From: Protoeuglena noctilucae
Taxonomy: Eukaryota
Length of the DNA: 64,000 nt
Reading direction: 5' to 3'
Assembly: GCA_958009085.1 (NCBI GenBank)
Contig: OY253676.1
Span: forward strand, 930,001-994,000
In this document: in pieces, positions 1 to 64,000 of the stretch
How positions within the stretch are numbered: position 1 is the first letter of the stretch
How the letters are laid out: the number at the start of each line of letters is the position of its first letter
Program-made: the position numbers and the translations under genes
Notes under the pieces: generated by a model
Database searches by the model: none
Told to the model about the DNA's origin: nothing
Seen by the model: the letters and a program-made list of their open reading frames with translations, nothing else

Positions 1-1765
1 CCACCGATGGCCCATGCGCACACGACACACGCGCAGTGCCCTCACCGTGGCAGCCATGTCGTACGCCTCCTTGTACTCCCGCAGGTTCTTTGGGCGATAT
101 CGCTCGCCCCCGGCTCGGCCCCCGCTCCCCTCGTAGTCTCTCCCCTTGTCCTCGGCCCCATTCGCGGGGGGGTATCCCCCACCAGCGTACATCCCGTCGC
201 CGTACCCGCCTATGTACTGCCCGTAGTGATCGTACCCACCGTGAGGCAGGGGCCCGACGTCCGCCACGCTCGCGGGCTCGTCCCGCCCACCCCCTGCACT
301 GGCCGCGCGATCCCGGGCGCCCTCCGCCCGCCCCGACCTGCGGCCCTCCCCCCGTCTGTCCCCGGCGACTGCTGCGCCTCCACGGCGCCCCGCACCTTCC
401 CCCTCGCTGTGATGCCCCGCCTGCGCGCCCGCCGCACGCCCACTGCGCCGCCCGTGCTTCGCCATGCGAGGTTCAGGAGCGGGTGCGCTGGAGGATGGCT
501 CCGTCCTGCGTGCGGCGCAGACGATGGAGACGCGGTGAGGCTGCCTGGGATGTGAGGGGGGCTGCTGAAGCGGACACCTCCGCCTGCCCCATCAGTGTCT
601 CACCCCAATCGTGGCGAGAAGAGCGCTGGGTCAGGGACGGGGGCGGGGTATGCCGCCTCGAAGCCGCGATGCAGGGCGTACGGCGCGCTCGGATCAACTC
701 CTCTCACGGCCAGCGGCGCGCCAAACGAGAACGCGGGCACGGGGGCCTGCATCGGCACCAGGCTGCATGGACGGAGAGCATGTTGCCAGTTTGTCATCAT
801 GGACGCCATGCGATGCCCTGCACCGACGTGCAGCTCACAGGCGTGTTACGTGCAACTGGAGGGGCCAGCGCTCACCCTGGCGCGGCGTATCCCCCCATCG
901 ACACCGGTGCTCCCATCGGCCCGTATCCCATGCCAAGCAGCTGCGCGTACCCTGCTGCCGGCGCCACAGTGCCCGGATATGCGGCCGGCGCTGACGCACC
1001 GGGCATGTGCCAGCTTGGACCCATGGCCTCGCTCCCATACGCCATCGGGGCAGCCATGGGGACCTGCAGCAAACGTCTCCGTGCGCAGGGTTCGTCGGTT
1101 CTACAGACGCCTCCCTCCACGCACCAGCGATGCATGGCTGTTGGAGTGGAAAGGAGTAGCACCGCGACCCGATGAGCTCACCTGCGGGGGAGCCATCTGC
1201 CCCAGGAGCGCCTCCGCTGCTTGACTCGCCACCTGCTGCAGGGCACGGTTCACGGCGCGGACATCCGAGTGGAGGGGCACGCTCCCGGGCAGAGGTCGCG
1301 ATGCGCCGTCCTGCGAACGGCACGACTGCGAAAGTAAGAGTCCCCGGCTTCCTCAATAGCACCTGGGGCACTTGATAGGTGCCGCGGGTTCCTCACCTGT
1401 CCCGCTACAGCCTGCCCGCCCCGCGACGACGTCGGGTGCTTGTGGAGCTGGTTGAAGAGTCTCGTGAGAAGGTCCATGGCCGCGTCCCCTTCGGCGGCGA
1501 CGATGTGCGCGACCTCGTCTGCCGAGCACCGCACGCCGACCTTCTTCATTTGCTTCTGCAGCAGCGCCCAGTTGGAGTTCTTGCTGATGCTGGAGGTCCC
1601 ATTCACGTACGAGTGCATGGAGAACTCCTCGGGGAAGTATTTAGAGAGGATCTCGGCCACCAAGAAGCCGTTGCTCAAGTCGCGCTTGGGGACCTTGATG
1701 GAGTACGAGAGGTCGAGGGACAGGAGCCACTTGACCATCTCGCGCGACAGACCCAGGTTCGACAT
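1..1765 (-). CDS. SPATA4/SPEF1-like calponin-homology (CH_2) protein with long Pro/Gly/Tyr-rich C-terminal part; multi-exon, runs off the left edge
   Basis: ATG 1765: MSNLGLSREMVKWLLSLDLSYSIKVPKRDLSNGFLVAEILSKYFP...NW matches the SPATA4/SPEF1 CH_2 pattern (LSRE.L.WL.SLDL; RD.SNGFL.AEI). Further GT-AG exons follow down to about position 46 (...YRPKNLREYKEAYDMAAT|gtgagg). Confidence 0.85.
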
Positions 1766-2341
1766 CTCTGCGCAGGATGCGAGGCCGACGTGAAGGGCGC
1801 ACGGCGCGCATCCGCATCAACCGAAACGCAGCGACGCATGCAGCAGGTCCCCTCGCCTGCACAGACTCGGGCCCGGCCCGGCAACGTGCCCTTCGCCAGA
1901 CAGAAGAATCAGCTTGCCACAGACAGCCAGGCAGGCTCGCTGCAGCGGAGGCGCGTCTAGGGTGCGACTTTGCGCGCTTCGACGAACCAACAGTCACGCG
2001 CCCTCAGCTCTAGGCGTCTCCACGGACCCGCAGATGTCTTGGGACGTGCATGCTGCGCATCACTCGGATTGCTGGGGATCCAATCGCGCCCCAGACGACA
2101 TGAGACGGGCAAACACTTCTGACACATTTAGGTCGGGTTTTAGTCGCGAGCGCAGGCGCCGCCTGTCAACAAGCGACTCCTTCGGCTTCTCACTCTCGTA
2201 GATCCTTGTGGCGGGGAAGGAGCCCAGAGGATTTCCCTGTTCTCGGCGATTTCTGCGTCGTAGACGATTTGGGGACCCCGACTTGGCTTCGCGCGATACC
2301 TGTATTGCGTCCTTTCCGAGATCGCTCAGGCCGTCTAAGCG

Positions 2342-3395
2342 ATGGCGGACGACGCGGACTTCACTGCAACTCTGGTGAGAACGCCTGATAGGGCGCATAC
2401 ACACTCTGGGAACTCAAGGCCGCCACTCGTGCGATGGGTGGTCCGCACAGATGCCTGGACGGGGCGCTGATGCCGCTGTTCCATAACTGACCTCGCCGGC
2501 GCTTCCCTTTCCGGCCTGCGGGCTTGGGGGCCGCGGGAAGAGTCGACACCGCCTGGTCAGGGCGCAATCTTGCAGCTCTGTCCGTGGGGATGGGGTTGTG
2601 ACGGAACAACCTGCGCTCCGCGCGGGGGCGCAGCTCCCCGGACGCGTGCATTTGGTGCTGTTGTGCAGTCGCGGGAGGGTGTGACGAGGCGCGCTCGGCC
2701 CACGCCACCATCGGCACACTAGCAAACGCTCGCGCCCCGCCAGGCGATGGGGCTGCAGTGGAACCCATTGGCGGGGGGAAGGGTGGGCATGGGAATCGCC
2801 TCCTCATCCTTGCTGCGCAGGACCCTGCGACGGTGAAGCTGTATCAGCGGCAGTTCAGTTTCTTCGACAAGGACGGGGATGGGAAGATCAACGCGAAGGA
2901 GCTCCTCCAGACGCTGAGGGCGCTGGGGCGCTCGGCATCCGAGGCCACCGCGAAGGCTCTGATTGGGGACGTGGACCTGGACCACGACGGCGTGGTCAAC
3001 TTCTCGGAGTTCTGCCGCATCCTGGAGAAGAACAAGGCGGAGGGCGTGGACGACGTGGGCATTCGGAAGGCCTTTGACCATTTCAGGGGTGGGGCAGAGG
3101 GCATCAGCCCCGAGGGCTTGGCTCGGGTCATCTCCGAGATGGGCGAGAAGATGTCTGAGGAGGACATCCAGGAGATCTTCGAGGCGGCAGACACGAACAA
3201 CGTGAGCTGCCGCAAGGGTCCTGGGCCGCTGGGATCTGCTCTAACCAGGACCCCTGCTGGACCCCTGGGGATCGTGTGGCTTAGCTCGGCGCTGAAGACC
3301 ATGGGCCTCTCCCTCTGCCGCAGGATGGCATCATTGACTACGAGGAGTTCAAGGTGCTGATGGCAGGGAGGAGCATGAAGGGGTCGCCGGTGTGA
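2342..3395 (+). CDS. Calmodulin-like EF-hand protein (3 exons; EF3 degenerate)
   Basis: Exons 2342-2374 (MADDADFTATL|gtgaga), 2821-3201 and 3324-3395. EF loops DKDGDGKINAKE, DLDHDGVVNFSE and DTNN|DGIIDYEE; the third loop (FRGGAEGISPEG) lacks acidic ligands. Confidence 0.88.
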
Positions 3396-3742
3396 GCTCA
3401 GGCCCTGCGCATCGAATTCAGCATGATGGCGCTCCTGCTCGGACAGGTCCTCTCAGCAGCAGCCACAGACAGCGATATTGAAATCCTTCCAGCGCTACGT
3501 CGGGCGTAAGAAAGTATCACTGTCAGGAGATCCCATGAGCAGCTCTCAGGCAACAGCAGTTCACGGCTCCCGACCAGGTGGACAGAACCTTAGCCACGTC
3601 AGCTATTGAGCACACGCGTCTCGTGTCCTCCCAACTCCGTCTCACACAGCAATTTTACTAGGGAGCAACTCACATTTGCTTTGAGACAGAGGCTGACGTG
3701 CGATCCTGTGCGTGTTACGTGACACTCCTCTGAGGGTGCCAG

Positions 3743-4822
3743 ATGCGGGCATCGGCCCTGGCGTGGGCTGTGGCCCTCCTCCTTGCGTCCATGGCATGGG
3801 GGGCGCGTATCGCCGACGACGAGGCCAAACGGCTCGGCGCGCTGATCATGAAAGACAATAGCTGTTATAAGGTACATACTCACACCCTTGCTGCGGGGTT
3901 TCAGCGACGCGATCTCGCTTGGTGGCCCGCACCGCGCACTGGAGGCCCCGGCCCTGCCTGCAGCTCACGTCGGGCGATTGGGAGTACAGTCTCTGTCACG
4001 GGAAACATCTCAATCAAGTAAGCCACAAGCGAGAGGCGAACCTGGGAATGTGGCTCCCGGGCGGTCTCAACCCATCGAGCAAGTACGACGAGTTCACGGA
4101 GGGGCCCGAGCTGGTCCTCTGGATGACAGGTGGGATGCGGAATGCGGTGGATCGATGGGTGCAGCATTCACCACGCGGTGTCCTCCTCTGCTCGGCCTGA
4201 GCTTGGTTCAATCCCCCGCAGAGGGGCACCAGTGCCGGGGTGGCAAGCAGAAGACCCGGCTGAGGTACGTCTGCGGCATGAAGTCCAAGGTCGTGCGATT
4301 CGAGGAGCTCAACAGCTGCGACTACCACATCACCGTGGGCCATCCCGCGCTGTGCGTCCCCTACAACTCCTTCCACACCGACGCCGCCGTCCAGGCGCTT
4401 CAGCTGGACGGCAGCTGCGTGGACTTCTTTGACGGAGAGTACAGCATGATGGTGTGCAATGGGAAAGGCGTCAAGCGGTGGCCGACGTACGACATCGGCT
4501 ACTGGACCCCGGTGGAGCCGACGCTGGGGTACGAGGGCGACTACCCAACGCTCACCTATCTACTCAAGAACGGCTCGTCAATCAAGTGCAATGGCGCCAA
4601 CCGCCAGGTGCGTAGCACTGCTGGCGGCTGGCGGCACTGTCCTGGTAGAGTCATGAGCTGCGCCCTGACGCCTGTTGGGTCTGCGCGCAGGCCCACGTCA
4701 CGTACGTGTGCCAGCCCAGCCTGGGCTCTTCAGCCTCGACCCAGCTCCTCGAGGTGAAGGAGAGCCCCGCTTGCACGTACTACGTCAAGGTGCACACGGG
4801 GGTCCTCTGCGTCAGGTCGTGA
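3743..4822 (+). CDS. Secreted/ER-luminal protein with two MRH (mannose-6-phosphate-receptor homology; PRKCSH/OS-9-like) domains
   Basis: Signal peptide MRASALAWAVALLLASMAWG; 4 exons. Two repeats of the MRH Cys pattern: C..WEYSLC..NQ...G.QC..RLRYVC..EELNSCDY.....PALC and C..EYSMMVC...G..C..NRQAHVTYVC..KESPACTY....TGVLC. Confidence 0.75.
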
Positions 4823-5123
4823 CGGGGCAGAGGCAGTGAGGCAGTGAGTGAGGCAGTGAGTCTCTTCACACCTGGCCCCGCGGGGCTGCCGTGGATGGCT
4901 ACCACTAGTCCGAACGGCCTGCGCGATCGGGAGTGTGCTAGGCGCGTTGGTCGCGCTGGCAGGCGGCATGGGAAAGGGTGAACGCGACAAAAAATGGATG
5001 AGTCCAACACCATGCAATCAACCAAGCCTCCTCCTCGTCCCCCCCCACGTCAAAGTTAACACCGGGAGTGCCACTGCATGTCATGTCATGGCAATCACGC
5101 TCGCTTGGTCCCACGGAATCCCA

Positions 5124-7115
5124 CTACATCTTGCTCATGGGCGGGCTGCCGTTGTTACCCCCCTCGCCCTCCTTCGCTGACACATACGAGACGAGCACGG
5201 TGATGTCGTCGAGCTTGCCGCCCATGTAGGCGTACCCCCTCTGGAGGGCGCCGTGCATGAAGGGCGACCACGCCGTCTGGTCCATCCCCCGCCGCTGCGC
5301 CTGCTTGGCCATGACGCTCGCCAGCGCACGCGGCGCCTTGCCCCGCCGCCGCGCCTCCCCCACTAGCTCCACGATCTCGTTCGCCCAGAGGTTGTCCCAC
5401 AGCCCGTCCGAGGCGGCGATCAGCACGTCCCCCGGCCGCAGCTGCACGTGGAACTCCTGGGCCTCCTCGGGAGGGTCGCTGATGTTCTCCGATCCCAACT
5501 GAAACACAGGAGGCGGCGGAGAGGAGTCACGTTGGTTCACCCACCCAAGGGGATGCCTGGTCCCTTGCCTGTGTTCTTGGCGCTCGCCTGGAAAGGGAAG
5601 TTGAAGTCGTGCTGCTGCGGGGGCGTCGTGAAGACGATCTGGTCGTCGCGGACGACCGACACGCCCGAGTCGCCGATGTTGGCGACGTGCAGCGTGTCCC
5701 CGCATAGCATGGCCACGCACGCCGTCGAACTCCCCATCGCCCGCGTCTTCAGGTACGCCTTGCGCAGCACGCGCTTGGGGGCCGTCCCGCACGGCGCCTC
5801 CGTCCGCACCGCCTCGTGGCACCACCGCATGAGCTCGCGCGCGTACTCGGCGGGGTCCACGCCGTGCTCCGCCCAGCCCCCTACGCCGTCCGCCACGCCG
5901 AAGGCCGAACCGTCCTCGCTGATAAACCACGCGTCCTCCCCGCCCTTGTGCGCCTTGTCGGGATGCGGGAGGTTCGCCACCGCCGTCGACAGCCGCAGCA
6001 CATCCGACCGCGGGCCCCCCGCCGGGCACTCGCCGTCCCCCGCCGCATCCGGCGACGCCCGCCCCGCGCCCGACACCGGCCCCGCCGCGGCCTCCCCGCC
6101 CGCGCCCGCCATCCGGGGGCGTTCCTCCGCCACCAGCCCCATCGCGTGGCCCGCGGCGAGGGCCTCGTCCCACAGCCCGCTCTCCGGGGCCGGGGCCGGG
6201 CCGGGCCGCTCGACCGCCAAGGCGGGGAAGTCCGCTCCCCCGTCAAGTCCCAGCGCGGCCACCTCGGCCTCCGCCGTCTCGGGCAGGATGATCCCGCGCT
6301 CCCGGAACGCCTCGAGGAGCGCCCGCATGTCCTCCGGAGAGTGCTTGCGGGGGCGTGACCGCGAGCCGGTGCCCCCCGCGCACTCCTCCGCGGGCGCAGG
6401 TGGCGCCGGCACGAGGCTCTCGTCCTCCGAGAAGTGGAAGGCCCCGGAATCCAAGTGGAGGCTGCCCGCTGCCGCGCTCATCTGCAGACGCAGAGTCGTT
6501 CCCATATGACAGCGAGTCGAGGAAGTGCGATCGAGGTTCAGATGTAATGCGAACGCGTCAAGCGTCACCAGAATCGACTCCCACAGCGCATGGATCGGAG
6601 GGCCGTTCCCCAGCAGGACGTCGGGGTCAACGCGCGTGGCGTGGTGGCTGTATGGCCCGCCAGAGCTCGAGTTTGCCGGCTGAGCGCGGGTTAGGAGAGG
6701 AGCATGACGAGCGGACCATCGCTGGATCCTGCGAGCGGCGATCCGGGGCCACAGACGGTCAGCGCAGCATGAGCAAAGACAGGTACTGCACAGAGCTCGC
6801 CTCGCCCCGCACACCTGCTGGTCCCGGCGCCGAGTGAAGAGAGACCCGCGTACAGAGTCGAACGCAGTACCCAGCTGAAGGTCTGGCCGGGCGCGCTGCG
6901 AGGGAAGGGCGCGTGTTCACGTGACTGCCCAGAGCTCTGACCCTGGCCGCCCAGCGCGGTGATGGCCATACGACTCACCCGCCACGAGAGAAGATCGGCA
7001 GGCTCGACATCATGCCGGCGGAGCAGGGCTGATGGAGGCGCCGGGGACCGTGGAAGCTGCTCGCAAACGCCGCGCCAACCAGCCTGGAAAGCAACGCCTC
7101 TCGACCGACGAGCAT
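5124..7115 (-). CDS. PTC7-type PP2C protein phosphatase, probably organelle-targeted; exons upstream of 6481 uncertain
   Basis: Motifs LPHPDK..GGEDAWF, FGVADGVGGW, GSSTACV, ANIGDSG, QQHDFNFPFQ|LG, DVLIAASDGLWDN and GGKLDDITV. GC-AG intron 5587-5499. Candidate presequence MLVGREALLSRLVGAAFASSF from ATG 7115. Confidence 0.9.
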
Positions 7116-7426
7116 GCCTCGACACCGCCCGCAGAGATGTCAACGCACCCACGACAAGGTCAAGCGTGAACCTCGGGGCGACTTGGGGGGATAACACTCA
7201 CGAGCAGGGAGCGAGTTTGACAAGGAACTAAACCATGGAACGATCGACATCTGAATCACGACAGCGTCGATGATTGTCCCTATTGATCGGGGAGGCCTCT
7301 GGCACTGGGTTAATCGGCTCTTGCGCCGTTTATCGATTGCTTCATGACGTGAATCATGGCCCGACACTCGCATGTCCCTGCTGTCTGCATGGCGGAGCGC
7401 GTAGGGGGCCGCAGGGCGCAGCCATC

Positions 7427-8212
7427 ATGACGAACCAGGAGGAGCTGGACGAGATGCGAATAGCTTTCAGCATATACGACACGAACCAGGACGGGGCAAT
7501 AGATTCTCACGAGCTAGAGAACGTCGTGCGGCGAGCAGGTCCGACGGGGCCGGGTTCGGACGGGCGCACGATGCCGCATGCGTGCGTGGCCCCGCCGCAT
7601 CCCGCGTATGCGATGGACAGCCCGGCCCGGGTCAAGACTTGGTTTGTAGGTTCTCTTCGGTGTCGCTGGGATGTAACGTCGTCTGCTCTCGCTGCCGAAG
7701 GACGCGCACAGGGCCTGTCCTTGACTGCAGGTCGCAACCCCACTCCTGAGGACATCCAGAAGCTCATCGAGCAGTTTGACATTGACGGGGACAAGCTCAT
7801 CAAATTCGACGAGTTCAGCGCCATGATGATTGCCATGGGACCAGGTCGGTGGTGGGTCTCAACGGGAACATGCGCACCCATGGGCTCGTCAGCGGTCAAG
7901 CAGCCCGAATGCTGTGATGGGCTGACTGGCCCGAACGTGGCCCGCGCAGGCGTGACAGAGGAGGACGCCATGGAGGCCTTCCGGGTGTTCGACCTCAACG
8001 GGGACGGGCGCATCACGACGTCGGAGCTGGAGCGCGTCATGACGCAGATGGGGACGCCCCTGACGCAGGAGGAGCTCGCGGAGCTCATGGCGGATGTCGA
8101 CGTCGACAGGGACGGCGTCATCGACTACGCAGAGTTCACACGCATGATGCTGAAGGGGGGTGGGCCACTGGGGCAGGCGGCTGCAGACCAGGATGACGCC
8201 GTCCCTATATAG
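7427..8212 (+). CDS. Calmodulin-like protein with four EF hands (3 exons)
   Basis: Introns 7539-7730 and 7845-7949. Loops DTNQDGAIDSHE, DIDGDKLIKFDE, DLNGDGRITTSE and DVDRDGVIDYAE; GRNPT linker as in calmodulin; short extra C-terminal tail. Confidence 0.9.
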   Translation: MTNQEELDEMRIAFSIYDTNQDGAIDSHELENVVRRAGPTGPGSDGRTMPHACVAPPHPAYAMDSPARVKTWFVGSLRCRWDVTSSALAAEGRAQGLSLTAGRNPTPEDIQKLIEQFDIDGDKLIKFDEFSAMMIAMGPGRWWVSTGTCAPMGSSAVKQPECCDGLTGPNVARAGVTEEDAMEAFRVFDLNGDGRITTSELERVMTQMGTPLTQEELAELMADVDVDRDGVIDYAEFTRMMLKGGGPLGQAAADQDDAVPI

Positions 8213-8580
8213 AGCGGGGCGAGTGGTTGCGTCGGCTTTCAGCGTTGGCGGACATGTGTCCCCTTAGGCAGGCCGTGGAACGGCCATGACCACGTCACGT
8301 CGTGCAGAGTGCGTGTGGCCCTGCCCTGCAGGACGGCTGCGAGATGCTAGCATGCAGGGATACATGGTTCCACGGAGTACGCTGTGGGTTTTTGAAAGCC
8401 GTACTTTACGGATGTTGAAAGTTCAACGACATGCGCACCCCCGAGAGCCAGCGCATGAGGCGGGCCAGCTCACTCAGTGCGCCATCCGGCACCTTCGCCG
8501 TGCGGGTGGAAAGCGCGGGCCCGCACGCGCTGGGCCCCTCCGGTGCATGCTGTTGCCGGTCCTCGCACGCGCGCGCCCCT

Positions 8581-10177
8581 TCAGAAGCATTTGCGGTGGA
8601 CGATCCCCGGCCCCGACTCCTGGTAATCCTCCCGGGTGACCCACATTTGGCTGAAGGTGGTGAGGGACGCGAGGATGGAGCCACCGATCCACACGCTGAA
8701 GCGACGCTCGGCAGGAGCCACCACGCGGACCTGCAGGAGAGGGGCAGGCAGTTGTGGGATTGACGGCACAGCACGTCTCGCAGTCCGCGAAGCCACCCTA
8801 CAGCAGCGGCCCTCTCCCCGCACCTTCATGGCGGACGGCTTGAGGATGTTGATCTCGCGCGTCATGCGCGCCTCGATGTTCTCGAACATGGTCGACCCGC
8901 CCGACAGCACGATGTTGCCGTACAGGTCCTTGCGGATGTCCACGTCGCACTTCATGATCGAGTCGAACGCCGTCTCGTGGATGCCCTTGGCCTCCATGCC
9001 CAGCAGGGACGGGTTGAAGAGCACCTCGGGGGCACGGAAGCGCTCGTCCCCAACCGTAATGACCTGCGGGTGGGTGGGGTGGGAAGAGAGGTTAACGTGA
9101 ACGTGAACGTCGGAATCGCCGTCTTAGCCCGCAGGCGTCGCAGCGACTCCTCCGTCGCAGCGTCCCCCACCTGCCCGTCCGGCAGCTCGTACTCCCGGTT
9201 GATTTCGCTCGACTTCTCCGCCCTCGCCAGCTCCGCCTTGTAGTCCTCCGCCAAGAAGCACGTCTTCTCCTTGATGTCACGCACGATCTCACGCTCCGCC
9301 GACGTGGTGAACGAGTACCCCCGCTCCGTGAGGATGCGCGCCAGGTAGTCCGTGATGTCGCGGCCGGCCAGGTCCAGGCGGAGGATGGCGTGGGGCATCG
9401 CGTACCCCTCGAAGATCGGCACCGTGTGGCTGACGCCGTCCCCCGAGTCGAGCACGATGCCCGACGTGCGGCCCGTGGCGTACAGCGACAGCACGGCCTG
9501 GTACGATATGTACATGGCGGGCACGTTGAACGTCTCAAACATCGTCGTGGTCATCTTCTCCCTGCGAAAAGGACGCCCGCCTGCGTTCGAGGGACGCCCG
9601 CGCCCGCAGGCAGGGCCACGGCCGCGTGCGTCGCCCTCACCGGTTCTGCTTGGGGTTGAGGGGGGCCTCGGTGAGCAGCACGGGGTGCTCCTCCGGCGCC
9701 AGCCTGAGCTCGTTCACGAATGTGTGGTACCAAATCTTCTCCATGTCCTCCCAGTTGACCACCACGCCGTGCTCGATGGGGTAGCGCAGCGTGAGGCGCC
9801 CGCGCTTGGCCTGCGCCTCGTCCCCGACGTAGTAGTCCTTCTGGCCCATGCCCACCATCACGGCCTCGCTCTTGGGACGACCCACGATCGAGGGGAACAC
9901 GCAGCGGGGGGCGTCGTCCCCTGGGGAGGGGCGGGGACGAGGGGACGTCATGTGCAGGTCCCCGGCGCCAGGTCGCGGGCAGCGCCGATCCACCCGTCCC
10001 TCGCGGGGCGAGCGTCGATGCGAGGAGGACGCGGACGCTTGACGACGACTAGCTCGACCGGCAACGGAAGGCCCGGGGGCAGCACGCGCCGCGCAGCAGC
10101 AGCGCACCTGCGAACCCCGCCTTCACCATCCCCGAGCCATTGTCAATGACGAGCGCCGAAATCTCGCCGTCCGCCAT
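8581..10177 (-). CDS. ACT: Actin, divergent isoform (5 exons)
   Basis: Full-length actin: [29 protein letters not shown]...YPIEHG...EAPLNPK...DSGDGVSH...ELPDGQ|VI...[11 protein letters not shown]...IVHRKCF*. Four GT-AG introns. Confidence 0.96.
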
Positions 10178-11122
10178 GACTCCCTGACACGCCACTCGAG
10201 GGCGCCGACAAGCGGTGGCCTGCGAGCGTGGGGCGGGGAGCGGATCCGTGGCGCCGGGGACCTGGGTGCACGGGACCCCTGCGCGATCGACTGGGGCGCT
10301 TCCCGCGATCTCGACCACTCAACGAGCGGCTGAAGACGAACGGAGCAGCGCAGAAACCACGCGCGCGACGCGAGGCGCGCCGGCAGGCCAGGCTCGCTCA
10401 GCAGCAACGCGACCGCAGGAGCAGAAGACTCCGAGGCCTGTGCGAGGATCCGGGGTCCACAGCCCGTGCCCCGATGACCAAGCGAACCCGAAAGCCCAAG
10501 AGAACGTCGCGCGTCGCAGAGAGCGTCGGAAGCTGCGCCCTCGGCCAGCGACAGCCGGCATTCAAACCGAGGGCCGAGCGTCGGGGCGGCCCTGCGGCGC
10601 CCCAGCGCCGGCCTCAGGCTCGACGCACGGTAAGCGGGCAGGAGCAACGCAACGGAGCCCACGCAGGATCGTCGCGACGACGACGGGGTCGCGTCCCGCG
10701 GGGAGGGCGCGAATGTCGCAAATCCAGGAGGCAGAGCTGCCAAACGTTTGATCACAAGTTGCGCGAAACGCGCACAGCAAGCCATCGCCCACGCCACAGG
10801 CTCACCTGGGCTGGGTGCGGTCCCCTTCGCGATTAATCCGAGCTCTGAAATCAGCTGCACCTCCTGCAGACACCGGGCGCATCTGTGCTGGATGGGCAGC
10901 AGCGCTGCGGTTGAGTTTCACCAGCTTTGCCATGCGTGGGGGCAGCCCCGCCCTGACAGCCAGTGATGGCCTGCTCATCGGCGTATCCAGGGACGCTGCC
11001 AGGGGAAATTATAGCCAGCACGCTAGACATGAGCTGAGTTGCATGGTGTGACACACCCGGCATCCGATTACGCCCCCGTTGCAGACCACTGCGCCCCCGT
11101 GCTTTCGTTGAGGCCGATCGGG

Positions 11123-12853
11123 ATGCGGGACCGGCTGTTGTCCCTCGCTGGCCGCGGGTGGGCGTGCATGGGCACGGTGGCGACGGCGACATCGGCGATG
11201 GTGCCGGGGTGCTCTTCGGCGTGCGTGACGGGGGTGGTGCGGGTGGGCCTGGGCCCCCGCGCGAACGCGGGCGTCCTGGGGAGAGCGAGGGCTACGAGCG
11301 TATCGGAGCGGTTCAGGAGCACGCTGGGATCGCGGGCGTACTCTGAGAACGCGGCGGCTCGGGACCCTCTCGAGGTACCTATCCCGCCGTGACCCCTGAT
11401 TGCCGCATCTCCATGGGTCACCGCCGCAGTGCGCTCGCGTCACTCCCGCCCATGCCACCCGCAGGCGTCCATAAGCACCCGGCACCCGCTGGTCACCGCG
11501 CTGGTGGTCTTGTTCCCCATCACGACTGCGGGGCTGGGGGTGTGGCAGCTGCAGCGGCAGGCGTGGAAGGCCCAGCTGCTCGAGTCCGTGGACAAGGCCA
11601 TCAAGGCAGATCCCATCCGTGGTACGCCGTGCTGCTCCCTTGTTCCTCCCCCGCCCCACCGGGCCCGCTGTCGCAACGCCGTGAGCTTGCCCCTCACCCT
11701 CCCTTTGCAGCCCAAGACCTGCCCGACGAGCCAGCTGAGTTCACCCGGGTTAGGTTGGCAGGGACATACAGCAACAAGGACACCGTGCTCATCGGCCCTC
11801 GACCTCGCAAGGGTGAGTGGCGCCTACGTGACGGGGATGGCGCTGGTCAGGCAAGGAAGTGGCCCAGTATGCTGGCAACCCTTCCCCACTCGTGCAGTGC
11901 AAGGGACGCCTGCGATGGGGTATTTCGCCGTGGTGCCCATGGCTTTGGAGGGGGGTGGGGTGGTCCTCGTGAACCGGGGGTGGGTGCCTGACTATTTGAC
12001 CAAGGCAAGGCGAGAGGGGTTCAGAGATGGCGGCCCAGTGCAAAGGGTGGGGACTGGGTCTCGTCTGACGTGACAGGTGCCGACGCGAGCCTCCTGTGCA
12101 TGTGCGCTTGATCCGCAGGACCCGCAGGCAGCATCGCGCTGGCAGGTGGCTGGGCCGGTGTGTGAGGAGGGCGTGGTGCGGCGCAGTGAGCGCCCGTCGT
12201 CGAGCATGGGCCCCGTCAACGACCCAGGTGACGGGCGACGCGAGGCTCCACGCCGCATGCACGGTTGATGGGGTTGCTGTGTCGCCGATGCAACCGTGGA
12301 TGGCATTGTGGCTACTGGCAGCGAGTCTTGCCTGCCACTCGCTCTTACCTGCCACTCGCTCCCCTCCACTCGCTCCATTCTGCAGCGCGCAAATCGTGGA
12401 CCTGGTTCGACGTGCCTGCCATCGCCACCCACCTGGGCCTGCCTCCCGACACGCCCCTCCTGGACGTCATCAGCCCCCACGGGGACACGCGGGACAGACC
12501 TAGCCCTCTCTCGGAGCTCAAGATGGCCACGGGGCGCCTGGGCAGCGAGCCCATATCCTACCCCGCACCCCGCAGCCCTGAGTGGTACCAGCAGCAATAC
12601 CTGATGCCTGCCGACCACCTGACGTACGGTGAGGGGCCGGGGCCGGGGTCTAGGCAGCGGCCGATGATGACCACTCGCTGCCTTTGCAACTCGTCGGTCC
12701 TTTGCTGTGAATCGATTCTCCCCGCGCCCCTGCCCGTTTGCAGCACTGACATGGTTCACTATCTCTGCCATCACCGCCGTCATGGGGCACCGCCTGCTTC
12801 GAGGGCAGAGTCCAGGGGCGCCGAGGGCTACGAAGAAGTCACCCAGTCGCTGA
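11123..12853 (+). CDS. SURF1: SURF1/Shy1 cytochrome c oxidase assembly protein (about 7 exons; start uncertain)
   Basis: Motifs GLGVWQLQR.AWK, EFTRVRLAGTY, IGPR, VLVNRGWVP, GVVR.SE, W...DVPAIA and HLTY|ALTWF; Arg/Ser-rich presequence-like N-terminus. Confidence 0.92.
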
Positions 12854-12960
12854 GAGCGGGCGAGGTGGGGAAGCAAGGTCCACACTGTGGTTTCCGCTAG
12901 AGCTGCCAGCACGCACACTATGCATCCCGCCACGCATGCCGCTGTCTGAAGCGAGATGTC

Positions 12961-14043
12961 TCAAGTGTTCGCTTCCCACGCTGGCTCGTCGTATGGGATC
13001 AGCGCCGCCCCCCGCTGTGTAAGTTGCAGCCAGTTTGGGTCACGTCCGATCAAGGCATCCACGTCCTCCAGCGCCACCCCAAACTTGCTGGCGAGGTCCT
13101 CCTTCGCAGCAGTAATGTCCCTGGGGAAGCGAGGGCGCCGCTAGGCATGAGCAGCTGTCGGCGTGACACGGACGCATTTGGCTGCCTTCCACCCGCCACC
13201 ATGCCTCACTCGATGTCCAGCAGCGTCGGGAAGTCCGCCAGCATAGCGTCGACATTCACTTTCGGGAACACGCGGCGCATGACCTCGGCTCGCTCCCTGC
13301 AGGCATTGCCAGTGGCTGTTGAAGCGAGCGCGTGCGGGGCAATGCTCGCTGGCCCCTGGCTAGCCCACCCACCTCATGGTCTCCACCACCTCGACGCTCT
13401 CCACAAGCACGCCCGGGCGGTTCGCGACGAACACCCCCACGTCCGCCCCAGGCACTGCGGCCTTAAGCTCCACCACACGCCGCGCCACGGCGTCGAGATC
13501 CCCGCAAAGCCTTGCCAGCAGGTCGGCCTTCATGATCGGGAACTTGGTCGACAGGTCCGGCACCAGGACGGCCAGCTGCGCCATACGCTCCTCGACTTGT
13601 GACCGCGAGAGGCCCAGCTCGCGGGCGACAAAATCCACCACAATGGACCCCCGCAGGTCTTCCGTCCACGTCAGGTACCGCTCGCTCATTTGGAAGCCGA
13701 TGGACCACGGCGGGAGTGACGTGCCCGACGTGGAGGCCGAGGGGACATCCACTTCGCTCCCCTGCGCCAAACACGTTCGATGGAAGCCTCGCAGGGATGT
13801 CCCAACAGCTGGTGCGCCATCCAGGGAGCGAGTGCTCACCTCCACGATGCCCTGCCGCTCAGTGGTGTCCCACCAGTGCAGGCGGTCGTCCTGCAGGTGC
13901 TCTGGGCGGCGCTTCCGTGCCTCGGCCAGCAGCTCGGCTCGCGAGCTGCTGTCCGGGCCTGACGCTCGCGCAGGAGGGCAGCGCAGTCCCGTCCGGGTCG
14001 GCGCGCGCATCGACGCGGCCAAATGTGTCGCAAGGATAGCCAT
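12961..14043 (-). CDS. Uncharacterised, probably plastid-targeted helical-repeat protein (4 exons)
   Basis: Transit-peptide-like MAILATHLAASMRAPTRTGLRC..RAS. Spliced frame contains PPWSIGFQMSERYLTW and repeated units LKAAVPGADVGVFVANRPGVL / MRRVFPKVNVDAMLADFPTLL / DVDALIGRDPNWL; stop at 12961. Confidence 0.7.
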
Positions 14044-14377
14044 CTTTGCGGCTGGGGCGCAGCGGTGGGAGTGGGGTTAGCAAGGCAGCCCGTGGTCGGC
14101 CGCCGAAAACGCAGCTGAGCAAATTACGATTGGCTGTTCGCTCTGCGCTCCTGGCGCACTCAGCTTGCAGGTTGCACTGCAGGAGTCAGGAGTGGGTGTC
14201 AGGCAGCAAATCCGAAGTCTCTCTTGCCCGCATCCCACCGGCAGCCTGTCATTTAATACTATCCCGTCCCCTCTGCGCGAGTGCGGGCAGCAAGCGGTCC
14301 TCATTGCTGCAGGCGGGACCCGCTGGGGGATTGAACCACTGCAGGCGTGCCACGCGGGGGACTTCGGGGCAAGGAAG

Positions 14378-16721
14378 ATGTCGGAGGGGAGCAGGTTCAC
14401 GCCAAGCAATTTGACGCCCCAGGCCATGGCCCTGGTGGAGAGCGTCTGCACCGTGTTGCGGCGGAGGTGCGGCCGTCACGAGCTCGCTTTCGTTCATCGG
14501 CATGCTGATGCTGCACCCAAGCACGACTCTCGATGGCTTCTTACTTCCCGGGGTGGCGGCGCGGTCGTTGCCTGCAATCTCGTTCCCCCAGGCCAATGTG
14601 CCGGCGGAAAGGGCTTGTGGCTGCAACTCTCGAGTATTTCCGCAGTGCCCGCGTGCCTAGCTTGCGCTGTATGTGATATGGAGAAGCCACGCCCAAGGCA
14701 AGCGCTTCCAGAGCGCCCATCGCTCCCCGGCACGTGCGGATGGTCGCAGGGCCCTGAGCGGTCCGCTGGCGGCCGCGCGGAGGACCGCGGAGCTGCTTCG
14801 CAAGGTTCTGGGGAACACAAAGTACGAGGACGCGCAGCAGATGATCGACGACGTGCGGCTGGTGGGCGGGATGGTTCAGCAGGCGCGGCCGGCCGAGCTG
14901 GCGATCGGCAACATGGTCCGGCGCATCCTCCATCTAATCCGGGAGGAGGCTGAGGTGCGTGACATGTGACTGCTGGGTCGATCGCTGCGTGGTGGTCGTT
15001 CCCCAATCCCGCCCCGCGCGTGCGATGCCGTGGCGCGGGGTCCGTGTTGTGCAGGAGGAGGAGAACGAGGGGACCACGGAGGAGGACTTCGATGACATCG
15101 AAGTGGTCGCGACGCCGGACCGCCCGTCCTCCCGCCTGTCGGAGCCGCCCAGCAGCAGCAAGGGCGAGCCGGGGCTCCAGGCCGAGGTGCGGCCCCCATG
15201 CAGCGCCTGCCACTCCTGACAAGGGCCCTGCCACCACGCCCACGATTCTCTCTGCAACTGCCGCGCAGGCGTCCTCGGCGTCCGTCGGCGCCCCGCGGGC
15301 CGTGCTGCGGCAGGCGACCCTCACGCGGGTCAGCACGCAGGCGCGGTACAGCCGGGCCATGTCCCTCGCGAACCTGCTCGAACAGCCAACCCCACGTGAG
15401 CCGCGTGCCTGCACACCCGGGCCCCGCGAGCTCCGCCGGCCCTGCTGCCCGCGCTGAGCTGCGCGGCTCCCCTCGCTCGCAGCGCCCTCGGCGGGGCGAC
15501 GGTCGGGGGAGAGCGGCAACTCGGAGCTGCTGGATGGGGCGGGGGCGGCGGGCGGTCTGCGTCGGCAGCCCTCCATGCGGGACAGGGGCGGCAGCAACAC
15601 CCTGAGCGCCACGGAGGAGGGCCCACCCCCGTCCTCAGACGCCCCCTCGCGCGCCGAGCCCGGGCGCTCCCAGCTGCAGCCGAGCAAGAGCCGCCGCGGC
15701 CGCGTGCCGCAGTGGTCGCGCAAGACGAGCGTCATCGACGGCATCAACTTCATCCTCGGCGACCTGGACACCATCCTGGAGCAGATCGCCGTGCAGGGGC
15801 CCGACCACGTGCACGCCCACGAGGTCATCCTCACCGTCGGGCTCAGGTGAGACGCGCGCGCGGCAACAAGGGGCAGGGCCCAGGGTGTGAGGTGCGGCGC
15901 ATGCGCTGCAAGGCCCCCGTTCCCCCGCCCTCTCCGCCAGTGAGGCCGTCGCGGCTTTTCTGCTGGAAGTGAGCACCAAGAAGCGCCGCCCCTTTTCTGT
16001 GGTCGTGGCCGAGGGGTCGCCCAAGTGCCAGGGCATCCTCCTCGCGCGGCGGCTGGCAGAGGCAGGCATCACCACCACCGTTATCACCGGTGAGACGCGT
16101 TGTGCCAACTGCGTCCCCCCGCGCCCCGCCAGCTCCGCTCCCCCACACGCGTGCCCGCCTTGCTCCCCAGATGCGGCCGTCTTCGCCATGATGGCTCGCG
16201 TGGACAAGGTCCTCGTCTCTCCCCACGCCATCCTGGCCAACGGGGGCGTCATCAGCGGCGTCGGCATGCACGCCGTGGCCCTGGCCGCCCGGCACCACGC
16301 CGTCCCCTTCGTCTGCCTCGGGGGCCTCTACAAGCTCTCGCCCCTCTTCCCCCACCAGCCCGAGGTCGCCTTCAACGAGTTCGCCAGCCCCGCCGCCATC
16401 TGCAGCATTGACACCCTGGCCCTGCCCCTGAGGTGAGGCGGCGCACGGGCGTGGCGGTGCGTACGGGGGGTGCAGCATTGAGCGTGGCCGGGCTTGGCAG
16501 GTAAGCTCCGCCCCTTCCCTCTGCGCAGGGGCGTGGGCGGGTCCGCGGTGCAGGTGGTGAACCCCCAGTACGACTACGTCCCTCCCCACCTCATCGACCT
16601 CTTCGTCACCGACAACGGCTGCCACACCCCCAGCTACATCTACCGCCTCCTCCAGGAATACTACCACAGGGAGGACTACGACCTGCCGGGGGTGCCCGCG
16701 CACGGCTTCGCGGCAGCCTAG
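14378..16721 (+). CDS. EIF2B2: Translation initiation factor eIF2B beta subunit (8 exons)
   Basis: Motifs LRR|RALSG..AARRTAELLR, P.ELAIGNMVRRILHLIREE, HVHAHEVILTVG, FSVVVAEGSP, DAAVFAMMARVDKV, HAILANGG, LYKLSPLFP and NPQYDYVPPHLIDLFVTD.G.HTPSYIYRLL.EYY. Confidence 0.95.
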
Positions 16722-17384
16722 GCCGCCTCGCCCTTGCGCTTGCAGCTGTGTTCCGTGTCGCGGGGCGTGCTTTCCTTTCAATCGCGCTTCCAAGGGTGAC
16801 AGGGCAGGCAGGCAGTCCTTGGACCGGCAGGAACTTCGCAGCATGGCAAGGCGGGCTTGGGGGAGGGGGGGGTCAATCGTTGTAGCCCTACGAGAGGTTC
16901 GGCAGCCCCGCGGTCGCGCCGCTTGGCTACCGTGCGCAACAGCTGAGCAATGGACAATGCCTGCCGATGGGCGGGACTCGGTCAAGGCCCGCGGACTACC
17001 ACTGCTTGCTCGATACGGCGGTGTTCACGGGGGGCACGCCCTCCCTACTGGTCGCAAGAGCGTGGGGAGGGGAAAGGGAATGCAGGCCGGCGGCGGGGGC
17101 ACAGAGGGGGGGCGGCCACAGCCAACAGGAATTGGGGAACACCACAGCAGCACCGTCCACCTCACGTGCTGCGGCAGTGCACGGTGCGCTCGTTGCAGGC
17201 CGAGGCCATAGGACTCTGCTTGCTCTGGCGACGGGGGTAGCCCCGGCGGGGTGCCTGGGCCCCCGCCTCAGGCGCCCGTGTTGTGGCGGCGCGGATGGGG
17301 CGGCCTGGTCGTGTCTAGAGAGGTGCTCGGGAACAGGGATGCCCGCGGCATGGCTGCTGGAGCGCCGGTGGACAGCCGAGGGGA

Positions 17385-17665
17385 AAGGGGAATAGGGCTG
17401 GTCAGGCAAGGAGGGGTTGGGAAATAGGGGAGGTAGGTTGGGGCACAGGGGGGTCAGGGAGTAGGGAAGCTTGGGGAATAGGGAGGGATGGGGTACAGGA
17501 GGGGCAGGGAATAGGGAAGGTAGGTAGGTTGGGGAGTAGGGAAAGTTGGGGGAGTAAGGAGGGTTGGGGTACTGGAGGGTCAGGGAATAGGGAAGGCTGG
17601 GGAAAAGGGAGGGTCCGGGTACAGGAGCATCCGGGAATCGGGATAGGAGGAAAGGGGAAAAGAGG
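17385..17665 (+). repeat. Purine/G-rich minisatellite, about 15 degenerate 16-17 nt units (consensus RGGGAATAGGGAGGGTY)
   Basis: Units such as agggagtagggaagctt / ggggaatagggagggat / ggggtacaggaggggc / agggaatagggaagg are read directly; the + strand is strongly C-poor. It lies between two convergent 3' ends. Confidence 0.85.
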
Positions 17666-18071
17666 AAATGCTCGTTGGGGATTTTCCTCATTGTCTGCTG
17701 GGCCTCTGCTTGCTGCGTGCTTGGCTTGGGTGCGAAAAACGCGACGGCGACTGATGGGGGGGCGGGGCGTTCCCAAAACGCAGCGCAGCACACGTGCTCG
17801 CGGATCGCGCGCGGATACTGGCGCGCCGACCTCGCCCTCTCGTCCGGAGGGCAACGCGAGCGGACACACAAGGGGCGGGCACCGGGGGACGGACCGCCGC
17901 ACTGCTCAGGCAGGGCGGGGAAGCGGGGGCGACATGGCACGAGGCAGGGACATGCATGGCAGGGGCAGTGACGTGGGAGATAGCAGCGGCATCAGGAATC
18001 GCGTGCCGGGCACCGCAGGCCAGCAGCTGGGGCGCGGGAGGAGAAAGGGCGTGGTACCCCACGCCCGTCGG

Positions 18072-21000
18072 TCACCACCCCTGACCCTGGCTGGTCCCCG
18101 GGCCCTCGCCCGTCTGAGAGGCGTTGGGGCCGGCGCTGGTCGCCGCGGCTGGGGGGACAGCCACGTAGGTGCCGCCCCAGGCGTGGCCCGGCGGCAGCGC
18201 GGCGGCGACGGCGCGGGCGGGCATGGCGATGGGCTGCGTAAGGTGTGCGGGCCAGCTGACGGCGGGGGACGCGGCGCCGACCGGCAGGGCCCCCGTCCAC
18301 GCCGCCACGACGGGCGCAGCCTGGGGGGACACCGTCGACGACACGGGCCAGGCGGCGGGTGCCTGCGGGCAAGGGGAGCCGGGGCGCGGTCGGCGGGGCT
18401 CGCGCCGTGCTCCTCCACGCCAGCGGTGCTACCGCGAGAGGCACCCACCAAAGCTGGAGCCGCCTCTGGGGCCACGCTGGTCCCCGCCGCCCTCGCGTGC
18501 CCTCCCCCGTGCGCCTCGTGCTCCGCATGGGCGAAGGCCTGAATGAGGTGCACGGCCGCTCGGACTTGCTGCGGCTGGCCGCGGACATCGAGCACCGTGG
18601 AGCCGGCCGCCCCGGGGGCAAGGGGGGTCTGGACCGACACCTGCGGGCCAGCACCGGGTGGCGAGGGGCAGGAGGGTCAGGACGGGCGCGCGAGCAATGG
18701 TGGCGGGGTCGGGGTAGCGCCGCGCTGAGCTACGCACCTGGGCACCCATCACGCGCTGCACTTCTGCCAGCGCCGCACCGCCGCCGCCCACAATGCCCCC
18801 GACGGCTTCCCGGTCGAGCTTGACTTGCGTGCCAAAAACCGTCAGCTGCACGACGGCCGAGACGGCGGGGCCCTCTGCCCCCGCTGCGCCCCCGCCAGTT
18901 GGAGCGCCAGCGGCGCCGCGGACAAGGCTGCGCCTGAGGATGCCGACGACTTCGGTCAGCGCGACGACGACGGCGTCGGGGACGCCGCGGATGGAGACCT
19001 CGGAGGCGTCCGGAACTGCTTCCGAGGGCCCCACGCGGATGACGGCCCCGGTCGACTGCCGCAGCGACTCGATGACGGCGCCCTTGACGCCAATGATGGC
19101 CCCGGCGTCGCCCTTGCTGACCAGAAGCTTGGCACCCACGGCGGGACCCGGCTCGTCCGTCACGAGCAGCGCGTGACACCTGCGGGCCAGCACAGCCGCC
19201 ACGGCATTGCGCATCAGGGCAAGGGCCATGAAAAGCCGCCCCGTCACGGCGAGCCTCCCTGCCGCGCCGCACAACGCACCTCAGCGCGGCATCCAGCGCC
19301 GGCGACGGCCCCGTTCCACCGGGGGCCTCCTGGCCGGCGATGGAGATGACGCGCTCCGTGCCGTTCCCGGCCGGAGGCTCCATGCGGACCCTGGCGCCCG
19401 TCTCGGCCCGCAGCTGTTGGATAACGGCACCGCGAACGCCGATCACGCGACCGGCGCGGTCGGTGGGGCACAGGAGCCGCAGGGACACCGTCACGGTCGC
19501 CCCGGGAGGCGCGGCGGCCGCCGGCGGGCGGGGCCAGGGCGGGGACGAGGCAGCCACCGCCCCAGCCAACGCAGCCGCAGCCGTGGCGCGGGAGGACGCG
19601 GGGGCGGGAGCAGACCCGGGGGCCTGCCCCCCCTCGCTGGGGTTGCTGGCGATGATCTTGGCCAATGCCTCGAGCGCCGCCAGGACGGAGGGCTGGCTCC
19701 CGGAGACGGAAACCACCTGGTCCCGCTCCCCCACGTATACGTGCGGCTGGGTGCCCGGCCCGGACACCTGGATGCCGGCGCTCGACTCACGCCGGAGATC
19801 CTGCACGTCGATGAGGCTGTGGCGGCGGTTCGGGGGTCGGCAGGGCCGGAGGGGCCGGGAGGCAGCGGCTCCACGCCGGGCGCCTCACCTGAATGGCGGA
19901 GCCCCCCCGTCCAATGATGGCTCCGGCTTGGGTTTTGGTGATGACGAGTCGGATCTCGAGGGGCGCCTCCGGGGCCCCAGGCGCCTTCTCCGCGTCTTCG
20001 CCGGCCGCCGCGGGAGGATCGGAGCCAGCACCTTCGCCTCCAGCCTGCAGAAACGGGGCGTGGGGAGCAGCGTGACGGCTGAATAGAATCTGTTCCGGGG
20101 GTCGGCGCCCACCGCGTGCTGGGCCGCACCTGGGCCGCTTCCCGCGGCACGACGCTCATGATGGCCCTCGCGACGACCAGGAGAGCGGCGACGGGGTCGC
20201 CATCAGGATCCCTGCGGGGTGCAGGCGGCGACTCTGAGTGTGCCCCCAAAAGGAACCAGCTCGGGGGCGGGAGGGGCGGCCCAGACGCCGATACGCCCGG
20301 AGCGAGGCGGCCCTGGCGCCGCGAAACGGCGGCGAGCGCAGCCGAGAGGGCAAGGGACCCGGGTGCGGCGAAAGCGACCAGCGTCGCCCCGGTGCGGCGC
20401 GCCGCCCGGACGGCACACATTTGCCGCGTGCACAGCACACCCGAGCGGGGAACGCCGATCGCGCCGCGCCCGGCGGTGGGAGGAGGGCGGGAATCCGAGT
20501 ACCGCCCACGGCCCGCTGCTGGGCGCTCCCCCCGCGATCGGGGGCGGTGCCGGCAGAATTATCGACATCGCGCTGGCGGGGAGCGGCGCGGCGGGCTCGC
20601 TCGGGCACCCCGGAGGGGCGCGTGGCGAAACGGGCGTGCGGGGGTCGAGCAGAACACTTCCAGCGCCAAGGCGCCTCCCACGACGCGAGGACATGCGCAC
20701 GGCACCCGGAGAGGACCCGCAACTCACCCCTCCCCGTGCCCCACGGTTATCAACCGGTCTGGCGACCCGGCCACGGCATTGTCGACGTGGACCCGGCAGC
20801 ATGCCTCCTCCCGAATGGCGTTGATGTTGGAGCCCCCCTGCGCGCGGGCGGGCGAGGGGGGCGCGTTCCCACCGCAAGGGGGGGACAAAAAGCGCACGGC
20901 GTTCGCGAAGGAGGCGGGCCCTCGAGTCGCCGGCAGGCAGGGGGGCAGGAAATCAAGGCATTTAGGCGGGGGCGAGGGAGGGGGCCCGCATGGACGCTCA

Positions 21001-21080
21001 CCCGCCCAATAATTGCCGCCCACCAGGGCCGAGGGGCACAGGACCCGGAAGCTGGCCGAGCGAGGCGCCGCGGCCTGCAT
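18072..21080 (-). CDS. Multi-KH (five KH domains) RNA-binding protein, PCBP/HEN4-like; apparent +1 frameshift in exon 1
   Basis: KH cores FRVLCPSALVG(G)IIGR|GGSNINAIREE, IRLVITKTQAGAIIGRGGSAIQ|DLRRES, LRLLCPTDRAGRVIGVRGAVIQQLR, KLLVSKGDAGAIIGVKGAVIESLR and EAVGGIVGGGGAALAEVQ. Confidence 0.88.
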
Positions 21081-21618
21081 AATTATGTCGGTGGGGGCGA
21101 CCGGGCCGGTCGCCTGTTGAACGAAAAAGCTGCGACCCGCCTTGGGGCCTGCTGCGTCTGCACGCTGGCCTCTGCTACACTGACAATGGGGTCATTCGGC
21201 GACAGGGGACGCTCGAAAGTTGGCGTGGAGTGCCGGCTTACAGGGACGGGCGTTCGCACACCCGACAGCGTGGGGCGGCACGCCGTCGTCCCGGGGCCGG
21301 GGAGACGGGTCGAAGTTCGGGGGACGGCAACAGCCGGGAGGCAGACGTGGGCGGGGCGGCGAGGTTTCTGGCGCCGACGCTGCCAGTTGCAGGAGCGTGG
21401 CAAGAGCGGCCTACGGGGGCGCCGAGTGAGTGCAGCCCTTTGCTTCGCAACGCAGGCGCCTCGAATGACCGCCGTGGCTCTTCAAAGAGGCGGATCCGAC
21501 GAGTTGGCCACAGTGTCCCGCACAGGGGCAGTTCTCCTTCGCGGTCGCGGCCGACGGATCGCGGTGACCCCGCGAACGGTGTGCCGTCGCCCCTCTGAAG
21601 CTTGTGACGCGGGAGGGG

Positions 21619-24600
21619 ATGGGGGTCCTCCTGCCGTGAGTGTGTACCCGAGGGGGCGTGTGTGCGGGCTCGCGTGTTTCAATGTCACACGTGTGTTCCG
21701 GGCTTGGCCTGGTACGCCGTGCCATGCGTTACCGACCGACCAGTCGTTCCAAACTGGTCTCGCAGGCCCTCGCCGGACTGGCTGATGCAGCAGGGGGCGG
21801 ACTGGAGCGACGATGGGGAGCTGTACGCGTGCGCCACGTGGGGCGGGGTGTCCGTTTTTCACGTCGGGACCCCGCCCTTGGAGAAGGTGCGTTAAGGGGC
21901 CCGTTCGCCCACCAAGAAGCCATGTCTCTCGTCGTTTCCAAGCCTGCCACGCCACGCGTCGCTTCCCCGATCCCCGCAGCCGGCGACAGGAGCGAGCGGG
22001 CTGGCGATGTCCCTGCTCCGTCTTCTTCCCCACCAGCAACCTGTGACGTGCGTCGCGTTCCTGCACCGGCCGCTGGGGATGCCGCCGGGGGGGCCAGTGC
22101 TCCTCGCCACTGGGGCCGAGGACGGCGGCGTCCGGATCTGGGACGCCGCTGCCGGGAACTTTGTGCGCAAAGTTGCTGCTAGGCACTTGTCGGAGGTCGT
22201 GGCGATGAGGTGAGTGCAGGCCATGGGGGGCAAATCCCCTGGAGGTGTGTGGGTGCTGGATGCAGCCCTTGCTCCCACTTCCGCTTGCAGCCTGTCCTCG
22301 GTGACCGGTGAAAGGATCAGTCTAGTGTCGTGCGACCGGGGCGGCCGGTCCCATCTGTGGGAGGGCAGCGTGGAGGGCGCCTCCAACGGCGCTTGCCTTC
22401 CACTGGTGGCCGCGGCCACGGCCTGCGCGCACCACCCAGCCGATGCCGGTGAGTTGTTTGCGGCGCCGAGGAGTCAAACGCGCGGGATACTAAATGGACC
22501 GGGCCCTGGGGCGGAGATCACGCTGCCTCAACTGTGCCGGACCAGCTCGACCCTCGCAGGTCTGGTGGCTGTGGGCACAAGTGGCGGCCACGTCACCTTC
22601 GTGGCAGCGCAGGGCAGCTCCGAAAGCTGCATAGAGTATCAGACACTGGCAGTTTTTGGCGACGCTGCCCCATCCCCCGTGCACGGCCTAGCATGGCTGC
22701 GTGCCCCTCTCCCACCGAGAGCGTCGGTGGCCACCGGCAACGGCGACAGCCGCACGCCAGACGCGGCGATGGCCAGAGCTGAAGGAGTAGGTGTGCCGGC
22801 GTCAACCGACGGAGCATCGAGCAGCTACTTGCTGGCGGCAGCCCTTTCTGGCGGGAGGGTCGTGGTCGTTTACGTGGAGACAGGGCGCCCGTCGCTTTCT
22901 GTGGGTGCCGAGGGGTTCCAGCTACACGTGATGGCGCGGGTGGTGGGGTCGTGTGTGATGGGAAGCGTGGAATCGGTTCGCCAGAAGCCGCGAAAGGACG
23001 GCAGAGAGCTTAAACTGGCGGGCACCCCCATGGCGTGGGTCGATCTCACCAAGTCAGAAGCGCGGGGCGGCATGGAGGTTAGCGTCGACGGGGCCGAGGG
23101 TGATGAAGTAGGCCCCAACTCCCCGGGCGATTACGTGGGGTTGATTCTCTGTGGCTGTTTCGGTGGGGAGGTGCTGGCCATAGGGGTCGCGCCACCTGGG
23201 GGTGGTCAGTCCCAAGGCACAGTCGGGGCGGGGGAGGGCAAGTGGGCGCGGACAGGTGGTTCGCAGGGAGTGATAACCGGCAGGTGGACTCTGCCGGGAC
23301 GGCACGCGCGAGGCGTGCTGTCTGTCCACTGCAGGCTGCAAGCCGGACAGGGGCATCGCTTTGCCATTCTGACATCGTCTGCAGACCACTCTTGGCAGCT
23401 GCGGGAATGTGCCGTCTCTGATTCCAGCGTAGACGCGGTGTCTGCGGCGGTGGGCCAAGCAGATGTCGAGTTCCGGCTCCTTGGCATTGGGGGGACGGCG
23501 ACGTGTGTGCGCTCCTCCCCCGCCGGATGTGCCTTGGCCGTGGGAGACTCAAACCGCTCTGTGAGGGTGCTTTGGGCGGCGGACACAAGCAGGTCAGGCA
23601 TTCGGGATGTCCACAGAGCTGCACTTGCGCAGGGTGGTGCTGGAGAGGGTGCAGGCGCTGTTCCAGGGTCCAATGTGGAGGTCGTGACTTTGGCCGCGGG
23701 TGACCGCTTGGCAGACATCGTTTGGTTGCCGGCAGCGGGGACCCTGGCTTTTGGTTGCGAGGACGGCAGTTTGTCCTTAGCAAGGCGGTCAGGGAAGGGA
23801 AAATGGAAGACGCGGGTAGTGTGGGAAAGAGGCACGGCGGGGGAGATGGAGGGAGTGGCCCGTCTGGTAGCCCACAGTCTAGGTAGGGATTCCACGGTCC
23901 CTGCGGAGGACAGTGTGGGAGGTGCACATGGCGATAAACTTTTTGACGGGGCAGTGCTGTGGGTGCTCACGAGCAAGGGACGGGTGCTTTGCGTGGGTCC
24001 GCAGCTTCTTGGCAGTAACAGTGCACAGGGGGGGACGACAGGGGGCCAGGGTGCAGGGGCTGTGGGCGGGCGCCAAAGAATAACTCCGATGGTTGTACCA
24101 AGCACGCTAGACGATTTGCTGAGGAGTAGCTCGCGTCACAACGGCAGCGGAGCAGTGGAACAGGCAACGGCTGTGGGTGACATGCAGGGGGGTGCGGTGG
24201 GGGGGACCCGGCGACGCAGTGGCCGCTTGGGCAGTACCACTGCTATTGGCACAGCCACGAATGAGCGCGATCCTGCATGCAGCCCCGTTCTTGTGGTCGG
24301 ATTTAGGGATGGGCGGGTGGGCTTGTTTGCGGTGCAAGAGAGCATCTCGGACAGGAGGTTGCCGGCGGGGTCCGGAGGGCTGAGGAATGACAGTGCTCAG
24401 AATGCAAAAGATAATGGCCCAGATGCACCTAGTGGGGTTGGACCACTCGCCTTGCGTGCTATGGAGGGACGTCCCGTGCCTGAGAGGGCACAAGCACAAC
24501 CTGTCTGTCGAAGCGGGGAAGGCGTCACGGTTTCCCACGCTTTCTGGGGGCGTGTGGGCGAGGCGACCGGCCGAGCCAGTGAGAGCATTTCTGCCGTCGA

Positions 24601-26357
24601 CGCAGCATGGTTGCAGGTTGCTGCGCGCGACGTGCTGGTGGTTGTTTGTGGAACCGCAGGGCACCTGGAGGCGTGGGTGCTTGAGGCCACTCCGCGGTGC
24701 TCAGATGCATTTGCGGGGGACCCCACTGCGGCTCTGGTACGGTCTCATGTTTTGCGAGTCTCTTGTGGACAAAAAGTTATCTCCGCCTTGTCCGCTCGTG
24801 CGTCTGGCAGTAACTTGGCGGTCTGCTGTAGTAATAACCAGAAAGCGAGCCTCACTTTCCAGCGCTTGTCGGTGCGCCAGGGAGATCAGGGCACGGGGCC
24901 GCAGCTTGCCGCAGATGCAGTGCAGAGCATGGACATCGGCTGCGCCGTCTTCTCTGTGGACTGGGCTGATAAGGGATTTGCAGCGCCCATGGGCTGTGCT
25001 GACGACGAGTCGTTGCCGCATGATGATGGCTTGGAGGGCTTGTGTGTTGTGGCAGCCACGCGAGACAAGACTGTTCGGGCTTTGTGTGTCGAAGGCAGTG
25101 GAAGAGTGGGGTCTGTCGAAGCTTTGAGTGGCGTGGGTACGGATGGGCCTCTGCCCAGCAGGGAGGTGGGTGACCCTGGAGGCAGCGCTGTGTCGAATGC
25201 GTCTCGGCTGGAAGATCACGACAGGGGATCGGCCACAACTGACGCTGGGGTTTTCGTTTCCTCTCGAAGTGCTTTAGCCTTCGCATGCGATGCAACGCCG
25301 TCAGCTTCTCATGTCGACGAAATTTTACGGGCTGCTGAGGGAGAGGAGGCTGTGCCAGCAACAGCGGTGACTTTGACACAGGCGCAGGCCCGACCCCAGT
25401 CCACCCGTGCCTCTGCGCCTCAGTCGTCCGCACTTCAGATGCGGTCGGCAAACCGTGCCGTACGCAGGACAGCTCTTCGAGACGCGCCCGTCTTGCCATG
25501 CCAGCGTGGCCTCGTCAAAGGGACCCTTGACGTTGATGGGGGCACTCACGACCCGCACGGAGTCACAATGTCAGGAAGCACGCGGCGGTTGGGGGATGTG
25601 CCACAATTGACGCTCCCGACGGGGTGCAAGGGCCGCCTGGTTAAAAGCTGCGAACTGGACACGTTCGGGGAGAGCCGCAGCTTTTCAAATAGCGCACGTC
25701 ATGCGCAGCGTACCTTCACGGCCGCGACCATCCGCGTTGCTCTGGACAGAGCATCACTGTCCCTGGGAGCAACTTGGCCCAAGAGCGGTGGGGGGGTCCC
25801 GAGCAAGGAGAGAGGCCCATCTGCGGTGCTGCGGTGAGTGTAACTGTGGCTTTCCCGAAGTCGAGATCGCATGGTGCCCCAGGGACTCTATAATTATTCC
25901 GTACCCCTCTGTTTCTCTGCAGCGAAGCTGAGAAGTGCTGCGTGCTGGCCTGCTGGCTCGGTGACTGGCCGACGCTGGATGGCCTTCTCTCTCAGCAACC
26001 AGGCTGCGCTGAGGCTTACCACCTCGCGCTGAGAGCGTCGACAGGAGCGACGAAGACGCTCAGGCGCAGTGCACAGGTAACGCGTTTAAGGACATGAGCA
26101 AGTGCTGGCCGCGCTTCAGTTTGAGTTTGCGCAAGTGATGCAGCGCTCATCTGCCCTTGCAGCGTGCTGCCAAGGATTTGGCAGAGTCTTCTGAGCCACA
26201 TGCAGCAGCGGCGGTGTTCCTTGCTCTGGGACTGCCACAGCGAGCATGGAAGGCCTACCTCGACAGTCAGCTAGAGGCGGAAGCGTTGGTGCTGTTTGAC
26301 ATTTGGGCCGTCCCGGGCGACTGCGAGCGGGGGGCGGCCCCTGTGCAGGCCGGCTGA
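21619..26357 (+). CDS. Gemin5-like WD40-repeat protein (3' end uncertain; one exon of about 3.5 kb)
   Basis: Spliced N-terminus MGVLLP|PSPDWLMQQGADW resembles Gemin5 LPPSPNWY. WD repeats (LLATGAEDGGVRIWD; LAFGCEDGSL). C-terminal helical segment AKDLAESSEPHAAAAVFLALGLPQRAWKAY..QLEAEAL resembles the Gemin5 TPR-like region. Confidence 0.7.
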
Positions 26358-26760
26358 ACCGGCTCCGTGTACCTCAGGTGCACCTTGGCAGCTCGGAGCT
26401 CGTTCTTATGTCAGCGTTTACCCGTTGAAACGACTTAGGCAAGGTAGGGGTTTGGCCCTAGTGCCAAAGGAGAGGAGTGCTGCCGCCACCTCCAGACATG
26501 ATGTCTGGAGGAATGACAACCCACGTGCCCACAACCAAAAGAGATCCCTTTGGTTGAGCTGACCTGGCACGTGGGTCGCCCGTGGACATAGCCTTGAGTG
26601 ATCGACTGTCACAACCAACAGGGGCTATTTCCACGAAAGTTCTGTCGGGAACGCATGGGCTTAATGCAGAGACTATCGGCGCGGAATCGCGCTTGCATTG
26701 CACTCTCATAAGATCTGCTAACTGGCTGTGAAACATATCACATTGACTTGGTCCTCTTAC

Positions 26761-29815
<3,055 letters not shown>

Positions 29816-30427
29816 GGCGCCCTACCGGACGCGAGCGACAACGCTGCGGCTCGGACGGCAGCTCCTGCGCTAAGAAACGGCGTTTGCTTGCTGCAGCCGT
29901 GCACATATACCTCGGCGGCTGATCCCGCGCCGAAATCGGGGCGGTGCAGGTGATGGCGCGGCAGCGCGTCGCGAGAGCCGCCGCAGTGCCCGCATGCAAG
30001 CCGGGCATATCCATGCAGACATAAATGATCTCTTTACTGGTCGGGAAGCCTCGGCGCTCCCAAGTGGGCAAGGACTTTGCCTCTGTGTCCAGTGCGCCCG
30101 AACGCGTGGCCTTACCTGCCAGACCGTGCCACTTCTGGGGAAATGATCAGCTAAGATGGCTAGGAAAGTGGAACGGGGTCCCTGGCCGCGCTCGGATCAC
30201 TGTGCCTGACCAAGACTGGCGGAGTTCTTGCGCGCGTTGATGCTGGGCCGTCTTCAACTTCATCGTGCCTCCGAACATGGAGACATGAACTGGACAAGCG
30301 CATTTCATGTGCCGCGCGCGACGCTTCTCAATCCCTTTGCAATGCCCCCCGGGGCATGCCACTGGAGCACAAGAGCAGCAGCCGATGCACGCCGCGACCG
30401 CATGGGGCCCAAGCGTCGGAACTCCAC

Positions 30428-31767
30428 TCAAAGGGCTTCGAAGTATGCCTTGGACTTGTCGGGGTCCGCCACCATCGTCTGCAGATGCGCGGACAGGGTG
30501 CACTCACCCCGTCCCACGCTGTTTCCTCCCATGGAAAGACCCCGGGCGAAGGGCAAATTTTCTGAGCCCCAGCGGTGCACCACGTCCCCCCGTCCTCCCC
30601 CAATGAATCAGGTCTCACCTTGGAACCCGGCTTCCAGTTGGCCGGGCACACCTCCCCGTTCTCGTCTGTGAACTGGAAGGCCTTGATCAGCCGCAGCACC
30701 TCGTCGACCGACCGGCCCACGGGAAAGTCGTTGACGGTGACGTGGCGGAGGATGCCCTTGTCCGAGATGATGAAGAGGCCGCGGAAGGCGCGGCCCGGCT
30801 CCTCCCCATCGTCCTCGCTGCGCCGTGGAGGAGGGTGGGCGACCCCCTTTGGGCAAACAATCCGGCATACCGCACTGCCTGCCCGCGCGATTGCCAGCCC
30901 GCCAGTCCAACTCTCCCATCCCTGCCGTCGCCACCTCACCACAGGACCCCAAAGTCGCGCGTGACCTTCTTCGTCAGGTCCCCCAGCAGCGGGAAGGTGC
31001 ACCCGCCGAGACCGCCCTTGTTGCGCGGGACGTTCGCCCAGGCGTGGTGGGAGTGCACGCTGTCGACCGAGACGCCCACCACCTGGGGCGGCAACCTCGC
31101 CCAGGCATCGTCCCCCGTCTGGCTTGCCCGACAACGCTGCGGCGAAATGGCCGACCGACTCTGCACTTGCCTGCGTGTTGAGGTCCTTGAACTCCTGGAT
31201 CCGGTCGGAGAACGTGTAAATCTCCGTTGGGCACACAAACGTCCAGTCCCCGGGGTAGAAGAGGAGCACGACGTACTGCGCGGAAGCGAGAATGAGCAGG
31301 ACCACTTAGGCATGGTATGCGAGTGACTGATCCGGGCAGAGAGGCGGCGCGGACACGGGACGCGGATGGCGGGCATCCCACGTGCGCATGTTCCGTTACT
31401 CCGTCGCGGCCGTGCACCGAATGGCACTGTAAAGATGAACAGCCGGCGTGGAGCGTCCGATACGCGGCATTGACATGCAAATGCACGCGACGGATCTCTG
31501 CCGCGGGACAAAAGCGGGGCCCTTGCCAAGGCGCAGGACCCAGCCGCCGCCACGCCGCCCCATCGACCCTTCCAACGGCGTCACGTGGTAACTTTCATTT
31601 TGCAGCGTCGCCGATTCCACATCCTAGGCCCGACGAACCGCTGGGCGATGCGCTTCCCCGCCACCCACCTGGCCCTTGAGGCTGTCCGATGCGAGCTCCG
31701 TCACTTGCCCGTCGACCAGGGCCGGCGCATTGAAAGCCGGGATGGGCTTCCCGACGACCGCGACCAT
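30428..31767 (-). CDS. PRX: Typical 2-Cys peroxiredoxin (Prx1/AhpC family), 5 exons
   Basis: Motifs FYPGDWTFVCPTEI (peroxidatic Cys), GGLG, RGLFII, VGRSVDE, GEVCPANW (resolving Cys) and SKAYF. GC-AG intron 31170-31083. An upstream in-frame extension is possible. Confidence 0.96.
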
Positions 31768-32036
31768 GGCTGCGAGCCGCGCTGGCTGGAGGCGCACGCC
31801 CGTGCTGCTGCTGCTCGAGGTGGTTGTGACAGGTCGACTGATGCGCACGAGATTCCGCCAACGACGACGACCACTCTGGCCGGTACCATGCACGACAACG
31901 CTCAGGTAGTCGTGCGGGACAACCCATGACGCGCTGGGCCAGATTCAGAAACGCGCCGGATCCCCACCCCACCCCCTTCGACTGCTGTGTTCAACTCGTC
32001 GCAGCGCGGTAAGCAACGACGCACGAAGCGCGCGCT

Positions 32037-35000
32037 TCAGGACACCCGCGTGACCGTGGGCACGACCCCCAGCAGCCCCGGCGCCACTGTGAAGGTGCCC
32101 CCTTCCCCCTCCCCCACCCTGTCGCACACAATGTCCAGGTTGAACCCCTGGGGCGCGAACCGCACGCGCAGGAGCGTCCCGGGCGCCACACTGCCGCCCA
32201 GGGCCTTGACCAGCGAGCCCTTGACCGGCCGCGCCAGCGTCAGCGTGGCACCGTCCACGCTCACCGCGTCCCCCCTGCAGGCGGAGGCGGGGACACGGGG
32301 GATCGGCCCGGCACAGCTGCGATCCAAAGGCGAGGCACCGCCGCCGTCTCCACCAGCCCCTCACCCGGCGCGGAACTCCTGCAGGTCGCTGCTGGCCTCC
32401 CCCCTCAGCACTCGCACCTCCCCACCCGCCACGCCCTCCACCACGCCCAGCTCCCGGCCAGACACGGACACCAGCATCCCCGTCCACTGGCGGTAGTCGC
32501 GGGGAGCGGTGGCCGCAGCGGCCCCCGCAGCAGGCGCCCCTGCGCATGCAACGCAAGGAGAGTGCCTGTCTGCTAACCAAGACAGGGATGTCCCCCGAGT
32601 GGAAAGCAGATCCCTCGCTGCTGAAGACCTCACCCGTCGGCGCCACGCCCGCCGCCCCCATGCCCAGGAAGCCGCCCAGCCCTGCCCCCGCGCCCCCTCC
32701 GTCCGTGGCCCCGGTGGCCGCCTTGTTGGCGCGGTACAGGGGATTCCACACCGACTCGTGGAAGGGCGTCTGCGTCCAAGCGACGGGTGAGGACTTGCAT
32801 CGAGCGACAATGAGCTCGATGGGCCATGGTGCCAGGCGCCGGGTGACCGTTGCGCGCCTCACCTTGCTGCCGTGTGCGGGCGTGGCACCGCCATGGGAGG
32901 GCGTCCCCATCCCCCCGTATGCCGGCGTGCGACCCCCCGCCGCGGGCGTCTGCCCTCCCATTCCCCACGCCGGTGTCTGTCCCCCCATGCCCCAACCAGG
33001 CGTCTGGCCACCCATGCCCCACCCCGGTGTCTGCCCGCCCAATGCGCCCGGCGTCATCCCACCCAAGCCTGCGTGGGGACGGCACCAAAGACAAGCTCAC
33101 TGCAAGGCGCAGATTCCACCACACCTGCAGCCGATGCCCAGCCTCGGGGCCCCTCACCGAGACGCGCAGCTGCCACCCCCGCCCCCAGCTGCGACGGCAC
33201 CCCCACCCCGCGCCCGCCGCCCGTGCGCCCGGACCCGTCGTCGACCCACGCCCGCTGCACTTGCACCTTCCTGCGACCAGCCAGGGGAGGCAGCGGCCTT
33301 GGCTCTCACATCCCTCCTCTCCCCCACTGGCTGCACAGCATGCTCTCTGACTGCCCCCTCACTTCTGCTGAGCCTCGAGGAGAATGGTGAGCTGGTGGAC
33401 GTCCGCATCCAAGACGCGCCCTTGCATGCGCATGTAGGGGCCGTTGATGACTGCGGGGGTGGCGTCAGCATCATGCAATCGGGTAACTGCCCTCTGCAGC
33501 ATGCGCCACCAGCCATGCCAAGTGAACGCCAGCTTGACATCTCGCAAACTCCGGCACCCCCCCTCCTGCGCCCCTCACTGCGCACGACCTTGCCGCTGAT
33601 GTGGTCGCGGCCGCGCCCCCTCCCGCGCTCCTGCCCCGCTGCCGCTGCCGCAGCCATCGCCCTCCCCGGCGACGCCATGCCCCCCCCGCCCCTCGCCATC
33701 CCCGCCCGCACCGACGCCAGCCCCGCGGGCACGGCCCCCGCCGCGGGGGTGGCCGACCCCGGCATCGCGCCCCTCGTCGCCCCAGCCACGAGACCCACCG
33801 ACGGGTTGCGCACCTCGCAGCTCGCGGCGGGGACGCAGGAGAACCCCTGCCGCGCCGCCGTGCGCGACGCCCGGACGAAGAGCGTGCCCCGGTGGACGCA
33901 GTGCACGGTGCCCTCGGCCCCCTTGGAGGGGCCCTCCGCCACCGTCACCGTGTCCCCCGCACGCACGGGGAAGCCGCGCGCGTCCTGAGCCTGCGGGAGG
34001 CGGGCGCGGCACGCGGGTGGCACAGCTGGGTCTGCATGCTGGAGCGGCGTCGCGCCCCGCCCCGCCACCCCCTCGCCTGCGCCTTGCCCCCCGGCAGCTT
34101 GCGCTTGATGTCGCGCTCCGTGACCACGCGGACGTCTGGGGCCGTGACTGTGCCGTGGTTGGTGAGGACGTGGGCCACGCCGGGGTCAATGGTCACTGCG
34201 GGGATGGCACCAGACACGCGCCCGTGAGGGTGGGTGCTGGCAGGCAAGCGGCGCATTATGCGGGTCCCACAAAGCGCCACCATCTTACCAATGACCCCGA
34301 ACGTGTCCTTGTCGAGCTCCACGAAGTCGTGGAGGAGGTATGGGCCTAGCCGGGACTGCGAGGGCGGGGCGGACGTTGCGTGGGCTCACCAAGCGTCGCA
34401 TCTCGTGGCTTGGGCCGAGGACCCGTGTCACCCGACTCACCAGCAGTCCTCCCCGCTTATCGCTTCGGCTGAGGTGCCTGGCGAACGCCTGCACCTCCCG
34501 CGCCGTGCCGTCCAGCACCAGCGTCACCACGTGGCCCTCCAGCCCCACGACTGTCCCCGCGCACCCCGCGTTCTCCCCCTGGTCCACCACGACCCTGTCG
34601 CCCACGTCGAACCACTTGGTCAGCTCCCGCACCTGCACCTCCACCGGCCCCGCATCCTCCATGCCCCGCGTGGTCGGCCGCAGCGTGGCCAGCCCCTCCA
34701 GCACCGACACCAGCACCCCCGTCAGGTTCTTCATGTCGCCCTTGGAGACCCTGCGCCGGAGTAAGAGAGCCAAAGGCATCACTTACGATAAAAGCATCGA
34801 AAGCTGCCCCTGTCGCCACTCCAAACGCCACACCCGCACCTGTCGTGTCGGCGACCCCCGTCACGGCTGCACCCCCGCACTCACCGGACCTTGTCCCCCG
34901 GCCGGAACACCACCCCCACCCCCGCGTCGTCCACGTCCGGGAGCTCCGCCGCCAGGGCCGCCAGGTCCGCGCCGTCCCCCTCCTCGCCCGTGCCCGCCGC

Positions 35001-37544
35001 GGCAAAGCGCTGCAGGGAGGGGTGTGATTGAAACGAGTTGATACCTTCACTTCGTCACCGTCACCTACACCGCAAAGCTGTCCACTCCAACTCCCCGCCC
35101 CCTCGCCTGCACTTCGTCCAGCTGGGGCAGCCCCTCCTTCCGCACGCCCTTGGCCGTCATGTCCTTGACCAGGTAACCGCCCCGGAAGCGGCCCAGCAGC
35201 GTCGACCCCGCGTGCACCACCATGTCCATCCCCCCCAAGGCGTTGCGCTCCTCCCCCACTTGCAACTGCGGCCAGGCAACGGGTACGGACAAACTTCACA
35301 GGCGCATGCATGCGGTCACCGATGCCGCGTCCCCTCCGCATGCGCTGTGCCCCCACGGCCACCCTTCGGTCACACTCACCTCTGCCGCCCGCGCCTCCTC
35401 CATGCTGAACCCCTTGGCCGGCACGCGCCTGGGCCGCGGGGCCGCATCCCCCGCGTCCTCCCCCCTGGCACGCCGCTGCCTCTGCGCCCACGCAGCATAG
35501 TCCACCCGGGGCACCAGCCGCACCGTCACGCGCCCACGGGGGCCGTCCACCTCCAGCACCTGCGCCAAGTCACCCTTGTAGGGCCCACCGCGCACGCGCG
35601 TCCAGGACTGCAGGGAGGAAGAGGGGACCGCCTTGCTAGCACGGGTTGCGCCATCTACGCGGCCGCCCCCTCGCGTGCCAGCCCAGCCCCCAACGCTTGC
35701 CTTAGGCTTCAAGGCGTCCTCGGCCGCCAGCCGCGTCTCCACCGTGCGCGGCATGTCCTGCCGCACCACCAGCGTGGGCTTGCGGGAGAAGAAGACGTAG
35801 TGGTTGCCCATGAGCGCCTCCCGCACGTGCAGCTCCTTGTAGGCCTCCACGTACACAAACCCCGATGCCTCGGGCTTGCTGGGGGCGGGCGGGAGAGGGA
35901 GCGGTCGGCGAGCGCGGGCGCAAGTGGCCGATCCGACGACACAGACAGCCCCCCAGCGACACTCGCCAGTACACGCTCGTGATGGCCAGGGGCTCCCCCC
36001 GCTTGGACAGGGCCACTGCCTTGCGCGCCATGGCCACGCAGATGTCCCGCTCCTTCCCCGCCTTGCACGGCACGGCCCACACGCTCGGGTCGCGCGCCGT
36101 CGGCATCAGCGCCTGCTGGTCCACCGCACCCCCCGCCCCCGCCGCCTCGTCGTAGCGCTGCCCGGCGAACCGCTCCTTCAAGAACTCCTGCAGCTCCTCC
36201 TCCGTCTCGAACTGCGGCATGCCACGACGGGGGCGATCACCTGCACCGGCCCCACGCACGCGTCACCACGCATGCCCGCCCCAGCCACCCCGCTCGCCTG
36301 TCCCAGGCCGTGTTCCTGCAGCCGCGCCTTCTCCGCCTCCTCCGCTTCCCTCCTCCGCCCCTCGATCTCCAAGTGGTCCTCGCCCCCCACCTCCTCCTCG
36401 GACAGATCCGCCTCCGCCACCGCATCCAGCTCGTCATCCGAGTCTGGCACAGAGGCGCGAGATGAGAAGCGTGAGACAGACACGCGGCGACGCTCCTCAT
36501 TGCGCCTCGCCACCTGTTGCATCCATCGCATGCCACGCACATTGCATGCCACGCACTCACCCGACTCGTCGTCGTCGTCGTCGTCGTCCTCGTCCGACGC
36601 CTCAGCCGCGTCATCGATGAAGCGACTGCGCTTTTTGCGGCGGCGCGACGACTGCGGGCAGGGGACCGACGGGGTGCCATCCACACAGCCCCCACGCCCC
36701 CCGTCATCCCCACCCATCGCACCGCCCCCTCACCTCCCCCTCCTCGTCCCCATCCTCGTCGTCGTCCTCCGCCGCATCGTCGATGAACCGCGCCCGCTGC
36801 TCCTTCTCCTTCTTCTTCCGCTCCTTGTCCTTCTGCAGATGGCAGAGGGCACCTCGCAAGCGACCTCATGCGCTTGCCCCCTTGCCCACACGGCCCTAAG
36901 CTGTGACACTCCCGGCGCCCCCTCGCCTTGTGCTTCTTTTTCTTCTTCTTCTTGTGCTTCTTCCGATCCTCCCCCTCCCCCTCCCCCTCGTCCCCGTGCT
37001 TGCGCTTCTTCTTCTTCTTCTTCACCTTACGGTCCCCACCGCCCTCCCCTTCCCCGCGAGCGTCGCCCTGTCCGTCGCCTTCGCCCCCCGCGTCCTCGCC
37101 GTCAGCCTTCTCGCTCTGCCCACCCTCCTCGTCCTCATCCTCCAGGGTGCCTCGCTGCGCAGGGGCTCCATCGCTGTCCTCGAGTCCCTGCGAGCGGCCA
37201 GGGCAGGCTACAGAGCTCGACAGGAACCCGGCGCGGGAAAGGAAGCCACTGAGCTGCAACAGAATCGATCACTTCATCGCGCCACGCCACAGCATCATCG
37301 GCCAGGCCGGTTGAGCGAAGCAAACGCACGTCGACAAAAAACACGGGCGCACAGACAAGTTTCCCGAAAGTCTCGGGAGCTCGTTGGCTCCCAGACACGG
37401 ACTTGTGCATGTGCGCGTCGAGAGGGCGACCGCACTGGCCCCCGCGCGCGGTGGACGTGCGCGCTGGGGTCTCCCGACCCGTGCCATCCCCACCTGTGCC
37501 TCCTCCTCCCCCAACAACCCCGCCGCCTCCTCCTCAGCGGACAT
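32037..37544 (-). CDS. SPT5: Transcription elongation factor SPT5 (about 15 introns)
   Basis: Acidic/poly-Lys N-terminus with RFIDDAAE motifs; NGN domain [70 protein letters not shown] repeats GGQTPGWGM / GGRTPAY. Confidence 0.95.
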
Positions 37545-37787
37545 CACGTCGACAGGTGCCCGATCGTCGCTCCTTACAAGCCCCAGCGACCGCTTAGGTC
37601 CCCACGCTCAAGAGCAGGATCAACAGCCTCCGCGGCCTACCCGCTTGCAGCGAATATGGAAGTGACGAGCGCAGATGGCTCAGGGTGCTCAGGATCTGCC
37701 CCTCTTCGTCCGACGAGCCCTGACGTCAGGTGCTGCAGGGAAGGCCCTCCGCGCGCGCTGAAGCGCCCCGCCTGCGCCCCTCGCCCG

Positions 37788-37803
37788 CCCTTTCTCCTCT
37801 TCC
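37788..37803 (+). promoter_or_regulatory. Oligopyrimidine tract upstream of RPS15 (candidate 5'TOP/TCT-like start element)
   Basis: CCCTTTCTCCTCTTCC ends 33 nt before the RPS15 ATG; such tracts are typical of ribosomal protein gene starts. The TSS is not known. Confidence 0.45.
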
Positions 37804-37836
37804 GGCTGTCGTCACCTTACGGTCCTGAGAGGAGCC

Positions 37837-38971
37837 ATGGTGAGTTCGCGGCCTCTCTGCGGGCCCGGGCACCCTGGGATCGGGCCCCTCCCCACGACGG
37901 GCGGTCATGGGGCATCGAACAAAGGTTATGTTGTCGCATGGGGAGGTCGGGCCCCTGCGGCGAGGCCCCCGGCGATCGTTCGCTCTCGCGGTCGACCGTT
38001 CCGTCGCTCTCGCGTCCGGATGGGTGGCGCCGGCGTTTGTTCGAGCGCTAGTTAGTTTGCTGCGCGTATCGCGCGGCCACGGTGGCCCGCCCGTTGTGAC
38101 CCGGTCGCGCCTTGGCTCTTCCGCGTGCGTCCGTGCGCCCTGTTAGGCGGCATGCGGCTCACCTGGGCTCTCTGCCGGCATGGATGGTCGCTGAGGGGCT
38201 CCCCGGGTCGCCGGCACCGCAGGCCGACGAGGGTCGCAAGAGGACGTTCAAGAAGTTCACGTTCCGGGGGGTGGAGCTGGACAAGCTGCTGGACATGAAG
38301 ATGGACGAGCTGGTGGACCTGCTGCACTCCCGCGCCAGGAGGAAGTTCGCCCGCGGGCTCAAGCGGGGCGCCGGGACGCTCATCAAGAAGATTCGCAAGG
38401 CCAAGAAGAACGCGGCGCCGGGGGAGAAGCCCGACGTGGTCCGCACTCACCTCCGTGACATGGTGGTGCTGCCGGAGGTGCGGGGACCGGGGCCGGGGCG
38501 GATGGCTGGCGCGGGGACCGTGGCGGCTGCGAGCGGCACAACTCTGGCTGCCCGGCGCGCCTCTCGCGCCCACGCGGCCCCTCGTCGCGTGCGCCGCAGA
38601 TGATCGGGTCCGTCATCGGCATCTACAACGGCAAGTCGTTCAACCAGGTCGAGATCCGGCCGGAGATGATCGGGCACTACCTGGGGGAGCTGTCCATCAC
38701 CTACAAGGTGACGGGGGACGCAGCCCGCGCTGCCTTGAGACAGTCTCGACAGCCCGGTCGGTCGAAGCGCTGCTGTAGCGTACAGCAGCGGTCGTGATGT
38801 TACGACTGGGCCGGGAGGCGGAGGCCTGCGCGTCTGTGCAGTGCTTAAAAACGCAGGGCTGTTCCTGCGCTGTTCAACAACCCGCCCTCTCTGTTTTGCG
38901 TGCAGCCCGTCGCCCACGGCCGCCCCGGTATGCTGGCCCAGATGGCCAAGTTCATCCCTGTCGCCAAGTAA
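37837..38971 (+). CDS. RPS15: 40S ribosomal protein S15 (uS19)
   Basis: ATG-only first coding exon (ATG|gtgagt), then [25 protein letters not shown]...[60 protein letters not shown]. Confidence 0.97.
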
Positions 38972-39497
38972 GGCGGACGCGGGTGTGGGGTGCCCGGACA
39001 GACAACGAGGGCGGTCCATGGCTTTGCTGGCACTCCTTGGCTTCCGGGTAGACTTCCCGTGTCGGCATGCGGTGTGCCCGACAGACGCGGCCGTCAACTG
39101 TGACGGGTCGAGAGGCCCGCCGGTAGTTGAGCTTTGAATCGGGAGTCAAGCGAAAAGACGTGCGGTGCCGTGACCGTCCCCGCGGAGGCGTCGGGCTCCG
39201 GACGGCTTGCTGCTGCGGTCCCTGAGGGAGTGCAAAAGGACGGCCACATGTCGGGCGCCTAGGTGGGCCGCGATGTCCGGCTCATCGAGCCGGCAAAAGC
39301 TATGGAAACCGTCATAATGAACAGCATGAGATGCGTATTACTGTATTTTCGGACCTCGGTGGCGATGTTGACCCCGCCACCCTGGCTGGCAGTGCAGCAC
39401 GTCTATCCAGCGCGAGGGGGCCGACCGCGCCTCGGTCGCGACCATCGCCGTCGGTTCTGTAGAGCTCCGGCACCTCTGACGACAGGTGCGGGGAACG

Positions 39498-42400
39498 ATG
39501 CAGCCCATCGCTGTCGTGGAGGCGCCCACGGCGTCCCGGGCATGGACGATCCGCGGCCAGCGCCGGGGCGGGCGGTCCGCGCGATCGCTGGCCGGCGTGG
39601 TCGTGAGGGCTTCTCAGGCCTCGGGGTGGGGGAAGAGCGGTTCGGCGGAGGCGACTGTGGTGAAGGCGAAGGTGAGCTTCCGTGGCTGCGCAGAGCCAGG
39701 AGTTTCTCGCCCGGCTGCACGCCGTCTTCGGGTGGCCCGGACCCACAATCCGGTGCCGAGAGGTCATGCCTTGCATGTCCTGCCCTCGTGCCCCTTTGCG
39801 CACCGTCCATCGCGCGAGGCCGGCCGCCTTCGCTGCGGGCCAAGGGAGGCCAGGGCCCGAGCGCGAGCGCGGGGGCCTCCCTTCGTGCTGCCGGGACCGA
39901 TGTCGATTTGGCTGATGTGCTCCGCGCGTGCAAGGTCCCTCCCCGGCCCCGCCGGGAGCGAGATGCCGGGAGTTCGTTCTTGTGGACGCCGCCGCGGCTG
40001 GCTGTTGCTCCACGCGACCCTGCAACGTCGGCAACCGCATCCGTATTCATGTTCCTGCAGGGCACGAAGCGCTCGGCGGGCGCGAAGGCGACGTCGCGCG
40101 GCTCGCTCCAGGTCGTGGCTGCGGGTGAGGGCGCGGCCCAGCGCCGCATCTGCTCGTCTCTCGCGCCGCCTGATCCCATCCCTCGACTCTGCTGCATGTC
40201 GACCGCGCGTTTTGCTGCCGCGTGACCGCCGGGTGCCTTGTTTCGCGGCGCTACCTCGCCCCAGCGCGTGAACATCATCGGCTTTCTCCGCCCACGCCGC
40301 GCGACGGCCGGGCCGCGCGTGTCCGTGTGCGAGCGGCGTTGACTGTTTCCCGTCGCGTGATCACCAAGCGCGTGGTAAGGACGTTCTCATGCGTCCGGGC
40401 CGCCCCTGCTCCCGCAGCACGCAAGGTGGCGATGGAGAAGTACCGCAACATCGGCATCATGGCGCACATCGACGCCGGCAAGACGACGACGACTGAGCGC
40501 ATCCTCTTCTACACGGGCAAGGCAAGTCGAGCGCGTGGGCGGCACACCCTGGGACGTCGCTCGATGCAAGGGCGGGGCTCTGACCCCGCAGCTCCGCCTG
40601 CGTCGCAGTCCTACAAGATCGGCGAGGTGCACGAGGGTGCCGCGACGATGGACTGGATGGTGCAGGAGCAGGAGCGCGGCATCACCATCACGTCGGCCGC
40701 CACGACGGCCTCGTGGAAGGACCACCGCATCAACATCATCGACACGCCCGGCCACGTGGACTTCACCCTTGAGGTCGAGCGTTCCCTGCGTGTCCTCGAC
40801 GGTGCCGTGGCCCTCTTCGACGCCGTGTCGGGCGTGGAGCCCCAGTCCGAGACGGGTGCGTGCCGAGTCGGGCACGTGGCGCCGCGATCAACGGGAGGAA
40901 GGGGGTTGCAGAGTCGCGCAAGACGACGAAGTTTCCGCCGCTTCTCCCCGCAGTGTGGCGCCAGGCGGACCGCTACAAGGTCCCCCGCCTGTGCTTCGTG
41001 AACAAGATGGACCGCCTGGGTGCCGACTACGAGAACTGCATCAAGATGATCAAGACCAACCTTGGCGCGACGCCGCTCCCCATCCAGCTGCCCGTGGGTT
41101 CCGAGGACCAGCTGAAGGGCGTGGTGGACCTGGTGCGCATGAAGGCGCTGGTGTGGAACTCGGAGGACCTGGGGGCGTCGTGGAACGAGGTGGAGATCCC
41201 CGACGACCTGAAGGAGAAGGCGGAGGAGTGGCGCGCGCAGATGATCGAGCTGGCCGTGGAGCAGGACGACGCGGCGCTCGAGGCGTACCTGGAGGGCAAC
41301 GAGCCGGACGAGGCCACCCTCAAGGCGCTCATCCGCAAGGGCACGCTCAACTTCAGCTTCTTCCCCGTGCTGTGCGGCTCGGCGTTCAAGAACAAGGGCG
41401 TGCAGCCCCTCCTCGACGCCGTGGTGGACTACCTCCCGGCCCCCAACGACGTGGCGGCCATCCGCGGCGTGGCAGTGGACGATGCCGAGAAGGAGATGAA
41501 GCGGCTGTCGAGCGACGAGGAGCCCTTCTCGGCCCTCGCCTTCAAGATCATGTCGGACCCCTTCGTCGGCACCCTCACCTTCTGCCGGTGAGCGCCGCTG
41601 CGAGGGCCGCCGCTGCGGGGCTGGCGGGGTCGCTGAGGTGGTGGGTGCCATGGCAAGGCGTCGGTGCTTGCCTCTCCCCACAGCATCTACTCGGGCACGC
41701 TGGACGCGGGTTCCTACGTGCTCAACTCGACCAAGGGGAAGAAGGAGCGCGTGGGCCGCATGGTGGAGATGCACGCCAACTCGCGCGAGGACATCAAGGA
41801 GGCCGTGGCGGGTGACATCATTGCCATCGCGGGTCTCAAGGTGGGAAGCCGACAGCGGATGGCGCGCGCAGGGAAGCTGCGGGGCCGGGTCAGCGACGGT
41901 CTTCAACTCGTCTCCTCTTGCCACAGGACGTGAACACGGGCGACACGCTCTGTGACGACAAGGCGCCCGTCATCCTTGAGCGCATGGACTTCCCCGAGCC
42001 TGTCATCAAGATCGCCGTGGAGCCCAAGAGCAAGGCGGACCTGCAGAAGCTGTCCGAGGGCCTCATCAAGCTGGCGCAGGAGGACCCCTCCTTCCGCTTC
42101 AGCCGCGACGAGGAGACGAACCAGACGACGATCGAGGGCATGGGCGAGCTCCACCTCGAGATCATCGTCGACCGCCTCAGGCGAGTCTGAGGGGGGCAGG
42201 CACACTGACATGGGGTTGACAAGCGCCTGGCGCTTTCAGGCCGTGGCGTGACCCCCGCCCACCTCTCTCTCCCCCAGGCGCGAGTTCAACGTCGAGTGCA
42301 CCACGGGCGCCCCCCAGGTCAACTACCGCGAGTCCATCTCCAAGCAGTCGGACATCCGCTACGTGCACAAGAAGCAGTCGGGCGGGTCGGGGCAGTTCGC

Positions 42401-43169
42401 CGACGTGGCCATCCGCTTCGAGCCCCTCGAGGCGGGCACGGGCTTCGAGTTCGTCAGCGAGATCAAGGGTGGCGTGGTGCCCAAGGAGTTTGTGCCGGGT
42501 GAGCGCCGATGCGAGGCCAATTGGGCTGCAGTGGGTTGCGGGTACAAGGTGTTACGCTTTGCTTGCAGCAGTCGTCACGTGCGCCGTCCGCCCCGCTCCC
42601 CCCGCAGGCGTGCAGAAGGGTCTGGAGGAGATGATGGAGTCGGGCGTGCTGGCGGGCTTCCCCGTGGTGGACATGCGGTGCGTCCTGTACGACGGGTCCT
42701 ACCACGAGGTGGACTCGTCGGTGCTGGCCTTCCAGATCGCGGCGAGGCAGGCGTTCCGCGACGGCGTCAAGAAGGCCGCGCCCCGCCTGCTCGAGCCCAT
42801 TATGAAGGTGGAGGTCATCACGCCCGAGGAGTCCATGGGCGACGTGATCGGGGACCTCAACTCGCGCCGTGGCATGATCCAGTCCATGGGTGACCGCGCG
42901 GGCAACCTCAAGGTCGTCACGGCGTCGGTGCCCCTCGCCGAGATGTTCAACTACGTGTCCAAGGTGCGTGTATGGGCAGATGTGCGGCCCACAGCACGCC
43001 CTCTACCCCGACACACGGGATCCCCTGTGACCGTCCGCGTTCCTCGCGCCTGCAGCTTCGTGGCATGACCAAGGGCCGCGCCAACTACACGATGAAGCTG
43101 GACCGCTACGAGCCCGTGCCCCCCAACATCCAGGAGCAGATTGCCAAGGAGCGCAGCGCGGCTGCGTGA
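39498..43169 (+). CDS. fusA: Plastid-type elongation factor G; transit-peptide exons upstream of 40418 uncertain
   Basis: Motifs [78 protein letters not shown] and [10 protein letters not shown]. Leader exons are Arg/Ser/Ala-rich (..[10 protein letters not shown]). GC-AG introns 40522-40608 and 42181-42277. Confidence 0.96.
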
Positions 43170-44199
43170 GCCGCGACACTTTTACGCGGGGTTTCAGTGC
43201 CTGTCTGGATACCGATGTCTTCTGAATGAGCTCGCAAATTGGGCTCGGATCCGCATGCATGCATCACGATTGAAGAGCGGCGCACATGCCAGTTGTCGCC
43301 AGAGCCGTGTGGCTGCGCGCGCAAGCGGTCGCCCGCACGAACTCACGACGACATACGCGACACCTCCGTTGAGCCTTGCCCCTGCAGTCCTTGCCGCAGC
43401 TCTGCAGAGCCGGCCGGCATCTCTTGCTTGCAGATATAATCATGGCAACCGCCGATGCACCCATACAACGATTAATCGTGTCTCTGGCTGCGTGGAGCAT
43501 GCGCGTGCCGTGCAAGCCGCGTAGCTGCCCCAGAGCGGGCAGGTGCGTGCGCAGTTGAGGTGTGTGGCCTGCCCAGCAGCGACTCCTGGCAGCCGCGTGC
43601 ATTGGGTAATGTCACCGGTTCTTTGTATGACGACATGGGCCCGTAGCTTCGTTCTGCGGGCGCGATTCCGTTGGGACGGCACGCTTTTGGATGGGGGCGT
43701 GAGGGGCAGTGCCAGCAAAGGGTCGTGCATATGGCGTGGCGCTTTTTACTCTATGGGCGAGCGATCGCATCCGCGCGACGGTCCGTTTCGAGCGCGCCCG
43801 GCCTTGGCGTGACTGCCCTTCCCATGTGCATCCCCACGGGCCCCGCGCGCGTTGAAATTGCATCTCTGCAGCCTCATGTGTCCATTCTGTCGCGCTTGGC
43901 GTCGGGCCCTCCCGCCGCGCTCCCGTACCTGCGGCCCTCTGGCGACCTTCGCAGGGCTGCGGGCGAAGAATGAGGCATCGAGCGTCCGTGGCTCCCGGCA
44001 AGGAGGTGCGCGTGGGGGGGCTTTTGGTGGTGGACAGCGCGCCTGCCGCCGGGGGCCTGGGGATCCTCGGGCTGGCTGAGCATGTCGCTGCCGCAAGGCT
44101 TGGGCCAGCGCATGCCTGCAGGACTGAGGCGGTGCCTGAACCATAAACATCCTTCTCTTGTGACAATCCGGGACGATATCACCGTTTTCCTCGTCTGCA

Positions 44200-47100
44200 G
44201 GCGCCTGGCTTGGAGGGCCAGGGCAGGCCCAGCGAGGGAGTGCAGCCGTCGATGAGCACACGTCAGCTCTTCTTCGCGACCCGGACGCCAACGGGGGGTG
44301 ACTCGACCCTGGACCCCCCACGAAGACGTGAGAGCTGCGGGGACTCACTGTGCTGTCCTGGCTGACCAACCACCCGAATTTGCATCGGCAGGGGGTCGTC
44401 GCTAGGCCACTCACGTGACACAAGCGTCCCTCCCGCAGTTGCATGGCTCTCCGGGGGGTGGCACTGCCTCGCCATGTGCACGCTGGCGGCCTTCCTGACC
44501 AGCAGCGACGCAGGATCGGGAGGTAAGTGCCGCCCCCTCCTTAAGAGGACTGTGCCAGTGATGGTTTAACGTTGCAGGGGCCCCGTTCATGCGAAGATCT
44601 GCCCCGTTGCTGCCCCTGCGCCCTCAGCCGCCCGCCCCACCAGTGCCGCCCCAGCTGCCGCGTGGGCGGCCCTGCCGTCCGCCCTGGTCCTGACCGTCAC
44701 GGCTGCCCAGCGCTACCTCCACCTGAAGTGGCACGTCGATTTTGAGGACCGGTGGATGCTCCTGGACGCCGTGGACGTCCTGGCCGTGGCGGCCTTCATC
44801 GGTGAGTGGCGCCCATCGACGATTTGGCGAGGCAGCGTACCGGTATGCATCGACTACCGCATTGGATGTGGGGTCAGACACGCAGCGCTGGATGGCTTTT
44901 CGCAAGTTCGACGACGTTAGGGTGCCCGTGCCCTGTCCCTCGCTCCCAGTGTCGATGCTGGCGCCGGCAGACGTCCTGACTCCCGAGGGCGACTGGGTGG
45001 CGGGTGAGCTCGTCATCCACCTTGCAGGTGCATTGAGGCAGAGAGCGCGCTTGCCGTGCACCCTGGCACACCTCGTCGTCGCCTCTGCCGCAGACGGGGC
45101 ATGGGTGCGCCATCGCGCGGCATGGCCCGCCGTCGTCACGTCGCTCGGCTTTGCGCCCCTCCTCGTGGCCGCCACCTCCCTGCACAGGCGAGGACGCGGT
45201 CGCCTCTAAGCAGCAGGCTCGTATCTCCAGCGGCCCCCTGGGTGACATGCGAGACCCTCCCTTGCATCCCTGACCCCAGGTTCCTCTGCTGGCGTGCCGG
45301 GGCCATGAACACCCGCACCGCACACAGCACCACGGGTGAGCTTTGCAGTGCCAATGACATCACATCTTGGCACATGGACGGTGTGCGAATGTTGTTCCCC
45401 GCTTCCTCGCCACTGCAGCCGTCCGCACCCGCCGCGCTGTCCTCTTCGCCAACTGCGCCGTGGCCCTCCTGGCAGCCCTCACCGGCGCCCTCGCCTCCTC
45501 CTCCCTTTGGCTCGGCAACCACGCACAGTCCACGGCCCAGATGGAGACGGCAGCCGGTGCCCTTACGGCCGCCCTCGCCGCCACCTGCGGGGGCATGGCC
45601 AGCGACTCCGCAGCGGTGAGGACCTGGCTCCGCTCGCTTCCATTCGCTCGCTCGTTCCCCGCGATGCGCTCTCTTATCGACACGCCCACCTCCCCCAGGC
45701 CTGTGCGTCTGCGATCGCCTCCGCGAGCACGTCGGCGCCCGTCTGCCTCGAGGCCCTGGGCTTTGCGGTCGACGGCGCGACCCTCTACCGCGCCCCGGGA
45801 CTGTCGGCGGCGGAGTCGGCGACCCTCTCGGACGCGCTGGCGGGGCTGCTGGCGGGGGGGCAGGCGTGGTACGGCCGGGCGTGGGTGGCGGTGCGTGGCT
45901 CGGGAGGGTCCCACTCCGGCGTGGGGGTGTTCGCGGACGCGTGCTTCGGGCAGGAGGCGGGCGCGCTGGTGCTGGCCAAGGTCTTGGTCTCTGCCGCGGC
46001 CGTCGCGTGCATGCTCGCCCTCACCTGGTCCCTGTACCTCCGCGCCATCACCCCCCTCCTCCGCGCCCTGGGCGGGGTCATGTCCTGTGCCGCCTTCCTC
46101 ACCGACCAGGGCCTCGTCCTTACCCACGAAACCGACGCAGTGGACCTGGAGCCCAGCGTGGAGAGGGTCGTGCGCGCCATGCGGCTCCTCATCCGCGCTT
46201 CCTTCCGAGGGCGCAACGTCGTCAAGAAGGCGAGGCAGCGGGAGTGTGCCTGCGATGCGCCGCTGGCAGCTTCCTTGCCGTTGCTGTGGCGACCAAGCGA
46301 GAGTGGGATTCAGAAAGGGAGTAAGAGTGGCTTCATGCGTGCCCTCCTGCAGCTCCTGGCCGAGGCCGTCAACGCCACCGAGCACGACAGCGGCGTGCTG
46401 CAGATCTACGGCCTGGATTTGCGGGCCTGGGTCAAGCAGCGGCGGCAGTCGGGGTGGGTCGCCAAGCCCACGGGGCTGCTGCCGGGGAGGTGAGGGGAAG
46501 CGGGGTCTGCGTTTCGCGCGCTTCCTGCCTCGTGCATCCCAGTCCCTGCCACAACCTCTTATCCAACACCCCGCCTCGTTTCAGGGCGGACGAGGCCCCC
46601 CCTCCCTCGGGGCGCATGGAGGCCGCCGAGGGCATCACGGGTGCAGTGGCCGCCATGCCGGAAGCCAGCATGAGGCGGCCGTCCAAGCAGCAGAGCGAGG
46701 TGGGGGGCACGGTGGGGGGCGCGCTTTGAAGCGGGGCAGACTGCGCGCCATGCATGCCGCGCAGTTCTCAGCAACTGCCGTGCCGCCGCCCCGGTCTCTC
46801 TGGCCCACTTTACTGTGTCCCTGCCCGCCCCCAGATGCCCGGCTGGTTCCCTCTCATGAAGCGCAAGCCCGCCCAGTCGGGGGGCCTGTCCGCCGACTGC
46901 CGCGTGCCCTCCGCGCAGGGTGAGGGGCACGCGAGGCCCTGCTCGTGTACAAAAGGGTCTGGGCTGGCGCATGCAGATGCACATATGAAGGTGCCATGCT
47001 ACGCGCTCCTCCCCTGCCCCCAGGCCCCGCCGGCCTCCCCCCCTGCGTGTCCGTTCCCGACGTCCCCCCCTGGCTCCCCCACCTGGGCACCTTCGACTGG

Positions 47101-50100
47101 GACGTGCTGTCTCTGTCGGACGAGGCAGCCACGGAAGCCGTGGTGGAGATGTTCCGCAGGCTGGGGCTCACGGACCAGGGGCCGTGGTGAGACGCAGTCC
47201 GTGCGTGCGTGCGAGTGGGGCACACTTGTTATGCGAAGGAAATGCAGTGTGGCATGGATGGACTGCCCTGCACGACGATAGACGTAAGTTGCAGTTGCCA
47301 ACAGCGAAGGCAGACGCCCCCACACCATTCCCTCTCCTGCACTCCCCAGGGAGCCGGGTGTCTTCCAGAAGCCGGCGGTGTTCAAATCTCGGATGGGGGA
47401 CGCGGCATCGCGGAGGGACGCGTCACGCAAGGACCTGGCGACGGCATCGGTGAGGGAAAGGAGAAGGACAGCAGTGGCCTGCGCCTGTGTGTGGTTTTGT
47501 GCGTCTGCCAATGCACCTGCTGTCCTGCCTCTCTGTGTCTCAGGAGACGGGCGCCCGACTCTGGGACGACCGGGGGAGCATGCGCAGGGAGGAGGGCTCA
47601 AGGGCGGGGTCGGGGCGGCCGCTGGGGGTGGTGTCGGACGCCACGCTGGGGCGCTTCCTGCGGGAGATGCAGACGCGGTACAACAGGTGAGGGACACGCA
47701 TGTCACACGTGTCACAGGGGGGGTGCAGACGTGCGAGTGGGTATGCGCCGCGCACCACCGCATGCCACCCCTGGCAACTGCTTGCTCCACCCGCCTCCCC
47801 CCGTCTCCCAGCAACCCCTACCACCACTGGCGCCACGCCGTGGACGTGGCCCACTTGACCTTCGTGCTCCTCTCCCACGCCAAGTCCTTCCACGCCCGCC
47901 ACCTGTCCAAGGTCGACCTCCTCTGCGCCATGGTGGCCGCCCTGGGGCACGACGTGGGGCACCGGTGAGACGCGACGCGAGTGTGCGTGCGACACGAATG
48001 CAAGAGGCTGTCTGCTTGGCTGCGGCCGCCATGCATGTGTGTGCCGAGTCACCTGGACAATGCTCTCTCTGCCCAGCCCGACCACTGTCTTTGTCTCTCC
48101 CCGCAGTGGCGTCTCGAATGCCCACCTGGCCAAGACGGGGGACGTGCTGGCGCTGACGTACTGCTTCCGCGCCATCCAGGAGAGCATGCACGCGTCGGCG
48201 CTGCTGCAGGTGGTGCACCACGTGGAGGGGGCGGACGTGCTGGAGAGGCTGAGGCCGGAGGACGTGGAGGACGCCAGGAGATGCATCGTGGGTGAGGGTG
48301 GCTCATGGGGCATGATGCAAGCGGGTGGCTGATCATGCATCGTGGGTGAGGGTGGCTCATGGACATTCGCATGCGCCGCCACGGACCCTTCATGCTATGA
48401 CGCCGCTCCTCAACTGCACAGTCTCTCTCCTCTCGTCTCTCTATCAGACATCATCTTGGAGACGGACATGGCCTGCCACTTCAGCGCCGTGGGGGAACTG
48501 GAGGAGATGCACTCGAGGCTGTGCGCCAGGGCAGAGATGAGCCGGGTGAGGGGCATGGCTGAGATGGGTGATTGATGAGAGGCGATCATGTCATGGCTGG
48601 GTCGGCATGGTCATGGCATGGCACCCACCCGCGCCAGCATGCACACCCCCACCCATCCCCTCCCCCCCAGGTGTCGTCCGCGACCCTCGACTCCCCCCTC
48701 CCCGCCCGCCCCGCCCCCTCCGCCGACGCCGCCCCCTTAGAGCCCCCCGAGGCGCGGCAGCTCCTCCGCAGCCTCGTGCACGCCGCCGACCTGGGCAACG
48801 CCGCCAAGCCCACCCCCCTCCACGCGCGGTGGGCCTGCCGCGTCATGGCGGAGTTCTTCCGGGAGGCGGAGATGCAGAGGGAGCTGGGGATGGCGCCGCT
48901 GCCCATCATGGACCCCAAGGCGGTGAGGTCACAGCGCGACTGTTCACGGTGGAATGACCCAGGCAGCCAGGGCAGGGCTGGGTTAGTGTGCACCTCTCAC
49001 CATATCTGTCATGCGAGCGACACCCATTCATCCCCCTCTCCTTCCCTGTCCCAGTGCTACGTCCCCGCTGTCCAGATCGACTTTTTGGAGTTTGTCGTGG
49101 GTCCCCTCTTCGCCTCCCTGTCGAAGCTTCTGCCGGACGTGACACCGGCATTGGAGCGCATCGCTGCCAACCACGCCTTCTGGTGAGGAGCGAGGGATGG
49201 AGTGCGGAAGAGAACATGCAGCAGCGCTGTGCTCCTCTCCCTTCCACACGTCATGACACGCCATCCAAACCATCATAACCGCCCACCCACGTCCGCCCAC
49301 TCCACCCCCACCCCCTCTCCCCACGCAGGTGCCGCACGGTGGGATTCGACGCTAGCAGCTTTGCCGAGAACGAGGTCTCCGGCCACCCCAACGCGGCCGC
49401 GCTTGCCGCCACCTTCGCGCCGGCCCTCGGCCCAGCCGCCCCCGTCCCGTCCTTCCCCAGCCATCCCCAGGACTCCCGCAGAGGACCGGGCCTGCCCCCC
49501 GTCTCCCCCGCCGCGGCGCACCCGCACCCGCACCCGCCCCGCGCCCAGCCCCGCGCGACCCGGGCCAGCCGCCGCGCCCCCGCCGCGCCCCCCACCTCCG
49601 TCTCCCCCGCCCGCGAGGGTCCTCCCGACGTCTCGCGTAGCCACAGCAGCGTGGATGGCATGCGCGGGGGCACCCGCCCCTTCCGCGCCCGCCCCCGTGC
49701 CTCCGCCGACGCCGCTGGGCTGGCGGGGCAGGGCCCGCGGTGGGGCAGCGCGGGGGAGGGCCGCGCCGCCAGCCCCACGTCCAGCCGCAGCGCGGCCTCC
49801 TCGCACCCCGGCATCGGGGCGGGCGAGGGGGCGCTGTCCTCCAAAGGGGGGGAGGTGCAGGGAGGGACGACCAGGGGCGGCCGGTCGGTGGCCTTCGGGG
49901 CCACCGACAGCGGCGCGGGTCTGTCCGTGGACAGCGCTGCCCAGGCCCAGGCCCAGGCCAAGAGCGCGCGCAGTCGCGGGACGAGCGGGGTAGCAGGGGC
50001 GAGCGCCTCAGTGACCGAGGGGTCCCACCGCGTGCCCCCGGGCCCCGCCGCGCCTCTGCGGTTCGCGAAGAGCGAAGTCGCGGAGCTGGCCGCGTCCCCT

Positions 50101-50487
50101 GGGCCCCTCTCCCCTCGGGAGGACTGGGTGGACGCGGTGGCCAGGGCGGCGGACGGGGCGCGCACCGCCACGGAGCTGCGGGCGGCCATGCGCCACGTGG
50201 GGGCGCCCATCCCCCAGGTGAGAGCTGCCTGGACAGTGGAGAGCGGAAGAGCGGGGTGACTGTCGCTTTCTCCGCATCCGCCTGGACGCAGTCTGCGCCC
50301 CTCTGCTTGCCCCACTTCGTCACCAGCTCCACAGCCCCTCCCGCTCACTCATCCCTGTACCTTCCATCCCCAGAGCAAGCGAAACATGGACATCTCCGCC
50401 CGCATCGCCGACTTCCGCGCCAAGCTGGGCCTCGACCGCGTGCCGCGTGCCCGCACCGAGGCCTTCGACAAATGGGACTCTTCGTAG
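44200..50487 (+). CDS. Class I 3',5'-cyclic nucleotide phosphodiesterase with multi-TM N-terminal region (about 18 introns; 5' end may extend to about 43880)
   Basis: Catalytic motifs FDWDVLSL, NPYHHWRHAVDV, AALGHDVGH|RGVSN, IILETDM..H, LVHAADLGN, W...V..EFF and Q.DF.EFVV.PLF. Upstream exons splice in frame and encode several hydrophobic helices. Confidence 0.88.
48281..48362 (+). repeat. 28-bp perfect direct repeat spanning a PDE exon/intron junction
   Basis: ATGCATCGTGGGTGAGGGTGGCTCATGG at 48281-48308 and 48335-48362. Confidence 0.95.
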
Positions 50488-51298
50488 CACTGGCCGGTTT
50501 CGCAAGGGGATGGGCCGACGCGCATCCGGACAATGCAGCAGCACGATTGCCGGCAACCGGCCACTCTGTTCTGTTTTTTGCGCTTTCGCTGTGCTCCCGT
50601 CCGCTCTTTCGCCCAGCTTTCGTCACATCGCTTGTCCAGTGCCGGTCCCCGCCACCCCCTCCGCCGCGTCTAGAGCAGCGCTGCGCGAGCACGCGTCCCT
50701 TTGCGCGAGATCACGGCAGACCCTTGTCTCGGCAATATCGTGTCTCACCTTGTAGATAGAGGACGCCCGTAGACGTTTTGCTGCGCCTGCCCCGCAGCTC
50801 CATCCTACCACATCTCGTTCCCGGGCGCTTGTGCCGTAGCGCATTCCACTTCACTCCGCCATGAGACGCGTCCCTTTGTTCCTCCGCCGCTCCCCCCCCT
50901 CCCCCCCACTCCAGGCAGACTAGCGTGCAAGCGAGTCTCCCCATCGCTGTAGCAGCATTGGCGCTTAGGTGACTGGGCGCTCGCTTGTCGCTCTCGACAA
51001 TAGGTTGGCAGCCAACAATGCAGGACCGTGTGGCGAGTCCAGTGGCCGTGCCGCACTCAACCGAAGCCTCGCAGCTCAGCTCGGCGCAGGCGCGGCACTG
51101 CCCGCGTCGATGGTTGAAGTGCGCCTTAGCCACCCATGACACCTGATGCGTGCGCACTGCGCCGGCAGCGCCAGATCTACAAACAGCGAAGTTTCAAACG
51201 GGCGCGCCACAGCACCCTGCGTGCGGGCCAACCCAACCCTGTACGCACATTCAGGCAGGCCAGCCTTAGGTCCCTCCAGGTCCGCCCAGGCTCTCTCC

Positions 51299-54200
51299 TC
51301 ACGCCACTGCCACGACAGCCGACGTCTGCTCCCCCTCGACCGTCGCGGCTGCATCCCCGCCGGGCGCCTGCCCGCCACCGGCCGCCACGACGAAGGCACT
51401 CGGGTCGATGGTCACCGACTGCAACGGGAGTGCAGTGGGACGGGTCACCTCAGCCAGCTCACCCGCACTCTCGTCGCTCCACAATCGGGCTCGTCACACA
51501 CACCCCTCACGACACCCCGGACGCTCACCTTGGTCATGTTGTGGGTCTTGTAGATGCCCACCAGGCGGTCGGCCAGCTCGAACATGTTGTTGCGGAGGGA
51601 GATGATGATGAACTGGGCGTCGCGGGTGCGGTCCTTGATGTAGTGGCCCACGATGGAGACGTTGCTGCGGGAGAAGAAGCAGGACAGCAGCGGCGGTGGG
51701 GGCGGATGGGTGGGCAACACGATTAATCATCTCGGTGCTTTACTCTAACTCTTCTGTCGATGCCACTGCGGCGCACCACGCGCGCTGTGCGCCCCGTCCA
51801 CCTCCCCCCGCACACTTGAGTGCCCCCAACCCCCCTCCCCATTGAGCATGGCACGCCTCACCGGAAGTCGAGGGCGGCGTCGATCTCGTCCATGACGTAG
51901 AGGGGCGTGGGGCGGTAGTGGTGGAGCGCGAAGACGAGCGCGAGGGACGAGAGGGTCTTCTCCCCCCCCGACAGATTCGCGATGTTCTTCCACGACTTGC
52001 GGGGGGGCCGCACCGAGAAGACCACCCCCTCCGAGAAGGGGTACAGGGAGTCCACCAGCTCCAGCTCAGCGTCGCCGCCGAGCGTGATCATCTGATACAT
52101 CTCCTTCAGCTTCAGGGCGATGACTGGGGGGGGGGTGGGGTGGTTGTGGGGTGGGGTGTCAGGCATGCCGTGCGCCCCACGCACATTCTGCCTGTCATGT
52201 CATGACGCGGTGCCGTCGCTGGCTGCTCCCTCACCGTTGAACCCGGCCATGAACTCGTCCAGTCGCTGCTTGCGCAGGGCCTCGTGCTTCCCCCGCGCCT
52301 CGTCCCGCCGCGCAGTGCACGCCTCCAGCTCCGCGGCACGGTCAGCGTACTCTGCCGCACGCTCCCTGCAGACAGCGAGACAGGCAGACACGTTGAGAGA
52401 AGACGTCAAGGCACAGCAACCCAAGCATGGCGCGTGTGAGGACACGGCGCAGTAGGTCAGTGCCTGCCCTGCTAAGCCCATGGCTCACAACAAAAAGTCC
52501 CTGGCCCCGCATGCCCCCTCACCGGTACCGCTTGATGACGCTGACGTCCACGTCCATGTCCGCCACCGCCGCCTGCAGCATGGCCAGCTCCCCCTGGCAC
52601 CGCTGCAGGGAGTCGGGGTACCCCCCGGGGGCGATGGCCGCCAGCTCCTCCTCGGTCAGGGGCCCGGGGGCAGCCGCGCCGTCGCCGTCCGCCGCGGACT
52701 CGCGCTTGCGCTGCGGGTGAGAGGCGAGGCGGTGATCATTTTAAGTAGTAGTGCAAACACTGAAAGAGGTCAGGATCGGGCCGACGGTGGTGACAGAGCC
52801 CGGCCAGTGAGATAGAGAAGGGTCTCTGTGGAACCACGCCTGTGCATAGAATGACTCAGGCATGCGCCACCATGCAACACCCTCCCATCTCCCACCTCCT
52901 CGGCCCTCTTCACCGCCTCCTTGGCCCAGTACTTGGCGCTCTTGCGCTCCTCCCCCGCCGCCTTCTCCAGGGCCTCCCTCTTGCGGCGCAGCTCCCCCAG
53001 GGCACGGCGCGCGTCGGTCATCAGCCGGTCCCGCTCCTCGTACGCCTCCCGCACCTCGTCCAGGGCCTGGCGCTTCGAGGCGAGCAGGGCCTCCACCTGA
53101 GGGGAGAGCGAGGGGGCGTGGGGGATCGGTGCGGGCGACGGGGGGTCGAGCGGTGGGTGTGGAACACAGTGGGGTTGGCTGATGCGAGTAGTGCAGGTTG
53201 CAGGGTGGGACTGTTGCGGAGCCCCTGTTGCTGTCCATGGCACTTTCACTACGACCACCACCACCCCCTCTATTCACCTCCTGGTGCTTCTTCATCACCA
53301 CCAGCGCCTCGTCCTCCAGCTCCCGCAGTGCCTTGCGCTTGCCCTCCACCGCCTCGGCCACCTCCCCCGCCTCCTTCTCCGCAGCAGCCACCTCCGCCTC
53401 GCACTTGGCCACCGCCTTGCGCAGGGACTGCGGCCAAGCACGCGACACAAGGTGCTATCGTCATCCTCCCTTGATCATACACAGCCATGCCGCCCCTGAC
53501 ACCCCCCCCACCCCCCAGCCACTTGCCTGCGCCTGCACTCGCTTGCGCACGGCCTCGGCGCGCATCCCCTCCACGTCCCCCTCCATGCGGGCGATGAGGT
53601 CCTTCTGCCGGCGCAGGGGCGCACCCCCCGCGTCGTCCACCTCCTTGCGCAGGCGCTCCACCTCGGCGCGCAGGCCCCCGCACTCGGACTCCAGCGACGC
53701 GATCGCCTCCTCGCCCCGCGCCATCTCCTCCACCAGCTCCGCCAGCCGCCGGGAGGGGGCCTGCGCCCCGGCCGCCGCCTCCCGCAGCGACGCCACCTGG
53801 GCCCTCAGGTCCGCGGCCTTGGCGGACTCGGCCTCAGCCTCCATGGCCGCCTGGGGAGATGGGGAGGAGGGTGAGGTTAGGGCAAGCCGGTGAGAGATGG
53901 GGTGACGGAGTGTCATGTGGCCCGCGGTGCGATGGGGAGGAGAGGGAGTGGAGAGGGGTGGGTCACCCGGTGTGCGGCACACGGCACACAGAGCGTCGAG
54001 AGTCGCACACATGCTTCCGCCCCTGCTTCCCCCACCCAGGTCCTCGCCTTGGGTGCCGCCCTGCGGACGTCCCTGAGCTCCGCCTGCGCCGCCCTCAGTG
54101 CCTCCTTGGCCGTGGCTGTCTCTGCCCGGGCCTCCTCCAGCGCCGCCTCTAGCTCCGACACCTCGCGGCCCACCGCCTCCACCTCACGCTGCGAACGGGG

Positions 54201-57200
54201 CAGAAGAGGCGCCGGCGTCACGCGCTCGAGCGCTGACCCTAGTCCAGGCCACCCGCGCCCACACTGCAACGCCCTACGCTGCACCTCTGACACGTTTCCC
54301 TCTCATGCCAACTCACTCGTTGGCACTTATATCGGAGCATTGACACCCACACCCCGTCCCGTCTCACCTCGAGGCCCTCGGCGCCGTCGTCCACGGGCGG
54401 CCGCGTGCCCACCCGCATGCGACCAGACCTGGGGGGACCCTGACCGCCGCCCGAGACGGCACCCGACTCGACGATCAGCTCCCCCGCCAGCGTCACCACG
54501 CGGCGGAAGCGGCGGTCCGGGCCTGGGAGGGTCAGGGGGTGTGCGTGTGTCAGCACTGGCACCACCCGTCACATGAGGTGGGAGTGAGTTCATCATGCCG
54601 CGCATGACTCGCCCCATGCACTGTTAAGACCATATCTGCACCACACGTGTGTCTTGCGCCGCCACCCGTGCCCCCGCCGCCCGTGCCCCCTGCCCCCCCT
54701 CACCGTAGGCGATACGGGTCGCCTGGTCGAGGTCGTCCGCCACGACCGTGTCGCGCATGGCGAAGAAGAACGCCACGCGCAGTCGGTCGTCGGCCACGCG
54801 GACGAGGTCGAAGAGGCGGGGGACGCCCTCCGGGGTGCCCCCCTGGGCCCCCCTGCGCATGTCGGCCTCCAGGTGCCGCTGCTTGTCGAGGATCAGGAAG
54901 GTCGCCACGCCCAGGCGCTGGGAACGCAGCAGCTCCACGCACGCCTGGGCGCTCTGGGCGTCCTCCACCACCACGAAGTCCAACGCGGCACACGCCTGGG
55001 GGCGACCACGGGGGTTAGATGTAAGCAGAGGCGTCGCACACCAGTTGGGCAGTCGAGGTGTCAGCGAGGGCGGCGGGGGTGGAGCAGTGGAGACGCGGTG
55101 TGTCACTGTGAAACCTTAATTGGCCACGACCCGTTGCAGCAGTCCATGCTCGCAGCGCCGCCACTCGCCTGGGACGCGGCCACGTCGTACTTGGGGTCGA
55201 TGGTGCCCAGGTCGCCCAGGCGGCCGTAGATGCCGGGGATGGCGCGGCGACGCTTGGCCTCGTCCAGGGCTCGGAACACGCGCCCCCGACCGCCGCCGTC
55301 CGCCAGGGCCGCGCGGCGCTCCTCGAGGCGGGCGCGTGCGTCCGACAGCGATGCGGAGAGCTGGGAAGGAGCAGGGGCAGTGTGGTGGGACACGGCAGAG
55401 CTGGGTACAACTTAACCAGCCACGCAGCACCGCGTTGAACACAGTGCCAACCATCCTGCCCATCCCTCGATCTCACGCCCGCTCCGCTCGCCTGCTCCTC
55501 CCGCCCGGCCGCCTCGGCCGCCATCCGCTCCGCGCGCGCCACGTCCTTGGCCGCCTCGGCCTCCGCCCCCCGCAGCCGCTCGGCCTTCGCGCGCCTCTCC
55601 CGCGCCGCCCCCTCCGCCGCAGCGATGGCCTCCTCTGCCTCTGCCACCTTGGCCGCCGCCTCCTCGGCACGCCCCGTCAGCAGCCGGTGCTCGGAGGCCG
55701 CCACCTCGAACTGGGAGCGGGCCTGGGGTACGGGGGGGAGGAGCGAGAAGTCAGATGGAGGGGTGAGTGGCTAGAGAGAGTGGGGGTATGATGGGTCAAA
55801 GCCAAGTGCGTCAGGCCAGGGGTGAGGAGCCATGCACGCGATGCCGCTTGGCATCAACCCCAGCACCTCCCCTGCCAGCCGCGCCCCCTTGCCTGCGTTA
55901 GCTTCTCCTCCCACGGCGCCAGTGCCTTTCTGGCCCCCTGCAGCGCCACCGTGCGGTGCTCCACGTCCTCGCGCACCTCCTCCCACATCAGCGCCACCTT
56001 GGCACGCTCGCGCTCCAGCTGCGGGGGAGGACGAGAGAGGCGATGAACAGGTCAGACAGCACCGTATGGTGGCGACTAGAGTGTCGCATGGCGTATCCTG
56101 CTCTATGACCACGCCTGCACCCTGACGCCACCCCCTGGGTACGTCTCAGCCCCTCGCCTGCTTCTCCGTCTTGTCCGCCCGCGCCTCCAGCTCCGGCCCC
56201 GCGGCCTCCGCCTCCTCGGCGCCGTCCGTCGCCTCCCGCAGCCGCGTGCGTGCCTTGGCCGCCTTGCCCTCGGCCGTCTTGCCCTTGGCCTTCAGGTGCT
56301 TGAGGTCCTCCTTGAGGCCCAGGTCACGCGCCTCGAAGGCCCGGAAGTCCGCGTCCACCTTCTCCATCTCCGACTCGATCGCCCGGTGCTCCTTCTCGAT
56401 GGCCTTGAAGGTGCGCTCGGCCTCGGCGTGCTCCGACGCCAGCGCCTGGCCCTGGGACTCCTCCTCCTGTGAAGGGAGGAGGGTGGGGGGTGAGTAGATG
56501 CAGGGATCGACTCTCAAGAGTGATGCAGCGACGGATGCAGGGGGCTGATATGGTGAACCGACTCAGGGGTGGATGCAGGGGCCGACATGGGCTCTCCGTT
56601 GGCGACATGCAGGCTCCACTGGGCCGTGACCCTCTCAGCCCCTCCCAGCCCCTCACCTTCTCGCATCGCTCCACCTCCCGGATCTTGTCCTCGATGGCCG
56701 CCACGTTCCCCTGCGCCTTGGCCAGGCTCAGCTGCGCCTCGGCACACGCCCAGTACCGGATCTCGCGCTCCTTGGCCAGGTACGCCTCGGCCTCCTGCCG
56801 GGCGCCCTCCAGCGCCGCCACCTCCGTCTCCGCGACCTTGACGCGCTGCGGGGAGGGGGCGGCCGCTCTGCTGACGCCGGCAAAGAGCACCGGCGATGGC
56901 AACGGTCGGCCTGGGCGCGCCATCCCAACCACCGACCCCGGGCCGAGTCCGGCTTAGCGTTACGCTGCGAGTGCGGGCCATATCATCGCTCAGCATTCCT
57001 CCCTCAGCCCCCCTTGCCTGCAGGACTCCCTGCCTCTCCTCATTGAGCTTTTCCAGGGCCTCGCACATCTCCACCAGTGGCTCCACGAAGCGGGACGTGC
57101 CGATGATGTCCTCCAAATACTCGAGGAGGCCTGCGAGGGCAGTTGACGCAGCATGTAAGGGCAGGGCCCAGCACGCACTGCGCTGAGCCATGCACGTAGA

Positions 57201-58478
57201 GAGCACAGCGCATCAGACAAGCCACGCACCCGTGTCGTTCTTGTCCGTGGCCTTGGGCTTCATCATGGAGATCTGCTCGACCTCTCCCTGCAGGATGAGG
57301 AACCGGTTGTTGTCCAGGTCGATGCCCTTGCCCTTGAGCAGCTGCGTGACCTGGCCGAATGACGACGGCCGGCCATCCACGTGGTACGTGCTCGTGTTGT
57401 CGCGGTGGGCCGTGCGGGAGACCACCAGGGACGTGCCGGGGACCTCCTCGAAGTCATCGCCGCCGCGGTCTGAGGCGAGGCAGGACCGGAGAGGGTCGGA
57501 GATAGGTGGTGGGGACAAGACAGGTGTGAGGCATGCGGGCGCAGGGGCGAGGCGAACCGACGAAGCAGGTGCCTGGCCCGGCGACGCCTGCCGTCCACGG
57601 CACCCTGGGCTCACCGAGGATTTCGGTGAAGTGGACGGCGACCTTGGCATAGGTGCAGTTGGGTGCCGCGGCCGAGTGGTGGATGAGCTCCGAGACCTTG
57701 CGGAGGCGCAGCTGTTGGGCGCGCTTGCCGAACACGAACAGCATGGCGTCGATCACGTTCGACTTGCCCGACCCGTTCGGGCCGACGACCGCGGAGAAGG
57801 ACTTGTGGAAGGGACTGCGGGGGCGTGGGTCTCGCAGGCTCTCAGCGCGCCGCTTCCGGGAGTCCACGGAGCCTCAATGAAACCACTAGGACAAGAACAA
57901 GAACGAGAGGGATGAAAGACGACGCAAAGAGGGCCGTCGTATCCGGGCGCGCCGTGCGACCGCGAGGCAAACAATGGGCAGGGCCCGCCGCACTCGGCGC
58001 GCCCCGGCAGCCCCCCAAGGCGTAAACGGGAAGGCCATGTATCACAACATGCATATTGCGGGTACAGGGAGCACGCGGACCGACCCGGTTCAAACGCGGG
58101 CGGAAGAATGTACGGCGCTGGGAAAGCGGGGACGGGCCTGCGCTCGCAAGAGAAAGGCCTCCGCGGGCGCGCACTCTCGCACGCAGACAAGTGCTGCCTG
58201 CCACACGCTCGGTGCAGCAGGACCCACGCCCGGGAGCGCGGCGCGAGGCGTTGTTGCCAGGCCTGCCCTGGGCAGGCGCGGGCTCAGCAACGCTGGACGC
58301 ACGCTTCCGCAGCCGATAACGCAGCGAATCAGTAGGTGATTTCTAAGCGACATGCGCCTCACCCCACGCGCTGCTCCCCGGCGTAGGACTTAAAGTTCTC
58401 GAGCACCATCTCCGTGATGACGAGCCGGCGGACGCCGTCACGCGACGGCGTCCGTCCGGGTGTGGACTCGACGTCCAT
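51299..58478 (-). CDS. SMC4: Condensin subunit SMC4 (about 21 introns)
   Basis: RLVITEMVLENFKSYAG..G|PFHKSFSAVVGPNGSGKSNVIDAMLFVFG (Walker A); NNRFLILQGEVEQIS; GLLEYLEDIIGT; hinge IPGIYGRLGDLG; LSGGEKTLSSLALVFALHHYRPTPLYVMDEIDAALDF; AQFIIISLRNNMFE. Confidence 0.97.
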
Positions 58479-59002
58479 CGTCGCTCCGCTGCAGGCCCGC
58501 GCTCAAGGGCGCATAGCACGGCGACCCTCGCAAGGCGTCGCGAAGCAAGGCGTCGCCTACCGCGTGGCGACCCGCAATCTCCCAGGCACGAGCTCGGATA
58601 TGCCTGATGCGGCCCTGCGCAGCGCGAGGACGAGCCTGAGGCCCGTTCGTGCAAGTTAGCAGTGTCGCCCCGTGCCCGACGCTCTGGCACGGATAAGAAG
58701 CGCTGCCCGGAAGACCCCGAGCTCATGACTGCACCCCGCGAGCTGCGCTGGGCGCTGCTGGGGCATCCGTTACGCGGGGCGGGGCATTTCTTGCCTGACA
58801 CGCCTTTTGAAATCCCAGCCCTCTTGGCGCCTCCAGAGCCTTTCCTGAACAAACGGGTATTTGGCGCCTCGGCAGTTGCGCACGGTCCGTGAACGTGGCG
58901 GGCTTTGGTGCTCGGGCTGCTCGCACCTCTTGGCACAAGCGCAGCTACATCTGACATCGACCGCCGCGGCCGCGGGGGAAGGGCAGCCCCATCGCGGTAG
59001 CT

Positions 59003-62000
59003 ATGGACTTTGACGATGGCATTCTCTCCCCCGCGAGCACCCCCGGCGGCCGCTCCGCGAGGGCGCACGACCCCGCCAACTCGTTCGTCGGCCTCAGCCG
59101 AGAGGTGAGCCCCTGCAGCCCTGCCGCCGCATCCTTCGGGCGGGAAGGCGGCTGGCATCGGAGGCTCGATCCTCAGACGGTGCCTTGCGCGTCCTGCACG
59201 ACGGCATCCATGCTTGTTGATGGCATCTTCGTGGCTCGCAGGAGGCGCTCACCCCGCCCCTCAGCGCCGTTGCGAGCTCCTCGGTGGGCGGCACGGGTGA
59301 GAGTGGCTGCAGCAGCACGAGATTGCTCCATCACCGATTGTGCGCCTTTCGCAATGACCCAATGCATGGATTCCACGCAGCCATGACGCGTGCTCGACCG
59401 GCGCTGGACAGCCAGCACATGGGTCTCACCCGTCGTCGCACCGAGGTGAAATGAAGGGTTGTTGACGATGCCAGGCTGTTTGGGTGTCACATCCAGAGCA
59501 CAGCCAAGCTGCGCTCACTGCAGCCCCAGCAAGCCGCTGATGAAAGGTTGCCCCAGTCCGTGGCTTTGCAGTTTATGAGCGCCAAGTCTGCGGATGTACC
59601 ATCGGAAGTCTCCAGCCGTGGAGCGAGGGGAGCGGAGGCAGCGGGGCACCTGGCGAGGCGAGTGAACTCATGCGCGTTTCCCCCGTAACCGTGGGACATG
59701 GTCAGGCAGGGACTGAATCAATGCCCATGACGAAGAAAGGTGGTCAATACGTGCAACTTCTTGTCGCCAAGTGCTTCCCCTCCCAGTCCCTGCAGTGCGG
59801 AGGACCTGATGCGTGACCTGCACGACACCAAGGCCACGGCCCAGGAGGAGATGGACAAGATGAGAGACGTGCTGCAGCGCATAGAGGTGGGCGCGACACA
59901 TGGGGCGTTGCTGGACGCAAGCAGATGGTCGTGGCCCTGTCTTTTTCATGCGTGCAAGTCAACTGTCTGCTTCATTTCTGTCGCAGCTCATGGAGCAGCT
60001 GTCAAGCGAGCTGCAGCACTCGCTCGGCGCAGGGGACGGCCCTCCCTCTGCTCACCAGCCACGCCCACATGCAGCGCAAGCCCCGGCCTCCGCGCCCAAG
60101 GTACCACCCGTAGATTGCAAGCTCCTGATGCGCCGCGTGCCGCCTCATCGATCAGGGACGTCCCTCCCGCCCTCCCGCAGTCGCTGCATGCGCTGGCGTA
60201 CGGCCCCCTGCCTCTGTCGACCAGCCCCTCTGCGGACAGCGGACTCCCAGACCTGGGGGCCACACCGCGGGGCGCGCCACGGCCCGTCACAGACGCGGGC
60301 TCCAGCAGCCGACGCCGCAGTGACCGTGCTGCAGGTCGCCCCCGCGTCCCTGCCCGCCGCGCTCCCTTCGGGTCGTCCACCGACGGCACCGGGGACGGCA
60401 CGGGGGCCGGCACGGGCTCGAGCGACCGGGCGAGCGTGGCGCGGGAGCTGCGGGCCATCCGTGAGGCCCTCAAGGAGCAGCGGGAGATGCACCGGGGGAT
60501 GCGGGACGAGATGCGGGAGGAGCGCATCAGGGGCGTGGCGCAGGCGAGGCGTGCGGCACCAGCACTGGGCAGGGTGGCACAGCTGGGACGGAGTGCAGTG
60601 TCTCACTGACGATGGTCCACCCCGCGCAGGCCATGGAGCGCCAGCTGGCGGCCCTGCAGCAGCAGCTGGCCGCGGTGGCCGCGACCCCGCACCTCCAGGC
60701 AGCCGCCGCGCACCTCCGCTTCTCCCAAAGCCCCTCCCCGCTCCCCTCGCTGCCCCCGGACCCACGCATGCACGCCACCGCCACGACACCCCGCGCCGCA
60801 GCAGCTCTGCGCCCCGAGGGGTCCCTGAACGCAGACGTAGTCGCCGTGAGCTTCGTGGACGACCTCCACGAGGGTCCGCAGGGACGCACCGCACCAGCGC
60901 CTGCACATGTGCAGGGGCCGCAGCAGCCCCAGGCATCCCGCTCCCCGATGCGTGGTGGTCCACGAGGGCGGGTCATTCCCGCGCGACCCTCCGCGAGCCC
61001 CGCACAGGGTCCAGCACCGCACCAGGCCGCCCCCGCCACCCGCTTGGCACCTCGCCACGCCGCCCCCGCACCTATGGAGGTGTCCCAGTCATCCATGGAT
61101 GTGCTGGACGAGGTGGTGGACCGCCTGGTGACGGGCCTCGTGGAAGGGGAGGGCGAGGGGGAGGCAGACTACGAGCCCGTGCCGGACCTCAGCGACATTG
61201 CCGCGCCAGGTGAGACATGAGGGAGGGCACAGCTGTTACCCAAAGCAAGTGCATGTAGTTGCTGCGCAGTGTTGCTCTGCGTACCTGCCGCAACTCCCCT
61301 GCACTGTCCCACCTCCCCAGTCACGCCCGCGCGGCCACCCTACGGCCCCCCCACGGACCCCGCGCCCGGGCACTTCGGGCCCAGGACGCCCGCCGCCCAG
61401 CGCGGCACGCTGCGGCACGCTGTGGCTGCGCGCATGGGAGCCTCTAGCACGCATGGGGGTGGTGCGGAAGCCCACAACGTGGGCAATGGCACCGGTCGCT
61501 CGGCAGCTGCCTGGGGTGCCAGTTCTACACCCAGGGAGGGTGGCGTGCAGGGGCAGCGGACCCCCGACATGCGTGCAGGGATGGCGGCGGCATCGGTTCC
61601 ACGAACTCCGTCCCCTTCTCGGCGCCTGGCAGACCCGGCCGCCCAGCACCCGCGCCCCTCGCCGCGCCAGTCGTCGCCCCGCCCCTTCGCCGGGTCGTCC
61701 CCTCCCCGCGCGTGGCTGGCGGAGCTGGCGGTGCGTGGCGCGGAGGGCGCGCGGGAGCTGTCGCAGCTGCGTGAGCTGGTGTGGACGCAGCGGCAGCGTG
61801 GCCAGCTGCAGCCCCGCACGATGAGCCACGTGGCGGCGCGGGTGGAGGACGTGGCCTTCGTCGTGGAGGGGGTCATCCGGGAGCTGGGCCGCGTGTGGGG
61901 CGACGTGATGCCCGCGGCGGAGGTGGCGGAGGCCTCAGCACAGGCGGCGAGGGCGGCGGCGGAGGCGGTGAGGGAGGTGAGGGAGGACGTGCTGCCAGGG

Positions 62001-64000
62001 CTGGTGGAGGGGCTGGGGGACCTGGGGCGGCGCGTGGGGGAGGTCGAGGGCGCGTCGCAGGAGGCGAGGGCGGCGGGGGACGCGGCAGCGAGGGCAGAGA
62101 GGGGTGCGCGCGAGGCGGCGGAGAGGGCGGGGGAGGCGGAGAGGGGCGCGCGGGAGGGAGTGGAGCGCGTGGGGGCGGGGCTGCGTGCCTTGGAGGAGCG
62201 GGCGGAGCGGGAGGGGCGCGCGACGGGGGAGCGGCTGGAGAGGGTGGAGAGGGAGGGGCGGGAGGTGCGGGGGCGCCTGGCTGCGGTGGAGGGGCGGGCG
62301 GGGAAGGCGGTGGAGGCGGCGGACGAGGCGCGGGAGGTTGCAGGGCGGGCGGAGGCTGCGGGGGAGCGTGCGAGGGTGGCGGCAGAACGCGCAAGGGAAG
62401 AGGTGGGGCGTGCAAGAGAGGAAGCGGGGCGTGCGAGGGAGGCGGGGGAGAAGGCGGCGTCGGTGGGGAAGCGCGCCTGCGAGGAGGCGGGGGAGGCGCG
62501 GGAGTGGGCGAGGGAGGCGCTGGGGATGCGGGGGGACCTGGAGGCACGCATCGCGGCCAGCGAGGAGGCGAGTGGTGGCGTGGCGTGGTGTGGGAGATGC
62601 ACGGGCGGGCAACGCAGATGCGCCTTTCATGGAGTCTTTGGACCCAGCTCTGTTCGCCACTCTAGTTACGACATCAACCGCTCCCTTACCCTGACCTCCC
62701 CAGGCCCTGGTGCACCGCTGCTGTGGCTTGGAGTCGCAGATCACCGACCTGGGCCGTGAGGTGCGGGACGCCCGGGAGGCCGCGCGGTCGGACCTGATGA
62801 CCCACGCTGCCGAGGCGAGGGCGGAGGCGCGGAGGGGGCGGGAGGCGGCGGCGGCAGACCTGGCAAGGGCAGCGGGGGCGTGGCGGGAGGAGTGGGGGGA
62901 GAGCCGGAGGGGTGAGAGAGGCGCTGGCAACAGGAACCGCCGTATGCGTTGCACGTCTTGTGAGAGCGCGCAGCACGTGCGACGGCGCGTGCCTGGCTTG
63001 CCTTGTGCAACGCCTTGCCACCCCCCGCCTCCCCAGCTCTGGCGGCTGACATGGCCCGCGCCCATGCCGAGGCAGGGGACCTCTTGCTCGCGGAGCTGGA
63101 GCGCCACCGGGAGGGAACAGCAGCTGCATTAGCTGAGGCATCGCGGCGGCAGCAGGAGGCGGAGGGGCGGGCGACGCGGCTGGGGGAGAGCCTGGAGGCT
63201 GCGTGGGGGGAGATGCGTGTGCTGGGGAGGCAGGCGAGTGGGAGAGGGTGGCGGTGCGGAGTCATCGTCGTTGCGGGGTGACATGGACCAGATTGACCAG
63301 GGATCGTGGGGTTGCCTTGCAGGTGCTGGGCATGGACGGGCCATTGAAGGAGGCGGGGCGTGCGGTGGCGTTGCATGCCCAGGCCCTGGCGCGGCTGGAG
63401 GAGGACGCCAAGGCAGCGAGGGTCGAAGCGGCAGCAGCCGCGGAGCGGTCGGCGAGGGCGGCGGAGGCGGCAGAGGCGGCCGTGGGTGAGTGGCGCATGT
63501 GTCTCACTGCCTGCATCCCTGTGCGGTTTGCGCCAGACCAGGCATGCGGTGCTAGTCTCCTCCACACACCATTCTCCCACCAACAGCAGCACTCCTCACC
63601 CCCATGTAATCCCCCCCAGAGGCCACGGACCGCCACGCCCAGCAGGCGTCGATCGTGTCAGAGGTCATGGAGGCCTTCGAGCGAGCCCTGGCCGAGTCGC
63701 GTGCCCGGGAGGTCGAGCGCGATGCGGCGGCTGTGCAGCTGCGGGAGGACGTGGACCGCAAGCTGAGGGCCGCGAGGGTGCCCAGGGAGGAGGCCATGCG
63801 CGCCGTGGGGGCCGTGCAGGCGAGGGGGTGTTGGTGTTATGGAGACGCGTGAGGAGTAGAGCAGTCAGTGTGACACCAGATGATTGGATGGAGCTTGGCA
63901 CCAGCATGTTTGTAATGGACTGCAATCAGTTACTGTACTCTGTTCTTACCCCAGGAGGTGGTCACGGCTCAGTCGGAGATGGACGCCCGCCTCCACGCCC
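59003..64000 (+). CDS. Large uncharacterised coiled-coil protein, multi-exon, runs off the right edge
   Basis: ATG 59003 MDFDDGILSPASTPGG..|gtgagc. Exons with heptad E/A/R-rich helices (DLHDTKATAQEEMDKMRDVLQRIE; ELSQLRELVW...AREAAERAGEAERG) alternate with Pro/Ser-rich exons, with consistent splice phases. No family recognised. Confidence 0.75.

Follow-up and report, generated by a model that had tools for sequence, protein, structure and literature searches.

Frequent GC-AG introns with donors closely complementary to U1 in a GC-rich 64-kb genomic window

The stretch of genomic DNA analyzed here, a 64-kb window, raises the question of why so many of its introns appear to begin with GC, whether these donors are in fact spliced, and what their frequency would mean for 5′ splice-site recognition. 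The initial annotation had listed 18 firm GC donors and one possible one, had put them at about 1 in 8 introns against about 1% in most studied eukaryotes, and had offered two explanations: relaxed or modified recognition of the 5′ splice site, or GT-to-GC drift tolerated only where U1 pairing is otherwise strong. The window is ∼67% G+C (0.61–0.73 per 4 kb), and the host is a marine green alga with very high G+C and a high density of introns, whose nearest named relative, judged by EF-G, is a pedinophyte; its EF-G is 80% identical to that of Pedinophyceae sp. YPF-701 and 71–74% identical to Chlorella-clade proteins. Emiliania, which G+C and marine provenance had first suggested as the source, was dropped since the top named protein matches belong to green algae.

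The donor motif AG|GCRAG is present on the claimed strand at all 18 firm sites and at the possible one, 12005 in the SURF1 gene (19/19 positions). The motif alone is little proof: counting both strands, the window contains 47 copies of AGGCRAG compared with 25.3 ± 4.6 in dinucleotide-preserving shuffles, and though none of 100 shuffles reached 47 copies, about half of the copies are background. The excess of ∼22 fits the 20 AG|GCRAG donors found among 22 high-confidence predicted GC donors. Evidence from RNA, homology, or structure numbering supports 12 of the 18 firm sites independently, namely 40522, 42181, 45188, six sites in SMC4, 35700, 31170, and 5587, and shows that GC donors are spliced at the junctions given below. 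The claim that GC-AG introns are abundant was thus borne out, and five further GC donors emerged beyond those first listed (54047, 36297, 35966, 35106, and 34076).

Removal from mature mRNA was seen for three GC-AG introns; for the others it is indicated by homology or by the coding signal. Two of the three lie in the gene for a chloroplast-type EF-G on the forward strand, at 40522..40608 (AAG|GCAAGT, phase 0) and 42181..42277 (CAG|GCGAGT, phase 2), and are supported by the transcript-derived protein P0121. When all 16 donor dinucleotides were permitted, the spliced EF-G model matched P0121 at 773 of 774 residues, while a GT-only model lost 48 score units (3811 to 3763). The EF-G genomic locus spans 3669 nt, and the 774 residues of P0121 are carried on a 2480-nt JGI contig, which indicates a source without introns. 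The third intron, in the 5′ part of a PDE gene (45188..45279, forward strand, CAG|GCGAGG), corresponds to an RNA joint, 45184>45277, present in metatranscriptome contigs of runs X1 and X2; the joint can be placed in five ways, and only the GC..AG placement has canonical ends. Among the RNA contig joints listed (15 of 42), 13 were placeable and counted, and one of these 13 is GC-AG, indicating that the GC share differs between genes. Three long-range joints, with skips of 10719, 6061, and 2279 nt and 21 letters on the shorter side of each, were taken as assembly artefacts, and a search of the window for four 30-mers from loose RNA contig ends, which might have located additional joints, found none of them. 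Contigs of a further run, X4, are unspliced over five of the claimed GC introns (55168, 55491, 56157, 62568, and 63234). None of the listed GT-AG joints is present in X4 either, so this run looks like DNA or pre-mRNA, and its contigs were used neither for nor against splicing.

Homology forces GC junctions in SMC4 (seven introns), SPT5, and the peroxiredoxin and PP2C genes, all on the reverse strand. In SMC4, introns 56846..57017 (CAG|GCAAGG), 56019..56157 (CAG|GCGAGG), 55723..55892 (CAG|GCAAGG), and 54996..55168 (CAG|GCGAGT) are each supported by 8/8 homologues, 55361..55491 (CAG|GCGAGC) and 53428..53526 (CAG|GCAAGT) by 7/8, and the additional intron 53851..54047 (AAG|GCGAGG) by 6/8. Forbidding GC donors in this gene cost 144–177 score units and yielded inconsistent junctions. 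For SPT5, a protein search yielded three homologues, with alignments that are unreliable in the acidic N terminus and the C-terminal repeats. All three support the listed intron 35608..35700 (AAG|GCAAGC) as well as two that were not on the first list, 33991..34076 (CAG|GCGAGG) and 35879..35966 (CTG|GCGAGT); at the latter, the GC junction yields a conserved CK dipeptide, whereas the GT alternative yields WR. Two more additional introns, 35010..35106 (CAG|GCGAGG) and 36212..36297 (CAG|GCGAGC), are supported by two of three homologues together with the gene finder, the acceptor of the second being either 36212 or 36200. Metagenome contigs were also scanned for SPT5 transcripts, and none were found.

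In the 2-Cys peroxiredoxin gene, the exons flanking intron 31083..31170 (CAG|GCAAGT) are contiguous in solved peroxiredoxin chains: they correspond to residues 39–73 of 6j13_A and then to 74/75–120, residue 75 being matched from the second residue of the downstream exon. Likewise, the PP2C-type phosphatase intron 5499..5587 (CAG|GCGAGC) separates exons that are contiguous in the residue numbering of 6ae9_A. The upstream exon ends at residue 137, and residue 11 of the downstream exon corresponds to residue 148, which places its first residue at 138.

The other six firm sites were called by the codon-bias gene finder only and are candidates. They comprise 36833..36926 (AAG|GCGAGG, reverse strand), located in the acidic N-terminal region of SPT5, a low-complexity stretch where alignment to the homologues is not reliable; 46230..46352 (AAG|GCGAGG) in the PDE gene; and four introns of a coiled-coil gene, 60544..60629 (CAG|GCGAGG), 62568..62703 (GAG|GCGAGT), 63234..63322 (CAG|GCGAGT), and 63820..63954 (CAG|GCGAGG), the PDE and coiled-coil sites all being on the forward strand. 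Each of the six ranks first among local GT and GC alternatives, at least 8.6 nats above the best GT donor; 46230 ranks first of 124 alternatives, 16.7 nats above the best GT, and at 63820 read-through scores −91.8. When GT introns alone served to train the splice matrices, 17 of the 18 claims were recovered, including all six of these, and the one missed was 45188, the RNA-proven site. A comparison of the coiled-coil exon with a representative library gave one 99% fragment within the exon and one 41% relative, P0245, whose alignment shares acceptor 62703 and fixes that acceptor alone, the corresponding donor being a gene-finder call. A scan of metagenome contigs for transcripts of the coiled-coil gene found none. 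In SURF1, two overlapping AGGCRAG motifs lie at 12003..12014 on the forward strand. The candidate donor 12005 is not among the gene-finder donors, and the SURF1 Pfam matches, at ∼11513–11808, lie upstream of it, with no downstream match that would fix a junction.

How common are these introns? In the evidence-based set, 10 of 38 introns are GC-AG; by gene, EF-G has 2 among its 9 introns and SMC4 has 7 among its 19. Among high-confidence predicted introns the figure is 20–22 of 60–65, most of this denominator being supplied by the gene finder, which fuses adjacent genes and overlooks others, SURF1 among them. Our best guess is that GC-AG introns make up roughly 15–35% of introns, or ∼1 in 4, as measured in this one 64-kb window and not across the whole genome. 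The proposal of an elevated share therefore stands, and the rate of 1 in 8 was too low.

The GC donors follow a stricter grammar than the GT donors. In the high-confidence predicted set, exonic AG precedes 20/22 GC donors versus 18/43 GT donors (P = 0.00014), and A occupies position +3 in 7/22 GC donors versus 0/43 GT donors (P = 0.0002), G being found there in the other 15/22. The same compensation signature is seen in the evidence-based set, where it is carried by 10/10 GC and 10/28 GT donors (P = 0.0005). The donor hexamers of the 22 GC introns are GCGAGG (8), GCAAGT (4), GCGAGT (4), GCGAGC (3), GCAAGG (2), and GCAAGC (1). That every GC donor has exonic AG held for the 18 sites first listed and fails at the additional donor 35966, which reads TG|GCGAGT. 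The canonical U1 5′ end is ACUUACCUG, and the canonical U6 motif is ACAGAG. All the GC donors, whether AG|GCRAG or TG|GCGAGT, are near-perfectly complementary to this U1 end at every position other than +2. An Rfam scan of the 64-kb window matched no family. The remainder of each intron is unexceptional: acceptors of the 10 evidence-based GC introns are C/T-rich and end in CAG, the mean acceptor score is 3.76 in GC introns against 3.84 in GT introns, and median lengths are 98 and 114 nt, respectively. U12-type introns are marked by a /RTATCCTT donor and a TCCTTAAC-like branch site. Donor hexamers of the ATCC type were found in 0/22 high-confidence GC donors, all of which read GCRAGN; ATATCC and CCTTAAC are the U12-type sequences quoted by Iwata and Gotoh 2011 (PMC3033335).

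GC donors are also concentrated in one phase, with 19/22 GC introns versus 19/43 GT introns in phase 0 (P = 0.0013). No GC donor was seen among 13 phase-1 introns, and these phase-1 introns lack exonic AG. The coding sequence is extremely biased: GC3 is 0.95, and the AG dinucleotide has a frequency of 0.20 at codon positions 2–3, compared with 0.013 and 0.005 for its remaining placements. Exonic AG is thus available almost only at codon positions 2–3, which nearly limits GC donors to phase 0. Introns have a G+C content of 0.66–0.70, with C at 0.34–0.35 and T at 0.18–0.19. Within full-consensus AG|GYRAG donors, C and T at +2 stand at 20:15, and this C share (20/35) does not differ from the ∼0.65 given by C/(C+T) in neutral intron sequence (P = 0.38).

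Collectively, these data lead us to regard the introns as probably ordinary U2-type GC-AG introns, removed by the major spliceosome, whose unusually high share reflects GC pressure combined with compensation by U1 pairing. Strong GC pressure would drive T to C at +2, and the resulting C would survive only if pairing with U1 is complete at all other positions of the donor; within this fully pairing class, +2 would be almost neutral, with C:T of 20:15 against a neutral expectation of ∼65:35. Drift from GT to GC under strong U1 pairing, one of the two explanations in the initial annotation, fits the exonic AG, the A at +3, and the neutral C share. The near-neutrality is a statement about 35 sites, and it is from composition that GC-biased mutation or gene conversion is suggested as the source of the pressure. 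A stronger version, that +2 is essentially neutral once U1 pairing is complete and that codon bias decides, through phase 0, which introns are capable of being GC-AG, is attractive but tentative, and we think it rather less likely to be true than not.

We consider it unlikely that recognition of the 5′ splice site is itself altered, by a U1 variant, a changed U1C or PRP8, or base modification, such that GC would be accepted on a par with GT whatever its surroundings. The share is indeed far above the plant average of 1.2% (PMC6310983), and Iwata and Gotoh raised RNA modification or U1 snRNP proteins as possible explanations for the abundance in Aureococcus and Micromonas pusilla (PMC3033335). 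The same source, however, gives a canonical U1 5′ end for both algae, and in the window the GC donors are more constrained than the GT donors, not looser, and are missing from all 13 phase-1 introns. The relaxed or modified recognition that was first suggested is accordingly unsupported, and a C:T ratio this close to neutral intron composition favors GC-biased drift over a changed spliceosome. It is also improbable that the GC-AG introns make up a functionally separate class that is spliced weakly and serves regulation through intron retention, with selection and not drift behind their abundance. A high GC-AG share accompanies frequent intron retention in Emiliania huxleyi (PMC4028052), and several GC introns here are covered by unspliced X4 contigs. 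Since X4 lacks the listed GT-AG joints as well, however, it does not single out the GC introns, and these resemble GT introns in length and acceptor strength, match neutral composition at +2 in the full-consensus class, and reside in unrelated housekeeping genes. Finally, that some sites really use a nearby GT donor or read-through, leaving a much lower true share, is very improbable despite the ∼25 chance copies of AGGCRAG, the six gene-finder-only claims, and the five sites unspliced in X4, given the independent support for 12 claims, the recovery of 17/18 by GT-trained matrices, and the cost of GT-only modeling not only in EF-G and SMC4 but across the window, where the gene-finder score falls from 2558 to 2190.

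Animal and plant U2-type GC-AG introns are said, in the accounts of Burset in 2000 and of Thanaraj and Clark in 2001, to match the consensus more strongly in the rest of the donor. The introns described here resemble them in their AG|GCAAGT-like donor, normal pyrimidine tract, and AG acceptor, and differ in a frequency some 15–30 times higher and in a +3 position that is mostly G. The ∼1% baseline that was first assumed is appropriate for land plants (1.2%, PMC6310983) but overlooks GC-rich algae. As set out by Iwata and Gotoh 2011 (BMC Genomics 12:45, PMC3033335), the GC-AG share in algae can be exceptionally high and is tied to genomic G+C, reaching 39.6% in Aureococcus (69.5% GC), 22.2% in M. 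pusilla (65.9% GC), and 7.7% in Chlorella sp. With ∼67% GC and about a quarter of its introns GC-AG, the window resembles these algae, and it falls, on 10/38 evidence-based introns, within the range of G+C of at least ∼64% and GC-AG shares of several to tens of percent. The present organism is neither Micromonas nor Chlorella and is far more intron-dense, as the 19 introns of SMC4 and 9 of EF-G illustrate.

In E. huxleyi, Feldmesser et al. 2014 (PMC4028052) found 56% of 241 curated junctions to be GC-AG, with a canonical acceptor; there the shift is ascribed to GC content, and gene predictors mis-called GT donors. That species is likewise a GC-rich (65%), intron-rich marine alga, but it is a haptophyte and not a green alga, and its GC-AG share is about twice that found here. 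In pelagophytes, a recent preprint (bioRxiv 10.1101/2024.10.30.620910) gives ∼14–17% GC-AG, ascribed to high GC, and 0.32% in a low-GC relative; these algae are stramenopiles with <1 intron per gene, and their figures are predicted and not evidence-based. Abundant GC-AG introns have thus already been published for GC-rich algae, and the present case is a further example.

The cause of such abundance is called an enigma by Iwata and Gotoh (PMC3033335); here the dependence on context, the restriction by phase, and a C:T ratio close to neutrality suggest compensated drift. On the practical side, gene predictors that allow GT donors only would mis-model roughly one intron in four in this organism, much as in Emiliania (PMC4028052), and annotation of this lineage must allow GC donors. 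An intron-dense genome with many GC-AG introns offers enough sites to test GC pressure on U1-buffered sites, exerted by mutation or biased conversion, against a changed spliceosome; the former view predicts that phase and codon bias are linked, as they are here, and this is simple to check. If a share of ∼25–35% held genome-wide, no higher GC-AG share would be known in the green lineage or, Emiliania aside, in any intron-dense genome. If the proposed mechanism is also true, the genome would serve as a natural titration of how much U1 pairing a GC donor needs, and would resolve the enigma posed by the GC-rich algae.

The motif AGGCRAG was confirmed, on the expected strand, at all 19 positions listed in the initial annotation. 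It occurs 47 times on the two strands of the window, compared with 25.3 ± 4.6 copies in shuffled sequences (none of 100 shuffles reached 47), and AGGTRAG occurs 33 times compared with 10.6 ± 3.4. The excess is thus ~22 copies for either motif, which points to similar numbers of genuine AG|GC and AG|GT donors. Because chance copies accompany this excess, each claimed donor needs gene-model evidence.

Support independent of the motif, from RNA, a transcript-derived protein, homologues or structure numbering, was obtained for 12 of the 18 GC donors proposed as firm. The transcript-derived EF-G protein P0121 (774 aa) is encoded on a 2,480-nt JGI contig and is therefore intronless there. The spliced EF-G model, for which all 16 donor dinucleotides were permitted, equals P0121 at 773 of 774 residues and contains nine introns, two of them GC-AG (40522–40608 and 42181–42277, + strand); its score is 3,811 unrestricted and 3,763 with GT donors only. 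For PDE (+), a joint from 45184 to 45277 is present in metatranscriptome contigs of two runs and, among its five possible placements, solely 45188..45279 has canonical ends, which are GC..AG. With a purpose-written aligner of proteins to genomic DNA, in which GT and GC carry the same weight, eight homologues gave a 19-intron SMC4 model with seven GC donors (− strand), namely the six claimed (57017, 56157, 55892, 55491, 55168 and 53526) and 54047, each selected by six to eight homologues. Forbidding GC cost 144–177 units and left poor, inconsistent junctions. In SPT5 (−), the GC donor at 35700 was backed by three of three homologues, as were 35966 and 34076, which the initial annotation had overlooked together with 35106 and 36297 (two of three each); at 35966 the GC junction yields a conserved CK and the GT alternative WR. 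The exons flanking Prx 31170 (−) correspond to residues 39–73 and, from exon residue 2, 75–120 of 6j13_A. At PP2C 5587 (−), the upstream exon ends at residue 137 of 6ae9_A and residue 11 of the downstream exon matches residue 148, and the junction would be gapless provided that the ten unaligned residues between them harbor no indel.

The remaining six, 36926 in SPT5 (−), 46230 in PDE (+), and 60544, 62568, 63234 and 63820 in the coiled-coil gene (+), are candidates from a codon-bias Viterbi gene finder built for the window. Codon bias in EF-G and SMC4 is extreme (GC3 0.95, GC2 only 0.42–0.45; coding regions, for example, 39498–43166 and 51419–58448), such that exons and frames can be found from composition alone; the contrast between a coding GC3 of 0.95 and an intron GC of 0.66–0.70 provides the gene finder with a usable signal. 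Its codon table came from the EF-G and SMC4 models and its splice matrices from all 38 evidence-based introns, 37 of which it recovers, most being also in its training data; it fuses adjacent genes and misses others. All 18 firm donors were chosen, each with a lead of 8.6 nats or more over the other GT and GC donors nearby, and 17 were still recovered with matrices from the 28 GT introns only, the miss being the RNA-proven 45188. Metagenome contig scans found no transcripts of the coiled-coil gene or SPT5, and the 15 of 42 RNA joints listed include none at these six donors. A representative-library search with the coiled-coil gene returned one fragment inside an exon and a 41% relative fixing only the acceptor 62703. 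Two further candidates are SURF1 12005, where AGGCRAG is present, and, from the gene finder only, an intron at 29188–29313 (− strand) with an exonic TG (CTG|GCAAGT) in a gene downstream of Prx.

Contigs of one metatranscriptome run, X4, are unspliced across five claimed GC introns; they likewise lack any GT-AG joint among the joints listed and are therefore uninformative on GC splicing. Within 44001–64000 these contigs follow the genomic sequence without a break across introns (as at 55113–55543 and 62306–62940), which suggests DNA carry-over or abundant pre-mRNA. Separately, contigs of runs X1 and X2 diverge from the window at 63412, 45765 and 56205, and their continuing letters were not found anywhere in it; chimeric assembly, paralogy or strain variation might account for these ends.

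GC-AG introns make up 10 of 38 in the evidence-based set, which comprises nine EF-G introns, 16 from SMC4 (three ambiguous ones left out) and 13 RNA joints. Their share clearly differs between genes: 2/9 in EF-G, 7/19 in SMC4 and 1/13 among RNA joints placed from the 15 of 42 listed. As the penalty on GC was varied between 0 and 3.3 nats, the gene finder called 25–41 GC donors in 102–115 predicted introns, or 20–22 in 60–65 of high confidence. Even over the 140–150 introns originally estimated, the 23 catalogued GC-AG introns amount to ~16%. The share is thus 15–35%, with one in four as our best guess, and exceeds the earlier rate of one in eight.

Constraint is tighter on GC than on GT donors. 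Exonic AG precedes 20/22 GC and 18/43 GT donors (p=0.00014; 10/10 and 10/28 in the evidence-based set, p=0.0005), and A occupies +3 in 7/22 and 0/43, respectively (p=0.0002). The two GC donors with exonic TG, 35966 and 29313, both retain a complete intronic RAGT. Such compensation is classical for U2-type GC-AG introns, and the GC donors of the window display it. The initial annotation had offered relaxed or modified 5′ splice-site recognition as one explanation, but enriched exonic AG and +3 A argue against a loosened or re-targeted U1; its other proposal, drift tolerated where U1 pairing is strong, agrees with the compensation signature. In full-consensus AG|GYRAG donors C:T at +2 is 20:15, no different from the ~0.65 C/(C+T) of intron interiors (p=0.38), and donors outside this class number 2 GC and 28 GT. 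GC donors are also mostly in phase 0 (19/22 compared with 19/43 for GT, p=0.0013), owing to codon bias: AG has a frequency of 0.20 at codon positions 2–3 and of 0.013 and 0.005 at the others, so that phase-1 introns almost never have exonic AG (1/13) and include no GC donor (0/13). Both splicing at GC donors and their compensation signature are demonstrated; the force driving such drift would be GC-biased mutation or gene conversion.

GC content per 4 kb is 61–73% across the window. Its genes are eukaryotic and intron-dense, and Pfam matches confirm their identities: SMC hinge, EF-G domains IV/C, SPT5 NGN/KOW, 2-Cys peroxiredoxin, PP2C, PDEase_I and SURF1. Their top named protein matches are green algal: Chara, Parachlorella and Micractinium for the SMC4 hinge (64–69%) and, over full-length EF-G, Pedinophyceae sp. 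YPF-701 (80%) compared with 71–74% for Chlorella-clade proteins. Sampled words from one 10-kb stretch are present at 14–47% in marine metatranscriptomes of several studies. These similarities identify the source as a marine green alga of pedinophyte affinity. Across ~17000–28000, the strong GC3 periodicity seen in the other genes is absent and GC is lower (0.61 at 24–28 kb). This stretch contains an uninterrupted 1,207-aa ORF (22214–25837, +) without a Pfam match, for which a protein atlas offers no more than weak WD40/β-propeller leads (score 0.94, 167 shared features). The ORF may represent a gene without introns whose codon usage is atypical, or else an insertion of foreign or mobile origin. 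A G/A-rich tandem array with periods of 17, 50 and 76 lies at 17457–17643, where the sequence looks non-coding.

The abundance of GC-AG introns in the window is a real feature, and the phenomenon is already known in other taxa. Published shares are 1.2% on average in land plants (PMC6310983), 7.7% in Chlorella sp., 22.2% in Micromonas pusilla and 39.6% in Aureococcus (PMC3033335), 14–17% in pelagophytes (bioRxiv 10.1101/2024.10.30.620910) and ~56–60% in Emiliania (PMC4028052). Aureococcus and both Micromonas strains have a canonical U1 5′ end, and the origin of abundant algal GC-AG has been termed an enigma (PMC3033335). In the available literature on GC-AG introns in algae, Chlorophyta or Micromonas and on the pedinophyte genome, supplements aside, we found no report of their abundance in pedinophytes; the available text of the YPF701 genome preprint (10.1101/2021.10.04.463119), which reports a genome of 28 Mb, a GC content of 70% and a codon bias stronger than in any other of the Viridiplantae compared there, makes no use of the word "splice". 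The practical consequence of abundant GC donors is for genome annotation, and P. noctilucae offers a clean setting for testing drift under compensation.
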